A stretch of 64,000 nt of DNA, taken from assembly GCA_965248695.1 (NCBI GenBank), contig CBDFKD010000002.1:2048001-2112000 (forward strand), in the 5' to 3' direction. Shown here one piece after another: positions 1 to 64,000 of the stretch; position 1 is the first letter of the stretch; the number at the start of each line of letters is the position of its first letter. The stretch comes from Acidobacteriota bacterium. Lineage in GTDB: Bacteria > Acidobacteriota > UBA890 > WLXD01. The notes beneath the pieces are model-generated. The model made no database searches. It worked only from the letters and a program-made list of their open reading frames with translations, and was not told where the DNA came from. Both the position numbers and the translations under genes were made by a program.

Positions 1-60
1 AACAGCGATGACCAACGCTGCGATCAGGATCATGGACCAGCTAGCTTTCGTTCCGGGCAC
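1..60 (-). CDS. 5' end of a secreted protein running off the window, probably a paralog of the adjacent CocE/NonD hydrolase
   Basis: Minus strand GGAGGcaccc-GTG at 60 reads MPGTKASWSMILIAALVIAV, a signal-peptide-like start resembling MPSRRTTWSLIVVAVLAIL of the 256-2196 gene. Both genes share an upstream motif. Not in the ORF track. Confidence 0.6.
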   Translation of the reverse strand, partial: MPGTKASWSMILIAALVIAV

Positions 61-255
61 GGGTGCCTCCACTTCGAGATGTGGTTCGGGCAGACAGAGA
101 TCGGGTGGCGAATCTGTATCACGTCCGCCGCCACGCGTGGAGGGTCGGCGACGGAGCACGAGCGAGTACCGTCCGGGTCAGTGCCTCGCCGTCGTCGTTC
201 CACGACGACGAAACCTACATTCCGCGCGCTCCGCCGAGCTCGCTACCCTGATCAG

Positions 256-2196
256 CTACTCATCGTCAGCTATCGCTCCCGATCTCACAATCGGCAGGAT
301 GACGTGCGACGGGTACTCCGCCGAATGGTGCACGATCTGGTTGGCCACCACCCACTCGGTCTCGTCGAAGTTGTTGCCGCCGGTGTTCAGGTTACGGCTC
401 CAGCGCGGGAAGTTGGAGCTCGACACCTCGACGCGGATGCGGTGGCCCTTGGCGAAGTAGTTCGAGGCGGCATGCAGATCCAGCTGGATCTCGTAGATCT
501 CGCCCTCCTCCATCCACACCGGGACGGAGAGATTGTCGCGGTACCGCATCCGCCGAGCGCCCTCCTGGATGTTGAACGCGCGACCGTCGGGATAGACGTC
601 GACGAGCTTCAGTGTGAAGTCGGTGTCCTTCGCATCGGAGCCCACATACAGCACCGCACCGAGGTCACCGCTGACCTCGATGCCCTCCTCGAGCGGCTCG
701 GAGGTGTACACCAGGATGTCGGCCCGCATCTCGTTGGTCGACTGGTCGTAGCCGCCGGAGCCCTCGGTAAACCCGGTGCAGCAGGTGTTGCCGCCGCGAG
801 TAGGCACCGGAGTCCCCGGATCGTAGGTGTAGCGATCGGCCGGCTGGCCGCCGTCCGGCGCGCTCCACGAGAGCGTCCCGTCGCCGAAACGGCTGTTGGC
901 GCGGCCTCCCGACTGCAGGTAGATCTTCTCGCTCGTGGTGCCGGTAGGCGGCCAGTACTCGTCGCTGCGCCACTCGTTGGCACCCATCAGGTAGTACTGC
1001 ACCCGCGGCATGTCGGTGATGCCATTGTCCTCGCCGTCGAGCCAGTGGGCCATCCAGCGCATGTAGATGTCCTGGAAGTCCTTGCGCGCATCACCGAGCT
1101 CACGCTCGCCGATGATGGTGTTCTCGGTGGCGCGCTCCCAGCCGCAGTGGGTCGACGGCGCCACGATGACGAACTGGTTGCGCCGCGCGTGCTCGCTCAC
1201 CGCCTGGTCGCGCATCTGGTTGAACATTGTCAGCGTGTCGTCGACACCGAAGTCGTACCAGGAGTCGATGTACAGCGCCGCCGTGTCGAAGGTGTCGTTG
1301 GAGCGCACGAAGTCGTTGTCGTAGAAGTAATCCGACTCCGGCGGGTTGGCGGCGTACTCCTCGTAGTCGGTGTGGGTCATGCCGCGGTTCTTGACGATGT
1401 CGACGACCGGCAGGTGCTGGTAGGCCTCGAAGGCGTTCTCGCGACCGGCGTCCGGATAGACCATGAACTTGCGCGCCATGTCGCCCTTGAACCACTCGTC
1501 GCGATCAACGTGATCCGGCGGCTGCATGAACACCGTCGTGCCACTGTTGAGGAACCAGCCGGCGGTCTGCGCCAACTCGAACACGCCACCGTCGAACGAC
1601 GACCACGGGCGACCGGGGGCGTAGTAGGCCGCCGACGGCGCCTTCGGTATCGCCGCGACGTGGTTGGGGTGCTTGGCGGCCGCCAGCGCGAGCTGAGTCT
1701 CACCCAGATAGGAGCACCCGAAGGTGGCGACTTTCTCGTTCGACCACGGCTGGTTGATCAACCACTCCACCGTGTCGTAGCCGTCGTCGCGGTCCGAATA
1801 GCGCACCCGGTAGCGGCCCGCGGACTCGAAGCGCCCGCGGATGTCCTGCACGACCACGGCGTATCCCTTGGACACGAACGTCGGGATCCAGCCGGGATCG
1901 TCAGCGTCCTGGGTGCGACGATACGGATAGGTGTTTTCCTTGTTGTACGGCGTCCGGATCAGGATCGTCGACAGCGGGCCCTCGGCACCGTCCGGGAAGT
2001 AAATGTCGGTCGACAGCAGCGTCCCGTCGCGCATCGGCACCATGTTGCTGCGGTCCTTGCGCACCTCGTAGCCGCCGTGACCGTCCTGCCCGGAAGCCGC
2101 GGCGGACGCCCAGCCGGCAGTGCCAGCGGGAATAGACAGCAAGATAGCTAGAACGGCAACTACGATCAGGGACCAGGTTGTTCTTCTGCTTGGCAT
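256..2196 (-). CDS. CocE/NonD family serine hydrolase (peptidase S15-like), secreted
   Basis: Signal peptide; RTPY, QDIRGRFES, nucleophile GCSYLG, SWYD, C-terminal VSSSNFPR..RNLNTG; GGAGG RBS. Confidence 0.9.
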   Translation of the reverse strand: MPSRRTTWSLIVVAVLAILLSIPAGTAGWASAAASGQDGHGGYEVRKDRSNMVPMRDGTLLSTDIYFPDGAEGPLSTILIRTPYNKENTYPYRRTQDADDPGWIPTFVSKGYAVVVQDIRGRFESAGRYRVRYSDRDDGYDTVEWLINQPWSNEKVATFGCSYLGETQLALAAAKHPNHVAAIPKAPSAAYYAPGRPWSSFDGGVFELAQTAGWFLNSGTTVFMQPPDHVDRDEWFKGDMARKFMVYPDAGRENAFEAYQHLPVVDIVKNRGMTHTDYEEYAANPPESDYFYDNDFVRSNDTFDTAALYIDSWYDFGVDDTLTMFNQMRDQAVSEHARRNQFVIVAPSTHCGWERATENTIIGERELGDARKDFQDIYMRWMAHWLDGEDNGITDMPRVQYYLMGANEWRSDEYWPPTGTTSEKIYLQSGGRANSRFGDGTLSWSAPDGGQPADRYTYDPGTPVPTRGGNTCCTGFTEGSGGYDQSTNEMRADILVYTSEPLEEGIEVSGDLGAVLYVGSDAKDTDFTLKLVDVYPDGRAFNIQEGARRMRYRDNLSVPVWMEEGEIYEIQLDLHAASNYFAKGHRIRVEVSSSNFPRWSRNLNTGGNNFDETEWVVANQIVHHSAEYPSHVILPIVRSGAIADDE

Positions 2197-2393
2197 GGGA
2201 GCCTCCGGAGTCGAGTAAGTCCGGGTCGAGCGGACTAGTCGTGGCGGATCTGTACCACGTTTTCCACCCAGGTTGCACGGGTGGCGGTGCGCTCTCGACA
2301 GACTCCGAGCCCTCGGGATTCTCCCGGCTGGGCCGCAGCTCGCGCAGCGGGCGAACCGAGGCTACGCATCTAGCAAGACTATCTTCGGCTGGC

Positions 2394-3218
2394 CTAGGAC
2401 TCTGAATCCCCGAAGCGGGCGTCGCGCCAGGCGATCGCCGCCTTCAGGCCGTCCTTGCGGGCGATGGCCATGAACTCCTCGCGTTCCGGAACCACCGCGG
2501 CCTCGATGAGCACGCCCATGTCGTGAGAGTCGCCGAGCGCCTCGCGCATACCCATGATGTCGTAGGTGCGATTGATCGCCTTCTTGGTAGTGGTCATCGA
2601 GAACGGGTCGATGACGGCGATCTTGCGCGCCATCTCCATCGCTGCATCGAGGTGCTCGCCTTCGCCCACCACCTTGTTGATCAGTCCCATCTGTAGACAC
2701 CGATCGGCCGACACTCGATCGTCACCGGTGAAGTACAGCTCCTTCGCCTGCTTGGGGCCGGTGAGCCAGGGGAGCAGCATCACCACCACCCCGGCGCCGA
2801 AGCGCAGATCGGGCTCGCCGAGCCTGAAGGTCTCGTCGGCAACGGTGAGATCGCAGGCGAGAGCAAGCTCGCAGCCGCCGGCGATGGCGTAGCCGTGCAC
2901 CGCCGAGATCGTCGGTTTTGGAAAGTTCCACAGCCGCATGATCGAGTCGAAGTCGCGCTGCAGCACCGGCGCGAGATCGACGACGTTGACGCTCCCTTCG
3001 TGCTCGGCCTCGTCCTTGAGGTCAAAGCCGGAGCAGAACGAGCGCCCGGCGCCGTGTAGGACGACGACGCGAACGTCGGCGTCCTTTTCGATCTGGTCGA
3101 GCACCGCGTCGAGGTCGTCGAGCAGCTGCTCGTTCATGGCGTTGAGCACCTGCGGCCGATTCAGCGTGATGACGCCAATCGGGCCGCGGCGCTCGTACTC
3201 GATGGTCTCGAAGGCCAT
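2394..3218 (-). CDS. Enoyl-CoA hydratase/isomerase (crotonase) family protein
   Basis: ITLNRPQVLNAM, FCSGFDL, AIAGGCELALACD; start taken at ATG 3218 (MAFETIEY). Confidence 0.9.
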   Translation of the reverse strand: MAFETIEYERRGPIGVITLNRPQVLNAMNEQLLDDLDAVLDQIEKDADVRVVVLHGAGRSFCSGFDLKDEAEHEGSVNVVDLAPVLQRDFDSIMRLWNFPKPTISAVHGYAIAGGCELALACDLTVADETFRLGEPDLRFGAGVVVMLLPWLTGPKQAKELYFTGDDRVSADRCLQMGLINKVVGEGEHLDAAMEMARKIAVIDPFSMTTTKKAINRTYDIMGMREALGDSHDMGVLIEAAVVPEREEFMAIARKDGLKAAIAWRDARFGDSES

Positions 3219-3293
3219 TGGGCTAGTCCTGTTCACGTGCGGCAAGCAGACGCGCGAAGCGCCTCGACCGCGATGGATGATCGGGTGCGCGCG

Positions 3294-3522
3294 CTATCCG
3301 TGACGGATCCAGGCCGACCTGTCGGGCCTAGCCATGTCGGATCCATGCCGACCTGTTCGGCCTAACCATGTCGGATCCACGCCGACTCATTCGGCCTAAC
3401 CATGTCGGATCCACGCCGACTCATTCGGCCTAACCATGTCGGATCCACGCCGACTCATTCGGCCTAACCATGTCGGATCCACGCCGACTCATTCGGCCTA
3501 ACCATGTCGGATCCACGCCGAC
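3294..3522 (-). repeat. Tandem array, period 34 bp: 7 copies of a 25-bp core (GTCGGCGTGGATCCGACATGGTTAG, the aldehyde dehydrogenase 3' end) with 9-bp linkers
   Basis: GGATCC recurs at 3305, 3339, 3373, 3407, 3441, 3475 and 3509. Five cores are identical, including the one in the gene (3498-3522); the two distal cores are diverged. Confidence 0.97.
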
Positions 3523-5015
3523 TTCGTGTCGGTGTAGTTCAGCAGGCTCTCGAAGCACTTGTCTTTGGCGTTGCCCGACTGCTTCATGCCGCCGAAGGGC
3601 TGCGTCATGTCGCCCTCGTCGAAACAGTTGACCCAGATCACCCCGGCCTCAATGTCGCGGATGAGCCGATGTGCGGTGTTCAGATCGCGCGTCCAGACGC
3701 CGGCCGCGAGCCCATAGACGGTGTCGTTAGCCACTGCCACCGCCTCATCGACGCCGTCGACCGGGATCACCCCGGTCACCGGTCCGAAGATCTCCTCGCG
3801 AGCGATCTTCATGTTGTTGTCGACGCCGGTGAACAGCGTCGGGTTGACGAACGCGCCGGCGGCGAGATCGCCGTCCGGGGCGTCGCCACCGAACTCGACC
3901 TTGGCACCCTCGCTCTTGCCGGCCTCGATGTAGCTCAGCACACGCTCCTGAGCCTCCGCCGTAACAAGGGGGCCCATGTTGGTCTCGGGGTCGAGCGGAT
4001 CACCCGGCTTGTAGGCGTCGCGTCCGCTGGCGACGAACTGCTCGACGAACTCATCGTGGATCGATCGGTCGACGAGCAGGCGGGAGCCTGCGTTACATAC
4101 CTCGCCCATGTTCGCGAAAATGCCGTGGAACGCCGCCGACACGGCCTGTCCCATGTCGGGCAGATCGCCCATGAAGATCTGCGGCGTCTTGCCGCCACAC
4201 TCCAGGGAGACGCGCTTCATGTTGGACTGTCCAGCGTACGTGAGGATCAGCTTGCCGACCTCGGTCGACCCGGTGAAGGTGATTTTGGCGACGTCATCGT
4301 GCAAGGCCAGGGCCTTGCCGGCCACCTCACCCATGCCATTGACGACGTTGAACACCCCGGGTGGTCCGCCGGCTTCGAGGAACAGCTCGGCAAGTCGGAC
4401 GCAGCTGAGCGGTGACTGTTCGGCCGGCTTGAGCACCACCGAGTTGCCCGCCGCCAGCGCCGGCGCCACTTTCCAGGTGGCCATCAGCAGCGGGTAGTTC
4501 CACGGCGAGATGGCGCCCACGACTCCGAGCGGCTGTCGCAGCGTGTAGTGCAGGACGTCGAATTCGGTGGCCGTCACGGTGCTCTCGATCTTGTCGATGC
4601 ACTCGCCGAAGTACTGGAACGTCTCGACGCACGCCGGCAGGTCCACGCCAATCACGTCGGAGATCGGCTTGCCCATGTCAAGCGTTTCGAGCACCGCGAG
4701 CTCCTCGGCGTGCTGGTCGATCAGCGCTGCGAGGTTGTAGAGCACCTGCATGCGCTCACGCGGTGCCATCTGTGACCAAGAGCCCGCACGAAAGGCGCGC
4801 AACGCAGAACTCACGGCAGCATCGACGTCCGCTTCCGTCCCGGCGGCGACTTCGGCGAACACTTCTCCGGTGGTCGGGTTGACGTTCTCGAACCGACCGC
4901 CGCGGATGGCATCAACGTGCTCGCCGTCGATGAACAGGCGCACCTCGGGCTTGACCGCATCGGCCACGGCGCGCCACCGGGCGCTGTCGTAGGTTTCGAC
5001 TGTGCTGAGGGCCAT
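3498..5015 (-). CDS. NAD(P)-dependent aldehyde dehydrogenase, PuuC/gamma-glutamyl-aminobutyraldehyde dehydrogenase-like
   Basis: SPWNYP, KPAEQSP, FTGSTEVGK, LECGGK, catalytic Cys in GEVCNA, EEIFGPV; AAGGAG RBS before ATG 5015. Confidence 0.9.
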   Translation of the reverse strand: MALSTVETYDSARWRAVADAVKPEVRLFIDGEHVDAIRGGRFENVNPTTGEVFAEVAAGTEADVDAAVSSALRAFRAGSWSQMAPRERMQVLYNLAALIDQHAEELAVLETLDMGKPISDVIGVDLPACVETFQYFGECIDKIESTVTATEFDVLHYTLRQPLGVVGAISPWNYPLLMATWKVAPALAAGNSVVLKPAEQSPLSCVRLAELFLEAGGPPGVFNVVNGMGEVAGKALALHDDVAKITFTGSTEVGKLILTYAGQSNMKRVSLECGGKTPQIFMGDLPDMGQAVSAAFHGIFANMGEVCNAGSRLLVDRSIHDEFVEQFVASGRDAYKPGDPLDPETNMGPLVTAEAQERVLSYIEAGKSEGAKVEFGGDAPDGDLAAGAFVNPTLFTGVDNNMKIAREEIFGPVTGVIPVDGVDEAVAVANDTVYGLAAGVWTRDLNTAHRLIRDIEAGVIWVNCFDEGDMTQPFGGMKQSGNAKDKCFESLLNYTDTKSAWIRHG

Positions 5016-5058
5016 GACGCTCTCCTTAGCTGGCGGCGGACGCCGACGCAGCTGGCAA

Positions 5059-6270
5059 CTAGAAACTGAGTATGGATGGGGGTGGGGTACGCGACTCGGG
5101 TAGGGCCAACTCCTCGGCCCAGCGCGGATCGAACGCGCCGCGATGGTAGGTATGGGCGACCATCGCCAGGTGATGATAAAGGGCCTCCTCGTCGTCTGAC
5201 AGCGGACCCGCTCGGTAGGCGCCCGTACGCATGCCGCGCTGCGCCCCCTCACAGACCGCCCAGTCTTGCTTGTTCGTGATGTCCCAGAAATCGCGCGCGT
5301 AGGATGGATCGAAGTCCTCCCGGGCGACGGCTGCGGGAGCGAACAGCCAGCGGCATTCGACCCGGGTGCGATCGGTGTCGAGCGGCTCGAGCGTATGCGT
5401 CAGGACGTAGTCGGGATGGGCGCTGATAAGCAGGTTCGGGAACAGCTCGAGATAGAGAATCTGCCGCAGCTGCGGCCCCACGAGACCCGGCAGCGGCTCG
5501 GCGCCGCTGGTGCCGGTAATCGACATCGTCTCGGCACCGGGCGCGATATCCATCGACCCGCCGACCCAGGCGCCATCGGGCTGCCACAGATAACCGCTGT
5601 CGGCGGGGCTGACCTGGCAAAGCTCGGGGTGAATCAGCGAGCAGTGATAGCACTCGTGGTAGTTCTCGATGATCAGCTTCCAGTTGGCGTTCACGACGTA
5701 GCTATCGCGCGCGCCCTCGACGAGCTCGTCGGCACCGTAGGCTGCCATCGCGGTATCGAGGCGGGCACCGGTGTAGGCAGCCAGATCGGCCGCTGATCCA
5801 GACGCGTTGACGAACAACCAGCCACCCCATTCCGCGACCGAAACGGGAACGAGACCGAAGTCGGCGGCTTCGAAGCTCGCCTCGTCGCAGTGCCGGGCGT
5901 TCAATAGCGTCCCGTCCAAAGCATAGGACCAGGCGTGATAGGGACACCGGATCGTGCCGGAGCTGCGTGACTCGCCGCAACCGATGAGCTCATGGCCGCG
6001 GTGGCTGCAGACGTTGAAGAATCCGCGCACGTCGCCGTCTTCAGCGCGGGTCAGCAGCACCTGCCTGCCACCGATCGAAACGCCGAGCTGCGCACCGGAC
6101 TCGCGCAGATCCAGAGCGCGGCCGACACACACCCACGCACCGCCGTACATGTGCTCCAGTTCCCACGCCAGGATCTCGGTCGAGGTGTAGGCCTCGCCGG
6201 GGAGCATGCGGCTGTCGCCGAACGGTGCAAGCACGGCCTGCAGCGCGAGTAACGGCAGTGGAGCGGACAT
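5059..6270 (-). CDS. Rieske non-heme iron oxygenase alpha subunit (GbcA/choline monooxygenase-like group)
   Basis: Rieske motif CSHRG...CPYHAW; mononuclear Fe motif NWKLIIENYHECYHC..IHP; distal QDW; start ATG 6270 assumed. Confidence 0.88.
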   Translation of the reverse strand: MSAPLPLLALQAVLAPFGDSRMLPGEAYTSTEILAWELEHMYGGAWVCVGRALDLRESGAQLGVSIGGRQVLLTRAEDGDVRGFFNVCSHRGHELIGCGESRSSGTIRCPYHAWSYALDGTLLNARHCDEASFEAADFGLVPVSVAEWGGWLFVNASGSAADLAAYTGARLDTAMAAYGADELVEGARDSYVVNANWKLIIENYHECYHCSLIHPELCQVSPADSGYLWQPDGAWVGGSMDIAPGAETMSITGTSGAEPLPGLVGPQLRQILYLELFPNLLISAHPDYVLTHTLEPLDTDRTRVECRWLFAPAAVAREDFDPSYARDFWDITNKQDWAVCEGAQRGMRTGAYRAGPLSDDEEALYHHLAMVAHTYHRGAFDPRWAEELALPESRTPPPSILSF

Positions 6271-6300
6271 TGATTCCAAACCCTCTTGGCCGGCGTTTCC

Positions 6301-6314
6301 TGAACGGCGGTTCA
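6301..6314. promoter_or_regulatory. Palindromic operator TGAAC-GGCG-GTTCA upstream of the Rieske/ALDH/crotonase unit
   Basis: Perfect 5-4-5 inverted repeat; same motif at 6432 and 12880, with a variant at 12979. Confidence 0.65.
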
Positions 6315-6431
6315 AACTCTAGCGGCGAGGCGCCGGAGCGGTGAACCTCATGCTGACTGTACGCTGCGCCGTCTACGAGCTGTCACGGCGTCGCGTCGGT
6401 GGACCAGGTCGCGACGCTACTATTATGATGG

Positions 6432-6445
6432 TGAATCGTCATTCA
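6432..6445. promoter_or_regulatory. Palindromic operator TGAAT-CGTC-ATTCA upstream of the aminotransferase
   Basis: Perfect 5-4-5 inverted repeat just downstream of the AT-rich -10-like TACTATTATGAT (6418-6429). Confidence 0.7.
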
Positions 6446-6469
6446 ATGTGTATTTGGGAGTAGTTTGCC

Positions 6470-7849
6470 ATGGCCGAGACCACCGAGGCGACCGTCGACA
6501 CCCGAGGACGGCTCGCCGAGCTCGTCGAAGAGCAGGAGCGTATCTTTGTCGAGCGCCAGCCGAGATCGGGGGAGCTGTCGGCGCGGGCGCTTCGATCGCT
6601 GGCCGGAGGAACCACGTCGAGTTGGCAAATGTCTCGACCGCAGACCGTGTGGATCAGCCACGGCAAAGGGTCGAAGATCTACGACGTCGACGGCAACGAG
6701 TATGTCGACCTCCATGGCGGCTACGGAGTCGGCCTCGCCGGTCACGCACACCCGGCGCTGGTGCGCGCTGTGAGCGAGCGCGTCGCTCTCGGGACCCATT
6801 TCGCCCAACCGAACGACGACGCGATCATCGTCGCCGAGGAGCTGGCGCGACGATTCGACCAACCGCTCTGGCGTTTCACGAACTCCGGCACCGAATCGAC
6901 GCTCGATGCGTTCCACCTGATGCGCTGCGCCACCGGTCGGGACATCGTTCTCAAGGTCGAGGGCTGCTACCACGGTCACCACGACTCGGCGATGGTCTCG
7001 GTGGCCAACGAAGCGGACGAGATCGGGCCGATCGAACGACCACATAGTCCACAGGCCGGCAGCGGCTTGCCCACCGCGATTACCGATCTGACCTGGATCG
7101 TGCACTACAACGATCTGGAGATCGTTGAGCGCCTGCTGGTAGAGAACCCCGATCGAATCGCGGGGATGATCGTCGAGCCGATCATGCTGAATTCCGGCGT
7201 CATCGGTCCACACGACGGCTACTTGGCAGGCTTGAAGGAGCTGTTGCATCGTCACGGCGCGTTGTTGACGTTCGACGAGGTCAAGACGGGGCTCACCGTA
7301 GGCCCGGGAGGCGCAACCCGACGACTTGGCGTAACGCCCGACCTGATCACCCTTGCCAAGGCGATCGGTGGTGGCGTGCCGTGTGGCGCGGTTGGCGGCA
7401 GCGAAGCGGTGATGCGACTCATTGTCGATCAGGAGTATGAGCAGGTCGGCACGTTCAACGGCAATCCCCTGACCATGGCGGCGTGCCGGGCGATGCTCAC
7501 AGAGGTCCTCGACGACGATGGCCACGCGCATGTCGAATCGCTCCGAGAGCATATGCAGACCGGCATCGAGGCAATCATCGAGGAGTATGGGCTCGACGCC
7601 CACGTGATGGCTTTCGGGGCCAAGGGCTGTGTGACCTTCTGTGCCGAGCGCATCAGCAACTACCGAGAGTTCCTGGAAATCGACGGCGAGCTCAGCCATC
7701 TCCATTGCCTGGTGCAGCACAACGGCGGCGTGTTCCTGCCTCCGTGGGGCAAGGCCGAACAGTGGACGCTGTCGATTCAGCACACATCGGAAGACGCGCA
7801 GCTGTTGGTCGACAACTTCAGGACCTTCGCCCGGGCCATGACGCAGTGA
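6470..7849 (+). CDS. Class III PLP-dependent aminotransferase (glutamate-1-semialdehyde aminomutase-like fold, probably an amine transaminase)
   Basis: DVDGNEYVD, NSGTES, YHGHHD, FDEVKTG, PDLITLAKAIGGG (PLP Lys), GTFNGNP; GGGAG RBS. Confidence 0.88.
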   Translation: MAETTEATVDTRGRLAELVEEQERIFVERQPRSGELSARALRSLAGGTTSSWQMSRPQTVWISHGKGSKIYDVDGNEYVDLHGGYGVGLAGHAHPALVRAVSERVALGTHFAQPNDDAIIVAEELARRFDQPLWRFTNSGTESTLDAFHLMRCATGRDIVLKVEGCYHGHHDSAMVSVANEADEIGPIERPHSPQAGSGLPTAITDLTWIVHYNDLEIVERLLVENPDRIAGMIVEPIMLNSGVIGPHDGYLAGLKELLHRHGALLTFDEVKTGLTVGPGGATRRLGVTPDLITLAKAIGGGVPCGAVGGSEAVMRLIVDQEYEQVGTFNGNPLTMAACRAMLTEVLDDDGHAHVESLREHMQTGIEAIIEEYGLDAHVMAFGAKGCVTFCAERISNYREFLEIDGELSHLHCLVQHNGGVFLPPWGKAEQWTLSIQHTSEDAQLLVDNFRTFARAMTQ

Positions 7850-7913
7850 GCCCGACGGGCGACTGCCGGTCGCGACCGGCGGCCGCGCGGAGAGTCGGCA
7901 GGCAGGACCCGGT

Positions 7914-9014
7914 TTGAAGACAGGCCCGAAAGGCGAACATGGCGGCCATCTGCGCCTCAGTGGCCTGGTAAAGCGGTACGGCGACCTCACTGCCGTGCGT
8001 GACGTCGACCTCGAAGTAGCGCCCGGGGAGTTCTTTTCACTTCTCGGACCGTCGGGGTGCGGCAAGACCACCATGCTGCGCATGGTTGCCGGCTTCGAGC
8101 GACCGACCGCCGGCCGGATTTACCTCGATGGCGAGGATCTGTCGGAGACCCCGCCGCACAAGCGCAACGTCAACACGGTCTTTCAAAGCTACGCGCTGTT
8201 TCCACACCTCGACGTGGGCGAGAACGTCGGCTTCGGCCTGCGTTTTCGCGGCCTCCCGAAGACGGAGATCGGCGACCGCGTGAGGCAGGCGCTCGAGCTC
8301 GTGCAGATGGAGGCAATGATCGATAGGCGACCGACCAGGCTGTCCGGCGGACAACAGCAACGTGTCGCGCTAGCGCGCGCGTTGGTGCTCGATCCCGCCG
8401 TGCTGTTGCTCGACGAGCCGCTCGGCGCCCTCGACGCCCAGCTTAAGAAAACACTGCAAGTGGAGCTGAAGCGCATCCAGGAGCGCGTCGGGATTACCTT
8501 TGTGTACGTCACCCATGATCAGGAAGAAGCGCTGGCGCTGTCGGACCGCATGTGCGTCATGCACGAAGGCACGATTCGCCAGCTGGGTCCGCCGCGCGAG
8601 GTCTACGAGGAGCCGGCCAGCGCCTTCGTAGCAGACTTCCTGGGAGTCTCGAACGTAATCGACGCGGAGGCTGTCGGCCGCCACTCGGATGGCGGCTGTC
8701 GCGTGGCGATCGGGGGCAGCGAGCTGGTTGCCGGCAGCGGCGATGTCGACGCCAGCGGACCGGTGAAGATCATGCTTCGACCCGAGCGGCTGGAGATCGG
8801 GGCCGCCGACGCGTCGGGGCCTAACCAGCTGCTCGGCGAAGTAGAGCGGCTGGTGTACATGGGCTCGATCACGCAGATGTTCATCCAGCTCCACGGCGGC
8901 CAAACGGTGCAAGCCACGATCACCAATCGTGGCGACACACCGGCGCCTGCGAGGGGCAGCCGCGTGTCGGTGGGTCTGGCATCGTCCGCACTGCGCGTGC
9001 TCGCCAGCGACTGA
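7914..9014 (+). CDS. potA: Polyamine-type ABC transporter ATP-binding subunit (PotA-like)
   Basis: GPSGCGKTT, VNTVFQSYALFPHL, LSGGQQQRVALARAL, LLLDEPLGALD, C-terminal TOBE-like region. Confidence 0.88.
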   Translation: MKTGPKGEHGGHLRLSGLVKRYGDLTAVRDVDLEVAPGEFFSLLGPSGCGKTTMLRMVAGFERPTAGRIYLDGEDLSETPPHKRNVNTVFQSYALFPHLDVGENVGFGLRFRGLPKTEIGDRVRQALELVQMEAMIDRRPTRLSGGQQQRVALARALVLDPAVLLLDEPLGALDAQLKKTLQVELKRIQERVGITFVYVTHDQEEALALSDRMCVMHEGTIRQLGPPREVYEEPASAFVADFLGVSNVIDAEAVGRHSDGGCRVAIGGSELVAGSGDVDASGPVKIMLRPERLEIGAADASGPNQLLGEVERLVYMGSITQMFIQLHGGQTVQATITNRGDTPAPARGSRVSVGLASSALRVLASD

Positions 9015-9085
9015 AACTCCGCGCCCGCCCGCGGCCCGGACCCACATCCGTAGGCGCTGGAGCCGCGCTGATGCCGCCGCCAGAA

Positions 9086-9967
9086 TCAGCTCAGCCGTGC
9101 AAACTCCTCGACGGCAGAGCCGGTGGCGCCCGACCGAGTACGCGACCGCCGCATGATGAGCGCCGCGACGACCACCGCGAACAGAGTCAGGAACAACAAA
9201 ACGCTGGCCAGCGCGTTGAGCGCCGGCGTAGGGGCCATCCGCGCCGCGCTGTACAACCGCACCGGGATGGTGGCGGATTCAGCTCCGCCGGACAGAAAGG
9301 CGCTGATGACAAAATCGTCGATCGACACCGCGAAGGCAATCATCAGGCTGGCAAAGATCGCCGGCGCCATGAGCGGCAGCAAGACCATGCGAGCCGCCTG
9401 CACCGGCGTCGCGCCCAGGTCCATCGCCGCTTCCTCGTAGTCGCGCCCGATCGCGAACAGCCGCCCGCGCACGACAATCACCACGTAGGAGATCGTAAAC
9501 GTGACGTGCCCGATGAGCTGCGCCCAAGTACCGAGTTGGATGAACGGGAACATATAGATGAAGACCATGAACAGGGACACGCCCATGACCAGCTCGGGGG
9601 TGGCCATCGGCAACAGCAGCAGGAAGTTGGCTGGCTTGGAGCCACGACCGCGCCAGCGAGCCAGCCCAAGTGCCAGGGCCACGCCCAGCGGTGTCGCCAC
9701 CAGCATTGTCAAACCCGCGAGCTTGAGGCTCTGCGTCAAGGCGGCCATCAGCGAGGCGTCGGTCCACACCGACAAGGTCGGATGAGTGAAGTACCACTGC
9801 AACGAGAAGCCCTGCCAGACACTCCTGGACCGTCCGTCATTGAAACCGAATTGAACCGCAATGATCACCGGTAACAGCGACCAGGCAATGTAGCTGCAAA
9901 CAAACAGTTGCAACAGTCGGGGTTGGCCCCAGGGATCACGCCACCATCGAATGATCCGCTCGATCAT
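9086..9967 (-). CDS. potC: Polyamine-type ABC transporter permease (PotC-like)
   Basis: GFSLQWY, EEAAMDLGA (EAA loop), SIDDFVIS; multiple TM helices; overlaps the stop of the upstream permease. Confidence 0.88.
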   Translation of the reverse strand: MIERIIRWWRDPWGQPRLLQLFVCSYIAWSLLPVIIAVQFGFNDGRSRSVWQGFSLQWYFTHPTLSVWTDASLMAALTQSLKLAGLTMLVATPLGVALALGLARWRGRGSKPANFLLLLPMATPELVMGVSLFMVFIYMFPFIQLGTWAQLIGHVTFTISYVVIVVRGRLFAIGRDYEEAAMDLGATPVQAARMVLLPLMAPAIFASLMIAFAVSIDDFVISAFLSGGAESATIPVRLYSAARMAPTPALNALASVLLFLTLFAVVVAALIMRRSRTRSGATGSAVEEFARLS

Positions 9968-10875
9968 CGTCGGTTTTCTCGAGCAGCGCCCATGACTGTC
10001 ATCATGTAGTAAGCCATGAGCAGCGCAATGAACGCCATCAGTACGACAGTCAGGGCTGCCCCCGTCGACCCACCGACGCCACTGTTGATGAACAAGTCGA
10101 TTTCATTGCCGATCATTCGGGTACGCGGTGAGCCCGACAGCAAGTTCGGCGTGTAGTAGTCACCGAACAACGGCAACATGATGATCACCACGCCGGCAAG
10201 CACGCCGTGCTTGGACAGCGGCAACGTCACTCGGAAGAACGTGCGCACCGGTCCGGCGCCGAGGTCTCGCGCCGCCTCGAGGACGCTGTCGTCAATCTGA
10301 TCGAGGGCCGCGAACAGCGGCAAGATCAGAAACGGTACGTAGCCGTAAACGAGGCCGAGAATCACCGTCTCGTGATGACCGATCAGCCAGGCACGGGGGA
10401 CATCCAGCACGTTGATGAACATCAGGAACCTGTTTACGTAGCCGTCGACCGCCAGCAGGTTCTGCCAGGCCATCATTCGCATCAGGTAGTTAATCCAGAA
10501 CGGGGCAACGATCAGACCAAGCAACAGGCCGCGCCAGCGGCCGGCGTGACGGGCAAGGTAGTAGGCAACCGGATAGCCGATGAGCAGACACAGCGTCGCC
10601 GCGGCGCCCACGTAGAACAGTGTGCGAGCGAAGATCGCGCCCAGACGGCCGCCGAACAGCTCCTTTAGAACCTCGGCAAAGATGGCGGGATTCCAGAGGA
10701 CCGGATTCCAGACCGGCTCGGCGGTGGTAAACACCGGGTGCAAGCGTCCCATCGCCACGGACAGCAGCGTGTAGAACGGCGCGACGTAAAAGACCACGAG
10801 CCAGACGATCCCGGGAGCGGCAAGCGCTCGCCACAACCAGGTTCGATTGCGCCGCGCCTCGCGGCTTCTAACCAC
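9964..10875 (-). CDS. potB: Polyamine-type ABC transporter permease (PotB-like)
   Basis: LLIGYPVAYYL, PFWINYLMR, LEAARDLGA, GDYYTPNLL. Confidence 0.88.
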   Translation of the reverse strand: MVRSREARRNRTWLWRALAAPGIVWLVVFYVAPFYTLLSVAMGRLHPVFTTAEPVWNPVLWNPAIFAEVLKELFGGRLGAIFARTLFYVGAAATLCLLIGYPVAYYLARHAGRWRGLLLGLIVAPFWINYLMRMMAWQNLLAVDGYVNRFLMFINVLDVPRAWLIGHHETVILGLVYGYVPFLILPLFAALDQIDDSVLEAARDLGAGPVRTFFRVTLPLSKHGVLAGVVIIMLPLFGDYYTPNLLSGSPRTRMIGNEIDLFINSGVGGSTGAALTVVLMAFIALLMAYYMMTVMGAARENRR

Positions 10876-12133
10876 CCGACTGAACCGACGCCCAGACCCG
10901 CATCCACTCCATCTCTACTTCCGGCGGGAGCTGCACCGGCACTTGCCCAATGCTGAAGTCCGCTTCAGTCGTGATCGTAGAAGCGAGGTTCGGTGGAACA
11001 TGTCCCTCGGACACGAACGACTCTGGATTCAACGTCGTCAGTGGTGGCGGATTACCAATCCAAGCGAAATTGTTCAGCGCATTCTCGGCTTCCATCATGA
11101 AATTGATGAAATGATGCGCCAGCACCGGGTGCTCGGCGTTGCGCGGGATGGCGAACGCCTCAACTTGAACCATGCCGCCTGCCTCTGAGCGCTCGGAGCG
11201 TGGCGGCCAGAAATAGCGCATCACCGACGCGTCCTCGCCCTGGGGAAAGTAAGCCCGCGCCTGAACCACGTCGCCCGACCACGCATGGTGAATCGCAAAG
11301 CCGCGTTCCGCGATCTTCGCGTACGCGCCGTCGATCGTGAAGCGAACGTTGATCAAATCGATGAGCTCGAGCAACGCGCGGCGTGATCTGTCGAGCAGCA
11401 CTGGATCCGCCGTGTTGATCTCGTTGCTTCCGGTGGCGTAAAGCCCGAGAGCGATGGTCTCCTTGAAATCGTCGTACAGGCCGGCAACTCCGTAGTATTC
11501 GGGATCCCAGAACACGCGCCAGGGGTTGGTCATCGCCTCCAGATTCGGGGAGACCATGTCTTCCCGCCATGTGATACCCGTCTGGTAAACGCCGTAGGGA
11601 ACCGTGTAGCGAGACCCCTGATCGTAGAAGGGGTTGGCCAGGCTCGGCCACACATCGGCGAGATTGGGCAAGTAGTCGTGATTGAGCGGCTGCAACAGCC
11701 GGCCTGCGATGCATTTGGGTACCTGCTCGGCGGGCGGGAAGTACACGTCGAAACGACCCGCGTTGGTACGCAGCTTCCGGATCGCTTCCTCGTTGTTGTA
11801 GAAGCTCGTGTACTCCCAGTCGACACCGTAGCGCTCCGAGAAGGCGTTCAGGACCGGGATGTGGACGTAGTCGGCCCAGTTGAAAATCCGCAACGGGCCC
11901 GCTTCGATATCCAGGCGGCTGTCGATCGGCGGGTTGTCGTCGAACAGCGGATGCTGAACCGGGTTCTCCGGGGTGCCGATCAGGATGCGCCGCCGAGCAT
12001 CAGTGGGGAGGCCAGCGTTATCGCCGCAGCCGGCCAGACCGGCGCCGAGTCCGGCCGCACCGACCATCCGCAGCAACTCTCGACGGTTGAGAGCACCGCG
12101 GCGCCAAGCAGGATCGCGAGGGTGAAAGACCAT
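10868..12133 (-). CDS. potD: Polyamine-type ABC substrate-binding protein (PotD/PotF-like) with Tat-lipoprotein signal
   Basis: LNRRELLR twin-arginine motif, LAGC lipobox, IFNWADY, YTVPY, AWSGD, AHHFINFM; exact start uncertain (12133-12169). Confidence 0.85.
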   Translation of the reverse strand: MVFHPRDPAWRRGALNRRELLRMVGAAGLGAGLAGCGDNAGLPTDARRRILIGTPENPVQHPLFDDNPPIDSRLDIEAGPLRIFNWADYVHIPVLNAFSERYGVDWEYTSFYNNEEAIRKLRTNAGRFDVYFPPAEQVPKCIAGRLLQPLNHDYLPNLADVWPSLANPFYDQGSRYTVPYGVYQTGITWREDMVSPNLEAMTNPWRVFWDPEYYGVAGLYDDFKETIALGLYATGSNEINTADPVLLDRSRRALLELIDLINVRFTIDGAYAKIAERGFAIHHAWSGDVVQARAYFPQGEDASVMRYFWPPRSERSEAGGMVQVEAFAIPRNAEHPVLAHHFINFMMEAENALNNFAWIGNPPPLTTLNPESFVSEGHVPPNLASTITTEADFSIGQVPVQLPPEVEMEWMRVWASVQSGG

Positions 12134-12225
12134 CGAGGCAGACTCGCCGACACCGCCCATCGAATGCAAGTCAAGGCGGACTATCCTGCCCTCCTCGAAC
12201 GGTGGCGCCGCGGCGGGCGGGGGGT

Positions 12226-12861
12226 TCAGACCGGCACGGGCTCCAACACCGGCACCGCAAAACCAAGGGACTCCGACGCCATGCGCACACAGATCCGGCG
12301 GGCGCGCACGTAATCGGCCTCCGGATCCCCGAGGACCTGTTGCACCGCGATGCCATCCAGAAGCGAGGCGAGGTGCATGGCGAAGTCCTCGACATCGACC
12401 GCCACGAACTCCCCGGTCGACTGGCCCTCACGGACGATGTCAGCAATGGTGGCCCGCCAACGCCGGTCACCCGCGGTCCGCTTCTTTGCGGCAGCGTCGT
12501 CGCGCAGGGCGCGGGACCACAACTCGATCCAGAGCGCGGAATCGTCTCGCAGCACCGGCGCCATCTTCTCGTGACCGCAGCTGAGCTCGATGAGCCGTAC
12601 GAGCTTCTCGCTGGCGGTTTCCAGCGTGGTGAGCTCCGCAAAGATCGTCAGGTAAAAGCGATCCTCGGCGTGCGCCAGCGCTTCGGTCAGCAGTCGGTCT
12701 TTGGACTCGAAGTAGTAGAGCACCAGGGCGGCGCTTGTTCCGGTGCGCTCGGCAACGTCGGCAATTCGCGCTTTGCAGACGCCGCGCTCAACAATCGTCT
12801 CCACCGCGGCCTCGAGGATCTCCTGGCGCCGCTTGCGGCTGATCTTGGGTCGTGGAGCCAT
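12226..12861 (-). CDS. TetR family transcriptional regulator, BetI-type C-terminal domain
   Basis: RRQEILEAA..IADVAERTGTSAALVLYYFESKDRLL HTH; LWIELWSRALRD; LASLLDGIAVQ. Confidence 0.9.
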   Translation of the reverse strand: MAPRPKISRKRRQEILEAAVETIVERGVCKARIADVAERTGTSAALVLYYFESKDRLLTEALAHAEDRFYLTIFAELTTLETASEKLVRLIELSCGHEKMAPVLRDDSALWIELWSRALRDDAAAKKRTAGDRRWRATIADIVREGQSTGEFVAVDVEDFAMHLASLLDGIAVQQVLGDPEADYVRARRICVRMASESLGFAVPVLEPVPV

Positions 12862-12879
12862 ACCCTAAGCGAGCGTTAC

Positions 12880-12893
12880 TGAACAGTTGTTCA
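12880..12893. promoter_or_regulatory. Palindromic operator TGAAC-AGTT-GTTCA 18 bp upstream of tetR; weaker site TGAAT-GGCC-GATCA at 12979-12992
   Basis: Same 5-4-5 palindrome as 6301 and 6432, in the typical autoregulatory position. Confidence 0.7.
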
Positions 12894-13074
12894 AGATGTG
12901 GATGTGCTGCCGATGCCGTGATTCTAGACCATGCCAGCCTTTCCTTCCGGAGTTGCGCGAGATATCGTCTGCGGCGGCTGAATGGCCGATCAGCTTTCGG
13001 AGATCCAGGACCCAGGAATCTGGGCAGGTCGCGTCGCATTCGATCGCGCGACGGCCCCACGGTGGTTTCGAGCA

Positions 13075-15201
13075 ATGCCGGATACCGTCACCCTGCAATC
13101 GCGCTTGGCTCCCCTGCTTGCGGCACGATCCGTGGCGATCGTCGGTGCCAGCCAGCGGCCGGGATCCACCGGCCACACCATCGTTGCCGAGCTGAAAGTA
13201 GGCGGCTTCCAGGGCCCGATCTATCCGATCAACCCGGGCTACGACGAAGTTCAGGGTCTCGAGTGTTTCGCGTCACTCGATCAGCTCCCCGAGAGCGTCG
13301 ACCTGGTGATCCTCGGGGTCAAGAACTCGCTGCTCGAGAGCCAGCTACAGCTGGCGGCGGAGTACGACGCGCGCGCGGCGGTGATCTTCGCCAGCTGCTA
13401 CGAGGAGCCGCAGGACGGCGTGCCGTCACTCGCCAAACGGCTGGCCGACATTGCCAAATCGCATGGGATGCCCGTCTGTGGCGGTAACGGCATGGGGTTC
13501 TTCAACCTGGAGAACGGCCTCCGCGCCCTCGCCTACCCCGAGCTCGCCGATCTGAAGCTCGGGCCGATCACCTGGCTGAGTCATTCCGGATCGGCATACA
13601 CGGCGATGACCCACAACCAGCGCGGGCTGAAGTTCAACCTCGCGATCTCCGCCGGCATGGAGCTCGCCACCACCGTTTCCGACTACATGAAGTACGCGCT
13701 CGAGCTCGAGTCGACCGGCGCGATCGCGATATTCCTCGAGACGGTTCGCGATCCGGCGGGATTCCGGGAAGCGCTCGAGCTAGCCAACGCCCGGGACGTT
13801 CCGGTGGTCGTGCTGAAGACGGGACGCGAGGCACTGGCTCGGGAGCTGGTGGTAGCGCACTCCGGTGGGCTCGCCGGAGAGGACGGTGCCTACGAGGCAG
13901 TGTTTCGTGAATACTGCGTGACCCGGGTCGCCACCTTGAGCGAGATGGTCGACACGTTGGAGCTCTTGTGCGCGGGCCGCCGAGCCCACCCCGGCGGACT
14001 GGCGGCAATCCACGACTCGGGCGGCGAGCGCGCTCACCTGATCGACGTCGCGGCCGAGGTCGGCGTGCCGCTGGCACAGATCTCCGAGGCCACCGTGAGT
14101 CGCCTGGCTGCGACCCTCGATCCGGGCTTGCCTGCCGTCAACCCTGTCGACGCATGGGGCACAGGCGCCAACTACGAGGAGATCTTCAGCGAATGCATGC
14201 GCGCCCTGCTCGCAGACTCCGATACCGCCGCCCTCGGTTTCGTCGTTGACCTCGCCGACTACATTCACGACCCGGGCCAAGGCTACGACTTCATGGCGGC
14301 AGAGATCTTCCAGGGAACCGACAAGCCGGTTGCCGTCTTGAGCAACATGCCAGCCTCCATCCCGCAGGACTCGGCGACGCTGATCCGAGCCGCCGGTGTA
14401 CCGCTTCTCGAGGGGACCGATACCGGACTGGCGGCTTTTCGGGCGCTCTTCGAGCGCCGCGACTTCGCGGCACTTCCCCCCTTTGCTACACCCGATCCGG
14501 TCGCGGCCGATGTGCGCGGACGCTGGCGTCGGCGGCTCGGCAACACGGCGCCCTGGGGCGAGCGGGAGGGGCTGGCGCTACTGAGCGACTACGGCATTCC
14601 CGTTGCCGAGACCGAGACCGCATGCGGCGCCGAAGCGGCGCTGGCGGCAGCGGAGCGACTCGGGTGGCCGGTGGTGCTGAAGACGGCCGCTCCCGACATG
14701 GCTCACAAGTCAGACGTAGGCGGGGTTATCACGGGGCTCGATTCCGCCCCGGCGTTCGGGCGCGCGTGCGACGAGCTCATCGAGCGTCTGGGGCCCGATG
14801 TTCTAGTGCAGAGGATGGCGCGGGTTGGCGTAGAGCTGGCACTCGGAATCGTCCGCGACGCCCAGTTCGGCCCGTTGGTCATGGTGGCTAGCGGCGGCGT
14901 GCTGGTGGAGATTGTGCACGATCGGGCTTTCGCGTTGCCGCCGCTGGATGCAGCTCGCGCTGCACGCCTGCTGGACGGCCTGACGGCCCGCCGGCTGTTG
15001 GCAGGTGTCCGCGGCGCGGCGCCGGCGGATACCGACGCGGTCGTCGATGCGATGGTTCGGCTTTCGGTGCTCGCCGCGGATCTCGGCGACCTCGTCGATG
15101 GACTCGATATCAATCCGCTGATCGCCGGCCCCGATGGCTGCGTAGCGGTCGACGCCCTCGTTGTACCGCGAAGCGACGGGGGCTTGAAGGGACAGGATTA
15201 G
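13075..15201 (+). CDS. ADP-forming acyl-CoA synthetase (acetate-CoA ligase family, fused alpha/beta)
   Basis: SVAIVGAS, GGNGMG, SHSGS, phospho-His AHSGGLAG, NPVDAWG, HKSDVGGV, LDINPL ATP-grasp; start ATG 13075 (alternative 12982). Confidence 0.88.
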   Translation: MPDTVTLQSRLAPLLAARSVAIVGASQRPGSTGHTIVAELKVGGFQGPIYPINPGYDEVQGLECFASLDQLPESVDLVILGVKNSLLESQLQLAAEYDARAAVIFASCYEEPQDGVPSLAKRLADIAKSHGMPVCGGNGMGFFNLENGLRALAYPELADLKLGPITWLSHSGSAYTAMTHNQRGLKFNLAISAGMELATTVSDYMKYALELESTGAIAIFLETVRDPAGFREALELANARDVPVVVLKTGREALARELVVAHSGGLAGEDGAYEAVFREYCVTRVATLSEMVDTLELLCAGRRAHPGGLAAIHDSGGERAHLIDVAAEVGVPLAQISEATVSRLAATLDPGLPAVNPVDAWGTGANYEEIFSECMRALLADSDTAALGFVVDLADYIHDPGQGYDFMAAEIFQGTDKPVAVLSNMPASIPQDSATLIRAAGVPLLEGTDTGLAAFRALFERRDFAALPPFATPDPVAADVRGRWRRRLGNTAPWGEREGLALLSDYGIPVAETETACGAEAALAAAERLGWPVVLKTAAPDMAHKSDVGGVITGLDSAPAFGRACDELIERLGPDVLVQRMARVGVELALGIVRDAQFGPLVMVASGGVLVEIVHDRAFALPPLDAARAARLLDGLTARRLLAGVRGAAPADTDAVVDAMVRLSVLAADLGDLVDGLDINPLIAGPDGCVAVDALVVPRSDGGLKGQD

Positions 15202-15261
15202 GCGCCGCTCTGTGGCCCGCGTCGGGCCGCTCGCACGCCATGAGGAACCGGGAGGGAAACG

Positions 15262-16446
15262 ATGCAACCGACGCCGTTTCATTCGAGAACCGCGCCACTT
15301 TGCGCTAGCAACAGCTGGGTCGAGTGGGCCGGCTACCAGTCGGCGACCATGTACGAGCTCGAGCACACACACGAGTACCATGCGGTGCGCATGGCGGCGG
15401 CACTGTTCGACGTCTCGCCGCTGCACAAGTTCCACATTCAGGGGCCCTATGCCACGCGGTTGCTCGATCGTGTCTTGACGCGCGATGTCACCAGGTGCGC
15501 CGTTGGGCAGGTGATGTGCTCGGCCTGGTGCGATGACGCCGGGTACATCATCGACGACGGCGCGCTGGCGCGGCTGGAGGACAACCTCTACCGACTGACG
15601 ACTGCGGACCCCAGCCTCGCGTGGCTGGAGGACAACGGCTACGGCATGGACGTCGAGGTCCAGGACGTCTCCGAGTCGTTCGCCGCGCTGGCGCTCCAGG
15701 GCCCGACGTCGCGCGACCTGTTGCAGGCAGCCACGCGCGACGACATCTCCTCGCTCGGCTACTTCCGCGCTGCCGAGACCCGGATCGACAACGCCCGCGT
15801 GACGGTGACCCGCACCGGCTACACCGGCGACCTCGGCTACGAGGTATGGATCGCCCCCGACGACGCCGAAACGGTGTGGGACGTCCTCATTCACCACGGC
15901 AGCAGCTACGGGATGAAACCCGCCGGAACCATGGCGCTCGAAATGGCGCGCATCGAGGCCGGTCTGTTGCTCGCAGAAGTCGACTTCATCTCCAGTCGCA
16001 GGACGATCTTCGACGTGCAGAAGTCGACCCCGACAGAGCTCGGCCTCGGCTGGATGGTCCACCTCGACAAGCCCTTCTTCGTCGGCCAGGCGGCGCTGAA
16101 GGATGAACGAGCCCGTGGCCTGGCGTGGAACACCGTCGGCCTGGACGTCGACGTCATGGCCCTCGACGCCATCTATGCGGAATTCGGCATGCCCCTGCAG
16201 CTACCTTGGGAGGCCTGGAGCGAGGCGGTGCCGGTGTATATCGGTGGCAAGCAGGTGGGCAAGGCCACCAGCGGGATGTGGTCGCCCACCCTCAAGAAGT
16301 ACATCGCGCTGGCCCGGGTCCCGCCGCAGCACGCAGCGCTCGGCAGCGCTCTGGACATCGAGATGACGGTCGAGGCGGTGCGTCGAACGGTTCCGGCGAA
16401 GGTTGTCAAGACGCCGTTCTTCAATCCGGCGAGGAAACGGTCATGA
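15262..16446 (+). CDS. GcvT/aminomethyltransferase-family folate-binding protein (stand-alone)
   Basis: EYHAVR..AALFDVSPL, IIDDG, ALQGPTSR, RTGYTGDLGYEVW, ARIEAGL, PFFNP; no gcvH/gcvP nearby. Confidence 0.88.
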   Translation: MQPTPFHSRTAPLCASNSWVEWAGYQSATMYELEHTHEYHAVRMAAALFDVSPLHKFHIQGPYATRLLDRVLTRDVTRCAVGQVMCSAWCDDAGYIIDDGALARLEDNLYRLTTADPSLAWLEDNGYGMDVEVQDVSESFAALALQGPTSRDLLQAATRDDISSLGYFRAAETRIDNARVTVTRTGYTGDLGYEVWIAPDDAETVWDVLIHHGSSYGMKPAGTMALEMARIEAGLLLAEVDFISSRRTIFDVQKSTPTELGLGWMVHLDKPFFVGQAALKDERARGLAWNTVGLDVDVMALDAIYAEFGMPLQLPWEAWSEAVPVYIGGKQVGKATSGMWSPTLKKYIALARVPPQHAALGSALDIEMTVEAVRRTVPAKVVKTPFFNPARKRS

Positions 16447-18044
16447 GCGCCGCCGTTCATGGCACGACCAAGTACGACGCCATCGTCGTTGGCGGTGGAC
16501 ACAACGGCTTGACCACGGCCGCCTATCTGGCCAAGGCGGGGCGCAAGGTGCTGGTGCTCGAGCGCCGCCACATCCTCGGCGGCGCGGCGGTGAGCGAAGA
16601 GGTGTTCCCCGGCTTTACTTTCACCGTCTGTTCGTACGTCGTGAGCCTGCTGCGACCGGAAGTCATCCGCGAACTCGACCTCCCCAAGCACGGCCTACAG
16701 GTCATCCCGCTGACCGGGGCGTTCACGCCCATGGAGGATGGCAACTACATCGCCTTCTGGCCCGACGCATTCAGCACGCGCGAGGAGATCAAGCGGCACT
16801 CGGTACGCGACGCCGACCGGTACGAAGAGTTCAACCAGCTGATGTACGAGATGGCCTACGCGGTGAAGCCGATTCTCGGCATGGTGCCGCCCGACCTGGT
16901 ATCGCCGAGCCTGCGCGATATCAACACCTTGCGTGAGCTGTCCCGGCACATGAAGGGACTCGGCAAGCGCAAGTTCCACTACCTCCACAAGATCATGACG
17001 ATGAGCGCGGCCGACTTCCTCGCCGAGTTCTTCGAGACCGACGTCATGAAGGCCGCGATGTCGATCAGCGGCATCATCGGCACCATGCTGGGTCCCTGCT
17101 CGCCGGGCACCGCCTACGTGCTGCTGCACCACTACATGGGCGAGCTCGACGGTGCTTTCACCGCCTGGGGCTCCCAAAAGGGAGGCACCGGGGGAGTGAG
17201 CGAGGCGCTGGCCAGCGCCGCCCGCGGTCACGGCGCCGAGACGCGCTGCAGTGCCACGGTCGAGAAAGTGATCGTCGAGAACGGACGCGCGATCGGCGTG
17301 GCACTCGAGAGTGGCGAGGAGATTCGTGCCGACGTGGTGGTCTCCGGGTGCGACCCCAAGGTCACGTTCCTGAAGCTGCTCGATCGCAAAGACCTCCCCG
17401 CCGACCTCGTCGAGTCGATCGAGCGGTTCAAGTTCCGGGGCTCGTCGGGAAAGGTCAACCTGGCGCTCGACGGGCTACCGGTTTTCTCCGCCGCTCCCGA
17501 TCCCACCTACCTGCACGGCATCGGCATGGTGGAGATCGCGCCTAGCCTCGCCTACATGGAAAAAGCGTACGACGAGGCCAAGTACGGCGGCTTCTCGAGC
17601 CGGCCGTACATGGATGTCGTCGTTCCGACCGCCGTCGACCCGTCGATGGCGCCGCCGGGCAAGCACGTCATGTCGATCTTCGTGCAGTACGCCAACTACG
17701 AGCTCGAGAACAGCACTTGGGGGGACGAGCGCGAGAACTTCGGTGACGCGGTCATCGACACGCTGGCCGAGTTCTCGCCCAACCTCAAGGACATGATCCT
17801 GCACCGCCAGGTGCTCTCACCGTGGGATATCGAGAAGGAGTTCGCGCTCACCACCGGCAACATCTTCCAGGGCGAGCTCACCCTCGATCAGCTGTTCTTC
17901 CTGCGACCCGCCGCAGGCTGGGCGCAGCACCGAACACCGATCCGTAACTACTACCAGTGCGGTTCAGGCACCCATCCCGGAGGTGGGATCACGGGCGGCC
18001 CCGGCCGACTCGCGGCACTCGAAATTCTCCGGGGGACAAGCTGA
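16443..18044 (+). CDS. Phytoene dehydrogenase-like FAD/NAD(P) oxidoreductase (COG1233/PYROXD2-like), subunit 1
   Basis: YDAIVVGGGHNGLTTAAYLA, PGTAYVLLHHYMGE, GNIFQGELTLDQLFFLRP, CGSGTHPGGG; ATGA overlap with the GcvT-like stop. Confidence 0.88.
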   Translation: MSAAVHGTTKYDAIVVGGGHNGLTTAAYLAKAGRKVLVLERRHILGGAAVSEEVFPGFTFTVCSYVVSLLRPEVIRELDLPKHGLQVIPLTGAFTPMEDGNYIAFWPDAFSTREEIKRHSVRDADRYEEFNQLMYEMAYAVKPILGMVPPDLVSPSLRDINTLRELSRHMKGLGKRKFHYLHKIMTMSAADFLAEFFETDVMKAAMSISGIIGTMLGPCSPGTAYVLLHHYMGELDGAFTAWGSQKGGTGGVSEALASAARGHGAETRCSATVEKVIVENGRAIGVALESGEEIRADVVVSGCDPKVTFLKLLDRKDLPADLVESIERFKFRGSSGKVNLALDGLPVFSAAPDPTYLHGIGMVEIAPSLAYMEKAYDEAKYGGFSSRPYMDVVVPTAVDPSMAPPGKHVMSIFVQYANYELENSTWGDERENFGDAVIDTLAEFSPNLKDMILHRQVLSPWDIEKEFALTTGNIFQGELTLDQLFFLRPAAGWAQHRTPIRNYYQCGSGTHPGGGITGGPGRLAALEILRGTS

Positions 18045-19630
18045 TGGCCGATCGATACGACGTTGTCGTGATCGGCGGCGGCCACAACGGTCTGGTCGCG
18101 GCGTCCTACCTGGCGAAGGCGGGACGGAGCGTACTGGTCCTCGAACGACGTGAAGTAGTGGGCGGCATCGCGGTCACCGAGGAGCTGATCCCGGGTTACC
18201 GATTCTCGACCTGCGCCGATGCCGCATCGTCGTATCTGGCACCGGAGATCGCTGCCGATCTCGGCCTGTCGAGCCACGGCCTCGAGACCATCGAGGCAGA
18301 TCCGGTACTGCTGTCACCGCAGCCGGACGGGAGCTGCCTGCGGTTCTGGCGCGACACGGCCCGCACCGCCTCCGAGATCGAGCGCTATAGCACCGCGGAC
18401 GCGGAATACTATCCGCAGTTCGTCGATCTGATGCAGCGTCTCACCGGCATGCTTTACGGCCTGCTGGCCGTGACCCCTCCGGACATCCCGGATGTGAGCG
18501 GCCGTGATCTGGTCAGCATGCTCGGCCTGCTGGGGCCATTGCGGAAAATGGGGCGCAAGAACATCCCGGAGCTCGCGCGCGTGCTGCCGATGCCGGCGGC
18601 CGACCTGCTCAACGAGTGGTTCGAGTCGGGTGTCGTGAAGGGCGCCATCGCCGCCAGCGGGGTGCGCGCGATGACCTGGGGTCCTCGGGAGGCGGGCACG
18701 GCCTATCTGCTGCTGCACCGCTGGGCCTGCAGCGACACCGATCTGTTCCGTTCCGGATCGCTGGTGCGCGGCGGCGCCGGCAAGCTGACCGCGGCACTCG
18801 CAGCGGCGGCGCGCGACGCTGGCGTCGAGATCCGTACCGGGGAGCCCGTCGCCGCCATCGACCACATCGCCGGAGCGGCCACCGGAGTCTCACTGCAGAG
18901 CGGTGCGTCGATCGCCGCCGACATCGTCGTGTCAGGCGCGTCGCCCCGCACCACCCTCCTGGCGCTGCTCGACCCGACACGCATGCCAGCCGCCACAGTT
19001 CAGCACGCGCGCAACATCAAGTACCGGGGATCCAGCGCCCGTCTGCACCTGGCGCTGAGCGCCTTGCCGGAATTCGTGGGCATCGAGGAGAGCGAGCTGC
19101 GCGCCAGCGGCCACGTTCAAATCGCCCCGACGATAGACTATCTCCAGCGCGCCTACGATCACGCCAAGTACGGCGAGATGTCAGAGCGACCTTACCTCGA
19201 CATCTCGATCCCGTCGGCAGTCGACGACTCGCTCTCGCCTGCAGGTCACCACACGATGTCGATCGCCGTGCAGTACGCGCCGTACCACATTGACGGCGGC
19301 TGGAGCGCAGACCAGCGAGCACGACTGTTGGACACCGTGATGACGACACTGAACGAGTATGCGCCAAGAACCGGCGACCTCGTCGTGGACTCCTGTCTGC
19401 TGACCGCGGCCGATCTGGAGGCGCTTTTCGATCTTCCGGAGGGCAACCTCCACCATGGCGAGATGACCCTCGATCAGCTGCTGTTCATGCGGCCGATCCC
19501 GGGCTCGGCCCGCTACCGTGCGCCGATCGAGAACGTCTGGTTATGTGGGTCCGGGTCGCATCCGGGCGGCGTGCTGACCGGTCTGCCCGGACGCAACGCC
19601 GCACGTCAGATCCTGTCTGGGCGGCCCTGA
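18044..19630 (+). CDS. Phytoene dehydrogenase-like FAD oxidoreductase (COG1233), subunit 2
   Basis: YDVVVIGGGHNGLVAASYLA, GNLHHGEMTLDQLLFMRP, CGSGSHPGG; TGATG coupling to the previous gene. Confidence 0.88.
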   Translation: MADRYDVVVIGGGHNGLVAASYLAKAGRSVLVLERREVVGGIAVTEELIPGYRFSTCADAASSYLAPEIAADLGLSSHGLETIEADPVLLSPQPDGSCLRFWRDTARTASEIERYSTADAEYYPQFVDLMQRLTGMLYGLLAVTPPDIPDVSGRDLVSMLGLLGPLRKMGRKNIPELARVLPMPAADLLNEWFESGVVKGAIAASGVRAMTWGPREAGTAYLLLHRWACSDTDLFRSGSLVRGGAGKLTAALAAAARDAGVEIRTGEPVAAIDHIAGAATGVSLQSGASIAADIVVSGASPRTTLLALLDPTRMPAATVQHARNIKYRGSSARLHLALSALPEFVGIEESELRASGHVQIAPTIDYLQRAYDHAKYGEMSERPYLDISIPSAVDDSLSPAGHHTMSIAVQYAPYHIDGGWSADQRARLLDTVMTTLNEYAPRTGDLVVDSCLLTAADLEALFDLPEGNLHHGEMTLDQLLFMRPIPGSARYRAPIENVWLCGSGSHPGGVLTGLPGRNAARQILSGRP

Positions 19631-20788
19631 ATGTACCGACTGAGCGAGGCCGATCGCGCGATTCAGACACGGGCGCGGACCTTCGTGCAGCAGGAGCTGA
19701 TTCGACACGAGGAGTACGCCGAGTCACACGACGGCGAGTTGCCTGCGGGAGTGCAGGAAGCGCTGCACGCGCGCGTCCTGGAGCTCGGCTTCGGGGCGAT
19801 GAACATGCCCGAAAGTCTCGGGGGCCCAGGCTACAGCTATCTGCAACAGACGCTGATCTCCGAGCAGATCGGGGCGGTGACCAACGGGCTGGGATGGGTC
19901 GTCTGGACGCCGCCGGAGTGGATCGCCGACGTTGCCACTCAGCACCAGCTCGACACCTGGATCATTCCGACGGTCAAGGGCGGCCGCAGCGAGTGCTACG
20001 CGATCACCGAAGAGGGCGCCGGATCGGACGTCGACGCCATCGAGTCGACGGCGATCCGCGACGACGACAGCTACGTGCTCAACGGCGTCAAGTGGCACGT
20101 CACCTCGTACAACCACGCCGACTATCTGTTCTTCCAGGGGAAGCTACCGGCGGGCGAACACGCGCTGTTCTTCGTCGACATCGACACTCCGGGCGTCAGC
20201 GTCCTCCGCACGCCGGCTTACTCGCACACCTACTCGCACCATCACCCGATCGTGAGCTTCGCAGACGTTCGCGTGCCGGCAGCGAATCTGGTCGGCAATG
20301 AAGGTGACGGCATGCAGTACGCCCACGCCTGGTTCCGCTACGAGCGGCTGATGATCGCCGCCCGATGCTGCGGCGCCGCCGAGCGATTGATCGACGAAGC
20401 CTCGGCCTTCGCAAAGCGGCGCATCGCCTACGGCCGACCGATCTCGGAATACCAGGCGATCCAATTCATGCTGGCCGACTCGGTCACCGAGCTGTGGGCG
20501 GCGCGTCTGATGACCTACGAGACGGCGCGCGAGATCGACGCCAACGCCGACGTCAAGCTGCAACATGCGCAATGCTCGATGGCGAAGCTGTACGCCTCGG
20601 AGATGGCCAATCGGGTGGCCGATCGCGCCGTGCAGGTGTTCGGTGGACGCGGTTACATGCGCGAGAACGTCGCCGAGCGTTTCTTCCGCGAGCTGCGCGT
20701 CGACCGCATCTGGGAGGGTACATCGGAGATCCAGCGGCTGATTATCGCGGCGCAGCTGCTCAAGCGAGGTAGCAGCGTTGTCGGCTAG
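19631..20788 (+). CDS. Acyl-CoA dehydrogenase
   Basis: YAITEEGAGSD, LNGVKW, YQAIQFMLAD, SMAKLYASE, QVFGGRGY, RIWEGTSEIQR. Confidence 0.92.
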   Translation: MYRLSEADRAIQTRARTFVQQELIRHEEYAESHDGELPAGVQEALHARVLELGFGAMNMPESLGGPGYSYLQQTLISEQIGAVTNGLGWVVWTPPEWIADVATQHQLDTWIIPTVKGGRSECYAITEEGAGSDVDAIESTAIRDDDSYVLNGVKWHVTSYNHADYLFFQGKLPAGEHALFFVDIDTPGVSVLRTPAYSHTYSHHHPIVSFADVRVPAANLVGNEGDGMQYAHAWFRYERLMIAARCCGAAERLIDEASAFAKRRIAYGRPISEYQAIQFMLADSVTELWAARLMTYETAREIDANADVKLQHAQCSMAKLYASEMANRVADRAVQVFGGRGYMRENVAERFFRELRVDRIWEGTSEIQRLIIAAQLLKRGSSVVG

Positions 20789-21045
20789 CTGAACAGCGGT
20801 CGGGGTCGATATCTCACGCGCCCGGCGGCCCCACCGACCTCGAGGATTGGGATAAATGAATTCAACTACTTGGAGTGAGCATCCAACGCCTTGGATCGAA
20901 AGTCGTCCAGAGCCGGAAACCCAGGCTCTGACGTCAGAATCCGCCCGGGCGTCCGCGTCTCAGCTGCCCCATTCCGGCCACGCTCGCCCATCTTGGCGTC
21001 CGCGGAGAGCCTGTGCATCCAGGCTTACAGCGATCGCCGCCAGGC

Positions 21046-21071
21046 CGGAACGAAGATTGCATACCGTATGC
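21046..21071 (+). promoter_or_regulatory. Putative sigma54 (-24/-12) promoter CGGAACG-AAGA-TTGCA, overlapped by the palindrome GCATAC-C-GTATGC
   Basis: GG at 21047-48 and GC at 21059-60 are exactly 10 nt apart, ~57 bp upstream of the receptor ATG. Confidence 0.6.
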
Positions 21072-21117
21072 GTATATTGTCGAGTATCCAGCACCCCCAA
21101 CAGTAGGGAGGATCTCT

Positions 21118-24066
21118 ATGACGGTCCGGCATAGTGCCAGACTTGCTAGCGTCGCCGTGGTGGCGACGTTTATGTTGATCGCCCCTCTCTTCACCGTGCA
21201 GGCCTTTGCGCAGGGCGCGATGGCCACGGGTGATATCGAGGGATCCGTCCAAGATCCGGACGGCGCCGGCCTGCCGGGAGCGACGGTCACGGTCGAGGGT
21301 CGGAACTTGATCCAGGACTCGTTGACCAAGGTTACCGGCGCCAGCGGTGACTACGTCTTCCGCGCGCTGCGACCGGGCGCCTACACCGTCACGGTGGAAA
21401 TGCCTGGCTTCGCCGGCCAGTTGTTCAACGTCAGCGTCCAGACCGGTATCACCGCCACCGCCAACTTCTCCCTCGAGCTCGAGGGTGTGTCCGAGACCGT
21501 CACCGTCAGCGGTGAGACACCGCTGATCGATGTGACCGAGTCCTCGATCAACGCCAACTACGGCGAGGAGCTCATCCAGAACATCCCGATCGCGCGTGAG
21601 TTTGTCGCGGTTGGCGATCTGACGGCTGGCTTCACCGACCGTGGCGCGTACGGCGCTGGCGCCAACGTCGAGGACGAAAGTACGGGCCGCTATCGTCGCG
21701 GGTCTTCCGCCAACGCCTACAAGATCAACGGCGTCGACGTGACCGAGCCCGACTGGGGTGCCACGTGGATCAACCCGAGCATCGATACCGTCGCCGAGGT
21801 TCAGGTGGTCGGTATTGGTGCCTCTGCTGAGTACGGCAACTTCACCGGTGCCACGATCAACATCGTGACCAAGGGTGGTACCAACGAGTTCTCCGGCTCA
21901 CTCAACTACTACTACACCGGCGGCGGGCTCCGGGGCGACAACTCCGGCGGCTTCGACGACTACAAGCGTGGCGATTTCAAGTACGACCACGATGTCTCGG
22001 CCACGTTCGGTGGACCCATCATCCGCAACAAGCTGATGGGTTTCGGTAACTACGGCCTGCAGCGCCACAACGAAGCCCAATTCGGTAGCGACGTCTACGA
22101 GAACACCAAGCGTCAGCGCTTCCATGGCCGGTTGGACTTCCTCGCCAACGACAAGAACACGTTCGGCATAATGCTCAGCTCGGATCCGGGCACCGACCAG
22201 AACCTCGGCCGCTCCTCGGGCGATGGCCCGGAGATCGGCTACGGGTTCACCTTCGGTTCCCAGACCTGGCTTGCCACCTGGCAGTCGGAGCTCGGGGACG
22301 ACACGTTCCTGGACTTCCGCTACGGCGGCTATCTTGGCGACAACTTCCGCTTCGCCAACTCGTGCAATGAGCCGAATGACCGCGTAAAGCCGCCCGGATG
22401 TACCCTGCCAATCATCAATGCCTGGCAGACCGGTACGAACTACCTGTCCAGCGCCTACAACTGGGATGAGACCAACGGTCGTCACGAGATCAACACCAGC
22501 GTGACCCAGTATGTCGACGACTTCCTGGGCGGCTCCCACACCCTCAAGATCGGTGCGGAGTACGAGAACACGTGGTCGCTGTTCCTGAGCGATTACGGCC
22601 CGGCCTGGATCTCCCTCGGTGACTACTATGGCTATACGTACGCGTATGGCTTTACGTACGATGCCCATCTGGATGTCGGCGTGGTGCGCTATGCCGCCTT
22701 CGTACAGGACGACATCACGTTCAGTGACAACATCACGGCGAACGTGGGCTTCCGCTTTGACAACCCGCAGATCCACGACAGGTGCTGCGAGCGCACCGAC
22801 GCACGGCGTCCGCGCACGGGTGGTCCAGGTGGCCTCTCCGACATTCCTGGCGGAGACCCCAACTTCAACGGTGGCAAGCTCACCAACTACAAGAACTATG
22901 CCCCGCGCCTCGGCCTGAACTGGGACGTCACGGGTCAAGGTACGGTCGTCGCCCACATCGGTTGGGGACGCTACTTCGAGAAGGCGTTGACCTACGGTCC
23001 GATCGCTCAGGGCGGCAACGCCTACGAGTCGGCGGACGATTTCTTCACCTTGCTGCCAGCGGTCGACTACGACAACCTGGCCAATCTCAGTCAGGCAGAG
23101 CTGGCTGATCTGGTAGGTTCAATCATCAACGAGGATACGTTCGTCAACCGCTGGGTCAGCGAGCCTCGAGACATCCCCAACGACTTGAGGATGCCGCGCA
23201 CCGACGCCTTCAACGTCGGGGTGGAGATCGCAGTCGGCCGTGACTTCGCGCTGACCGCGGACTACATCTACAAGAGGGACACGGACTTCCTGATCCAGTC
23301 TGACAGCAACTCACACACATACGAGCCGGTCGAGTACACCAACGACTTCGTCGGATCGACGCAGACGCTGTTCGTCAGGACGGATGACCTTCCGGAAGAC
23401 CTGTCCATGACCAACGATGACTACTATTTCCGTCGTCATCACATGGCCATCCTGGGCTTCCGCAAGCGCCCGAGCGCCGGGTTCAACTTCGATGCCTCGC
23501 TTACCTGGCAGGACACGCAGGGGAACATCGGCAACACGGTGAACACGAACTGGGGCTTCGCTTCCTTCGGTGAGCACGACAAGCCCAACTTCAACGGCCA
23601 CCCGTTCACCGTCGGTAAGCTGACCTTCGACCGCACCTGGCAGTTCAAGCTGCTGACGAACTACCGCCTGCCGGGCGGGATCCTCGCCAGCACCTATTTC
23701 CAGGCGTTGTCGGGGCGTCCGTGGACGCCGTTCCTCCGGGCCCGGGCTACGGGCATCAGCTTCAACGACACCCGCATCCGCAGCATACGCCTGGAGAAGA
23801 GAGGCAACCGTCGTGCACCGGGTCAGGTCAACATCGACCTGCGGTTGCAGAAGAGCTTCGATGTCGGCAACAACCGCATCGAGATCATCGGCGACCTGTT
23901 CAATCTGCTCAACAAGGACAACCCGTGGCGCAAGGGCCGCCAGAGCGGTGAGGTCGGTTCCAGCGTCGGCGGCACCTTCCCGCTGAGCGGCGAGTCAAGT
24001 TTCGGCGTAGTGCGTTGGCCGTCGAAGCCGCGTGAGCTCCGCATCGGTTTGCGCTTCGTCTGGTAG
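21118..24066 (+). CDS. TonB-dependent outer-membrane receptor, Oar-like with N-terminal carboxypeptidase-regulatory-like domain
   Basis: GGGAGG RBS and signal peptide; GDIEGSVQDPDGAGLPGATVTV, SAEYGNFTGATINIVTKGGTNEFSG, FVQDD, APRLG, C-terminal RIGLRFVW. Confidence 0.92.
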   Translation: MTVRHSARLASVAVVATFMLIAPLFTVQAFAQGAMATGDIEGSVQDPDGAGLPGATVTVEGRNLIQDSLTKVTGASGDYVFRALRPGAYTVTVEMPGFAGQLFNVSVQTGITATANFSLELEGVSETVTVSGETPLIDVTESSINANYGEELIQNIPIAREFVAVGDLTAGFTDRGAYGAGANVEDESTGRYRRGSSANAYKINGVDVTEPDWGATWINPSIDTVAEVQVVGIGASAEYGNFTGATINIVTKGGTNEFSGSLNYYYTGGGLRGDNSGGFDDYKRGDFKYDHDVSATFGGPIIRNKLMGFGNYGLQRHNEAQFGSDVYENTKRQRFHGRLDFLANDKNTFGIMLSSDPGTDQNLGRSSGDGPEIGYGFTFGSQTWLATWQSELGDDTFLDFRYGGYLGDNFRFANSCNEPNDRVKPPGCTLPIINAWQTGTNYLSSAYNWDETNGRHEINTSVTQYVDDFLGGSHTLKIGAEYENTWSLFLSDYGPAWISLGDYYGYTYAYGFTYDAHLDVGVVRYAAFVQDDITFSDNITANVGFRFDNPQIHDRCCERTDARRPRTGGPGGLSDIPGGDPNFNGGKLTNYKNYAPRLGLNWDVTGQGTVVAHIGWGRYFEKALTYGPIAQGGNAYESADDFFTLLPAVDYDNLANLSQAELADLVGSIINEDTFVNRWVSEPRDIPNDLRMPRTDAFNVGVEIAVGRDFALTADYIYKRDTDFLIQSDSNSHTYEPVEYTNDFVGSTQTLFVRTDDLPEDLSMTNDDYYFRRHHMAILGFRKRPSAGFNFDASLTWQDTQGNIGNTVNTNWGFASFGEHDKPNFNGHPFTVGKLTFDRTWQFKLLTNYRLPGGILASTYFQALSGRPWTPFLRARATGISFNDTRIRSIRLEKRGNRRAPGQVNIDLRLQKSFDVGNNRIEIIGDLFNLLNKDNPWRKGRQSGEVGSSVGGTFPLSGESSFGVVRWPSKPRELRIGLRFVW

Positions 24067-24107
24067 ACGGACACATGCCGCGGGTTAAGGACCCCGCGTA
24101 GAAGTAC

Positions 24108-24150
24108 AGAGGGCCGGCTGCTCTTGACGGGCAGCCGGCCCTCTCTTTTT
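24108..24150 (+). terminator. Rho-independent terminator
   Basis: 14-bp stem AGAGGGCCGGCTGC / GCAGCCGGCCCTCT followed by CTTTTT, after the receptor stop. Confidence 0.85.
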
Positions 24151-24236
24151 GGATCTTTGGCTGGCCGCGCAAACTGCTCGCCTCGCAAGAGGCTGTCGCC
24201 AGGGCCGTCACACTTCCACCACGGCCTGCCAGTGTC

Positions 24237-25763
24237 CTAGCGACAGGCGGAAACGGCTGCGTACATCGCGCGCAGAACCTCGGTGCCGAGCACGAAGCCG
24301 CGCTCCTGCAGCTGCCCCCAGAGCGCCTGCGCCTCGTCGACGCGACCGCTGCCGTGCAGCGCCAACACGAGCTCGCGATACCATTCGGCCAGCAACGACA
24401 CGTCTCCCGTGGGCGGCGTGAGGAGCGCCAGCGCCCCGGCGTGATCGCCCTGGCGACGCAACACGATCGCCAGACCGAGACTCGCCCGAGGCTCCCCCGG
24501 CGTCCGCCTTAGCGCCGCCCGGTACTCGACGCCCGCCCGCTCCAGATCGCCTCGGAGCAGCAGGCCGCCTGCGGTCCGACGATGCTCCCGCGCATCCGAC
24601 AGAGCCTTGAAGCGCTCGAGCAACGACCGCCCCTCGGAATCCCTCTGCCGCATCAAGACCGTGCCGAGCACGAAAAACGGTTCCGGGTACGATGGATGGT
24701 CCTGTACCAAGATCCGTGCCTCGGCAGCGGCATCGGCGTTGCGACCAAGCTGCATCAGCAGTCGTGCCCGAAACCCTCTGGCGTTGCGCTCCACGGTCCC
24801 GCGGCGCTGTCCCGGCGCCGCCGTCGCCTCGGCCAGCCCGACGATCGCTTCATCGATCTCCGCCAGAGCATCTTGCGTGTGTCCCTCACGGTTCAGCAGC
24901 CGCGCTCGCTGGGATCGGGCGACGCCGTTATCGGGCTGGCGCGCAAGGATCGCGTCGATCTCCCGAACCAGCGCGCCGCGGTCGCCGAGCGCATCGAGTT
25001 GCACCATGAGCCGTACGCGCGCCGCCTCCAAGTCAGGGTCGATCTCCAAAGCCCGCCGAAACGCTGCGACAGATTCGCGCGGCTGTTGCGCCGCCGCCAG
25101 GGCGCTGCCCAACCTCACCCGCAACATGGCATCGTCGGGTCGCAGCTCGACAGCCGCCCGTAACCAGCGTGCAGCGGCCTCCGGATCTTCGTCCTCCTCG
25201 GCCAGTACGGCGGCGCTGAGAAGCGGCCTGTCCCAGTCGGGAGCGGCCTCGGCGGCCGTTTCAACGTAGCGGCGCGCGACCTCGAGGCGTCCGAGCCGGT
25301 AGCAGAGCTCGCCCCGATAAAAGGCCGCCGGCGGAAATCCTGGCATCGCGCGCTCGGTCGCGTCGAGCGCCTCGGCCGCTGCCTCCCATTCCTCTAGCTG
25401 AAGCCAGACCTGCGCCAGCTGGTAGTTCACACGGCCCGGTTCGGGCGTCTGTTCGAGCGCGGCGATCAGATGCGCTACCGCCTCCTCGGCACGGCCGCCA
25501 GCATAGAGGGCGCGCCCGAGATGGTAGCGGACCTGCCAGCTACGCGGCTCCAGCAAAGTCGCGGCTTCGAGCTCCGCGATGGCCTCCTCCAACCGTGCCG
25601 CGCTGAGCAGTTGTATGCCGCGTTGCAAGCGGACATCGACCTCGTCCTGTCCGCTGCCCGGCACGTTGAGCGCCAGCGTGGAGATCAGCGCCAGAGCGAT
25701 CGCCGTCGCCCGCAGGCAGGTCGCAGCGCAGTGCCGGCCGCCGCGAATCCACACGCCCTCCAT
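24237..25763 (-). CDS. Tetratricopeptide-repeat protein, probably exported
   Basis: Hydrophobic N-terminal segment; repeated TPR patterns (YHLGRALY, YQLAQVW, RLGSALA, FVLGTVL); start uncertain. Confidence 0.75.
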   Translation of the reverse strand: MEGVWIRGGRHCAATCLRATAIALALISTLALNVPGSGQDEVDVRLQRGIQLLSAARLEEAIAELEAATLLEPRSWQVRYHLGRALYAGGRAEEAVAHLIAALEQTPEPGRVNYQLAQVWLQLEEWEAAAEALDATERAMPGFPPAAFYRGELCYRLGRLEVARRYVETAAEAAPDWDRPLLSAAVLAEEDEDPEAAARWLRAAVELRPDDAMLRVRLGSALAAAQQPRESVAAFRRALEIDPDLEAARVRLMVQLDALGDRGALVREIDAILARQPDNGVARSQRARLLNREGHTQDALAEIDEAIVGLAEATAAPGQRRGTVERNARGFRARLLMQLGRNADAAAEARILVQDHPSYPEPFFVLGTVLMRQRDSEGRSLLERFKALSDAREHRRTAGGLLLRGDLERAGVEYRAALRRTPGEPRASLGLAIVLRRQGDHAGALALLTPPTGDVSLLAEWYRELVLALHGSGRVDEAQALWGQLQERGFVLGTEVLRAMYAAVSACR

Positions 25764-25940
25764 CCTCAGCAGAAATCTGAGCCTCACGGACAGGATCGCC
25801 TCGCATCCGCGGGCCGACGATCTGGTGAGCCGGCCCAGTACACCTATAGACTACATGGATGCCCGTCGGGCAAGCCGCTGGTCGGAGTGGCGCGCCGCCC
25901 ACCGCTCGGCCTCATCGACCGGTGCCGACTCCAAGCCATC

Positions 25941-28394
25941 ATGACCCACTCCACTGCTAGCTCGTTACTTCGTCGAACCGGAGCCGTTCGCGCTGGGATC
26001 ACCCTGGCGATCGTGCTCGCATCGACCCTCATCGGGTATCTGTTCTGGCGCCTCCCGGACTCGGCACCAGACCTCGCCTCACTGCGCGGCGACCGCCCGA
26101 TGAGCGTCGTGCTGGTAACGCTCGACACGACACGCGCCGATCACATCGGAGTCTACGGATCAGACGAGGGTGCCACGCCTGTTCTCGATGGGCTGGCCGC
26201 CCGCGGCGTCACCTTCATGCGCGCCTACGCCCCGACGCCGCTGACGCTGCCCTCGCACACATCGCTGTTCACCGGGACCCACCCGCCCTTCCACGGGGTG
26301 CGCGACAACGGCGCGTACGTCGCTTCGGAAGGGCTGCAGACCCTGGCCGAGAGCTTCCAGGAGGCCGGCTACCGAACCGGCGCTTTCGTCGGAGCCTTCG
26401 TCCTCGACTCGCGCTGGGGTCTGGCGCAGGGGTTCGACCGATACTTCGACGAGTTCGAGGCGCCCGAGCAGCGAGGGAACGATCTGGGCCACGTGCAGCG
26501 TCCCGGATCGGAGGTCATCGACACCGCCCTGGCGTGGGCTCGTGAGGACGACACGGCCCCGTTCTTCATGTGGGTACATCTGTACGATCCGCACGCCCCG
26601 TACGAGCCGCCGGAGCCCTTCAGGTCACGATACGCCGATCGGCCCTACGTCGGTGAGATCGCCTGGACCGACTCCTTGGTAGGGCGACTGACCTCGTGGC
26701 TGGACGACTCCGCCAGGTCCGACGACACCTATGTCGTGGTGACAGCCGATCACGGCGAGGGCCTAGGTGAGCACGGGGAGGCCGAGCACGGGCTGCTGCT
26801 GTACGAGTCGGCCATCCGGGTGCCGCTGATCATCGCCACGCCGTTCGACGAGCCGCAGGGCATCCAGCGCCACGAGCTGGTGTCGTTGATCGATGTCATG
26901 CCGACCGTGCTGGAATTGACCGGGCTGCAGGCCCCCGAGGAGGTGCAGGGCAGCAGTCTGGTACCGCTGCTTACCAACCAGACCGAAGTCGAAACCAGAT
27001 CCGACGAGCGCGTCTATGCCGAGACCTTCTACCCGCGCCTGCATTTCGGCTGGAGCGAGCTCCAGGCGATCCTCGAGCCCACCCACAAGCTCATCATCTC
27101 GCCCGAGCCGGAGCTCTACGATCTTCTGCAGGACCCCGAGGAGCGGCACAACCTCGCATCAGAGCGCGCCGCCACGGCAGAGGCGCTGCGCCGGGAGGCC
27201 GAGGAGCTGGTGGCGCGGCTCGAGGACAACGCCACCCCGGCGGACACCGTCACGCTCGACCAGGAGACTCTCAGGCGGCTCGCCGCACTCGGGTACGTCG
27301 GCGGCTACAGCACCGACGCGAACGACCCGGACGTGGAGCGCGCCAACCCGAGGGACAAGGTCGAGATCTACAACGACCTGCTCCGGGCCCGCGGCCTGAC
27401 CCTCGGCAACCAGGTAGCCGAGGCCGAGATCCTCCTGCGGCGGGTCATCGCCGAGGATGCCAGAGTGGTCGATGCGCACCAGTCGCTCGGCACCCTGCTC
27501 TTGGCGCAGTTCCGCTTCGAGGAGGCAATCGAGGTCCTCGAGACCGCGCTCTCTATGAGGCCCGCAGATGCGGGCCTGGTGCTGCATCTCACCACATCGC
27601 AGATGCAGGCCGGTCGGATGGACGAGGCCGAAAAGGTGCTGCTGGACTACACCGACGTCCTGGAGCCGGATGCCCGGTTCTACATCAACCTCGGGCAGAT
27701 CAAGCAATCGACCGGGTCCTACGACGAGGCGGCGACCTATTTCAACGAGGCGTTACGCCTCAGCGAGCGAAATCTGGCGAACATGCCGGGGCTCCTGCGA
27801 TCCGCACCCAAGCCGGTGGACAGTCTCATGGGCGCCGCGCACCTCGGGCTCGGCGCCGTCCAGCTGGCCGCCGGCCGCCCGGGGCTGGCGGAGGAGCACC
27901 TGAACCTGGCACGCGGCTTCGACGATACTCTCGCCAATCTGCACTTCCATCGCGGCATGCTGTTCCAGGCCCGGGGACGGACGGACGAGGCGATCGCTGC
28001 CTACCGCCGCGAGCTCGAGAACGAGCCGCGCAGCATCAGGGCCGCAATCAACCTCAGCGTCATCTACCGCAACCGCGGCGACCTCGTCGGGGAGGAGCGG
28101 TACCTGCGTAAGGCCCTCGAGATCAACCCACAGTTCACCCGTGGAAGCCTCTTCCTCGCCCGCATCCACCTGGTGAAGAACGAGCGCCTCAACGAGGCCC
28201 TGGCGCTCGTCGAGGGGGCGCTGGCGCGAATGGAGTTACCGACGGCGCGTGGGGTGCCGCAGGAGATCACCAGGCAGAACCAGGCGCTGGGCCATCTCTT
28301 GCTCGCGGACATCTACAATCGACTCGGAAGAAGCGAGCTTTCCAACCAGCACGCGCGTCTCGGGATGCAGCTCCGAGACGGGACACAACGCTGA
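25941..28394 (+). CDS. Membrane-anchored sulfatase/alkaline-phosphatase-superfamily hydrolase fused to C-terminal TPRs (paralog 1)
   Basis: N-terminal TM; LVTLDTTRADH, PLTLPSHTSLFTG, HLYDPHAPY, TADHGE, ELYDL..DP.E; about 8 TPRs. Confidence 0.88.
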   Translation: MTHSTASSLLRRTGAVRAGITLAIVLASTLIGYLFWRLPDSAPDLASLRGDRPMSVVLVTLDTTRADHIGVYGSDEGATPVLDGLAARGVTFMRAYAPTPLTLPSHTSLFTGTHPPFHGVRDNGAYVASEGLQTLAESFQEAGYRTGAFVGAFVLDSRWGLAQGFDRYFDEFEAPEQRGNDLGHVQRPGSEVIDTALAWAREDDTAPFFMWVHLYDPHAPYEPPEPFRSRYADRPYVGEIAWTDSLVGRLTSWLDDSARSDDTYVVVTADHGEGLGEHGEAEHGLLLYESAIRVPLIIATPFDEPQGIQRHELVSLIDVMPTVLELTGLQAPEEVQGSSLVPLLTNQTEVETRSDERVYAETFYPRLHFGWSELQAILEPTHKLIISPEPELYDLLQDPEERHNLASERAATAEALRREAEELVARLEDNATPADTVTLDQETLRRLAALGYVGGYSTDANDPDVERANPRDKVEIYNDLLRARGLTLGNQVAEAEILLRRVIAEDARVVDAHQSLGTLLLAQFRFEEAIEVLETALSMRPADAGLVLHLTTSQMQAGRMDEAEKVLLDYTDVLEPDARFYINLGQIKQSTGSYDEAATYFNEALRLSERNLANMPGLLRSAPKPVDSLMGAAHLGLGAVQLAAGRPGLAEEHLNLARGFDDTLANLHFHRGMLFQARGRTDEAIAAYRRELENEPRSIRAAINLSVIYRNRGDLVGEERYLRKALEINPQFTRGSLFLARIHLVKNERLNEALALVEGALARMELPTARGVPQEITRQNQALGHLLLADIYNRLGRSELSNQHARLGMQLRDGTQR

Positions 28395-28433
28395 CGACGG
28401 ACCCTGCGCACCGATGATCAGCGACGAGCCCTG

Positions 28434-30791
28434 ATGACCAAGATCACCCCCAGCTCGCGAAGCTGGCAAACCGTAGCTGCGCGCGCCGTTGTCGTCCTGG
28501 CGATCGTGACCGCGCTGGCCTATGTCGGCTATCGATTGGTATCTGCGCCGACGGCCGCACCGGACATCGCCTCGTTGCGCGGCGACCGGCAGATGAACGT
28601 CGTGCTGGTGACGCTCGATACGACGCGCGCCGATCATATCGGCGCCTATGGCTTTGACGACATCGAGACCCCGGCGTTCGATGGGCTGGCCGCCGAAGGC
28701 GTTACCTTCCTGCGCGCCTACTCGCCGACGCCGCTGACGCTGCCATCGCACACGTCGTTGATGAGCGGCACGTATCCTCCCTACCATGGCGTGCGCGACA
28801 ATGGCGCCTTCGTAGCTCCCGACAATCTGGTTACGCTAGGCGAGTTGTTCCGCGATGCCGGTTACCGGACGGGGGCGTTCGTCTCGTCGTTCGTCCTCGA
28901 TGGACGATTCGGGCTGTCACAGGGCTTCGACACCTACTTCGACGAGTTCGAGGTGCCCCGGACGCGCCTGATCGCGCTGGCGCGCATCCAACGATCGGGG
29001 TCGGACGTGGTCGACGCGGCGCTGGCGTGGTCGCGCCAGGATCCATCGGCGCCGTTCTTCCTGTGGGTGCACATGTTCGACGCCCACACCCCGTACGAGC
29101 CACCGCCCGAGTTTCGCGATCGATATCCGGGTCGCCCGTACGTCGGCGAGATTGCTTACGCAGACTCGCAGCTCGGCCGCCTGATCTCGTGGCTCGACAG
29201 CAGCGGCCGCCGTGAGGATACCTTCGTTATCGTGGCGGGCGACCACGGCGAGAGCCTCGGTGAGCACGGCGAGATCGAGCACGGCTTCTTCCTCTACGAA
29301 GAGGCGATCCACGTTCCCCTGGTGGTCTCCGTACCGTTTGCAGCCTATCAAGATGTACGGCGATCCGAGCCCGTATCGTTGGTCGATGTCATGCCCACGA
29401 TTCTCACGCTGGTCGGACTGCCTATCCCGTCCGAGGTGCAGAGCCGGAGCCTGGTTCCGCTGCTCAGCGCCGGCGCCCCGGAGCGCCCCGACAGCCTGGT
29501 CTACTCCGAGACCTATTACCCGCGGCTGCACTTCGGTTGGAGCGAGCTACGCGTCCTGCTGAGCCCGGAGTACAAGCTCATCATGTCGGCCGAGCCAGAG
29601 CTCTATGACCTGGCATCGGACCCGGACGAGGCCGTGAACCTGGCGCCGCAGCGCGCCGCCACCACCGAGCTGATGCGTCAGCAGGCCGACACCCTGGTGG
29701 CGGACTACGAGCAGGATGGCGGTCTGGCCGAAGCCGTGACGCTCGACGAGGAGACCCGCCGGCGGCTCGCCGCCCTCGGCTATCTGGGTAACTTCGCCGA
29801 CTCCATCGAGGACGACACCGAGATCCGGGCCAGCCCGGTAGACAAGATCGACATCTACAACGATCTCCTGAGGGCCCGGTCGCTGACGTTGCGGTCTGAG
29901 CTAGCGGAGGCGGAATCGCTGTTCCGTGGCATCATCGCGGCCGACCCCGGGGTAGTCGATGCCTACCAAGCGCTCGGCAACCTTCTGATCGATCAGGAAC
30001 GCTTCCCCGAGGCTATCCCTGTCTTCGAGGATGCAATCGCCCGAAAGCCGGACGACATCGGCCTGGTGCTGTTCCTCGCCAACGCCCAGATACGATCAGG
30101 GCGGCCCGATGATGCCGAGCGGTTGCTGACCGATTTCGCCGATGTGCTGGAACCAGACGCCCGCGTTCAACTGACCCTCGGAGGCATCTACCATCGCAGC
30201 GGACGCAACGAGGAAGCGATCGCGGCGTTCAACCAAGCGCTGGAGCTCGATCCGAGCATGGCCGGGGCGCACGTCGGGCTGGCCGGCGCTTACCTGCAAC
30301 TCGATCGTCCCGAGCTCGCCCGGCCGCAGCTGACTCGCGCCCAGGAGCTCAACGACGAGATACCGGAGCTGCACTTCACCTGGGCCCAGCTGTTCCAGCG
30401 CGGGGGTCAACTGAACGAGGCGATCACCGCCTACCGTCGCGAGCTCGAGATCTCGCCCGAGCACCTGATGTCGGCGTTCAACTTGAGCCTGGTTCACCGT
30501 AACCTGAAGAATCTGGAGCAAGAGGAACGCTATCTCCAGCTGGCGCTATCGATCAATCCGATGTTCCCGCGTGCACGTCTATTCATGGCACGCATCCACC
30601 TGGTGCGCGGTCGGAGCTACGAGGAGGCCATCGAATTGGTCGAAGGGGCCCTGGCGGCGAGTGGGATCCTGCAACAGGATCGTGTTCTGGGACATTTCCT
30701 CTTGGCAGACATCTACAATCGACTCGGCCGGGACGATCTGTCCCGCCTGAATGCCCGCCTCGCCGAGCGCGCCCAGAGCGAGGGTCGGTAG
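28434..30791 (+). CDS. Membrane-anchored sulfatase-like hydrolase with C-terminal TPRs (paralog 2)
   Basis: Same architecture and motifs (LVTLDTTRADH, PLTLPSHTSLMSG, HMFDAHTPY, AGDHGE); colinear with paralog 1. Confidence 0.9.
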   Translation: MTKITPSSRSWQTVAARAVVVLAIVTALAYVGYRLVSAPTAAPDIASLRGDRQMNVVLVTLDTTRADHIGAYGFDDIETPAFDGLAAEGVTFLRAYSPTPLTLPSHTSLMSGTYPPYHGVRDNGAFVAPDNLVTLGELFRDAGYRTGAFVSSFVLDGRFGLSQGFDTYFDEFEVPRTRLIALARIQRSGSDVVDAALAWSRQDPSAPFFLWVHMFDAHTPYEPPPEFRDRYPGRPYVGEIAYADSQLGRLISWLDSSGRREDTFVIVAGDHGESLGEHGEIEHGFFLYEEAIHVPLVVSVPFAAYQDVRRSEPVSLVDVMPTILTLVGLPIPSEVQSRSLVPLLSAGAPERPDSLVYSETYYPRLHFGWSELRVLLSPEYKLIMSAEPELYDLASDPDEAVNLAPQRAATTELMRQQADTLVADYEQDGGLAEAVTLDEETRRRLAALGYLGNFADSIEDDTEIRASPVDKIDIYNDLLRARSLTLRSELAEAESLFRGIIAADPGVVDAYQALGNLLIDQERFPEAIPVFEDAIARKPDDIGLVLFLANAQIRSGRPDDAERLLTDFADVLEPDARVQLTLGGIYHRSGRNEEAIAAFNQALELDPSMAGAHVGLAGAYLQLDRPELARPQLTRAQELNDEIPELHFTWAQLFQRGGQLNEAITAYRRELEISPEHLMSAFNLSLVHRNLKNLEQEERYLQLALSINPMFPRARLFMARIHLVRGRSYEEAIELVEGALAASGILQQDRVLGHFLLADIYNRLGRDDLSRLNARLAERAQSEGR

Positions 30792-30799
30792 CTGAAACC

Positions 30800-32512
30800 A
30801 TGTCGAGAGGCAACCCGATGGCGGAGCAACACAGTTTGACTCGATTCACGACAATCGTCTCCTGGCACCGGTCGATCCTGGTTGTGGGTGCGCTTGGCAT
30901 GCTATTGGGCCTGCACGCGGCGGCACCCCCGGCCCCGGCGACAGGCAGCCTCGGATTGCCGGGGGTATTGGTCAACGCTCAGGAGCAAGCTCCCCCACCG
31001 GAGCTGACCGAGCTCCAGACCCTGATAATCGCCGGCGCCGCGGCGCTGCAGAACGGTGATTTCGAGGTAGCGTTGGAGGCGTTCGACGCCGCCTTGGTGC
31101 TCGAGCCCGACGACCCCGTCGTGCTCAGCCAGGTTGGACGAGCCTTGCTGGAGCTCGGGCACTTCGACGAAGCGTTCCCACTGCTGAGCCAGGCAGCCCA
31201 GCTGGCGCCCGAGTCGTTCGTTACGCAGTTCAACCTCGGCACCGCCCTACTCCGCGCCAGGCGGCACGAGGAAGCGATCAACTGGTTGCGTGCCGCTTCG
31301 CGGCTGAGTCCGGAGGTAGCGCTGCCGCGTTACGGTCTGGCGCTCGCGTACGCGGCGCTCGGCGACCACGCTCGAGCCATCACAGAGCTCGAGGAATGTG
31401 TGGCCGTTGCGCCGCAGACGACCGATGCCTGGCTGCTGCTGGGGCGGCTCCTCACTCAGCACGGCGCCGGACTCGAGGCGGTGTTGAAGGCAGCTGAGGC
31501 GTTCGAGAAGGTGTTCGAGCAGCGCCCGCACGAGGGTGATAGCTGCCTGGCGCTCAGCCGTGCGTATCGACGCTTGAACCTACCGGAGCAGGCTCTGAGC
31601 TTGATCGGAGATTGCGAGCGTGCCGGCATCGAGGATCCGCAGCTCTACCTGCTGCAGGGGCGGATGCAGTTACAGATGGGCAATTACACCGAGGCGCGGG
31701 CCGCCTTCCTTCGCGCTGCCGAGGGACCACAAGTAGCCGGACCCTCCTACCTCGAGCTCGCCGTCATGTCGGACAACCAGGGCAATTTCGACACGGCGAT
31801 CACCGAATACAAGACGGCGATCACCGAATACGAGCGCACCACCGAGCTTCGCCGCCGAGGGATCAACGCCTACATTCGTCTCGCCGACGTCTACGTCAAG
31901 CGCAATCAGCCGGAGGCCGCCGATGAGCTGTTGACCCGCGCCATCCGCGCCGTGCCGCGCAGCCCGCTAGCGCACAAGGAGCTATGTCGGGTGCGTCAAG
32001 GAATGAACGACCTCGCCGCTGCCGAGACCTATTGCCGGCGAGCTCTGGCGCTCAACCCCGATTTACTGGAGGGCTACTACGCGCTAGCGCTGGTATTGCG
32101 GGATCTTGGCAAGACCAACGAGAGCCGGCAGGTGATGGAGCGCTACCAAACGCTCACCGCCGCTGACGAGCAGGAGCAGCTGGAGACCAACCGCGCGACA
32201 CAGATCGGCCTCGCCAACATTCAGGGGCTGTACTACTTTCGCCAGGACAACCTCGAGCGAGCGCTCGAGCTGTTCGAGAGCGCCGCCGAGCTAACGCAGG
32301 ACGACTGGCTCGTTGCCTTCAACCTCGGCATGACGTACGCCGCGCTCAGCAACCACGAAAGCTCGGTGCTGGCATTGGAGCGCGCGCGGCGGCTCAACCC
32401 CGGGCGCTCTTCGACCTACCCGGTGCTGGCTGCGGAGCTGCGCGCCCTCGGCCGTCACGACGAAGCGACGCGCATCGAGGCGCTCGGCCGAAATCTGGAG
32501 CAACGACCGTGA
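30800..32512 (+). CDS. Tetratricopeptide-repeat protein, exported
   Basis: Signal/TM segment followed by many TPRs (FNLGTAL, YGLALAY, YYALALVL, FNLGMTY); start 30800 or 30818. Confidence 0.8.
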   Translation: MSRGNPMAEQHSLTRFTTIVSWHRSILVVGALGMLLGLHAAAPPAPATGSLGLPGVLVNAQEQAPPPELTELQTLIIAGAAALQNGDFEVALEAFDAALVLEPDDPVVLSQVGRALLELGHFDEAFPLLSQAAQLAPESFVTQFNLGTALLRARRHEEAINWLRAASRLSPEVALPRYGLALAYAALGDHARAITELEECVAVAPQTTDAWLLLGRLLTQHGAGLEAVLKAAEAFEKVFEQRPHEGDSCLALSRAYRRLNLPEQALSLIGDCERAGIEDPQLYLLQGRMQLQMGNYTEARAAFLRAAEGPQVAGPSYLELAVMSDNQGNFDTAITEYKTAITEYERTTELRRRGINAYIRLADVYVKRNQPEAADELLTRAIRAVPRSPLAHKELCRVRQGMNDLAAAETYCRRALALNPDLLEGYYALALVLRDLGKTNESRQVMERYQTLTAADEQEQLETNRATQIGLANIQGLYYFRQDNLERALELFESAAELTQDDWLVAFNLGMTYAALSNHESSVLALERARRLNPGRSSTYPVLAAELRALGRHDEATRIEALGRNLEQRP

Positions 32513-32566
32513 TCGACCGTAGGGCTGAAGCGCCGACTGTGACCGACGACTGCCACGGCGTGCGGC

Positions 32567-33949
32567 GTGTCGCCTAACGAGTACCGCAACCTGAGCCTGT
32601 GGCACGACACGGTTCCGGAGCCGCTGGAGCCGCGCCCGAGACTGCGTGCCGACGAACAGGTCGATGTCGTTATCGTGGGGGCGGGGTTCACCGGTCTCTG
32701 GGTCGCCTATTACCTCACCGAGTTGCAGCCCGGCATCCGCATCGCCGTGCTCGAGTCGGAGATCGCCGGCTTCGGAGCCTCGGGCCGCAACGGCGGCTGG
32801 TGCCTCGGCACCATGGCCGGCATCGGCCAGCTGCTCGACGACCCGGCGCAACGCGACGGGGGCATTCGACTGCAGCGAGCGCTATTGAACACGCCCGACG
32901 AGGTCGCGCGGGTGTGCGGCCGGGAAGCGATCGACTGCCAGTGGATGAAGTCGGGCAACGTCACCGTCGCCACCTCGAAGCCATTCCTCGAGAAGGTACG
33001 GCAAGAGCTCACCGACTGGCGCGCGCTCGGCGCCTCCGAGGACGAGGTGCGCTGGATGGACGCCGACGAGTGCGCCGCTCACGTACGCACGGCGCGCAAC
33101 TACGGCGGCGTCTACCTGGCCGAAGTCGCTGCGCTGCATCCGTTGCGGCTAGTACGCGGGCTCGCCGAGGCGGTGGAGCGCCGCGGCGTCTCGATCTACG
33201 AGCGCTCGCCGGCGCTGTCGCTAGGACCCCGCTGCGTCACGACCGCCGCCGGCAAGGTGACCGCCGACATCGTGGTTCGCGCTACTGAGGGGTATACGCG
33301 CACCCTCCCCGGGCAGGAGCGGGCGCTGATCCCGGTGCACTCGATGATGGTCGCCACCGAACCGCTGGGGCAATCGATCTGGGACGAGATCGGCTTTGTC
33401 GACCGGATCACCTTCGGCGATCCACGACGCATGGTCACCTACGGACAGCGCACCGCCGACGACCGTATGGCGTTCGGATGTCGCGGCGCGTACTACTTCG
33501 GCTCCAAGATCCGCGACCGTTTCTCGCCCGGCGATCCGCTGTTCGCTCAGGTGCGCGAGGTGCTGGACTCGTTCTTTCCGGCCCTCCGCGACCAGCTCGT
33601 CACGCATCGCTGGGGCGGTGCCCTGGGCGTGCCGCGCAACTGGCGACCCGCCGTCGGCCTCGACCGGCAAGCCGGCTTGGCGTGGGGTGGAGGCTACGTC
33701 GGTGAGGGCGTAGGGGCGTCGAATCTGGTCGGCCGCATCCTCGCTGATCTCATCCTGGAGCGAGAAACGGACCTGGTCGACCTGCCGCTCGTCGGGCCTG
33801 ATTTCAGCAACTGGGAACCGGAGCCGCTGCGCTGGATCGGGTCCACCGTGTTGATGAAGATCGGCGCGGCGCTGGACAACGCCGAGATCCATGACCGGCC
33901 ACCGCCACGCATCCGGAACGCGATATTCGAAACGCTGGTGCGGAAGTAG
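32567..33949 (+). CDS. FAD-dependent amine oxidoreductase (DAO family, PuuB/OrdL-like)
   Basis: VDVVIVGAGFTGLW, GFGASGRNGG, ATEGY, YGQRTADDR, WGG, GGYVGEGV, WEPEPLRW. Confidence 0.88.
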   Translation: MSPNEYRNLSLWHDTVPEPLEPRPRLRADEQVDVVIVGAGFTGLWVAYYLTELQPGIRIAVLESEIAGFGASGRNGGWCLGTMAGIGQLLDDPAQRDGGIRLQRALLNTPDEVARVCGREAIDCQWMKSGNVTVATSKPFLEKVRQELTDWRALGASEDEVRWMDADECAAHVRTARNYGGVYLAEVAALHPLRLVRGLAEAVERRGVSIYERSPALSLGPRCVTTAAGKVTADIVVRATEGYTRTLPGQERALIPVHSMMVATEPLGQSIWDEIGFVDRITFGDPRRMVTYGQRTADDRMAFGCRGAYYFGSKIRDRFSPGDPLFAQVREVLDSFFPALRDQLVTHRWGGALGVPRNWRPAVGLDRQAGLAWGGGYVGEGVGASNLVGRILADLILERETDLVDLPLVGPDFSNWEPEPLRWIGSTVLMKIGAALDNAEIHDRPPPRIRNAIFETLVRK

Positions 33950-33983
33950 GCACCGCAGATACAGGTCTAGGCCGCCAAGCCGG

Positions 33984-34547
33984 CTACGGCATGGTCTCCA
34001 CTTCAACCCGATCCCCGGTCCTGATCGGGCCGGCGACGTCGACCACGCCGACCACCCCCCGCAGATTGAAGGCATGCTTGGGAAACATGGCCGCCTGTAC
34101 CGGTTCGCCGGAGTCCGTCTCATACGCAGCGGCAATTTCCTGCCCCATCTCCACGCATGGCGGGTTGCACTCCTCGACGCGCAACACGGCTCCGGACGGA
34201 AAGTGCAGACGCGTTCCACGCGCCAGCTGAGACAGATCCGGGATGCCTTGCAGGCACAGGTTGGCGCCAAGCGTGGACGCCGCCAGCGGCTGCCGGAGAT
34301 CCATCCGCTTTCCGATGACCACGAGCTCTTCGACCGACACCGCCGACCACTGGCGCTCGTTGCGACGCACTGTGCCCACCGGGTCGACGTCGCCCTCGTA
34401 GGCGACGCGAGAATGACCACGGTGCTTGTCGCCCACGAAGCCGTCCAGCTCGGCAAGAACTTGCGGGTACTCGTCCTTGTGCAGATCGGCGTGATTTCCG
34501 GTGTGCACCGATACGACCATCCCGAACAGCTCATTCATCTTCGTCAC
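33984..34547 (-). CDS. MOSC-domain protein
   Basis: GFVGDKH, RQWSAVSVEE, LGANL, NPPC, RGVVGVV..AGPIRTGD; start GTG 34547 or ATG 34538. Confidence 0.8.
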   Translation of the reverse strand: MTKMNELFGMVVSVHTGNHADLHKDEYPQVLAELDGFVGDKHRGHSRVAYEGDVDPVGTVRRNERQWSAVSVEELVVIGKRMDLRQPLAASTLGANLCLQGIPDLSQLARGTRLHFPSGAVLRVEECNPPCVEMGQEIAAAYETDSGEPVQAAMFPKHAFNLRGVVGVVDVAGPIRTGDRVEVETMP

Positions 34548-34662
34548 GCCCCTGCCGCTGCAGCACCTGGCGAGCTTGCCTAAGGAAGAGCACGAAGATC
34601 ACCAGCGCACTTCCGGCCAGCACCAACGCGTTGATCCAGGTAAACAGGTCCCAGCCGTTCAT
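34531..34662 (-). CDS. 43-aa single-TM small protein (MNGWDLFTWINALVLAGSALVIFVLFLRQARQVLQRQGRDEDE)
   Basis: ATGA overlap with the symporter stop; hydrophobic helix followed by a basic stretch; stop overlaps the MOSC start; below the ORF-track cutoff. Confidence 0.7.
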   Translation of the reverse strand: MNGWDLFTWINALVLAGSALVIFVLFLRQARQVLQRQGRDEDE

Positions 34663-36176
34663 GCGCGTCGCTCAGCCCCGGCCGGCGAAACTCCGTCGGC
34701 GCCCCCGCCGGGCCTTTGGCCAAAGATCGTCCCGACGATGAAGCCCACCAAGCTCATCGGCAGGCTGAAGTAGAGCGCATACTCCTGCCAGATTCGGAAC
34801 TTCGTGCCGCCGATCGAGACCGGCCAGATGTAGGTCGCGTATACATCATTGTAGGTACCGACGCGCGCGATCCAGAGATAGAAGGCGATCATGCTCACGA
34901 GGCCAAGGGAGCAGCTCAATACGCCGGCCAGCGGCTTCTTCGGCCCCTTCCAGTAGAGTGCAGCGAAGATCGGCACCAGGACCATCGACGAGAGCCCGGT
35001 GGCCATGAACACCCAGAGTGCCAAGATACGGTCGAACAGGAACGCCAGCAGAAAGCCGGCCGCCCACGCAAAGAGAATGCCGGCGCGGGTCAGCGACAAC
35101 AGCTCCTGGTCCGTCGCGTCCGGTTTCCGCAGGGGACGGTAGATGTCGAACGAGATGTTGGCGCCGGCAACGAGCGTGTACGAGTCGATCGTCGACATGG
35201 CGGTGGCGAGGACGCCGGCGATGAAGACGCCCACCAGACCTACCGGCAGAGCGAGAACGACGGCCGCCAACAAGGCGTCGTTGGAATGCAGGTCGGCCGG
35301 TAACGCGCCGGCGGCGACGGCGACCCGGGCCAGCATGCCGCCAGCGGTGACGAGCCAATCATAGGCGACCCATATGAGCGTCGCGATCAGAATCGCGTTG
35401 CGCGCCTGACGGTAGCTCCCGGCCGCGAAGATTCGCTGATAAAAGCCCGGATCAACGAGGAAACTGATGTTCGTCGCGACGTACGCCATCAGGAGCCAGA
35501 ACGGCATGTCGCCGAAGATCGCGAGATGTCCTGGTGGTGAGGTTGCAGCGACGGCCTCGAAGCCGCCGAACTCGACCATCAGCAACGGGACGCCGACGGC
35601 CAGCGTGAGGCACATGAGAACAAACTGGATCGTATCGGTGATGGCTACTGCCCAGAGGCCGCCCAACAAGGTGTAGGCGAGCGCGATAGCACCAAGAATC
35701 GCGGCGCCCACCATCGCGTCGAGACCGAACACCACTTCGGTGATGCGCCCGAGCGCGAACAAGGCCAGCGCCGGAATCGAGTACAGGAACGACGCTGCCG
35801 CACCCAGGATCCCGGTGGTGCGTCCGTAGTTCCTTTCTAGAATCTCCGGCAACGAAGTGAAGTTGGCCTCATGGAGGCGCTTACACAACGCGAACGCGGC
35901 GAAAATGAAGATCCCGAGCGACAGCTCGGAGTAGCCGAAGAACGCCACCACACCTTCGTTGAAACCGAGCTCGGAAGTTCCGAACAGTACGTCGAGGCCG
36001 TAGTAAGTGGACGCCAGCGTGCAGACCAGAACCGGCGTCGTCATCGAGCGCCCGGCGACAAGGTACTCCTCGAAGCTGGGCGCCTTGCGGTAGACGAGGT
36101 ATCCGACGCAGAGCATCCCCAGCACGTAGCTGACGACCACCGCGAGATCGATGTTCGAGATCTGCAGCTCGGCCAT
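34659..36176 (-). CDS. Sodium:solute symporter (SSS/SLC5 family)
   Basis: EEYLVAGRS, YTLLGGLWAVAITDTIQF, YQRIFAA, GVLATAMSTIDS; about 13 TM helices. Confidence 0.9.
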   Translation of the reverse strand: MAELQISNIDLAVVVSYVLGMLCVGYLVYRKAPSFEEYLVAGRSMTTPVLVCTLASTYYGLDVLFGTSELGFNEGVVAFFGYSELSLGIFIFAAFALCKRLHEANFTSLPEILERNYGRTTGILGAAASFLYSIPALALFALGRITEVVFGLDAMVGAAILGAIALAYTLLGGLWAVAITDTIQFVLMCLTLAVGVPLLMVEFGGFEAVAATSPPGHLAIFGDMPFWLLMAYVATNISFLVDPGFYQRIFAAGSYRQARNAILIATLIWVAYDWLVTAGGMLARVAVAAGALPADLHSNDALLAAVVLALPVGLVGVFIAGVLATAMSTIDSYTLVAGANISFDIYRPLRKPDATDQELLSLTRAGILFAWAAGFLLAFLFDRILALWVFMATGLSSMVLVPIFAALYWKGPKKPLAGVLSCSLGLVSMIAFYLWIARVGTYNDVYATYIWPVSIGGTKFRIWQEYALYFSLPMSLVGFIVGTIFGQRPGGGADGVSPAGAERRA

Positions 36177-36232
36177 TAGTGGCCTGTAACAGATGATCGT
36201 TGCATATCGCAGATGGGATTTGCGGTCACTAG
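36177..36232. repeat. Copy A of a dispersed ~50-bp TAG/CTAG-bounded element (MITE-like)
   Basis: 36177-36223 matches 59205-59251 at 42/47 nt; imperfect terminal inverted repeat TAGTGGCC...GGTCACTA. Confidence 0.8.
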
Positions 36233-37620
36233 CCGATCTCCCAGCCCGGAGACACCCGGGCAATCAGGCGGTCGAGTGCGCGCGCTACCGCGGGCACGCG
36301 GCGGTCGGAGAGGTCGGCAAGGTGCACGAGTCGAAGCATAATCTGCACGCCAGCCCAGCGCAGTGGCTCCGGCTCCCACGAGGGACAGGGCGGGCGCGCC
36401 CACGGATAGCGCGTGCGATCGGTATCTCGATCCAGCATCAGATCAGCGAGCGTGCGACCGGCCAGGTTGGCGGCCGCCACTCCGGAGCCCACATACCCGC
36501 CGGCCCAGGCGAAGCCGGTATCGCGGTCGAGTCCTATCGCCGGAGTCATGTCGCGCGGCACCCCGAAGACACCACCCCAGCGGTGCGTGATCTTCGCATC
36601 GACGGTGGGAAACAAACGCTTCAGCTCGGCATTCAGCCACCTGAAGACAGGCTTGTCGTGCTCGTGCCGCCGCTCGATGGCCGATCCGTAGCGGTACCGT
36701 GAGCCGCGCCCACCGATCGTGATCCGACCGTCAGCGGTGCGCTGCAGATAGATAAGATCGCGATACCCGTCGGCGACGGTCACCCGATCGTGCATGCCGA
36801 TTTCGTCCCAGGCCGACGCGGGCAGGGGTTCCGTGGCGAGCATGTAGTTGTACAGCGGCAGTACCGAACGCCGCATGCCACGCAGCGTAACGTCATAGGC
36901 TTCGGTCGCGTTGACCACGAACGGAGCTGAAACCCTGCCATGTTCAGTGCAGACACAACCTCGTTCGATGGCCCGGGCCGCGGTCTGCTCGTACAGCTTC
37001 GCCCCCATACCCTCGATCGCCGACGCCAGCTGGCGCGCAACCCGAGCTGGCTGCACGGCTGCGGCGTGCGGCGTGAAGAAGGCCGCCGGGCGGCCCCCGA
37101 GGTTCGCCCGCTCTTGCACGTCCTCAGGCGCAAGCCATTGATAGTCGTGATCGTCGAAGCCCAGAGCGCGGAGCTCGTCCATGTCGCGCTTGAGGCTCTC
37201 TTGGTGCGCCGGAACACCGGCAATCTGCAGGCAACCTCCCTTGCTGTATCCGAAATCGAGCCCCTGCGCTCGAGCCACGCGGCCGAGCTCATCGACAGCA
37301 TCGAACATCGCTCGCCAGAGCGCGATCGCGCCTTCGCGGTCGCGCTCCACCAGCGACCCAAACCCGTGGATGGCGGCGTCGCAGAAGCCGCCGTTGCGCC
37401 CCGAAGCGCCGTAGCCGGCAACATGGGCGTCGAGCAGCACAACGCGACATGTCGGTTCGTTCGCCAGCAGGTAGTAGGCCGTCCACAGGCCGGTGAAGCC
37501 GGCGCCGACGATCGCCACGTCCGCCGTGATGTCGCCGTCGAGCGGCGGCCTCGGAACGAGCGGCGACGACACGTCATCGAGCCAGAAGCTCGGCGCAGCT
37601 GCTGTGCCACCGTCGCTCAT
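36229..37620 (-). CDS. Second PuuB/OrdL-like FAD-dependent amine oxidoreductase
   Basis: ADVAIVGAGFTGLWTAY, GYGASGRNGG, YLQRTADGR, GGYVGSGV, WEPEPLRW; AAGGAG upstream of ATG 37620. Confidence 0.88.
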   Translation of the reverse strand: MSDGGTAAAPSFWLDDVSSPLVPRPPLDGDITADVAIVGAGFTGLWTAYYLLANEPTCRVVLLDAHVAGYGASGRNGGFCDAAIHGFGSLVERDREGAIALWRAMFDAVDELGRVARAQGLDFGYSKGGCLQIAGVPAHQESLKRDMDELRALGFDDHDYQWLAPEDVQERANLGGRPAAFFTPHAAAVQPARVARQLASAIEGMGAKLYEQTAARAIERGCVCTEHGRVSAPFVVNATEAYDVTLRGMRRSVLPLYNYMLATEPLPASAWDEIGMHDRVTVADGYRDLIYLQRTADGRITIGGRGSRYRYGSAIERRHEHDKPVFRWLNAELKRLFPTVDAKITHRWGGVFGVPRDMTPAIGLDRDTGFAWAGGYVGSGVAAANLAGRTLADLMLDRDTDRTRYPWARPPCPSWEPEPLRWAGVQIMLRLVHLADLSDRRVPAVARALDRLIARVSPGWEIG

Positions 37621-37694
37621 CCTGCCTGTTCTCCTTGTCGACTCGCGAAGCTGCACTAAGGTAACGGAAGCAACGACTACGGGAGGCAGTTCCA

Positions 37695-39800
37695 GTGAAG
37701 AAGGTCCGATTCGCGCTCCTCGCGTGCCTCGTGGCAGCCACCGCCTCGATCGGCGCCGCGCCGGGAATCCCGCCCGCAGCTCCCGCCAGGACGGCGGCGT
37801 TGAGCCTGATGCCCCTACCGAGCTCCATGCAGGCGGGCAACGGGTGGCTGGAACTGCGAACCGACTTCAGAGCCGCGCTGGTCGGCTACAGCGAACCGCG
37901 ACTCGAGCGCGCCGTGCACCGACTCTACCGACGGCTACGCGCCCAGACCGGCTTGCGATTTCCCCGCCGGTTGACGGATCCCGCATGGGAGGCTGCCCGT
38001 CTGCCGACCGCCAACGGCACGGCGGTGCTCGAGATCGAAGTGTCGGGTCCGGGAGAGTCGGTACAGTCGATCGACACCGACGAGTCGTACGTCCTCGTGG
38101 TCACGGGCGAGCGCGCCTGTCTGACGGCGCCCACCCCGATCGGAGCCCTGCGTGGGCTCGAGACGTTCCTGCAACTCGTGGCCCCCAACGATGCCGGCTT
38201 CGGCATTCAGGCCCTGCTCATCGAGGACGCGCCACGATACCCGTGGCGCGGCCTGCTCATCGACACCGGCCGCATGTTCCTGCCACTCGAGACGTTGTTA
38301 CGCACGCTCGACGGAATGGCGGCGGTGAAGCTCAACGTCCTGCACTGGCACCTGATCGAGGATCAGGGGTTCCGCGTCGAGAGCAAGGCATTTCCGCGGC
38401 TGCACGAGCTCGGATCCGACGGCAGCTACTACAGCCAGGCCGAGGTGCGCCAGGTAGTCGCTCATGCGCGCGACCTCGGGATCCGCGTGGTCCCCGAGAT
38501 CGACATACCCGGCCACACCAGCAGCTGGTTCGTCGGTCACCCCGAGCTCGCCAGCGCGCCCGGCCCCTATGAGCTCGACCACACTTGGGGGGTCAAGGAT
38601 CCGGTCCTCGACCCGACCCGCGACGAGGTCTACGAGTTTCTCGACGTGCTGCTCGGTGAGATGGCGGCGCTGTTTCCAGATGCCACATTCCACATCGGCG
38701 GCGACGAGGTGAACGGTGTGCAGTGGGACACCAGCCCGGCTATCCAGGCCTTCATGGCCGAGCATGGGATGGTCGACAGCGGCGATCTGCAGGCGTACTT
38801 CAACCAGCGCACCTCCACCATCCTCACGGAGCACGGCAAGGAAATGATGGGATGGGACGAGGTGCTGCACCCCGACCTGCCGCTGAACACGATCGTGCAA
38901 TCGTGGCGTGGTCCGACGGCGCTGGCGGCGGCGGCCCGCCGCGGTTATCGCGGCGTGCTGTCGCACGGCTACTACCTCGATCTCTATCACTCGGCCGAGA
39001 GCCACTACGGGATCGACCCCGGCGGCGGTGACGCCGCTGATCTACCGGCCGATGTGGCGGCGAGAATCCTCGGTGGCGAGGCCTGCATGTGGGGCGAGAT
39101 GGCCACGGCGGAGAACGTCGACTCGCGTATCTGGCCACGCGCCGCCGCCATCGCCGAGCGATTGTGGTCGCCCCCCGACACCACCGACGTCGACGACATG
39201 TACCGCCGCCTCGATGCGCTCAGCCAGCACCTCGAGTGGCTGGGCCTACAGCACACCATCGACTATCGGCTGATGCTGCAGCGGCTGGCCGGGTACCGAT
39301 CGATCGAGGCGCTGCGCCACGTCGCGGACGTTCTCGAGCCGGTAAAGAACTACGACCGTCACTGGGACGACCACGAGTGGACATACGGCACCCACACTTC
39401 GATGAACCGCATGGTCGACACGGTGCGGCCCGAGAGCGCCGCCGCGCGCCGCCTGACCAATCGGGTCGGCGCTTACCTGAGCACCCCGACGCCAGCACTC
39501 GCGGTGGCGCTGCGCGCCCGCCTCGACGACTTGCGCCGGCACGCCTTGACTGCCATCGACGAGCTCGACGATGCACCGCTCGTGCATGAAGTCCAGCCGC
39601 TGTTCGCTGATGTGGCCACCCTGGCCGTCATCGCGGCCGCGACCCTCGACTACCTGGAGAGCGGAGCGGAGCCTCCACCCGGCTGGACGGCCCGGCGACT
39701 CGAGTTGATCGGCGCCGCGGCCCAGCCCCGGGCAGAGCTGACGATCGCGATCGCGCCGACGGTGCGTATCCTCGTCGAGGCGCTCTCGAGAACACCCTGA
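37695..39800 (+). CDS. GH20 beta-N-acetylhexosaminidase, secreted
   Basis: Signal peptide; DESY, PRYPWRGLLIDTGR, KLNVLHWHL, PEIDIPGH, catalytic FHIGGDE, GGEACMWGE, WPRAAAIAERLWS. Confidence 0.93.
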   Translation: MKKVRFALLACLVAATASIGAAPGIPPAAPARTAALSLMPLPSSMQAGNGWLELRTDFRAALVGYSEPRLERAVHRLYRRLRAQTGLRFPRRLTDPAWEAARLPTANGTAVLEIEVSGPGESVQSIDTDESYVLVVTGERACLTAPTPIGALRGLETFLQLVAPNDAGFGIQALLIEDAPRYPWRGLLIDTGRMFLPLETLLRTLDGMAAVKLNVLHWHLIEDQGFRVESKAFPRLHELGSDGSYYSQAEVRQVVAHARDLGIRVVPEIDIPGHTSSWFVGHPELASAPGPYELDHTWGVKDPVLDPTRDEVYEFLDVLLGEMAALFPDATFHIGGDEVNGVQWDTSPAIQAFMAEHGMVDSGDLQAYFNQRTSTILTEHGKEMMGWDEVLHPDLPLNTIVQSWRGPTALAAAARRGYRGVLSHGYYLDLYHSAESHYGIDPGGGDAADLPADVAARILGGEACMWGEMATAENVDSRIWPRAAAIAERLWSPPDTTDVDDMYRRLDALSQHLEWLGLQHTIDYRLMLQRLAGYRSIEALRHVADVLEPVKNYDRHWDDHEWTYGTHTSMNRMVDTVRPESAAARRLTNRVGAYLSTPTPALAVALRARLDDLRRHALTAIDELDDAPLVHEVQPLFADVATLAVIAAATLDYLESGAEPPPGWTARRLELIGAAAQPRAELTIAIAPTVRILVEALSRTP

Positions 39801-39884
39801 GGGCCTCGAAACCGCGCCCGGCCGCGCCCTCGACTGTTGAGCGATCCTGGTCGAGCACGCGAGATCTCTGGCCCTCTGGGGCAG

Positions 39885-40655
39885 CTAATCGCCGGCGACG
39901 CGCTGTTCTGCCAGAAGCTGCGTCAGGACCTCGACCGTGAGGCCGCCACGCACCAGCTGATCGCCGATGATGAACGTCGGCGTGCTGTTGATGCCGAGCT
40001 CCTCGGCGAGATCCTTGACGGCGGCGAGATACTCGACCACCTGCGGATCCCGCATGTCCGCTCGCAGGGCAGCCAGGTCGAGGCCGAGCTCCGCGGCGAC
40101 CGTTTCGACGAGCCCTGCCGTCAGCGGCGCCGTGCTGGTCATCAGCGCGTGGTGAAACGCCGCGAATCGTCCCTGCTGATGGGCCGCCGTCGCTGCCCGG
40201 GCGGCCATCACCGAGTGGCTTCCGTATACGGGTAGCTGCTTGTGAACGAAGCGCAAGTCAGGGTCGGCGGCGGCCACCTCGGCGATCTCCGGATAGCTCG
40301 CCTTGCAGGGGGCGCACTGATAATCGGAGAACTCGATGATCGTGATCGAGGCATCGGCGGGTCCGACTGCCGGTGTGAGCTGCGGATCGATGACCACGCC
40401 CGCCCTGGCGTCGAGCGTGACGCGCCGCGCCTCGGCCTCGCGCTGTTCCTGCCGCGTCCGGGCGGCCTCGCGGACTCGTTCCAGCAGCTCGGGGTTGTCG
40501 AGTAGGAAGTCCGGGTTGTCGGTCAGGTACTGACGCACGAGCGCTTCAGTCTCAGCGTCCTGCTCCGTGCTGTCCGGCGGCGCCGCGCAGCCCGCAGCGA
40601 TCACCGCGAAGGCGATCCAGACGGCGCAGCTCGCGAATCGCGCCGGCTGTCTCAA
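39885..40655 (-). CDS. DsbA/thioredoxin-fold lipoprotein (Com1/ScsC-like)
   Basis: IAAGC lipobox; EFSDYQCAPCK (CxxC); cis-Pro loop GINSTPTF. Confidence 0.85.
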   Translation of the reverse strand: MRQPARFASCAVWIAFAVIAAGCAAPPDSTEQDAETEALVRQYLTDNPDFLLDNPELLERVREAARTRQEQREAEARRVTLDARAGVVIDPQLTPAVGPADASITIIEFSDYQCAPCKASYPEIAEVAAADPDLRFVHKQLPVYGSHSVMAARAATAAHQQGRFAAFHHALMTSTAPLTAGLVETVAAELGLDLAALRADMRDPQVVEYLAAVKDLAEELGINSTPTFIIGDQLVRGGLTVEVLTQLLAEQRVAGD

Positions 40656-40667
40656 CGTTCGCGCCGG

Positions 40668-42308
40668 CTAGCGATCGGCGGCGACCACAAAGCTGTGCGC
40701 GCTGTCGAGCTCGGTCGAGATCGTCAACTTCCCGTCGACGCCCCACTCGGCGCCATCGACGCTCGTGGACCCCTGAGTGACGCTACCCAAGCGTTGGCCG
40801 TCCCTGGAGATCGAGTACGACATCGAAGGATCGAGCTGGTTGACGGTGAACGTCGTGCTCTCCGTTGCCACCGGGCCTGGCGTCAACGTGACGATCATGG
40901 CCGACTGGTCGCGATCCCAGATCGCCTGGGTGACGTTGGCCTCGATGTACTCGACGTCGCTGATGAACGGCTCGGAGAAGTGCCGCTCGTCGCGCGGCTG
41001 GTTGTACAGCGTCCACAGCCCGTCGCCGGGGTTGAGACGCGTCATCGCCACCAGCACGTTGCCGGTCACCGGGCTGATGTTGTGTATGAACCCGTCCTCG
41101 TCGCGGTTGAAGTTCTCTCTGTAGTCGGGCGTGTGCGGATAGTAGAGGCCGCCGTCGCGCCAGGTGGGCCCGAAGTGCTCGTCGGCGTACTCGAGCATGG
41201 TGGCGACGGTCTTCGTATCGCCGACCTCGGCCGCCAGGACCGCGAACCAGCCGAAGTCGAAGGAAGACGTCCAACCCATGTCGGAGCCCGGCTCGCCCTG
41301 GAACATGCCGGGGATGTAGAGCTTGCGCTGCTCGCGATACAGGTCCTTGACGTACCGCGGGGCCCAGACGTGGTGTGCCTGGCCGTTCCAGCCGTCGCTC
41401 CAGGCCATGCCGATCGATGACCACTTGGTCGACGCCGGAATCACCTCGTCGGACCGCGTGTGGAGGTAGAACATCGTCGTGTGGTTCTCGGGCGAGATGA
41501 ACTCCCGCTCGTGGATCGTCCTGGCGAACTCCTGCTCGACCTCGGCCGAGTAGTCCGTCCCGTGGGTCTGGTCGTACTGAATCAGGCCGAGGATCGGATG
41601 CTGGTTGCACTCGGTGTAGATGGCGCCGAGCTCGCATTCGATGCCGAGGAAGTCGCTGTCGACGAACTGGTCGTAGATCACCGTCGCCAGCCGCTCGTGG
41701 TCGTAGTCCATGCGCAAGGGCTCGCCGCCGTACTCGATTGCCGGGAACAAGAACGGCAGGGATCCGGGCTCGTCGTAGCGATGATCGTCGAACAGCGACT
41801 CGTGCAGGCTGACCATCTGCAACAGGTGACCGCTGTACATGATGTTCGACTTGATGTTGGGGTCGATCCATCCTTGCCAGCCATCCTCGCGATACACGGC
41901 GCTGTTGCCGTCCTGGTCCGCACCGCGTTTCTCGTACTGGCTCATGGCCGCCCAGTACTGCCAGACGTCCTTGTAGATCATCTTCTCGATCAGCCGGCTC
42001 GACGCCTCTCGGTACAGGTCCCGATGCGCCGGCACCTTGTGGTACTGCGCCAGGCTCAGCGCGTAGGCTGAGAAGGCGATCTGGAACTGGTAGGCGTCGA
42101 AGTTGTCGCCGCCCGGCGTGTTGCCCATCAGCGACCAGTCGCCGTCGAGCTGATTGGCGAGGTTGATCATGTGACGGACGTGGCCCATCTCGGCGGCGGA
42201 AAGCGACGGGTAGTCAGCGGCGAGGATGGCGCTGCCGGGCGGCGCGGCCGGTTGCGCACCGATCAGCGTCACACAGAGGATGAATACCGGAAGGGCGCGT
42301 TGCCGCAT
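40668..42308 (-). CDS. Linalool dehydratase/isomerase-like protein, secreted
   Basis: Signal peptide after ATG 42308 (GGAG RBS); DP...NIMYSGHL and IECELGAIYTECNQH, matching my recollection of the LinD motifs NIMYKGHL and CEPxxxFxxCN. Confidence 0.7.
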   Translation of the reverse strand: MRQRALPVFILCVTLIGAQPAAPPGSAILAADYPSLSAAEMGHVRHMINLANQLDGDWSLMGNTPGGDNFDAYQFQIAFSAYALSLAQYHKVPAHRDLYREASSRLIEKMIYKDVWQYWAAMSQYEKRGADQDGNSAVYREDGWQGWIDPNIKSNIMYSGHLLQMVSLHESLFDDHRYDEPGSLPFLFPAIEYGGEPLRMDYDHERLATVIYDQFVDSDFLGIECELGAIYTECNQHPILGLIQYDQTHGTDYSAEVEQEFARTIHEREFISPENHTTMFYLHTRSDEVIPASTKWSSIGMAWSDGWNGQAHHVWAPRYVKDLYREQRKLYIPGMFQGEPGSDMGWTSSFDFGWFAVLAAEVGDTKTVATMLEYADEHFGPTWRDGGLYYPHTPDYRENFNRDEDGFIHNISPVTGNVLVAMTRLNPGDGLWTLYNQPRDERHFSEPFISDVEYIEANVTQAIWDRDQSAMIVTLTPGPVATESTTFTVNQLDPSMSYSISRDGQRLGSVTQGSTSVDGAEWGVDGKLTISTELDSAHSFVVAADR

Positions 42309-42459
42309 GGGTGGCTCCAGATGGTAGCGGTCCGAGGCAAACCGAAGGCCGAGATCTGATTGGGTGTAGTTGGAGCGTAGTTTCAGGCTTCGGAGTCCGT
42401 CAAGGGTGACGGCATCCCATTTGACTTGTGCTCCGCGCCCGGTGTAACAGGGCCTCGAG

Positions 42460-43980
42460 ATGCTGACCTCACTCGGAGAGATCCTGCCCGCCGCCGCCGA
42501 CAAGTACGGCGACAAGACCGCGTTGGTCTGCGACGGCGAGACGTTCTCGTTCCGCCACCTCGATGACCTCTCGAATCGCCTCGCAGCGGGCCTGGAGGCG
42601 CTCGGCATCGCGTCAGGAGACCGCGTGACGCTCTACTCCGCCAACCGCTGGGAGTGGATCGTCAGCTACTACGCGGCACTCAAGATCGGTGCGGTGATCA
42701 ATCCGATCAACGTCATGCTGACCCCCGAGGAGGTCGCGTTCGTGGCTGCGGACTGCGGCGCGAAGGCGATACTGGCCTCGCGCGAGAAAGGCGAGCCGAT
42801 CCTCGGCCTCAAGGACTCTTCCGACGTCGAGGAGATCATCATCTTCGGCGACCAGGTGCCGGCCGGAGCACGGTCGTTCAACGAGCTGCTCGAAGGAAAC
42901 GAACCGGGCTTCGAGGCAAAGGAAGTAGCCGCCGATGAGCTGTCGACCATCTGCTACACCTCGGGCACCACCGGACACCCGAAGGGCGCGATGCAAAGCC
43001 ACCGCAGCGTGATCCTCAACGCTGCCCTGACTTCCAACATGCACGTGCGCACCGAGGACGACGTCATTGTCACCGCGCTGCCGTGCCCGCACGTCTACGG
43101 CAACGTCATCTTCAACGCCGCCTTCATGTATGGGATGCAGTTGGTTCTGCATCCGCTGTTCGTACAGGACGAGATCCTGCAGTCGATCCAGGAGCACGGC
43201 GCCACAATGTTCGAGGGCGTGCCGACGATGTACCTCTACCTGTTGGACCACCAAGGGTTGGGCGACTACGACCTGTCGTCGCTGACGCGCTGCACGGTCG
43301 GCGGCCAGACGATGGCGGTCAACAAGATGCAGGAGGTCGAGCAGCGCTTCGGTTGCCCGCTCATCGAGCTCTGGGGAATGACCGAGCTCGCCGGGCTCGG
43401 CACCACCAACCTACGGTATGGGCTCAACAAGCACGGCTCGATCGGCGTCTCCCTGCCCGGCTGTGAGATGCGCATCGCGTCCGTCGATGACGCTGCCCAC
43501 ACCCTGCCGCACGGTGAGGTCGGTGAGCTCATGGCCCGCGGCCCGATCGTCATGCAGGGCTATTACGGTAACGAGCAGGGAACCGTCGAGACCATCGAGC
43601 CGGATGGCTGGCTGCACACTGGCGACCTGGCGAGCATGGACGACGACGGCTACATCACCATCGTCGACCGCAAAAAGGACATGATCCTCACCGCTGGCTA
43701 CAACGTCTACCCGGCGGAGATCGAGCGCGTCGTCGCCGGCCATCCCGACGTCGCCATGGTGGCCGTCGGACGACAACCCGACGAGATGAAGGGCGAGATC
43801 GCCAAGGCGTACATCGTGCTCAAGCACGGCGCCACCGGCGACGAAGAGTCGATCGTGCTCCACTGTCGCGAACACCTCGCAGCCTACAAGGTCCCGCGTG
43901 CGGTCCAATTCGTCGACGATCTGCCGAAGACCAGCACCGGTAAGATCATGCGCCGCGAGCTGCGAACCCTCGACGTTTAA
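42460..43980 (+). CDS. AMP-forming acyl-CoA synthetase (long-chain fatty acid/aryl-CoA ligase family)
   Basis: YTSGTTGHPKG, WGMTE, GWLHTGD, DRKKDMI, YKVPR, LPKTSTGKI. Confidence 0.92.
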   Translation: MLTSLGEILPAAADKYGDKTALVCDGETFSFRHLDDLSNRLAAGLEALGIASGDRVTLYSANRWEWIVSYYAALKIGAVINPINVMLTPEEVAFVAADCGAKAILASREKGEPILGLKDSSDVEEIIIFGDQVPAGARSFNELLEGNEPGFEAKEVAADELSTICYTSGTTGHPKGAMQSHRSVILNAALTSNMHVRTEDDVIVTALPCPHVYGNVIFNAAFMYGMQLVLHPLFVQDEILQSIQEHGATMFEGVPTMYLYLLDHQGLGDYDLSSLTRCTVGGQTMAVNKMQEVEQRFGCPLIELWGMTELAGLGTTNLRYGLNKHGSIGVSLPGCEMRIASVDDAAHTLPHGEVGELMARGPIVMQGYYGNEQGTVETIEPDGWLHTGDLASMDDDGYITIVDRKKDMILTAGYNVYPAEIERVVAGHPDVAMVAVGRQPDEMKGEIAKAYIVLKHGATGDEESIVLHCREHLAAYKVPRAVQFVDDLPKTSTGKIMRRELRTLDV

Positions 43981-43982
43981 GC

Positions 43983-45080
43983 TCAGCCCATGCGCAAGAT
44001 GGGCTTCACGGTGTCGCCTCCCTCGGTCGCCGCCACCGCCTCGTTGATCTGATCGAGGTTGTAGAACTCCATCAGGCGATCGATCGGGAACTTGCCGGCC
44101 ATGTACATGTCGACCATCTGCGGGATGAACAGATCGGGCACTGCGTCGCCCTCGATCACGCCGCGTAGGGTACGACCGAACAGGATGGCGTTCATGTCGA
44201 GCGTTATCTCCGTCCCCAAGGGCGAGGTACCGAGCAGGCCACAAATGCCTTGGAGACCGAGCGCGTCGACGGATTGGCGCACCACTTCGGGCACCCCGGT
44301 CGCCTCGACCGTGTAGTTGGCACCGCCGCCAGTGAGCTCGTGGATCGCCTCGACGGGGTTGGCATCCGAGGCATTGATCGTGTGCGTCGCGCCGAGCTCC
44401 GCGGCCAGCTCCAGCCGCTTGGCGTTCAGATCGACAGCAATGATCGGATCGCAGCCGGCGATCTTGGCGGCCATGACCGACGACAGGCCGACCGTGCCGA
44501 CCCCAAACACCGCGATGCTCTCGCCGGCCTTCGGATGCAGGTTGTTGAGCACCGTCCCGGCCCCGGTCTGGATACCGCAGCCGAGCGGTCCGAGCATCTC
44601 GAGCGGTGCATCTTCGCGCACCTTCACGACGTTGTTCTCGAACGCCAACGCGTAGTCGGCGAAGGAAGACTGGCCGAAGAAGGCACCATGAACAACCTCG
44701 TCCCCGCGATGCATGACCGGCGATCCGTCGGGCCGTGCACCGCCGAAGTTGTGTCCGAACAGCTCCACGCAGTAACCGGGTGCACCCTGCTTGCAATTGC
44801 CGCAGGCACCGCATGAATGGAAGCTGAGGACGACATGGTCACCCTCCTTGACCTTGGTGACGTCGGCGCCGACACGCTCGACGATCCCGGCCCCTTCGTG
44901 GCCGAGAACTGCAGGCAGCGGCACCGGATAGTACTGATCGCGCACCGACAGATCCGTGTGGCAGATCCCGGTGGCAACTACCTTGACCAGCACCTCGTTG
45001 CCGCGCGGCTCGTCCAGATCGACCGGGCCGACGCTGAATTCGGCGCCTGGCTCCTCGAGGACTGCAGCCCTCACCTCCAT
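43983..45080 (-). CDS. Zn-dependent aryl/allylic alcohol dehydrogenase (benzyl alcohol/geraniol dehydrogenase group)
   Basis: GICHTD, GHEGAG, CGACGNC..G.PGYC, FFGQSSFA, PLGCGIQTGAG, GVIEGD. Confidence 0.88.
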   Translation of the reverse strand: MEVRAAVLEEPGAEFSVGPVDLDEPRGNEVLVKVVATGICHTDLSVRDQYYPVPLPAVLGHEGAGIVERVGADVTKVKEGDHVVLSFHSCGACGNCKQGAPGYCVELFGHNFGGARPDGSPVMHRGDEVVHGAFFGQSSFADYALAFENNVVKVREDAPLEMLGPLGCGIQTGAGTVLNNLHPKAGESIAVFGVGTVGLSSVMAAKIAGCDPIIAVDLNAKRLELAAELGATHTINASDANPVEAIHELTGGGANYTVEATGVPEVVRQSVDALGLQGICGLLGTSPLGTEITLDMNAILFGRTLRGVIEGDAVPDLFIPQMVDMYMAGKFPIDRLMEFYNLDQINEAVAATEGGDTVKPILRMG

Positions 45081-45206
45081 CGCGTGCCTCCCTTTTGCTC
45101 GTACGAGTGCGCGGTGGCCGTGCCAAAGTAGTGACCCCGCAGTAGCGGCGCCGGAGTCTAGCACCCGCGCTCGCGGAGACCCAGGGAACGCGAGGTGGCC
45201 GAGCGT

Positions 45207-46808
45207 CTAGCGGCCACCGAACCAGCCGCGGCGGGCGTCGCGACCGACCACCTGCGCACAGTTGCGCCCCGGCACGCCCATGACGCCGCCGCCCGGGTGG
45301 GTGCCTGAGCCACACAGGTACAGGCTCTTGACCGGCGACCGGTAGTCGCCGTATCCGGGGATCGGACGGAAACAGAAGAGCTGATCGGGCGACATGTCGC
45401 CCTGGAAGATGTTGCCCCCGAGCAGACCAAAGCGCTCCTCGATGTCCGGCGGCGCCAGCACTTCCATGTGCTCTACCGAGGCCTCGAATCCCGGACAGTA
45501 CTCCTCCATCTTGCGGAGGATCCGTCGCCCATAGACCTCGCGCTCGGTATCCCAGGAGCCTTCTCGGAGGTCATACGGCCCGAACTGCGTGAAGAACAAT
45601 CCGATGTGCTTGCCCTCGGGAGCCAGTCCCGGTTCGTGGACGGTCGGAAACACCGCCTCCAGGTAAGGGTGCTCGGAAGTGCGGCCGTACTTGGCATCGT
45701 CCCAGGCGCGCTCGAGATACTCGATCGAGGGGGAGATGGCGATCAGCCCGGTGTGCGGGTCGCCCGGAATCGGCCCGTCCCAGGCGGTCGGCCGCGGCAG
45801 CTCGGACAGCGCCACGTTGACCTTCACCGAGCCGGAGCGACTGCGGTATCGGCCGACGTCCGCCACCACCTCGTCGGAGAGGTTCTCCTTGCCGACCAGG
45901 TCGAAGTACGTGGTCACCGGATGGGCGCAGGAGATCACCTGGCGCGCGTGCAGCACCTCGCCGTTCTCCAGCTCGACACCCGTTGCCTTTCCATCCTGAA
46001 TGATGATGCGACGAACGGGCGCCTCGGCGCGAACGGTGGCGCCGGCGGCACGGGCCGAGTCGGCGATGGCGTTGCTCAGCGCTCCCATGCCGCCGTGCAC
46101 CCAGCCCCAGGCGCCCGACTGGCCGTCGATCTCGCCGATCCAGTGATGCATGAGCACATACGCCGATCCGGGGCTCATCGGCCCGCCCCAGCCGCCGATG
46201 ACCGTCTGCGTAGCCATGGCGCCCTTGATGCGCTCGTCCTCGAACCACTCCTCGAGGAAGTCGGCCCCCGACAGCGTGAACAGCCGCGTGACCTCGGCGA
46301 TGTCACGCGCTGTCCAGTGACGGAACCGACGGCCGAGCGACAACCACTTGGGAATCTCCCGCCACTCGAGGCGCGGCGGAATCACGAACAGCATGTCGCG
46401 CACCAGATCGCCGATGTGCTCGAAGTACTCGTCGAACCTCAAGTAGGCGGCCGCATCCGCCTTGGAGAATCGCGCGATCTCGGCGGCGGTCTTGGCGGCG
46501 TCGCCATGCAGCGTCAGCGCGGTGCCGTCGTCGAACGGGAGCCAGTAGTCAGGCTCGAGAATGGAGACCTTGTAGCCGAAACGATCGAGGTCGAGCTCGG
46601 AGATGATACGCGGTGGTACGAGGCTGGTCACATACGCCGCTGACGAGATGCTGTAGCCCGGCCACGGCTCCTCGGTAGACGCTGCCCCACCGAGAAAGTG
46701 CCGGCGCTCGAGCACCACGACATCCATGCCGGCGCGCGCAAGATACGCTGCGCAGGCAAGACCGTTGTGGCCCCCGCCGATGACGATCGCGTCGTGGGTC
46801 GTGCTCAA
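45207..46808 (-). CDS. Third phytoene dehydrogenase-like (COG1233) FAD oxidoreductase
   Basis: HDAIVIGGGHNGLACAAYLA, PGSAYVLMHHWIGE, GNIFQGDMSPDQLF, CGSGTHPGGG; TTG start overlaps the upstream stop. Confidence 0.88.
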   Translation of the reverse strand: MSTTHDAIVIGGGHNGLACAAYLARAGMDVVVLERRHFLGGAASTEEPWPGYSISSAAYVTSLVPPRIISELDLDRFGYKVSILEPDYWLPFDDGTALTLHGDAAKTAAEIARFSKADAAAYLRFDEYFEHIGDLVRDMLFVIPPRLEWREIPKWLSLGRRFRHWTARDIAEVTRLFTLSGADFLEEWFEDERIKGAMATQTVIGGWGGPMSPGSAYVLMHHWIGEIDGQSGAWGWVHGGMGALSNAIADSARAAGATVRAEAPVRRIIIQDGKATGVELENGEVLHARQVISCAHPVTTYFDLVGKENLSDEVVADVGRYRSRSGSVKVNVALSELPRPTAWDGPIPGDPHTGLIAISPSIEYLERAWDDAKYGRTSEHPYLEAVFPTVHEPGLAPEGKHIGLFFTQFGPYDLREGSWDTEREVYGRRILRKMEEYCPGFEASVEHMEVLAPPDIEERFGLLGGNIFQGDMSPDQLFCFRPIPGYGDYRSPVKSLYLCGSGTHPGGGVMGVPGRNCAQVVGRDARRGWFGGR

Positions 46809-48079
46809 CGCTCGACGTCCGCCACTCCCGCGGTGTCATGCTCGGTGGCCGCGATCGCTTTGAGCGCGAACGTCGTCCCCGCATGGGTGAGGAAATTGGA
46901 CGTGTCACTGGCGTTGCGTAGCGACTGGGTCCACCAGTAACCATCGGCTCGCTGGTGGGTCTTCAACCAGCTCACACCACGTCGGATCGCCGGATGCGAT
47001 GCCGGCACGCCGGCCTGTCGTAGTGTGTAGACGACGAACCCGGTGCCGTAGCCGTCGGTCTCGATCGTGGCCGGCGGATCCGAGTCGAGCCCCCGACGCA
47101 TACGCCACACGCCGAGATCTCCAGAAGCCCAGCCGCCATCATCACGCTGCAGACCGAGAAGCTCGTCGACCCAGAGGTCGCGGTCGGCTTCGCTCACGAG
47201 ACCCTCATGCAGCGAGCCGGCCCAGAGCAGCATGGCGCGGTTGTGGGCGAACTCGGGCGGATTCGCTGCGATGTGAGCGCGAATCCTGCGCATGCCCTCG
47301 ACCGCCGCGTCTGTGCTGGCGTAGTCGCCCGGCGCCATGCCCGTGGCGATCGCCATCAGCGTCACGCCGAAGTGGAAGTCGCTTTCGAACGGCGGCCAGT
47401 TGCACACCACCCAGTCGACCCAGTGGCCGCCCTCATCCTGGAGCGACCAGGCGCGATCCAGGCCCTCGAGGGTGATGTCGCTGAGCTCGCTGGCGCCCGC
47501 CTGTGCCTCGTTGATGGCCAGGAAGGCGGAGGTAGCAACAACGGATGTGGGCCCGAGGTTCGGCGCGTCGTTGCCGGGTATGTCGTTGGCGCGCCACGAG
47601 CGCACAAACCGTTCCGCCTGCTCGTGGGCAATCCCGAAAGCTCGTCGCTCGCCGAAGATCTCGGCCGGCGATGTGAGATACCAGCCGTTGGTATGGCACG
47701 TAACGCAGCCGAACTTGTCACCCCAGGTCACGGCGACCCGATCGAGGAAGCCTGCAGCGCGCTCCACCGAGAAGGTGTCGGCGAAGGCGTCCTCGCGGGC
47801 GTACAGTTCGAACTCCGCCGACGCCAGCAGCGCGGCGAATTCCTCGTTGCTCATCGCCTCGGTGTCGGGAAGCACGGGGATAGCCTGTTCATCGGCTTGC
47901 TGCGCCGCCTGCCGCGGGGCGGCGTCAGCCGGTCCCGTGGCACTCAGCAGCACCGCCGTCGTCCACAGGACCACCGCGAGAACCGCGGCAAACGCAACGC
48001 TGGTCCTGGCGATCGAGACGCTGATACCGGCCATTCGACGTTTGTGCCGACCAGCGCGCTGTCGTTCGTTGATCTTCAT
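46805..48079 (-). CDS. Exported prenyltransferase/squalene-cyclase QW-repeat protein with a CxxCH motif
   Basis: TM/signal segment; CVTCH; QW-like repeats LQDEGGHW, LQRDDGGW, HQRADGYW; no DxDD motif; start 48079 (GGAG RBS) or later. Confidence 0.7.
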   Translation of the reverse strand: MKINERQRAGRHKRRMAGISVSIARTSVAFAAVLAVVLWTTAVLLSATGPADAAPRQAAQQADEQAIPVLPDTEAMSNEEFAALLASAEFELYAREDAFADTFSVERAAGFLDRVAVTWGDKFGCVTCHTNGWYLTSPAEIFGERRAFGIAHEQAERFVRSWRANDIPGNDAPNLGPTSVVATSAFLAINEAQAGASELSDITLEGLDRAWSLQDEGGHWVDWVVCNWPPFESDFHFGVTLMAIATGMAPGDYASTDAAVEGMRRIRAHIAANPPEFAHNRAMLLWAGSLHEGLVSEADRDLWVDELLGLQRDDGGWASGDLGVWRMRRGLDSDPPATIETDGYGTGFVVYTLRQAGVPASHPAIRRGVSWLKTHQRADGYWWTQSLRNASDTSNFLTHAGTTFALKAIAATEHDTAGVADVER

Positions 48080-48261
48080 CAGAAACTCCGTGGTCCGGTC
48101 ACAGTGGCGACCTGAATCGCCGAACTCTGCCTCGCCGTACTCTGTTTCGCTGCTCCGGGAACGGAGTGCCGGTCCGGACGCCGCCGCACCGGTGCGCCAC
48201 GAGCGTCGCCACCGTACCATGACGGATTCTGCCCGCGGCAGTCACACAAAGGAGGTGGTAG

Positions 48262-49233
48262 GTGAAGCTCCGCGTCATCAACCCGGACCAGGTGATCGAG
48301 CTGCTGCCAATGGCCGAGTGCATCGAGGTCATCGACGCCGCCATGCGCCGCTCGGCTGACCGCGAAGCGCTGATGCCGCTGCGCACAAAGATGGCGCTGC
48401 CGGGCGAGGGGATACTTGGCTGGATGCCAGGCTACATGGCGGAGCCAGAGGTCTTCGGCATGAAGCTCGTCGGGGTCTTTCCGGGAAATTTCGCCCTCGG
48501 GATGCACAGCCACCATGGCGTCGTGGTGCTGTTCGAGACGCAGCATGGGCGCCCCTTTGCAGTTGTCGACGCCTCCGAGATCACCGCGATCCGCACCGCA
48601 GCAGCAAGCGCCGTGGCGACCCGCCTACTCGCTCGCGGCGATGCGTCGGTGCTGGCGATCATGGGGTACGGGGCTCAGGGCCGTCAGCATCTGGAGACCA
48701 TGTTATGCGTGCGACCGTTCGACGACATAAGGATCTGGGGACGCGACAGGGAGAAGGCAAGCGCGTTTGCCCAGGAGCAGGGAGAGAAATTCGGTGTGGC
48801 GGTCCGGGCGGTAGCGGACGCGCGTGAGGCGGTCGCCGGAGCTGATGTGATCTGCACGGTGACGGCGTCGCCCGAGCCCGTCCTCTTCGGCGACTGGCTC
48901 GAACCCGGCCAGCACATCAACGCCGTCGGCACGAGCTTCCCAGGCATCCGGGAGCTTGACGGCTCCGCGGTAGCTCGATGCCGATTGTTCGTCGACCTGT
49001 TGGAGGGCGCGCGGGAACAGGCCGGCGAGTTCCAGATGGCCCGCGATGAGGGCGCCATCACCGACGACCACATCCTCGGCGAGATCGGCGAGGTCTCGCT
49101 GGGGCGTGTGGACGGGCGTATCGACGCCGCGAACATCACGCTCTACAAGTCGCTCGGTCTGGTTGTTCAGGACCTCGCATCGGCCCACCACGTGTTTCGC
49201 AAGGCCGAGGAACAGGGCATCGGCGTGACCTGA
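48262..49233 (+). CDS. Ornithine cyclodeaminase/mu-crystallin family protein; last codons and stop supplied by the IS
   Basis: MPGY, GMKLV, ITAIRTAAASAVAT, GYGAQG, HINAVG, YKSLGLVVQDLA; AAGGAGG RBS. Confidence 0.88.
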   Translation: MKLRVINPDQVIELLPMAECIEVIDAAMRRSADREALMPLRTKMALPGEGILGWMPGYMAEPEVFGMKLVGVFPGNFALGMHSHHGVVVLFETQHGRPFAVVDASEITAIRTAAASAVATRLLARGDASVLAIMGYGAQGRQHLETMLCVRPFDDIRIWGRDREKASAFAQEQGEKFGVAVRAVADAREAVAGADVICTVTASPEPVLFGDWLEPGQHINAVGTSFPGIRELDGSAVARCRLFVDLLEGAREQAGEFQMARDEGAITDDHILGEIGEVSLGRVDGRIDAANITLYKSLGLVVQDLASAHHVFRKAEEQGIGVT

Positions 49234-49259
49234 CCCCGCGGTTAGTACCATGTCTTATC

Positions 49260-50153
49260 TCAGTAACTCGGTGCTGACAAGAGGTTGTTGAGGCCGGCGA
49301 AGCGGAGCGCAGCCGGCTTCAACAACGTCGCTTCGGGTGCGGGCGGCCGATAGCTCAGCGAGCTGTGCGGTCGCATGCGGTTGTAGTGCTGACGCCATCT
49401 CTCGATCAGAACCTTTGCCTCCTTGAGCGTGTAGAAGATCTCTCCATCCAGCAGCTCGTCGCGTAGCTTGCCGTTGAAGCTCTCCACGTAACCGTTCTCC
49501 CACGGCGAGCCCGGCTCGATGAACAGCGTCCCCACGCCCAACCGGCCCAGCCAGTCGCGAACCGCCTCGGCGGTGAACTCTGGTCCGTTATCCGACCGGA
49601 TGTGCTCAGGTATGCCCCGGTGTACGAACAACCTCCCGAGCTGCTCCAGCACGTCCTCAGAGTTGAGCTTCCGTGCTACATGGATCGCCAGGCTTTCTCG
49701 TGTGTACTCATCGACGATCGTCAGCAGCCTCATAGCCCGACCGTCGTGCGTCCGGTGGTGCAGGAAGTCATACGCCCAGACATGATCCCGGTGCTGTGGG
49801 CGCAGCCGGATGCAGGAGCCATCGCTCAGCCACAGCCGTGCTCGTTTGGGCTGTTTTCTCGGTACTTTCAGCCCTTCGCGCCGCCAGATACGCTGCACTC
49901 GTTTGTGGTTCACGGACCAGCCCTCCATGCGCAGCAACGCTGTCACCCTCCGATATCCGTAGCGCCCGTACTGTCGGGCTAAATCCACGATCCGCTCCGT
50001 CAAAATCTGCTCCTGTTGCGGCTCTCTTGGCACGTACCGGTGTGTCGTGCGTGGTTGTTTCAGTACCCGACACGCCCGCCTCTCCGAGACGCCCAGCCGC
50101 CCCCGTACATGTGCCACCGCCTCTCGCCGCCGAGCTGGGCTCAGAAGTTTCCC
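49260..50153 (-). CDS. IS3 transposase OrfB (DDE integrase core), expressed by -1 frameshift at G-GGA-AAC (50147-50153)
   Basis: WAYDF, IVDEYTRE, RSDNGPEF, PWENGYVESFNGKLRDE, YNRMRPHSSL; slippery heptamer at the end of orfA. Confidence 0.9.
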   Translation of the reverse strand, partial: GKLLSPARRREAVAHVRGRLGVSERRACRVLKQPRTTHRYVPREPQQEQILTERIVDLARQYGRYGYRRVTALLRMEGWSVNHKRVQRIWRREGLKVPRKQPKRARLWLSDGSCIRLRPQHRDHVWAYDFLHHRTHDGRAMRLLTIVDEYTRESLAIHVARKLNSEDVLEQLGRLFVHRGIPEHIRSDNGPEFTAEAVRDWLGRLGVGTLFIEPGSPWENGYVESFNGKLRDELLDGEIFYTLKEAKVLIERWRQHYNRMRPHSSLSYRPPAPEATLLKPAALRFAGLNNLLSAPSY

Positions 50154-50419
50154 TCCGCCACTTCCTTCAGGATCGACAGGTCGAGTTCCTTTTCCGCCAC
50201 CAGCCTCTTGAGCCGGGCATTCTCCTTCTCCAGTTGCTTGAGCTTTCTGGCCTGGTTGAGCTTCAGTCCGCCGTACTCTCGCCGCCACCGGTAGTAGGTG
50301 TGCTCGGTGATTGCTAGCTTGCGGCAGGCATCCTTGACCGTCGCCCCTCGAGCCAGCTCCACCTCAGCCTCCCGGAGCTTGCGTACGATCTGCTCGGCGC
50401 TGTGCCTCTTACTCGGCAT
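50141..50419 (-). CDS. IS3 transposase OrfA (HTH + leucine zipper)
   Basis: RHSAEQIVRKLREAE...TYYRWRREYGGL...LEKENARLKRLVAE; GGGAGG RBS. Confidence 0.92.
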   Translation of the reverse strand: MPSKRHSAEQIVRKLREAEVELARGATVKDACRKLAITEHTYYRWRREYGGLKLNQARKLKQLEKENARLKRLVAEKELDLSILKEVAEGNF

Positions 50420-50485
50420 TCTGACCTCCCGTTCTTGACCCAGATCGTGAGATTACATCCGGATCCGTTTTCGGGGGTCAGGTCA

Positions 50486-51644
50486 CTACGACCCGGTGAC
50501 CGGCAGTGGCCCTGGCAATCCGCGTCAGCAGCTCAACCTCATCACCGCGTATGTCGACGCCTCCAACGTCTATGGCTCCGACCCGGAACGGGCGCGCGCT
50601 GTGCGCACCAACGACGGCACCGGCGAGCTACTGATGAGCGACGGCAGGATGCTGCCGTTCAACGAGGCCGGACTCGACAACGCCGGCGGCACCCAACGAC
50701 GCTTCCGACTGGCCGGCGACGTTCGAGCCAACGAGAACGTCGCGCTCCTCTCGATGCACACACTCTGGGTGCGCGAGCACAACCGTCTGGCGCGGCTCAT
50801 TCGTGAGGCTTCCCCGACCCTGAAAGGCAACCGGATCTACGAGCGCGCCCGCGCCCGGGTGATCGCCCATGTACAGGCGATTACCTACAACGAGTTCCTG
50901 CCGCGGCTGCTCGGCAAGAGCGCGCTCGGTCGGTATCGGGGATGGGACCGCCGTATCGACGCCGGCATCTGCACCGAGTTCTCCACTGCCGCCTACCGGT
51001 TCGGCCACAGCATGGTGTCCCCGCGCCTGTTGCGTCTGCGACGCGACGGCAAGCCGATTTCGCGTGGCCACCTGAAACTGCGCGACGGCTTCTTCGCTCC
51101 ACACGAGCTCACCCCCGAGATCGGTATCGAGCCCTACCTGCGTGGCCTGGTGGCCCAACGAGCCTTCAAGATCGACACGATGATGGTGGACGAGATGCGG
51201 AACTTCCTCTTCGGCCGACCCGAGGCCGGCGGTTTCGATCTCGCGGCGCTCAACGTCCAGCGGGGCCGCGATCACGGGCTGGCGGATTACAACAGCGTCC
51301 GCGAAGGCTACGGGATGCCCCGGCTGACTCGATTCAACGAGATCGCGCAGGACTCCCGTACTGCCACCGAGCTACGACAGCTCTACGGCGACATCGACGA
51401 CATCGACCTGTGGGTGGGCGCAATGGCCGAGCAGCACGCGCCCGGCGCCATGGTCGGTCCGACAAATCGCGCCATCCTCGTGGAACAGTTCCGCAGATTG
51501 CGCGACGGCGACCGGTTCTTCTACGCGCGGTCCTTTGATGGTGCCGAGTTGGCGGAGATCGAGTCCACCACGCTTGCCGACGTGATCCGCCACAACACCC
51601 GGATCGAGAGCGAGATCCGCAACGACATCTTCACCGCCCGCTGA
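50486..51644 (+). pseudogene. N-terminally truncated animal-type heme peroxidase (peroxidase-cyclooxygenase superfamily)
   Basis: Frame begins at the IS end mid-domain (YDPVTG...PRQQLNLITAYVDASNVYGS); AGDVRANE, REHN, AAYRFGHS, QRGRDHGL; distal-His segment missing; no RBS. Confidence 0.8.
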
Positions 51645-51645
51645 G

Positions 51646-54366
51646 CTACTCGCGCCACAGTGCCGCACTGGGTTCTAGTCGCACCGCTCGGCTAGTGGGC
51701 AGATAAATCGCGAGCAGCACGATCACGCCGATCAGCGCCGGCACGAGGACGGCGCTGACGACGTAGATCACCGTGTCGAGCGCGAGGAATTGTTCCAGCA
51801 CGGCGCTCGCTAAACCGCCGGCAATCGCCGCGAGACCTAGCCCGACCACGAGCTGGCGTCCGCCGTGTCGCAGGAAGAGCCGGATGATGCGCTGATCGCT
51901 TGCACCCACTGCCCGACGCACGCCGATCTCATGGGTACGCTGGCTCACTGAGCACGCCGTGATGCCATAGATGCCACTGATCGCCAGAACGAGCGCGAAC
52001 CCGAAGCAACCCAACAGGACCCTTGCTGCTGCAAGGGCCATCGAAGACGTCGTGCTGAGCATCTCGTCGAGGTTGATGATGCCGCCGGGGAGGATCTCCG
52101 GATCGAGCTTTCCGAGCTCAGCGTGGAATGCCAGCACCGCCGGGCGGGGATCGCCGCGGTACTTGACCGTTGCTGCGACCGCTGCCGGGGTCCGCTGGGC
52201 AATCGGAACGTAGACGCTCATCGAGCTCTGATCGCGAGTAAGCGGGTTCCCCTCCACGACGTCGGTAACCACTCCCACAACGGTGAGCCAGTAGCGCTCG
52301 CTTTCCAGGTCCCCCAGGCTCAGCCGCTTGCCGAGTGGGGACCCCTCGGGCGCCATGTCGCGAGCCAGCGACTCGCTGATCATGGCCACCGGAGCGCCTG
52401 CTGCGTCGCGCTCGTCGAACCGCCTGCCGGACAGGAGCCGGATCCCGATGGCATGCATCGGACCACCCACGGCGGTGAGATACGCAGTGGGCTGCTGGGC
52501 GAGCGTCTCGTATGACGCTCCCTCCACCACCAGGCGGCTGGCCGAATCGCTGCCGAGCCCGAACCGTGAGCGCAAGACAACCTTGTCGATTGACCCGTGC
52601 GCCTCGAGACCCTGCCTCAGTCGGTCGTAAAAACGTAGTCGCTGCTCGGCAGTCTCGTAGCGCTCCTCGGGGAGCGTGACGATACCCACTACAACACGTT
52701 CCGTGTCCATCCCGAAGTCGATGTTCGCGGCTCGATAGGCGACGAACGCAGAGAGGCCGCCGAGGAACATCAGGATCGAGATCAGGGCGACCTGCGAAAC
52801 GACCAGGACGCGAGAGAAGCGTCCGGTCTCTAAGCCCTGAGCGCCGTTCGTGCCGTCGCGGAGCACGGCGTTGCTGTCCGAGCGCGTGCCGCGCCAGGCG
52901 GGTACCCCGCCGACCAGAACCAGGGTACCGGCGGTGATCAGGGCGGCGGCGACCATCGTCTCGGCGTCCATGCCCCAGACCCACCAGAATGCCAGCCCCT
53001 CGGGCATGGCGACATGAGCACGTCGATTGAACTCCGCCAGTGCCACAGCAGCGAGGGCGATCGCGAGACCGCCGCTCATGACGCAGATGAGCATGCTCTC
53101 CCCCATCATCTGGACGATGAGGCGCAGCCTGGGCGCCCCGAGAGCAACGCGGATCGTAGTTTCGCGTACGCGCTCGCTGGCGCGCGCAAGGAGTAAGTTG
53201 CACGTGTTGATGCAGGCCAACAGAAGAATGAATGCCGCCACCAGATGCAAGGCGCCGAAGACCGGCATGGCCTCGTCGCCCATCTGCGCGATCTGGAAGG
53301 TGCGCACTACCGCGGTGTCAGCGATGGTGCCGGCTTCTACGGCCTCAGGCTCATCCTGCCGCAGGCGCTGCATCACCGCATGCAGCTCGGCATTGGCTTG
53401 ATCCTCGTTCACACCGGGACCCAGCTTGGCGTACAGGTTGGGGAATTGGATGCCACGCTCGATTGTCTCGATCTCGTGCTCTGGTTGTGGCAACCACATT
53501 TCCGCGAACACCGGAAAACCGTACCCTTGCGGCATCACGCCGATGAGGCGCGTCGACTTGCCGTTGATCGACACCAGCCCATCAACCATCTCGGGATCGG
53601 CACCAAACGACGCCTGCCAGACTCTGTGGCTGATTACGACAACCGGCTCTGCACCAGGGAGTGCGTCGCCGGGGCGCAAGCCACGGCCAAGCAGCGGCAG
53701 GGCACCGGAGAACTCGAACACGCTGGTGTGGATATAAGTCCCGTACATCGACCGATCGGTGCTAGAGCCGCGCAACACCACGGGAAGTGTTCGGTAGGAC
53801 CCGAACTCACGCAGCCCGTCGACGCTCCTGCCCAGCACGGCAGCGTCGACCGAGTCGAGCAATTGGGTCCGCCCGTCGATAATCGCCATCACCCGCACGA
53901 TCGAGCCGCCATCTGGCAGCGGCAGCTCCTTGAACATCACGGTGTTGAGGAACGAGAAGGTGAATACCGAGACACCGAGCCCACCGGCCATGACGAGCAC
54001 TGTCAGGGCGGTGAAGCCGGGGCTCCGGAGCAGAAGGCGAAGGGAATAGCGCAGATCCGCCAGGCCAGCGGCCAGGCCGCGACCCAGCGAGGGCACGCCG
54101 CCGAACGACCGGCGTCGGTGGCGCGCGTGGGCCCCGAGCGAGGTCTCTCGATGCAGCTCTCGCAGCGCCGCCAACCGCCACGGCACGAGTGCCAGCACGA
54201 GTTGACGTCGATACCACTGGCGGGCACCGGTGGCCAGAGGACCGCGACGGCGACGTTCATACGCCTCGTCGAGATCACCGATGATCAGGTCGGCGCTTGC
54301 GGCCGGCGCCAGCAGAAAGAGTAGCCGCACCAGAAGCGATTCGACGGCGCCACGATCGTCGTTCAC
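51646..54366 (-). CDS. ADOP-type (duplicated MacB/FtsX) ABC permease
   Basis: DLRYSLRLLLRSPGFT, LLLACINTCNLLLARA..R.RE..IRVALGA, GIYG...QRTHEIGVRRAVGA; coupled to padR. Confidence 0.9.
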   Translation of the reverse strand: MNDDRGAVESLLVRLLFLLAPAASADLIIGDLDEAYERRRRGPLATGARQWYRRQLVLALVPWRLAALRELHRETSLGAHARHRRRSFGGVPSLGRGLAAGLADLRYSLRLLLRSPGFTALTVLVMAGGLGVSVFTFSFLNTVMFKELPLPDGGSIVRVMAIIDGRTQLLDSVDAAVLGRSVDGLREFGSYRTLPVVLRGSSTDRSMYGTYIHTSVFEFSGALPLLGRGLRPGDALPGAEPVVVISHRVWQASFGADPEMVDGLVSINGKSTRLIGVMPQGYGFPVFAEMWLPQPEHEIETIERGIQFPNLYAKLGPGVNEDQANAELHAVMQRLRQDEPEAVEAGTIADTAVVRTFQIAQMGDEAMPVFGALHLVAAFILLLACINTCNLLLARASERVRETTIRVALGAPRLRLIVQMMGESMLICVMSGGLAIALAAVALAEFNRRAHVAMPEGLAFWWVWGMDAETMVAAALITAGTLVLVGGVPAWRGTRSDSNAVLRDGTNGAQGLETGRFSRVLVVSQVALISILMFLGGLSAFVAYRAANIDFGMDTERVVVGIVTLPEERYETAEQRLRFYDRLRQGLEAHGSIDKVVLRSRFGLGSDSASRLVVEGASYETLAQQPTAYLTAVGGPMHAIGIRLLSGRRFDERDAAGAPVAMISESLARDMAPEGSPLGKRLSLGDLESERYWLTVVGVVTDVVEGNPLTRDQSSMSVYVPIAQRTPAAVAATVKYRGDPRPAVLAFHAELGKLDPEILPGGIINLDEMLSTTSSMALAAARVLLGCFGFALVLAISGIYGITACSVSQRTHEIGVRRAVGASDQRIIRLFLRHGGRQLVVGLGLAAIAGGLASAVLEQFLALDTVIYVVSAVLVPALIGVIVLLAIYLPTSRAVRLEPSAALWRE

Positions 54367-54692
54367 CGGGAGTTGTCTCGCACTTCAACACCATCCCAAA
54401 GAACATCGAGCGTCGCTCGGCTGTGGCGCAGCGCTCTCCACCCCCGCTGAGTCAACGTGAAGAACCGGCGCGGCCGCCCGCGCGCCTGATCACGCCGCTC
54501 GTGAGTCGAACGCACCAGGCCCTTGCGATCGAGCCGGCTGAGCGTCACGTATACCGAGGCGATCGATACGTCGCGGCCGGTGGTTGTGAGGATCTCCTCG
54601 TGCACCGGCACCCCGTAGGCGCCCTCGCCGACCCGAGCAAGCGCCAGCATCACGATCTGCTCGAACTCGCCCAGATAGTTCCCTTTGGCCAC
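54363..54692 (-). CDS. PadR family transcriptional regulator (acidobacterial type)
   Basis: LGEFEQIVMLAL, AYGVPV, SVYVTLSRLDRKGLV, GRPRRFFTLT; GTG 54692 with GGGAG RBS. Confidence 0.9.
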   Translation of the reverse strand: MAKGNYLGEFEQIVMLALARVGEGAYGVPVHEEILTTTGRDVSIASVYVTLSRLDRKGLVRSTHERRDQARGRPRRFFTLTQRGWRALRHSRATLDVLWDGVEVRDNSR

Positions 54693-54732
54693 CGTGCTCT
54701 CCCGATGTCCGCCGCCACCCTGTATCCCGATC

Positions 54733-54779
54733 TCGACATTGTTAGGTTCGACTATGTCCCGCGTTCTAAACAAAGTCAA
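54733..54779 (-). promoter_or_regulatory. sigma70-like promoter (TTGACT-N17-CATAGT) overlapped by three imperfect GAC-N3-GTC palindromes (candidate PadR operators)
   Basis: TCGACATTGTTAG 54733-45, TCGACTATGTCCC 54748-60, TAAACAAAGTCAA 54767-79. Confidence 0.55.
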
Positions 54780-54828
54780 CATCATGGCGCAGGAGACACC
54801 GTGCCCGGTCCTCACTCGACCTGGGTCG

Positions 54829-55614
54829 TCAGGACGACTCGCTCAGCCAGCGCATCACGTTGAGCAGAAAGCGCGCGTTGTGTGGCGCCTCCGGATGGTT
54901 CATGCCCATCGGAGTGCGCTCTTCGCCCTGTACCTGGGCCGAGAACATCGCCGCTTCACCGAACACGGCAACGCGACCGAGGCCGTGGCGGACCAGCGCT
55001 CCCTGGCTCATCCCCTCGGCGGAGATTCGCGGCGTCGCATCGGAGAACTCCCAGGCCTCGCTGGGCAGCAACACATAGGCTCCGGCGGAGAGCCGCATGA
55101 GTGGATCCGCGTCCACCGCTGCCGCGAAGCGGAAAGCCTGACCGGTGAACGTGGTGACGCGCGCTATCGCTTCGCCGGTAGCCGATCGCGTGACGGCGTG
55201 GTCGGCCAGCGTGCCATCATCACGCTGGAAGGTCATGCGTCCGCTGCCGTCCGCGTCGTTGGCGGCCGACAGCGCGTTCGAGATCACCAGGACGTCGACT
55301 CCCTCCAGCGCCCGGCCCGAGAACGCTTGTTCGAAGCCACCGACGCGATAGCCGTCGTGGCGCAGCAAGGCCGCAAACGCCGCGTATCGGCCGTCAGCGG
55401 TGTGGTAGTTGCGCTGCGCCGCGTCGACAGCCACATACGGCCCTTCGCCGGGGGCGGTCCTCGCCCGACCCGTGTCGGGTAGCACGAACAGCGCGTCGGC
55501 GCGCTGGCCGCTCTCGCTGGAGGTATGGGGCGCTACTACCGTCGCGGCACAGCCGGTGGACAGCGCGGTGAGCACGATCACAACCGCGACGGTCGAGTGA
55601 GTCGAGGTACGCAT
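54829..55614 (-). CDS. Lipoprotein, DUF4350/class I glutamine amidotransferase-like fold, possibly internally deleted
   Basis: LSTGC lipobox; VDAAQRNYHT.DGRY..FA.LLRHDGY, GRVAVFGEAAMFSAQ, NARFLLNVMRWL. Confidence 0.65.
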   Translation of the reverse strand: MRTSTHSTVAVVIVLTALSTGCAATVVAPHTSSESGQRADALFVLPDTGRARTAPGEGPYVAVDAAQRNYHTADGRYAAFAALLRHDGYRVGGFEQAFSGRALEGVDVLVISNALSAANDADGSGRMTFQRDDGTLADHAVTRSATGEAIARVTTFTGQAFRFAAAVDADPLMRLSAGAYVLLPSEAWEFSDATPRISAEGMSQGALVRHGLGRVAVFGEAAMFSAQVQGEERTPMGMNHPEAPHNARFLLNVMRWLSESS

Positions 55615-55723
55615 GGGCTGGCACGTTCCGTCGTCCCGGCCGTCTAGTCAACTAGTAGTGCACGCTACGGCGGCCGAACTGCGTGGGGTGCGGCGAGTCC
55701 GGTCGCGCGGCCGGCTCCGACGC

Positions 55724-56806
55724 CTACTGCGGTCGCGCCAGCGCCAGGTCGATCTCGGTAGCCGTCCGCACGCTGAAGAAACGATAGTCGCTGTACTGGT
55801 GTTGAACCCGGAACAGCCGTTGGCGGGCAATGCCGTGCCGGAGGATCTCCGCCACCGCGTCGCGATAGCTCTCGTCATTCATCTCTTCAAGGCGGACCGC
55901 CGTGCCGATAAGCGTTGCCCGGCTGGGGAACCGCATGCCGTTGGTATCCTGCCCGAAATCGACCTGCGCCCAGGCGAACAGCTGTCCGTCTTCCGGCCGC
56001 CCCTCGGATGGCGGCGGCTCGCCGAGCACCCCGATCTCGGCAGCGCGCACCGAGCGCGTAGCTGCATCCTCGTCGGTACCGGTTGCTATGGGAGACCCCG
56101 ATTGAACCATCGTCAGTGCCTCTTGCGACTGCACCGCTTCCACACGCAACAGCTGATATCGATCGGCATCGATCCAGGCGCGGCCGAACCAGTCGTTGAG
56201 GCCGGGGCGGTAGGGCGGACGAGGATCGAACCGCACCACGAGGGCCGCCTGTCCGTCGATCTTGTCTCTCCCTTCCAGGGCAAAGTCGAAGTGCTCGCGC
56301 AGGCCTGGTTGGAACACGAAAACCCATGAGTAAGCGCGTTCCAGGTATGCCGGCAAACCGACGTCGCCGAGCTCGACGCGTTGCGCCGAGCCGTCCTCTT
56401 GCGGACCACGCACCGTCCGGTAGTCCTGCAAGTGCCCGACCGCGCCACCCGGCGGATCCACCTTCTCGCCTGCTGCGACCGTCGCATCGTCGGTGGGCGC
56501 AGGATCGGGGGCAGTCGCGACCTCGAAGACGTAGAAGTAATCGAAGCGATGTGTCGTCCGTCGGGCAACGCGATCCTGAATCCCGTAGCGAGTATCGGTG
56601 ATGCGCTCCAGACACGTGAAGCTCAGCGCATAGTCGCGGTACAGCCCGGCAACCCGACCCATGACGTCGAGCAACACCTCGAGATCCGGTGCCGCCGCCG
56701 ACTGAGACTCCGAGATCAGCGGCTTCGAACGCACCCCAGACGGCACCACCGCCAGCACCACCGCCAGCAAGAGTCCGGCCGCGCGGCTCCGTCGCTTCAG
56801 CATCAC
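55724..56806 (-). CDS. Hypothetical secreted protein
   Basis: Signal peptide; FTCLERI, GRAWIDADRYQLLRVE, YSDYRFFSV; coding-like codon pattern. Confidence 0.65.
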   Translation of the reverse strand: MMLKRRSRAAGLLLAVVLAVVPSGVRSKPLISESQSAAAPDLEVLLDVMGRVAGLYRDYALSFTCLERITDTRYGIQDRVARRTTHRFDYFYVFEVATAPDPAPTDDATVAAGEKVDPPGGAVGHLQDYRTVRGPQEDGSAQRVELGDVGLPAYLERAYSWVFVFQPGLREHFDFALEGRDKIDGQAALVVRFDPRPPYRPGLNDWFGRAWIDADRYQLLRVEAVQSQEALTMVQSGSPIATGTDEDAATRSVRAAEIGVLGEPPPSEGRPEDGQLFAWAQVDFGQDTNGMRFPSRATLIGTAVRLEEMNDESYRDAVAEILRHGIARQRLFRVQHQYSDYRFFSVRTATEIDLALARPQ

Positions 56807-56987
56807 ACCTCGGGCAATGGGGACGCGGACAGTCTAGCTCCTGGCGAGGCTGTGACGCATGGAGGCCATGTTCGGCCAGCGCCATGAATAACCGGCTTGG
56901 GCCCCATGGTTTCGATGGGCTACGGTTACGGGGCCACCGGCATCGCGAAGAGCCCTTCGCATCCGCCGGCGCTTCCGGTTGGAGACC

Positions 56988-57317
56988 ATGAAGAGAATCC
57001 TCGCCGTTCTTGTCTTTCTGGCGGTATTCCCGAGCGCTGCCTACGGCGGATACCTCTGGGGCTGGTACCGAGGCTTCGAGTACCACTCGGTTGTTTCGGG
57101 GATGAGCGAGGCAAAGGTCTCACTGAACGCTGCCCGATCCATTCGTCAGGCGGATCCACAGCTCGCGCTCGAGCTACTGGACGCGAACATCTCGTGGATG
57201 ACCGCTTCGCTGAACGACACCTCGCTCGACGTGCCGGAGGCGGAGCGCCTCAACTACGAGCTGGTGCTGGAGCGGCTGCGTCACTACCACGCCGAGTTCG
57301 GCCGCACCGGACAGTAG
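56988..57317 (+). CDS. Small hypothetical membrane/exported protein
   Basis: GGAG RBS, MKRILAVLVFLAVF N-terminus. Confidence 0.6.
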   Translation: MKRILAVLVFLAVFPSAAYGGYLWGWYRGFEYHSVVSGMSEAKVSLNAARSIRQADPQLALELLDANISWMTASLNDTSLDVPEAERLNYELVLERLRHYHAEFGRTGQ

Positions 57318-57424
57318 GGTCCTCGCGCCATTGGCGCGACATACAGCGGGCTACGGATTCCGAGCCCTTGTCGGCCGACGTCCCCCCTAGCGCATGCCGG
57401 TAAGTTTCTCAGCCGTCAACGACG

Positions 57425-59146
57425 TCAACCCAGCGTGTGCCGCTTCAGTGCTCTTCCGATCATGCGGAGCTTCTGCTTCGTGGTGAGACGCGCCAGGTTG
57501 GTCTTCACCACACCGCCCGTAAAGACGCTCTTGCGCCCATAGTCGATGTTGACGTCGACGATGACCGGGCGACCGCCAGAGGCGATCTCGAGGGCCTCGG
57601 CAATGGCGGTCTCCACGTCAGCGTCGGTAGCGAGTCGCACGAACGCCGCCCCGGTCGCGGTCGCCACTCCCTCGACGTGGAGATCACCGAGCAGCGTGCA
57701 CGTCTTGCGATTGAGTGGCAGTTGCTGCAGCTGCGAGATCTGCGCCAGCTCGCCGTCGTGGAATACGAAGAACACCGCCCCGAGGCGAAGTGTTGCCGCG
57801 GTCAGGATCTCCAGGCCGGTCATCAGGAACCCCCCGTCCCCCACCACCCCCACCACCTGGGCGTCGGGATTGGCGAGCTTCACACCGATCGTCGCCGGAA
57901 CGCAGTACCCCATGCAGTTGAAGTCCGTCGGCGAAATGAACCGGCGGGCGGCGTAGACCGGGAACTGCTCCGCTGCCAGGAACGTGTGGTTCCCGTCGTC
58001 GACCACCAGGAAGGCGTCGCGGAGCGCACGGAAGAAAATCCCCGGACTGACGCGTTCGTCGCTGGGCTCGCCGGTCCAGGTAGTGGCGAACGCCTCCTTC
58101 TCGGACCGAATCAGCCGCCGCAGCTCGCGGCTGTCTGGCCCCTCCGACAGGCTTCCTGCAGACGCTTCCAATAGGGCGTCGAGCGCCATCGTCGCATCGG
58201 CTTCGATGGCAACGGCGGCCTCGTAGTTGCGGTTGAACACTCGCGGATTGATATCGATGTGGATCAGATTATCGGGCACAGCCATGCCGTAGCTACCGGT
58301 GGCAAGCTCGGCGAACCGGACACCCACCGCGAGCAAACAATCGCACCCTTTGAAGGCTGCCTGCGCCGCGGGTACCGCCGAGTTGCCGTAGCCCATGCCG
58401 ACGTGCAGCGGGTGGTCGGCCCGGAACGCGCTCAGCCCCTGGAGCGTAGTGGCCACCGGGGCCCCGAACCGCTCCGCCACCGCCTCCAGTTGCAAGGTTG
58501 CGCCGCGTGCTCCCCAACCGACGTAGATTCCCGGCCTGTGCGCCTGCGCCAGTAGTTCGGCCGCTCGCGCCAACGCGGCCGGATCGGGCGCCGGCGGCTG
58601 CCATGTCGGCGTGTAGCTCGGTGTCTCCGCGACGGCTGCCGCAAACATCAAGATGTCGGTGGGAATCTCCACCAGCACCGGCCCCGGCTCGCCCGACGTG
58701 GCGATCTCGTAGGCTTCGAAGAGCGTCGACATGACCGCTTCGTGGCTGTCGACCAGAAAGGCCGCCTTGGTGATGCCATTGGCGACGCGCTGCTGGTCGA
58801 GCTCGTGCAACTGGTACGCCCGCCCGGTATCACGCCGGATACCGCCCGATAGCACCAACATCGGAATGCCGTCGAGATACGCCTCGCCGATGCCGCTCAT
58901 GGCATGGGTGAGGCCGGCAGCCGGAACGATCGCCAGACAGCCGACAGCGTCGGAGGTGCGGCTGACCGCATCGGCCATGAAAGCGCCACCGCCCTCGTGG
59001 GTCACCAGCACCGGAGTGATCTGCTCCGACTTGGCCAGCTCATCGTAGAGCTCGGTGTTGTGCACGCCGGGGATCCCGAAGGTGTGGCGGATGCCCAGCT
59101 GCTCGAGGGCGCGCACCGCCAACCAGGAACCGCTCCTCGGTCTCAT
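57425..59146 (-). CDS. Thiamine-pyrophosphate-dependent enzyme (acetolactate synthase-like family)
   Basis: TFGIPGVHN, THEGGGAFMA, PGPVLVEIP, MGYCVPA, GDGGFLM. Confidence 0.88.
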   Translation of the reverse strand: MRPRSGSWLAVRALEQLGIRHTFGIPGVHNTELYDELAKSEQITPVLVTHEGGGAFMADAVSRTSDAVGCLAIVPAAGLTHAMSGIGEAYLDGIPMLVLSGGIRRDTGRAYQLHELDQQRVANGITKAAFLVDSHEAVMSTLFEAYEIATSGEPGPVLVEIPTDILMFAAAVAETPSYTPTWQPPAPDPAALARAAELLAQAHRPGIYVGWGARGATLQLEAVAERFGAPVATTLQGLSAFRADHPLHVGMGYGNSAVPAAQAAFKGCDCLLAVGVRFAELATGSYGMAVPDNLIHIDINPRVFNRNYEAAVAIEADATMALDALLEASAGSLSEGPDSRELRRLIRSEKEAFATTWTGEPSDERVSPGIFFRALRDAFLVVDDGNHTFLAAEQFPVYAARRFISPTDFNCMGYCVPATIGVKLANPDAQVVGVVGDGGFLMTGLEILTAATLRLGAVFFVFHDGELAQISQLQQLPLNRKTCTLLGDLHVEGVATATGAAFVRLATDADVETAIAEALEIASGGRPVIVDVNIDYGRKSVFTGGVVKTNLARLTTKQKLRMIGRALKRHTLG

Positions 59147-59203
59147 CGATCCACCAGACATGGAGCACGGTGGCTCCGGGTCGCGAGTCGATCGCGGCAC
59201 ACG

Positions 59204-59271
59204 CTAGTGGTCTGCAACAGATGATCGTTCCATGTCGCGGATGGGATTTGCCGGTGAGCTCGAGGCACTAG
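59204..59271. repeat. Copy B of the dispersed element, bounded by CTAGTG...CACTAG and forming the 3' end of the FAD dehydrogenase gene
   Basis: 42/47 identity with 36177-36223. Confidence 0.8.
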
Positions 59272-60913
59272 TGGCCTGGATGATGGCTTGCGCCGCGGTG
59301 CGGCCAGTGAAGATGCAACCGCCCAGGCAGGTGCCCTCGAGCGACCGCAGCCCGTGGATACCGCCGCCGCCAAACCCCGCCGCCTCACCCACCGCATACA
59401 GACCGGGCAACGGTTCACCGGCCTGGTCGAGGACGCGCGATTGCAGGTCGGTTTGCAGACCACCGAGGCTCTTGCGGCTGATGATGAATTCGCGGATAGC
59501 GATCAGCGGACGGGCACGCGGGTCGTCGATCGGGCACGGCTTGCAGGTTCGCGAGCGGTCGCCGCGAGCGCGCCGAACATGATGCAGCCGCCGGATCTGA
59601 TCGTCGTTTTGCAGGTTCTTGCCGCGCGCGACCGCTTCATCGTAGCGGCCGATCTCGCCCGCCAGCGTCTGGGCATCGACCTCGTCGTTTCCAACCAGGT
59701 CATTCATCCGCCCCGCCAGCTCCGGCACCGAGTCGGCGGTCACGACATCGGCGCACTGCTCGGTGATCTCGCGCAGCAGAGCGTCGTCGCCACGAAGCGT
59801 CGAGAGCACGAAGCGCAGCAGCTTTCGCTCACGCATCGCGTGATTGAACTCCGCTCCGGACACGGCAAGCTCCTTCGCCCCGATGCGCCAGTTGAACACC
59901 TGCCATGAGTACTGACGCTCCTGGCTGCATACGGTCTGCACCAGATAGCGCGTGTCGTACCCCGCCATCATCGCCGGCGGCCCCAGCCGCTCACCGCGCC
60001 AGTTGAGCCACAGCGCGGACATCGGGGGTACCAATGAGAGGCCGTGGTGCTCATGGTCGGGGCGCCAATGGTGCACGCCGGCAGCGTAGTTCCACATCTT
60101 GTCGAGGTGGGTGACGTTGGCACCCAGGCGAGCCGCGACGCTGTGAAGATGCCCGTCCGCGGCCGGATGCGAACCGTTCAGCAGTGTCTCCGGGGCGGAT
60201 CCCCAATCGGCGGGCCAGTGCTGTCGCACCAAGTCGAGGTTGCCGCAGATCCCGCCAGCAGCGAGCACCAAGCAGTCGCCCTCGGCAGCGAACTCGGCGA
60301 CGACCGCGTCACCGGCGGCGGCGCCGTCGGCAACTGCCGACTCGACGACCCCCGAGCAACCGACGAACGCTCCGTTGACGCGATCGAGGTCGGTGACACG
60401 ATGCCGGTGCAGCAGCAGCATCCGGTCACGATGAGGATGGGTCTCGAGTCGCTCGAGCAGAGCCAGCACCAGCCTCTCGCCGGTCCCCCAGACGACGTGA
60501 AACCGTGGCAGCGTGTTGCCACCGCCGTACAGCCCGCGCTCGACCCAGTGCACCACTGGAAAGAACTTCACGCCGTGACCACGCAGCCAGTCATAGACAA
60601 GCTCCCGGCTGCCCGAGACATAGGCCTCCGCCCAACGGCGCGGCCACACGTCCTCGGCACCGTGCTCGCCGAAGCTGAGCCAGTCACGCAGTGCCAGGTC
60701 GGCGGAGTCACGAATGCCGGCGCGGCGCTGCTCCGGGGATCCAACGATGAAGATGCCGCCGAACGATGACCGCGCCAGGCCCCCCAGCTTGTTCTCGGGT
60801 CCGCGCTCGAGCAGCACGATGCTGCGACCGGCATCGAGGAGCTCGAGGGCGGCTGCCAGGCCAGCAAGCCCACCGCCGACCACGACTGCGTCTGCCTTGT
60901 AAGTCGACCCCAC
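59204..60913 (-). CDS. FAD-binding dehydrogenase (KsdD-like / COG3573)
   Basis: VVVGGGLAG, LGGLARSSFGG, PRFHVVWGTG, RKSLGGLQTD, GEAAGFGGGGIHGLRSLEGT. Confidence 0.85.
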   Translation of the reverse strand: MGSTYKADAVVVGGGLAGLAAALELLDAGRSIVLLERGPENKLGGLARSSFGGIFIVGSPEQRRAGIRDSADLALRDWLSFGEHGAEDVWPRRWAEAYVSGSRELVYDWLRGHGVKFFPVVHWVERGLYGGGNTLPRFHVVWGTGERLVLALLERLETHPHRDRMLLLHRHRVTDLDRVNGAFVGCSGVVESAVADGAAAGDAVVAEFAAEGDCLVLAAGGICGNLDLVRQHWPADWGSAPETLLNGSHPAADGHLHSVAARLGANVTHLDKMWNYAAGVHHWRPDHEHHGLSLVPPMSALWLNWRGERLGPPAMMAGYDTRYLVQTVCSQERQYSWQVFNWRIGAKELAVSGAEFNHAMRERKLLRFVLSTLRGDDALLREITEQCADVVTADSVPELAGRMNDLVGNDEVDAQTLAGEIGRYDEAVARGKNLQNDDQIRRLHHVRRARGDRSRTCKPCPIDDPRARPLIAIREFIISRKSLGGLQTDLQSRVLDQAGEPLPGLYAVGEAAGFGGGGIHGLRSLEGTCLGGCIFTGRTAAQAIIQATSASSSPANPIRDMERSSVADH

Positions 60914-61026
60914 ACCGGCTCCTAGTGTGCGCTAGCTCGGGTCAGCCGTTGATGCAGTGGCCGACGAGGCAACGATGGGGCAGCATGGTGGCAGCGTCAA
61001 CACCCCTGGAGAGGAGTCGACACCAG

Positions 61027-61488
61027 ATGCTTGCAGCCGTCTTTGGCGCCATTGCGCTGATCCTCTCGACCCTGCCGTCGGCGCAGTTCGAGATGGACGG
61101 GGTCGATGCGATCTCACCTGGGGTTTCTGGCGGCAACGGCACCCTGACACACGGGTCATGTCATTGCCCGACGAGGAAGGACGGCCCTTACGTTTACTCC
61201 GAGTTCATTCCGGGTGAGCCGCGACCGCAGGAAGGGGCGCACGACACCTCGGCCTTGGGGCTCGGGCTGGCGATCGGTGACGCGGCATGGTTCTTCCCAT
61301 TCCCTGCGCTCGCCGGCGCCGACACGCCGTTGCAAATGAGCATCGGTGGCGAATCGGTGTTCATTCACTTCAGCGCTGACGGGCTCACCAGTTGGGCCGA
61401 AAACGACGCCGGCGTGCTGCTGATGTCGGTGCTCGCGTATGAGCAAGGTTGGCGGAACTTCTACCCCCATACGCGGGTTTGGAGATAA
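61027..61488 (+). CDS. Small exported hypothetical protein, C-terminus resembles DUF3179
   Basis: GAGGAG RBS, signal peptide, CHC motif, ends ...GWRNFYPHTRVW. Confidence 0.55.
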   Translation: MLAAVFGAIALILSTLPSAQFEMDGVDAISPGVSGGNGTLTHGSCHCPTRKDGPYVYSEFIPGEPRPQEGAHDTSALGLGLAIGDAAWFFPFPALAGADTPLQMSIGGESVFIHFSADGLTSWAENDAGVLLMSVLAYEQGWRNFYPHTRVWR

Positions 61489-61497
61489 CCGACGACG

Positions 61498-62565
61498 ATG
61501 CTCGGCGTCGGCACCACCGGTCCTTCGGAGGGCGGTCCTCCAGACACGTCTCGGTCGCGGCTGGTCACGACGATCGCCAGATGGGGAGTGGCGATCATCC
61601 TCATCGGCGCCGCCGTCAATCTCGCCCTGGCCTGGCAGTCGATCCGCTTCGGGGCAGCGGAGACGATGCACGCCGCGGCACCAATCTGGCTCGGCGTCGC
61701 CGTCGTCCTCGGAATCGCACCCTGGGCGTTCACCGCCGCTAGATGCTGGATGTGGGCACGTTTCTTCAACACCCCGATCAGCACACGCGACGCGCTCCGC
61801 GTGGCTGTCGGCACCGAGTTGGGCTCGTCGATCAGCCCGAGGGCGATCGGCGGTGGTCCGGTCAAGGTGGGGTTACTCGTCGACAGCGGAGTGCGGACAG
61901 GCACCGCTGCTTCGATGCTGATGCTCGACAACCTCGTCGACTTCGTGTTCTTCGCCGGCGTGGCGCCGGCGATCGCCTTCGCCACGGCACGATGGGCCCT
62001 GCCGGAGGTACAGGAAGTGCTCGGCCGGCTTGTCACCAAGGGCCTCGTTGCCGCGCCGTGGATTGCAGGCGTCGCCGCGCTTGCCGGCCTGCTGGTTGTG
62101 GCGCGACGCCTCAGAGTCAGTGCCCGCGCCGTGAGCGGCTCCGACCCGAAGCGCGGCGCCTTGGCTCGCGTTCGTGACGACTTTCTGTCCGCCTATGCGC
62201 TCGTCGGCAAGCGCGGCAAGGGGCGCTTCCTCGGCGCGGTCGTGCTCACCACCGGACTCTGGGGCACCCGCTGCTGCGTAGCCACCGCGGTTCTGTACGG
62301 CCTCGGCGCCGAGACCGACCCGGTGTTGTTCTTCCTGCTGCAGTGGGTGGTGTTCATGATGATGGTGCTGGTACCGACCCCGGGCGCCGCACTCGGTGCG
62401 GAAGCCTCGTTCGGCGCCGTGATCGACGGCTTCGTCGTCGAGGGGCTCCTCGGTATCCTCACCGCCGGCTGGCGCTTCTTCAGCTTCTACCTGCCGCTGC
62501 TGCTGGGCCTGGCGACAATGGCGCTCCTCGGCACGCGGCCAAACCAGCTGCTGCGAAACACCTGA
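61498..62565 (+). CDS. Lysylphosphatidylglycerol synthase TM-domain / flippase-like membrane protein
   Basis: SISPRAIGGGP, PTPGAALGAEA, WRFFSFY; about 8 TM helices. Confidence 0.8.
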   Translation: MLGVGTTGPSEGGPPDTSRSRLVTTIARWGVAIILIGAAVNLALAWQSIRFGAAETMHAAAPIWLGVAVVLGIAPWAFTAARCWMWARFFNTPISTRDALRVAVGTELGSSISPRAIGGGPVKVGLLVDSGVRTGTAASMLMLDNLVDFVFFAGVAPAIAFATARWALPEVQEVLGRLVTKGLVAAPWIAGVAALAGLLVVARRLRVSARAVSGSDPKRGALARVRDDFLSAYALVGKRGKGRFLGAVVLTTGLWGTRCCVATAVLYGLGAETDPVLFFLLQWVVFMMMVLVPTPGAALGAEASFGAVIDGFVVEGLLGILTAGWRFFSFYLPLLLGLATMALLGTRPNQLLRNT

Positions 62566-62570
62566 GCGCC

Positions 62571-64000
62571 TCAGTCGCCCCGCAACGCCACCACCGGATC
62601 GACGCGCGTGGCTCGCCGAACCGGAATCCAGCTTGCTGCCGCTGCCACCAGCGCCAGCAGCGTGGTTACGCCCCCAAAGGTGAGTGGATCCGTCGCCTCG
62701 ACCCCGTAGAGCTGGCTGGCCATGAAGCGCGTGAGCCAGACCGCGCCGATGAGCCCGAGGCCGAGCCCGATGATCGTCAGCAACGCTCCATGACGCATTA
62801 CCAGGCCCCGGACTGCACTGGCGTCGGCACCCAGGGCCATGCGAATCGCCAGCTCCTTGGCCCGATGTTCCACGGTGTAGGCGAGCACGCCGTAGATGCC
62901 GACCGATGCCAACACGAGCGCGATGACGCCAAAAGCACCCGCGAGCCACATGCTGAAGCGGTCGGTGCTTAGCGATCGGGCAACGATCTGGTCCATCGTC
63001 TCGACGCGGGAGATCGGGACCCCCGGATCCATCGTGCGGAGCGCCTCGCGCGCCGGGCCGATCAACGATCGCGGATCGCTGCTAGTCTCCAGCACCACGT
63101 TCATCAAGCGGAACGGAGCCTGCTTGTGTGGAAAGTAGATCGACGGCGACGCGTCGACCCGTAGCCCGGCATACCTCACATCGTCGACCAACGCGACGAT
63201 CTCAACTTCGTTGAGCAGGATCGCACCCAGCGGTCCGAACCGTAACGCCGTGTTTGTGAGCTTCTCACCGATCGGGTCTTCGGTGGGAAAGAACTGTCGG
63301 GCGAAAGCCTCATTGACGGCCACCACGCCAACCCCGGCTGTGTCGTCCGTCGGTTCGAACCGACGCCCGTCCTTCAGCGCCACTCCCAGCGTGCCGAAGA
63401 AACCCGGGTCGACCTGCCGGAAATATGCCCGGTTCGACTCGCCTGCCGGCGGTGGCTCGCGATCCAGGATCAGAAAGGTGGCCTGGTAGTCGAGAGACTC
63501 CCCAAGTGGAAGCGAGGAGGCCATCCCGGCGGATTCGACCCCGGGGAGCCGCGAGAATCTGTCCATCACCTGGCCGTAGAACTGGGCGACGGACTCATCG
63601 GCCGGGTAGACCGTGTTGGACAGGTTCATCTGCATGGTGAGAACACCGTCGGAACCGAAACCGGCGTCGGTATCCTGGAGCCGGGCGAAAGAGCGCAGCA
63701 GGAGCCCGGCGCCGATGACCAGGATCGCCGCCAGCGCCAGCTGCGCCACGACGAACGCATTGCGCATGCGCAGTCGCTCGGCACCCATAGAGCCCTTGGC
63801 GCCCTCCTTCAGCGCCGCCTGAAGGTCGGCGCGCAGCAATCGTACGATCGGGGCGAGTCCGAACGCTACGCCGGTGAGCACAGTTGCGGCTACCGCGACG
63901 GCAAGCACGGTGCCGTCGATGTCGATCTCCTGCAGGCGTGGGATAGCGGACGGACCCACGGCCACGAGGGCACGCACGCTGGCCCATGCAAGTCCCAGGC
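62571..64000 (-). CDS. Second ADOP-type ABC permease, 5' part outside the window
   Basis: LRMRNAFVVAQLALA..LVIGAGLLLRSF, VGIYGVLAY.V..R.KELAIRMALGA, ATRVDPVVALR. Confidence 0.9.
   Translation of the reverse strand, partial: LGLAWASVRALVAVGPSAIPRLQEIDIDGTVLAVAVAATVLTGVAFGLAPIVRLLRADLQAALKEGAKGSMGAERLRMRNAFVVAQLALAAILVIGAGLLLRSFARLQDTDAGFGSDGVLTMQMNLSNTVYPADESVAQFYGQVMDRFSRLPGVESAGMASSLPLGESLDYQATFLILDREPPPAGESNRAYFRQVDPGFFGTLGVALKDGRRFEPTDDTAGVGVVAVNEAFARQFFPTEDPIGEKLTNTALRFGPLGAILLNEVEIVALVDDVRYAGLRVDASPSIYFPHKQAPFRLMNVVLETSSDPRSLIGPAREALRTMDPGVPISRVETMDQIVARSLSTDRFSMWLAGAFGVIALVLASVGIYGVLAYTVEHRAKELAIRMALGADASAVRGLVMRHGALLTIIGLGLGLIGAVWLTRFMASQLYGVEATDPLTFGGVTTLLALVAAAASWIPVRRATRVDPVVALRGD

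Follow-up and report, generated by a model that had tools for sequence, protein, structure and literature searches.

The 64-kb stretch of Acidobacteriota DNA analysed here, referred to as the window, contains an island at positions 2394–20788 in which genes for an amine importer are combined with N-demethylation genes and CoA-thioester genes. Every member of the gene list in the original prediction was located in this island by Pfam, NCBIfam and start-codon analysis, and two paralogous CrtI-family flavoprotein genes (16443–19630) missing from that list were identified, translationally coupled and flanked by the genes for the GcvT-like protein and an acyl-CoA dehydrogenase (ACAD). The absence of PuuA and PuuD that had been claimed also held, with no glutamine-synthetase-like or class-I amidotransferase domain found by Pfam in sets of 20 and 29 larger ORFs.

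Reverse-strand genes at the left-hand end encode a Rieske non-haem-iron oxygenase alpha subunit (5059–6270; Pfam Rieske and Ring_hydroxyl_A), an NAD(P)-dependent aldehyde dehydrogenase (ALDH) of the amino-aldehyde/betaine-aldehyde type (3498–5015; Pfam Aldedh at 2e-165) with an ATG start and an AAGGAG ribosome-binding site, and a crotonase of the enoyl-CoA hydratase family (2394–3218; Pfam ECH_1 at 3e-45). The Rieske oxygenase was assigned to the GbcA/Stc2/CntA N-demethylase clade; it scored 205 bits on the GbcA model (cut-off 670) and matched the solved structures 3vca and 4qup at 155 bits each and carnitine monooxygenase 6y8j at 143 bits, and no Rieske reductase partner was found within the island. 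The ALDH reached 547 bits on the PuuC model (cut-off 850) and 499 bits on the BADH model (cut-off 669). Its 3' end and stop codon are duplicated in a 34-bp tandem repeat of 6.5 copies (3304–3523; TRF score 368, 94% matches). This repeat appears specific to the source genome; none was present in the crotonase–ALDH spacer of the related locus L004, and the stretches from L005 and L006 covered only part of that spacer.

On the forward strand lie genes for a class-III aminotransferase (6470–7849; Pfam Aminotran_3) and a PotA-type ABC ATPase with a TOBE domain (7914–9014), the latter passing TIGR01187 at 379.5 bits (cut-off 355.6). The aminotransferase matched GSAM structures at about 250 bits, beta-transaminase at 174 and putrescine aminotransferase at 110, and was placed in the GSAM/beta-transaminase subgroup and not among known polyamine types; assignment as a putrescine/GABA type was rejected on these scores. 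The remaining importer genes, on the reverse strand, encode PotC-like (9086–9967) and PotB-like (9964–10875) permeases, whose genes overlap and which both carry BPD_transp_1 and score below the equivalog cut-offs (PotC 186 bits; PotB 168 bits), and a divergent PotD/PotF-class periplasmic binding protein (10868–12133; SBP_bac_8 at 6e-20) with a twin-arginine motif and a lipobox at its N-terminus. Also on the reverse strand is the gene for a TetR-family repressor with a BetI-type C-terminal domain (12226–12861; TetR_N and TetR_C_6), which scored 88.7 bits on the BetI model (cut-off 201).

The right-hand operon, on the forward strand, comprises an ADP-forming (ACD-superfamily) acyl-CoA synthetase, or ligase (13075–15201; CoA_binding_2, Succ_CoA_lig and ATP-grasp_5), orthologues of which match the longer ORF from residue 30 onwards, a GcvT-family folate-binding protein (15262–16446; GCV_T and GCV_T_C), the flavoprotein FAD1 (16443–18044), the FAD oxidoreductase FAD2 (18044–19630) and a short/medium-chain-type ACAD (19631–20788; three ACAD domains). 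FAD1 and FAD2, both assigned by Pfam and NCBIfam to the CrtI/CrtO family with an amine-oxidase domain, are paralogues at 43% identity and account for 3.2 kb of this operon. There is a 4-nt overlap between the GcvT stop and the FAD1 start and one of 1 nt between the FAD1 stop and the FAD2 start, and the ACAD start abuts the FAD2 stop, so that ligase, GcvT, FAD1, FAD2 and ACAD form a row of overlapping or abutting genes. Full synteny of the island was found in all four Acidobacteriota MAG loci compared (L004–L007). Directly downstream of it, a gene for an outer-membrane beta-barrel protein with a CarboxypepD_reg domain (21013–24066, forward strand; Pfam) is syntenic in the same four loci at 83–84% identity; the protein is a possible outer-membrane entry route, and it is uncertain whether its gene belongs to the island.

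The palindrome TGAAY-N4-RTTCA occurred three times in the 64-kb window against 0.08 expected, a count that none of 100 shuffles reached, and all three sites fell within the two divergent intergenic (promoter) regions, as the claim that one operator motif links these genes had it. The sites are TGAACGGCGGTTCA (6301–6314) and TGAATCGTCATTCA (6432–6445), which precede the start codons of the Rieske and aminotransferase genes by 31 and 25 nt, respectively, and the perfect palindrome TGAACAGTTGTTCA (12880–12893), flanked by the TetR gene and the ligase operon. L004–L007 each have three sites in the same relative places; their half-sites are conserved and their centres vary. The motif was also found three times on a Shinella zoogloeoides plasmid with a homologous TetR (L123), namely before the Rieske gene, in the aminotransferase/permease gap and in the TetR/FAD1 gap, and L039 and L050 carry it beside TetR. 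Since the operator is common to the island genes and the ligase-to-ACAD genes overlap or abut, the earlier claim of a single linked, regulon-like unit is supported.

The original prediction interpreted this unit as a nitrogen analogue of DmdABCD, with the GcvT-like protein, ligase, ACAD and crotonase in the roles of DmdA, DmdB, DmdC and DmdD, direct methyl transfer to folate, and release of the amine by hydration of 3-amino-acryloyl-CoA. All four enzyme families are indeed present under one operator, and simple beta-elimination would leave no need for the ACAD that is coupled to the ligase operon. However, the GcvT-like protein scored 115 bits on the DmdA model (cut-off 410) and 288 bits on the Tdm model, and its closest match was the C-terminal (folate) domain of TMAO demethylase (PDB 9q5a, 185 bits). 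Its gene not only overlaps FAD1 but also travels with flavoproteins elsewhere: in 18 well-flanked metagenome loci where FAD1 identity was at least 45%, a GcvT gene within 4 kb was present in 13 and a second FAD paralogue in 13. As this module is conserved with two flavoproteins, the GcvT-like protein would be the folate partner of the flavoproteins rather than a stand-alone methyltransferase, and the best interpretation of the module is an N-demethylase linked to folate. FAD1 was about 70% identical to homologues that included sources named as Chloroflexi/Anaerolineae MAGs, and matched CrtI (PDB 4dgk) at only 72 bits.

The ligase also departs from the DmdABCD scheme, being ADP-forming and of the DddX family and not of the AMP-forming type; its relevant solved relative is DddX, from the DMSP cleavage route, and not DmdB. 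It aligned over its full length with DddX, an ATP-dependent DMSP lyase (7cm9, 245 bits), and also matched 9y43 (251 bits) and 8wzu (237 bits); it is as close to DddX as to any other solved enzyme. PMC8163506 assigns DddX His292 as the phosphohistidine and Trp391 and Phe435 as cation-pi residues; these align with His262, Trp361 and a Phe in the ligase, whereas Glu432, the proposed general base of DddX, aligns with a Gly. The Trp distinguishes both enzymes from the 3HP and 4HB ligases, in which Gly or Val takes its place, but an aromatic residue there is not exclusive to the island ligase, as the paralogue L002 has Trp and a SAR116 orthologue Phe.

The crotonase gave generic family matches only (best solved match 4k29, 276 bits). 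Its first catalytic Glu is intact (GGCELALACD) and the second is Asp, so the reported LGEPDLRFG motif stands; the hint of non-standard chemistry drawn from it is weak, since PE is found in the closest solved structure and in orthologues at greater distance and the Glu-to-Asp replacement is a lineage-specific change within one genus. Among 301 genomes sampled from the phylum, a crotonase orthologue was present in 4 of 4 from the genus, 0 of 6 from the family's other genera and one of the remaining genomes. Because the orthologue is thus confined to one genus within the family, most of the close comparisons are not independent. The lineage-specific motif, together with the occurrence of crotonase and ligase without an ACAD match in L008, G254 and the SAR116 variant-2 loci examined, adds to the evidence against the DmdABCD analogy, which we consider unlikely. 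What survives of the nitrogen-analogue proposal is a CoA-dependent breakdown route for some N-methylated amine, still the best reading.

The GcvT and two-flavoprotein module was often accompanied elsewhere by a Rieske oxygenase, a class-III aminotransferase, a Pot-like importer and a BetI-type TetR, and Rieske, aminotransferase, Pot-like ABC and TetR genes occur with FAD1–FAD2–GcvT on plasmids of three cultured species (Shinella zoogloeoides, Fuscovulum ytuae and Parasedimentitalea marina). It could be argued that ordinary unmethylated polyamines (spermidine, norspermidine, 1,3-diaminopropane) are the substrate, with FAD1/FAD2 cleaving secondary amines like polyamine oxidases and the GcvT-like and Rieske proteins accessory or unrelated. 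The Pot-type importer and the amine-oxidase domain in both flavoproteins fit such a substrate, as do acetylpolyamine-amidohydrolase-like genes in two related clusters; the Parasedimentitalea cluster has an HDAC-like gene, and in Paracoccaceae La 6 an acetylpolyamine amidohydrolase gene lies beside an aminotransferase–PuuC–CoA ligase–CrtI-like row without GcvT. This is nevertheless quite improbable, as the flavoproteins are tightly and widely coupled to a folate-binding GcvT and to GbcA/Stc2-class Rieske oxygenases, a signature of C1 (N-methyl) removal; moreover, the repressor is of the BetI type and the binding protein is far from PotD (81 bits; cut-off 582) and PotF (62 bits). The binding proteins of look-alike clusters were just 24–38% identical to that of the island and may therefore bind other ligands.

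Pairing of an ADP-forming CoA ligase with a crotonase was a second recurring module. Five SAR116-order genomes (L008 and four of ten regions fetched) combine crotonase and ligase with potCBAD-like genes and a DAO flavoprotein, and L008 also has an aminotransferase; the predicted co-occurrence of CoA genes with pot-like genes was thus found elsewhere. A HIBADH-like gene adjoins the crotonase in four of five crotonase–Rieske–ligase loci, a methylmalonyl-CoA mutase gene lies near the ligase–crotonase pair in G254, and a gene annotated 'DMSP lyase family' ends the Fuscovulum cluster, all of which hint at a three-carbon acryloyl-CoA route.

These hints run counter to a carnitine/gamma-butyrobetaine-type route for a quaternary betaine of four or more carbons, in which the ligase would be BcoAB-like and the ACAD and crotonase CaiA/CaiD-like, or the ACAD would, like BbuA, eliminate the amine to give crotonyl-CoA, leaving the released or remaining methylamine to the demethylases. 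Precedents exist in PMC8364193, where BcoAB is an ATP-dependent gamma-butyrobetaine:CoA ligase and the ACAD-like BbuA frees trimethylamine from gamma-butyrobetainyl-CoA. In the source genome itself, a BCCT transporter, a carnitine-type 3-hydroxyacyl-CoA dehydrogenase and BKACE are encoded beside a paralogous crotonase–ligase pair, which links this ligase class to betaine-type acids, and Shinella sumterensis carries a single crotonase–ligase–3HCDH–FAD1-like–GcvT row and also BKACE. Yet no 3-hydroxyacyl-CoA/carnitine dehydrogenase, BKACE or BCCT was found in the island by Pfam among the ORFs scanned, and a free betaine would not need the aminotransferase and ALDH. The crotonobetainyl-CoA dehydrogenase model gave just 162 bits (cut-off 540); the best NCBIfam match of the ACAD was the acryloyl-CoA reductase AcrC (215 bits; cut-off 640), and its best PDB matches were generic ACADs and CarC (about 193 bits). 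A carnitine-type route is accordingly judged doubtful.

Ligase, ACAD, crotonase and ALDH were each found near the flavoprotein module in none of the 18 metagenome loci, making its fusion with CoA genes in the island an exception. This, and the generic sequences of the ACAD and crotonase, could be interpreted as an amine-demethylation module lying by chance beside ordinary short-chain acyl-CoA genes with no common substrate. Such an arrangement is very unlikely, given that ligase, GcvT, FAD1, FAD2 and ACAD form one overlapping row, that the crotonase gene follows the ALDH gene by about 60 nt in the Rieske operon of relatives, that every unit starts at an operator-bearing region, and that ligase–flavoprotein–GcvT adjacency recurs independently in Shinella sumterensis and in L040 (FAD1–GcvT–ligase). 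In its make-up, the island is a mosaic whose modules recur across phyla.

With moderate confidence we favour one TetR-controlled catabolic unit for an imported cationic amine with N-methyl groups. The polyamine-related genes in the Parasedimentitalea and Paracoccaceae La 6 clusters speak for it as well. Weighing against it are the rarity of the fusion with CoA genes, the low identity of the look-alike binding proteins, the Gly in place of DddX Glu432, the occurrence of aromatic residues at the Trp391 position in other ligases, the generic matches of the ACAD and crotonase, the subgroup of the aminotransferase, the absence of a Rieske reductase partner from the island and the non-independence of most close comparisons. 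Gene content is the sole observed part of the proposed flow, and from it we infer the substrate, the order and every step. Import would proceed via the outer-membrane barrel and the Pot-like ABC system, and binding of the compound to the BetI-type TetR would release the operators preceding the Rieske–ALDH–crotonase, aminotransferase–PotA, TetR–PotDBC and ligase–GcvT–FAD1–FAD2–ACAD units. By way of the aldehyde, aminotransferase and ALDH would turn a terminal primary amine into the carboxylate, yielding an N-substituted beta-alanine or GABA-type acid from which the DddX-family ADP-forming ligase would form the CoA thioester. C–N cleavage of this thioester might then occur by beta-elimination to acryloyl-CoA, as by DddX with DMSP, with an AcuH-like role for the crotonase; alternatively, desaturation by the ACAD might be followed by crotonase hydration, as in DmdC/DmdD. 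N-methyl groups would be removed oxidatively by the Rieske oxygenase in the manner of GbcA/Stc2 and also by the FAD1/FAD2 pair, with the GcvT-like protein passing the C1 unit to tetrahydrofolate. Candidates for the compound are N-methylated polyamines and diamines, together with closely related omega-amino compounds that would turn into betaine-like acids.

In summary, this soil Acidobacterium most likely possesses a repressor-controlled gene set for importing a methylated amine or polyamine-like compound, moving its methyl groups to folate and degrading the remainder as a CoA thioester, a route that appears to be undescribed so far.

Gene mapping of the window from the ORF listing, Pfam and NCBIfam matches and start codon inspection confirmed every gene family named in the original prediction, and identified two paralogous flavoproteins of the CrtI/CrtO family (FAD1 and FAD2) that had been missed, both of which carry amine-oxidase domains. 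Genes for the crotonase (2394–3218), aldehyde dehydrogenase (ALDH; 3498–5015) and Rieske oxygenase (5059–6270) lie on the minus strand, followed on the plus strand by a class III aminotransferase (6470–7849) and PotA (7914–9014). PotC (9086–9967), PotB (9964–10875), the PotD-like binding protein (10868–12133) and a BetI-type TetR regulator (12226–12861) return to the minus strand, and the plus strand then encodes an ADP-forming acyl-CoA synthetase (hereafter the ligase; 13075–15201), a GcvT-like protein (15262–16446), FAD1 (16443–18044), FAD2 (18044–19630), an acyl-CoA dehydrogenase (ACAD; 19631–20788) and an outer-membrane barrel protein (21013–24066). The GcvT stop and FAD1 start overlap by 4 nt, the FAD1 stop and FAD2 start by 1 nt, and the FAD2 stop is abutted by the ACAD start. 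The crotonase gene follows the ALDH gene by approximately 60 nt in related metagenome-assembled genome (MAG) loci, and the island was therefore read as four transcription units, each starting at an operator-bearing region.

The ALDH–crotonase spacer of the window is widened to approximately 280 nt and holds a 34-bp tandem repeat (3304–3523; 6.5 copies, 94% identity), the unit of which is a copy of the last ALDH codons and stop codon. The repeat was missing from the related MAG locus L004, the one relative with its whole spacer read (L005 and L006 were seen for parts of the spacer), and was rejected as a regulatory feature of the island. A 690-residue ORF that converges on the crotonase gene (79–2151) had no Pfam or NCBIfam match. 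Further along the window, two large sulfatase-TPR fusion proteins in tandem are followed by a TPR protein (25470–30791), a sodium:solute symporter is flanked by two DAO-family FAD oxidoreductases, possibly forming a further unit for the oxidation of amines or amino acids (32567–37656), and at 49260–51644 an IS-type integrase with rve domains (49260–50288) adjoins an animal haem peroxidase-domain protein (50496–51644).

The proposal that a single operator motif links the island genes was borne out. The palindrome TGAAY-N4-RTTCA occurred at three sites in the 64 kb (6301, 6432 and 12880) against 0.08 expected, a count reached in none of 100 shuffles, and the sites were confined to two divergent promoter regions, one between the Rieske and aminotransferase genes and one between the TetR and ligase genes. 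Exactly three palindromes with conserved half-sites and variable centres were present at equivalent positions in each of four related Acidobacteriota MAG loci (L004–L007). A plasmid locus of Shinella zoogloeoides (L123) likewise has three copies, one ahead of the Rieske gene, one in the aminotransferase–permease gap and one in the TetR–FAD1 gap, and the motif adjoins the TetR gene in two other compared loci (L039 and L050). The TetR protein carries the BetI-type C-terminal domain TetR_C_6 and scored 88.7 bits on the BetI equivalog TIGR03384, under the cut-off of 201. Operator and repressor form a defined putative pair that is usable for ligand screening.

A Pot-type ABC importer, a PuuC-like ALDH and a class III aminotransferase are shared with the Puu/Spu routes and their PotABCD/PotFGHI uptake systems, and the ATPase exceeded the cut-off of the PotA-subfamily model TIGR01187 (379.5 bits vs 355.6). 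In contrast to Puu/Spu, ALDH, PotB, PotC and PotD all scored under equivalog cut-offs, with the binding protein reaching 81 bits of the 582 required for PotD and 62 of the 636 for PotF, and the aminotransferase falls in a different subgroup, GSAM/beta-transaminase (GSAM 250 bits, beta-transaminase 174, putrescine aminotransferase 110). In agreement with the absence noted previously, none of the 49 window ORFs scanned carried a PuuA or PuuD Pfam domain. The best NCBIfam match of the Rieske oxygenase was GbcA and its best PDB matches were the demethylases 3vca (stachydrine demethylase Stc2) and 4qup and the carnitine monooxygenase 6y8j, with scores far under the equivalog cut-offs of N-demethylating or C-N-cleaving oxygenases of the GbcAB/Stc2/CntAB type. 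No reductase gene for this oxygenase lies within the island, and the ACAD gave generic matches only.

A second candidate demethylating activity is encoded by the GcvT-like protein and its flavoprotein neighbours. The GcvT-like protein best matched the C-terminal folate domain of TMAO demethylase (288 bits in NCBIfam; 185 bits in PDB). Glycine-cleavage T proteins came next, alongside the folate domains carried by dimethylglycine oxidase/dehydrogenase and by sarcosine oxidase. Coupling of the GcvT-like gene to FAD1 through the overlapping stop and start places the set in a working class, as distinct from a curated family, of folate-coupled flavoprotein N-demethylases, for which the most economical reading is that the flavoprotein would oxidise an N-methyl amine and the folate protein accept the C1 unit. 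This arrangement of a GcvT-like folate domain (as in Tdm, DMGDH, DMGO and SoxA) with an amine-oxidising partner is known from TMAO demethylase, dimethylglycine oxidase/dehydrogenase and heterotetrameric sarcosine oxidase. Unlike these DAO-family enzymes, the island flavoproteins belong to the CrtI/phytoene-desaturase family and are two paralogues (43% identity) on separate polypeptides.

Homologues of FAD1 number in the thousands. The best 120 share 67–92% identity with it, are annotated merely as 'phytoene dehydrogenase-like' or 'NAD(P)/FAD-dependent oxidoreductase' and include few named organisms, which are Chloroflexi/Anaerolineae MAGs. Among solved structures the best match is CrtI, with just 72 bits, and we found no characterised member of the family. 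The function of this orphan pair, approximately 70% identical to homologues in other phyla, is a question of wider interest. The family may be related to human PYROXD2. Associations of the PYROXD2 locus are described with urinary trimethylamine (PMC3169529) and with plasma dimethylamine (PMC8777681). The window itself holds a second set with a CrtI-family flavoprotein (40668–46808; flavoprotein 45207–46808, minus strand), near a zinc alcohol dehydrogenase, an AMP-forming ligase (42460–43980) and a linalool-dehydratase/isomerase-family protein (40668–42608).

A metagenome scan returned 79 loci. In 66 of them the flavoprotein match spanned 40% or more of the query, and 18 of the 66 made up a well-flanked set (FAD1 identity of at least 45%; flanking sequence of at least 1.5 kb at one end and 1.8 kb at the opposite end). 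The second FAD paralogue was adjacent in 13 of these 18 loci and a GcvT gene lay within 4 kb in 13, while Rieske, aminotransferase and PotA genes were each found in three and a window-related ligase, ACAD, crotonase or ALDH in none of the 18. Rieske genes are also present in L012, L016 and L036, short-flank loci excluded from this count. Pfam annotation of ten metagenome loci placed the module in varied settings, adjoining APC permeases (L018, L022 and L030), a formyltransferase-family gene (Formyl_trans_N; L018), a DDAH/arginine-deiminase-family gene (L030), BetI-type TetR, Rieske and aminotransferase genes (L036 and L039), or seemingly unrelated genes (L011, L032 and L042). In L030 (5099–10609), a GcvT-FAD1-FAD2-Rieske row is preceded by the APC permease, an M20 peptidase and the DDAH/arginine-deiminase-family gene, an order that may point to methylated arginine or dimethylamine as an input.

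Forty-six records of a plasmid collection matched FAD1 and six were inspected. Shinella zoogloeoides ATCC 19623 carries, in order, genes for a Rieske protein, an aminotransferase, two permeases and an ATPase, a binding protein, TetR, FAD1, FAD2, an aminomethyltransferase, a hypothetical protein and an NADH:flavin oxidoreductase. Fuscovulum ytuae has TetR, aminotransferase, FAD1, FAD2, aminomethyltransferase, two Rieske genes, a 'polyamine ABC transporter' set, a 'DMSP lyase family protein' and an amidohydrolase, and Parasedimentitalea marina has a similar set with an HDAC-family gene and a BKACE gene in addition. The locus of Shinella sumterensis reads LysR, crotonase, acetate-CoA-ligase-family gene, 3-hydroxyacyl-CoA dehydrogenase, FAD1-like gene and GcvT, then aldolase and BKACE, and that of Paracoccaceae La 6 reads aminotransferase, PuuC, AMP-forming ligase and CrtI-like flavoprotein, beside an acetylpolyamine amidohydrolase. 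On plasmid pAMI1 of Paracoccus aminophilus the FAD1 homologue stands alone, 9 kb from an aminomethyltransferase gene. Identities of these look-alikes to the window proteins were moderate (FAD1 45–50%, GcvT 29–39%, binding proteins 24–31%), and S. zoogloeoides ATCC 19623, S. sumterensis, F. ytuae and P. marina provide cultured, tractable hosts of the modules.

The ligase has the CoA_binding_2, Succ_CoA_lig and ATP-grasp_5 domains (Pfam) of the ADP-forming ACD superfamily, and its best solved relatives were the ADP-forming 3-hydroxypropionate ligase (251 bits), DddX (245 bits) and the 4-hydroxybutyrate ligase (237 bits). DddX is described as an ATP-dependent DMSP lyase of Psychrobacter sp. D2 in this superfamily (PDB 7CM9), in which DMSP is ligated to CoA and dimethyl sulfide and acryloyl-CoA are then released; the residues described are the phosphohistidine His292, Trp391 and Phe435 as cation-pi contacts of the sulfonium, and Glu432 as the proposed base, and transporters for onium compounds adjoin dddX (PMC8163506). 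In our sequence alignment, the chain numbering of which agrees with PMC8163506, the two enzymes align end to end over the three domains, ligase His262 falls at His292, and the cation-pi pair appears to be retained as Trp361 at Trp391 and a Phe at Phe435. The Trp391 position is Gly or Val in the 3-hydroxypropionate and 4-hydroxybutyrate ligases. Trp is kept in acidobacterial orthologues (L004 and L007) and replaced by Phe in an orthologue from SAR116, and two paralogues in the window's genome have Trp and Thr, respectively. Glu432 corresponds to Gly in the ligase, within a gapped loop; an experimentally active DddX-like enzyme of Roseobacters is reported likewise to lack an equivalent (PMC13543886), and this residue may therefore not be essential.

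The island also has a crotonase that could act as AcuH. Identity to DddX is only approximately 30%, DddX is no closer than the 3-hydroxypropionate and 4-hydroxybutyrate ligases, and the island context of amine importer, aminotransferase and N-demethylases differs from the dddT/dddB/dddC setting. As the host is a soil Acidobacterium, a nitrogen onium or amine substrate is likelier than DMSP.

Pairing of the ligase with a crotonase extends beyond the island. In the SAR116 locus L008 the crotonase is divergent from the ligase (47% and 40% identity), and in G254, another Acidobacteriota genome, the two are in tandem beside an S9 peptidase and a methylmalonyl-CoA mutase. The ligase was present in 13 of 151 genomes of the order of the SAR116 genome. 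Ten of these regions were fetched: four combined crotonase and ligase with potCBAD-like genes and a DAO flavoprotein, five, from marine Alphaproteobacteria, had a compact crotonase-Rieske-ligase set beside an Opp-type ABC importer (L117, L118 and L120–L122), with a HIBADH-like dehydrogenase adjoining the crotonase in four of the five, and one had the ligase alone on a short contig. A crotonase orthologue (E ≤ 1e-60) was found in six of 301 Acidobacteriota genomes sampled, namely the window's genome, all four other members of its genus and one distant genome, and in none of six genomes from other genera of the family. Among the genomes covered, the full island is therefore restricted to the genus, so that the four syntenic MAGs do not count as independent evidence.

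Elsewhere in the window's genome, a BCCT transporter is followed by a 3-hydroxyacyl-CoA dehydrogenase-family gene, a crotonase, an ADP-forming ligase and BKACE (L097; G000:C2:3268500-3288400), which looks like a catabolic set of the carnitine/gamma-butyrobetaine type with the same ligase class. BcoAB is a two-subunit ADP-forming enzyme. It is described as an ATP-dependent gamma-butyrobetaine:CoA ligase, and the ACAD-like BbuA as splitting trimethylamine off gamma-butyrobetainyl-CoA (PMC8364193). The island is comparable to CaiABCD, BcoAB and BbuABC, where an onium acid is activated as a CoA thioester before an ACAD-type enzyme and a crotonase act (PMC8364193), and the paralogous cluster has the same ligase and crotonase families. 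Unlike these systems, the island has an aminotransferase and ALDH ahead of the ligase step and is without carnitine dehydrogenase, BKACE, CoA transferase or BCCT genes.

The original prediction had cast the island as a nitrogen analogue of DmdABCD, with which it does share a GcvT-family protein, a CoA ligase, an ACAD and a crotonase in one gene set. The GcvT-like protein reached 115 bits on the DmdA model (NCBIfam NF009133; cut-off 410), the ligase is ADP-forming in contrast to the AMP-forming DmdB, and the island GcvT gene is coupled to two flavoproteins, as is not the case in DmdABCD. Crotonases of the DmdD type have two catalytic glutamates. The island crotonase retains the first and has Asp at the second position, a PD motif that had been taken to hint at non-standard chemistry. 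Within the genus, four of five genomes have Asp here; in the fifth (G130; L094, contig C126) the pattern is reversed, the first residue being Asn (GGCNLALACD) and the second Glu. Both residues are Glu in G254, in SAR116 and in 4k29, the closest solved structure. The PD motif is thus a change within the genus and was rejected as the mark of a distinct enzyme class. With neither DmdA nor DmdB matched and the PD motif not a family trait, the DmdABCD framing fails, and what survives of the earlier idea is its general part, a CoA-dependent amine route.

Taken together, these gene relationships support a single putative regulon whose genes would import a cationic amine, turn an amine end into an acid, N-demethylate in two different ways and carry out CoA-thioester chemistry that a DddX-family ligase initiates. 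The favoured substrate would be an N-methylated polyamine, diamine or relative, the oxidised end of which would become an N-substituted beta-alanine or GABA, with the C-N bond cleaved on the CoA thioester. For a three-carbon version that yields acryloyl-CoA there are faint hints in relatives, in the HIBADH-like gene, the methylmalonyl-CoA mutase and the 'DMSP lyase family' gene. The paralogous cluster L097, the S. sumterensis locus and the precedent described for BbuA (PMC8364193) lend support to a four-carbon, carnitine-like version.

Joining these elements, N-methylated polyamines could be degraded by iterative unzipping of their N-methylated aminopropyl/aminobutyl chains, with C-N cleavage by a DddX-family enzyme and folate-linked demethylation, although as a complete scheme we consider this improbable. 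In each round the terminal amine would be transaminated and oxidised to an N-substituted beta-alanine, the DddX-family enzyme would ligate CoA and then eliminate acryloyl-CoA, and crotonase and ACAD would dispose of the latter, while the exposed N-methylamine would be demethylated onto folate by a heteromeric CrtI-family flavoprotein and the GcvT-like protein. Searches of open-access papers and bioRxiv returned nothing relevant on the island gene combination and no description of bacterial breakdown of N-methylated polyamines or related methylated amines, which is not proof of absence. If true, such unzipping would give the ATP-dependent DMSP lyase its first nitrogen counterpart and a very widespread orphan flavoprotein family a biochemical function. 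The occurrence of an importer, two-tier demethylation and a DddX-family CoA ligase in one operator-controlled unit therefore suggests that nitrogen compounds, too, may be handled by the chemistry known from DMSP cleavage, in which the onium group is lost after CoA activation.

Follow-up and report, generated by a model that had tools for sequence, protein, structure and literature searches.

A lineage-specific tandem array of aldehyde dehydrogenase gene ends in an uncultured Acidobacteriota bacterium, probably a stop-spanning minisatellite

In this study, we analyzed a 64,000-nucleotide stretch of DNA (the window) from the genome of an Acidobacteriota bacterium (G000), in which the last codons and the stop codon of an aldehyde dehydrogenase (ALDH) gene occur seven times in tandem ahead of a crotonase gene. 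The bacterium is an uncultured, soil-type organism, and the array is lineage-specific, real and largely an ordinary tandem repeat. On balance, we favor the explanation that it is a stop-spanning, lineage-specific minisatellite (VNTR) that leaves the protein unchanged, and that the synonymous differences between its copies result from selection on the working copy. The evidence comes from the layout of the array, the read depth, the gene ends of relatives, the distribution of substitutions and two sister arrays in the same genome. Several alternatives were weighed against this explanation, the most serious being a stack of gene ends built by recombination between lineages.

Results

Gene Context and Layout of the Array

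The ALDH gene (3498–5015, minus strand) encodes a protein of 505 amino acids according to its translation, with a Pfam Aldedh match over residues 40–499 (E = 1.4e-165) and the C-terminal end ...YTDTKSAWIRHG*. Downstream on the same strand lies a gene for an enoyl-CoA hydratase (crotonase; 2394–3218, minus strand; ECH_1, E = 2.9e-45), and this neighborhood is conserved in relatives. The ALDH gene ends in TCG GCG TGG ATC CGA CAT GGT TAG (SAWIRHG*). The whole array (3294–3521, minus strand) is composed of seven cores of 24 nt, each holding seven codons plus TAG, and six linkers of 10 nt, giving a period of 34. A preliminary description made from the letters of the window had the core repeated seven times at a 34-bp period, and this reading was correct, with all cores in register, five of them exact and two diverged; its coordinates for the two distal copies included one extra base each, as the 24-nt cores lie at 3328–3351 and 3294–3317. 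Tandem Repeats Finder recognized a single array at 3304–3523 (period 34, 6.5 copies, 94% matches), and its score of 368 was the highest among the 40 Tandem Repeats Finder rows for the 64-kb window.

Three types of core can be told apart. Cores 1–5 share the sequence TCGGCGTGGATCCGACATGGTTAG and are located at 3498–3521, 3464–3487, 3430–3453, 3396–3419 and 3362–3385. Core 1 (minus strand) is the working gene end and defines type A (GCG, CGA, CAT, GGT, TAG), and cores 2–5 with their linkers (3362–3487, minus strand), identical in core sequence to core 1, form a block whose five exact matches and read depth point to recent expansion. Core 6 (3328–3351, minus strand) is of type B (GCA, CGA, CAT, GGC), a putative intermediate relic. 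Core 7 (3294–3317, minus strand) is of type C (GCC, CGT, CAC, GGA) and represents the ancestral gene end, with 24/24 identity to the native end in two relatives of the same genus (G002 and G004) and in a further contig (L034). In order from the gene, the linkers are GCCGAATGAG four times, then GCCGAACAGG and GCCCGACAGG. Between the last TAG and the crotonase ATG lies a spacer of 75 nt (3219–3293, minus strand).

The core is confined to this locus. In the 5.89-Mb genome, the exact core had five matches, all inside the array; with up to four mismatches there were eight, namely the seven cores and one unrelated coding stretch, and with up to five mismatches just two places outside the array were matched, both unrelated. 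A donor for the core, that is, a paralogue gene end, was not found inside the genome. As for the 10-nt linker, the oldest copy has the 6-mer CCGACA in common with the coding sequence just upstream (237 of 5000 shuffles scored as well) and the equally long GCCCGA in common with the G002 spacer; either may be its source.

Array and Copy Number in Short Reads

The genome is of the metagenome-assembled type, and errors are frequent in repeats, which is the ground for suspecting an assembly or polishing artefact. We compared the array with Logan contigs of runs X1 and X3, which come from one sample that is probably the source of the assembly and hence do not represent an independent sample. One X1/X3 contig is identical to 2900–3385 (0 differences), a segment that holds cores 7, 6 and 5 together with the two odd linkers, and a second matches 3494–3900, so that both flanks are also represented. 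A 62-nt contig in which the repeat is collapsed had a depth of 35.7 against 9.4–9.9 in X1 and of 8 against 2.0–2.1 in X3, a ratio of 3.6–4.0x; the 31-mer multiplicity expected in this contig is 4.0 for five identical copies, 3.0 for four and 5.0 for six. The short-read depth fits about five identical copies, as assembled. With zero differences in the same-sample contigs and a depth ratio that agrees with five copies, we consider an artefact highly improbable.

Gene Ends of Relatives and Ancestral State

With a 1101-nt query spanning the locus, matches were obtained in 38 of 61 relatives, including all four genomes of the same genus (G001–G004). In G002, G003 and G004, the match pieces of ALDH and crotonase overlap by 23–29 nt, and these genomes therefore have a single gene end. 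The native ALDH end is TCGGCCTGGATCCGTCACGGATAG in G002, G004 and L034, and ...CGG CAC GGT TAA in G003 (two more loci, L032 and L033, read like G002 and G004 over the compared stretch and are probably the same records). In G001, it is ...CGG CAC GGC TGA. The copy number is thus seven in G000 versus one each in G001–G004 and L034. The array was found in one of five genomes of the genus, and as a single genome carries it, the copy-number comparison is one between genomes and not within a species. Conservation of the array in relatives, considered in the preliminary description, was not borne out, and the idea that the distal variant (GCC/CGT/CAC/GGA) might be the native 3' end of orthologues proved right for G002, G004 and L034.

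The GCC and CAC states occur in 5/5 orthologues. Since core 7 equals the native end of three relatives and these two states are present in all five orthologues, the distal copy is the ancestral gene end. By the same reasoning, it was the lineage of the gene-proximal copies that accumulated the changes, and the internal ATG (CAC to CAT) was gained; the earlier statement that the terminal copy had lost its internal ATG has to be reversed, CAC being present in all orthologues seen.

Type A and B ends were looked for more widely. With a degenerate core pattern, neither an array nor a type A or B end came up in genome_contigs (four stretches matched, three of type C and one unrelated) or in metagenome_contigs (one unrelated stretch). 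A shorter pattern searched against 401 phylum genomes matched 12, with seven matches in G000, one each in G001–G004, and one each in seven further genomes, where the match ends in TGG instead of a stop codon. A type A or B end or an array was present in 0/5 relatives, the nearest available genome being G003 with 26–28.5% third-position divergence. Contigs of runs X5 and X7 that skip the array were considered as a closer relative of about 95% identity without the array, which would have meant a very young array and hypermutation; this candidate was dropped, as they carry 11/11 and 16/16 of the listed G003 variants. They are G003-like and add nothing beyond G003.

Two further observations were made at this locus. 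In G001 (L031:1–70, G001:C126), the ALDH stop overlaps the crotonase start as TGATG (GGCTGATGGCA), and the spacer is about 75–80 nt long in G000 and G002–G004; from this arrangement, ALDH and crotonase look translationally coupled in G001. The ALDH copy of G004 (L003, G004:C15:1808504-1812009) is open only 720 nt back from its stop codon, with many in-frame stops upstream, reflecting a frameshift, a pseudogene or an assembly error.

Synonymous Differences Between Cores

The preliminary description had placed all six core substitutions at synonymous third positions, and our recount gave the same result: 6/6 substitution events are third-position and synonymous (p = 0.0014, uniform null), a small count that was picked out by a scan of many windows. 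Of the first and second positions, 0/16 were variable, compared with 9/18 of the third-position and linker sites taken together (Fisher p = 0.0011). At 4/8 third positions, the working copy does not match the orthologue ends (p = 0.17–0.22 against the gene-wide rate), and gene-wide, the ALDH third-position divergence from G000 is 26–28.5% for G003 and about 31–31.5% for G002; judged by these alignments, the amount of change in the working copy is ordinary. G/C mutation bias was rejected as the cause of the pattern, since 2/4 variable sites are A/T in the ancestral core.

The tail itself is conserved. SAWIRHG* is kept in 5/5 complete orthologue rows, and a K-[NST]-V-W-[VL] tail is present in 11/23 more distant ALDH rows, in a comparison of 31 given loci, 29 of them with a match (row L020 is from an unpublished genome, G047, and the claim holds without it). 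Such conservation indicates that the ALDH tail is functionally constrained. The differences between core 7 and the working copy are distributed asymmetrically: all four net changes fall in the eight third positions of the working copy, leaving all 24 positions of core 7 untouched (p = 0.004, or 0.0002 when six events are counted). A frozen core 7 beside a changed working copy does not fit freely mutating relics.

The Spacer Next to Core 7

Core 7 and the next 27 nt (window 3267–3317, minus strand) are identical to G002 and L034 in 49/51 aligned columns, with one substitution and one indel. Given a third-position difference of about 31% between these genomes, the near-identity of the 27 nt to G002 and L034 has p = 0.0005; in G003 and G004, this stretch is variable. 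Either the 51-nt patch is ancestral and escaped change by chance, or recombination with a G002-like lineage refreshed or imported it. In its middle part (window 3235–3266, minus strand), the spacer shows good conservation across G002, G003, G004 and L034, a TTGACG included; in G000 alone it has about ten changes there, which may reflect the loss of a regulatory element in the array-bearing genome.

Predicted Mini-ORF Chain

Six overlapping mini-ORFs of 13 codons (42 nt) are predicted at 3294–3505 on the minus strand, each with an ATG inside one of cores 1–6 and the TAG of the next core as its stop, overlapping by 8 nt. They translate as MVRPNESAWIRHG four times, then MVRPNRSAWIRHG and MARPDRSAWIRHG, identical to the peptides given before, and the first overlaps the ALDH stop by 8 nt (ATGGTTAG). 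The linker changes had been described as partly synonymous and partly not; in base changes, the linker part of the mini-ORFs has two synonymous versus three non-synonymous (D to N, R to E and A to V). Therefore, there is no sign of peptide selection outside the ALDH-derived half. RNA folding, Rfam, and promoter and terminator scans turned up nothing within the array.

Sister Arrays in the Same Genome

The preliminary description had proposed a scan for other genes followed by tandem copies of their own last codons, and such genes do exist in G000. With thresholds of a period of at least 20, at least four copies and at least 85% match, five arrays were found, two coding and three non-coding, and each of the three non-coding arrays starts within the final codons of a gene and takes in its stop: those of ALDH, ffh/SRP54 and an ELFV-type dehydrogenase. 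The ffh (SRP54/SRP_SPB) array (L037:635-820, G000:C2:4957834-4958019; 28-bp x 6.6) has a unit holding the last four codons and TGA. Its four proximal units are identical and have the ancestral coding part, and its distal relics are decayed, including two second-position changes; the array is absent from G001–G004. The gene just downstream begins VLMIRLRRAGAKK, and we take it to be rpsP-like.

The ELFV dehydrogenase array (L038:622-900, G000:C2:1438121-1438399; 36-bp x 7.7) likewise lies on the gene end. The G003 counterpart (locus L049) comprises about three units; because two of these are joined in frame, the protein terminates in RARQRIAAGRARQRIAAG*, with RARQRIAAG duplicated, and no such array was found in G001. 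The working end of this gene has been remodeled by the array within the genus. Neither the ffh nor the ELFV units contain an ATG chain. The third-position excess is not significant in these two arrays alone (about 5/10 events, by hand count), and a general rule of derived proximal and ancestral distal units was rejected, as it holds for ALDH and one ELFV site and the proximal ffh units are the most ancestral-like.

Other repeats were noted in the course of the scan. A 35-bp x 2.6 repeat (L039:623-713, G000:C2:5599122-5599212) starts in the last 11 codons of a gene and includes its TGA, and smaller stop-spanning repeats are located at C2:1202260, 3459771 and 3456686 of G000. Two minus-strand ORFs flank a 64-bp x 3.3 array (L040:618-829, G000:C2:4488517-4488728), and a perfect 26-bp x 3.0 array is located at G000:C2:2832729-2832807. 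Long repeats with 15/45-bp periods (GCCGACCTCCGG...) occur at G000:C1:13217-13531, C1:22699-22879, C2:5227019-5228919 and 2776693-2776886, on both the 128-kb second contig and the chromosome, and probably code for pentapeptide-type repeat proteins.

Discussion

Considering the above results, we propose a plausible model for the origin of the ALDH array as a stop-spanning minisatellite. The unit would consist of the last seven codons of ALDH, the stop codon and a 10-nt linker. Because each unit carries a stop codon, the ALDH protein would stay the same at any copy number, and because the protein stays unchanged, duplication would be tolerated. A duplication that begins within a gene would be harmless only with a stop codon in the unit, which is likely why the large non-coding arrays of G000 sit on gene ends. 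The distal copy would be the original gene end and the units closer to the gene later versions, and the five identical units would have multiplied recently, through replication slippage or unequal recombination. The differences would have arisen in the copy joined to the gene, where the C-terminal strand (K-S-A-W-I) is under purifying selection, and this is why the copies would differ only synonymously; older versions would be left behind as little-decayed and presumably untranslated relics. The proposed order is C, then B, then A, with every event in the working copy and the relics as snapshots, type B being intermediate at the same sites. The mini-ORF chain would be a by-product of one synonymous change (CAC to CAT before GG, creating ATG) and of a period of 3n+1 (34 = 33+1). 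Among the models put forward in the preliminary description, recent slippage on top of older duplications fits best, given five identical proximal units beside two older ones and an array in one of five genomes of the genus.

An alternative that we regard as possible, though clearly less probable, is that the array is a bacterial stack of former or foreign ALDH ends, spare gene ends built by recombination between diverged lineages, with core 7 and its 27 nt imported or refreshed and the whole possibly read as a mini-ORF relay. The three core types would be, or would have been refreshed from, working ALDH ends of different lineages, joined by unequal or patchy homologous recombination, and each type would show only orthologue-typical synonymous differences because it was taken from a working end. 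The 51-nt patch argues for such exchange, as it is nearly identical to G002 and L034 amid flanks whose divergence is about 12% overall (31% at third positions), and in a stretch where G003 and G004 vary; so do the asymmetry between working copy and relic and the differences between core types (4/8 and 2/8 third positions), which are of the size seen between species of the genus. However, types A and B were nowhere found as a native end, whether in the five orthologues, the two contig collections or the 401 phylum genomes, the exact 34-bp register and the related linkers favor duplication in place, the 51 nt that directly precede core 1 show no unusual divergence (three differences from G002), and the state common to G000 and G002/L034 may simply be ancestral. 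A related earlier model, a record of successive 3'-end replacements, stands in so far as the distal copy is a displaced former gene end, and lacks support in so far as it invoked the integration of foreign DNA. Serial site-specific integration with att-site accretion at the gene 3' end is in our view highly implausible: only 10 nt separate the copies, with no cargo, synteny with relatives is unbroken, and no recombinase domain was found in the five neighboring proteins scanned.

The cores might instead have a function of their own, in translation or as nucleic acid elements. In a relay resembling that proposed for the MIRU repeats discussed below, ribosomes stopping at the ALDH TAG would restart at the ATG 5 nt upstream and hop through the six mini-ORFs, keeping the added 204 nt of operon mRNA translated or making peptides that copy the ALDH C-terminal strand, and selection on the peptides would keep the cores synonymous. 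The perfect register of six ORFs with 8-nt stop/start overlaps speaks for it, as do the derived gain of the ATG in G000, the retention of SAWIRHG in all cores including the relics, the TGATG overlap of G001 as a precedent for coupling at the same junction, the divergence in G000 alone of the spacer middle, including a TTGACG conserved in four relatives, and the MIRU ORFs coupled to the neighboring gene that a review describes (PMC12548453). Yet the crotonase ATG lies 75 nt beyond the end of the chain and has an AGGA of its own, only GGA precedes each mini-ORF ATG as a ribosome-binding signal, linker codons change non-synonymously, the two sister arrays have no such chain, and the array is present in one genome only; with an ordinary RNA fold in addition, the translated relay or peptide mimic of the preliminary description has gained no support so far, and we judge it improbable. 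Still less probable is a cis-acting DNA or RNA element, in which GTCGG-N7-CCGAC sites with a GGATCC center would serve as protein-binding sites or as mRNA-stabilizing hairpins between the operon genes. It is true that the change CGT to CGA completes the 5-bp inverted repeat in cores 1–6 and that a second potential hairpin, GCCGA-N5-TCGGC, spans linker and core. Nevertheless, the fold energy is no better than that of shuffles (z = -1.12; 25/200 shuffles fold at least as well), no Rfam family or terminator-like site was found in the array and no further copy in the genome, and five-base stems are common at 65% G+C.

Returning to the minisatellite explanation, the ALDH array is a minisatellite (VNTR) with the defining features that were tested. 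As in other bacterial intergenic minisatellites (MLVA loci), head-to-tail units follow each other at a constant period (34, seven cores in register), identical recent copies adjoin degenerate edge copies, copy number varies between relatives (seven versus one), and the units come with neither cargo nor a dedicated enzyme, their number having probably grown through slippage or unequal recombination. Unlike these, the ALDH unit begins within a coding sequence and takes in its final codons and the stop, and its relics depart from the working end at synonymous sites only. In the passages returned by a literature search, a stop-spanning array class with synonymous relics was not described as such.

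The preliminary description knew of no named system that matches, and one analogue does bear a name: the MIRU-VNTRs of mycobacteria, reportedly described by Supply et al. in 1997. MIRUs occur in tandem between the genes of an operon and contain a small ORF that overlaps a neighbor's stop or start; translational coupling and differential expression were proposed as their roles, and they are regarded as mobile and as coupled to the start of the gene downstream (PMC12548453, PMC2734929); the family is dispersed, with 41 loci in H37Rv and units of 40–100 bp (PMC2734929). The ALDH array is similar in having tandem units between operon genes and a small ORF overlapping the upstream stop. In contrast, its core is unique to one locus, its unit is 34 bp rather than 40–100 bp (PMC2734929) and derives from the local gene end, and although its first mini-ORF overlaps the upstream stop by 8 nt, the end of the last one is still 75 nt away from the crotonase ATG. 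Therefore, being not dispersed, 34 bp in unit length, of local gene-end origin and without overlap of the downstream start, the ALDH array is not a member of the MIRU family. It also differs from att-site accretion in its 10-nt linkers and the lack of foreign DNA or of a recombinase in five neighboring proteins, from CRISPR arrays in that its "spacers" are 10 nt long (against about 25 nt or more, and unique) and 4/6 identical, and from diversity-generating retroelements in that its variable sites (C/A/G, T/A, C/T and A/C/T) are not adenine-specific.

A repeat seeded in the last codons of a gene can resemble a designed or translated system and yet be mostly a tolerated duplication, which calls for caution in genome scans. 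If the asymmetry between working copy and relic is real, such arrays would be small dated records of gene-end evolution or of exchange between lineages, and if the cores were stacked by recombination, the stack would record gene-end swapping. The sister ELFV locus, with two units fused in frame in G003, shows that arrays can remodel a protein C-terminus. The three stop-anchored arrays would offer ready VNTR markers for an uncultured Acidobacteriota lineage. If the less probable recombination stack were true, the ALDH array together with those of ffh and the ELFV dehydrogenase would define a group of stop-anchored minisatellites in Acidobacteriota in which the relics evolve as coding sequence does.
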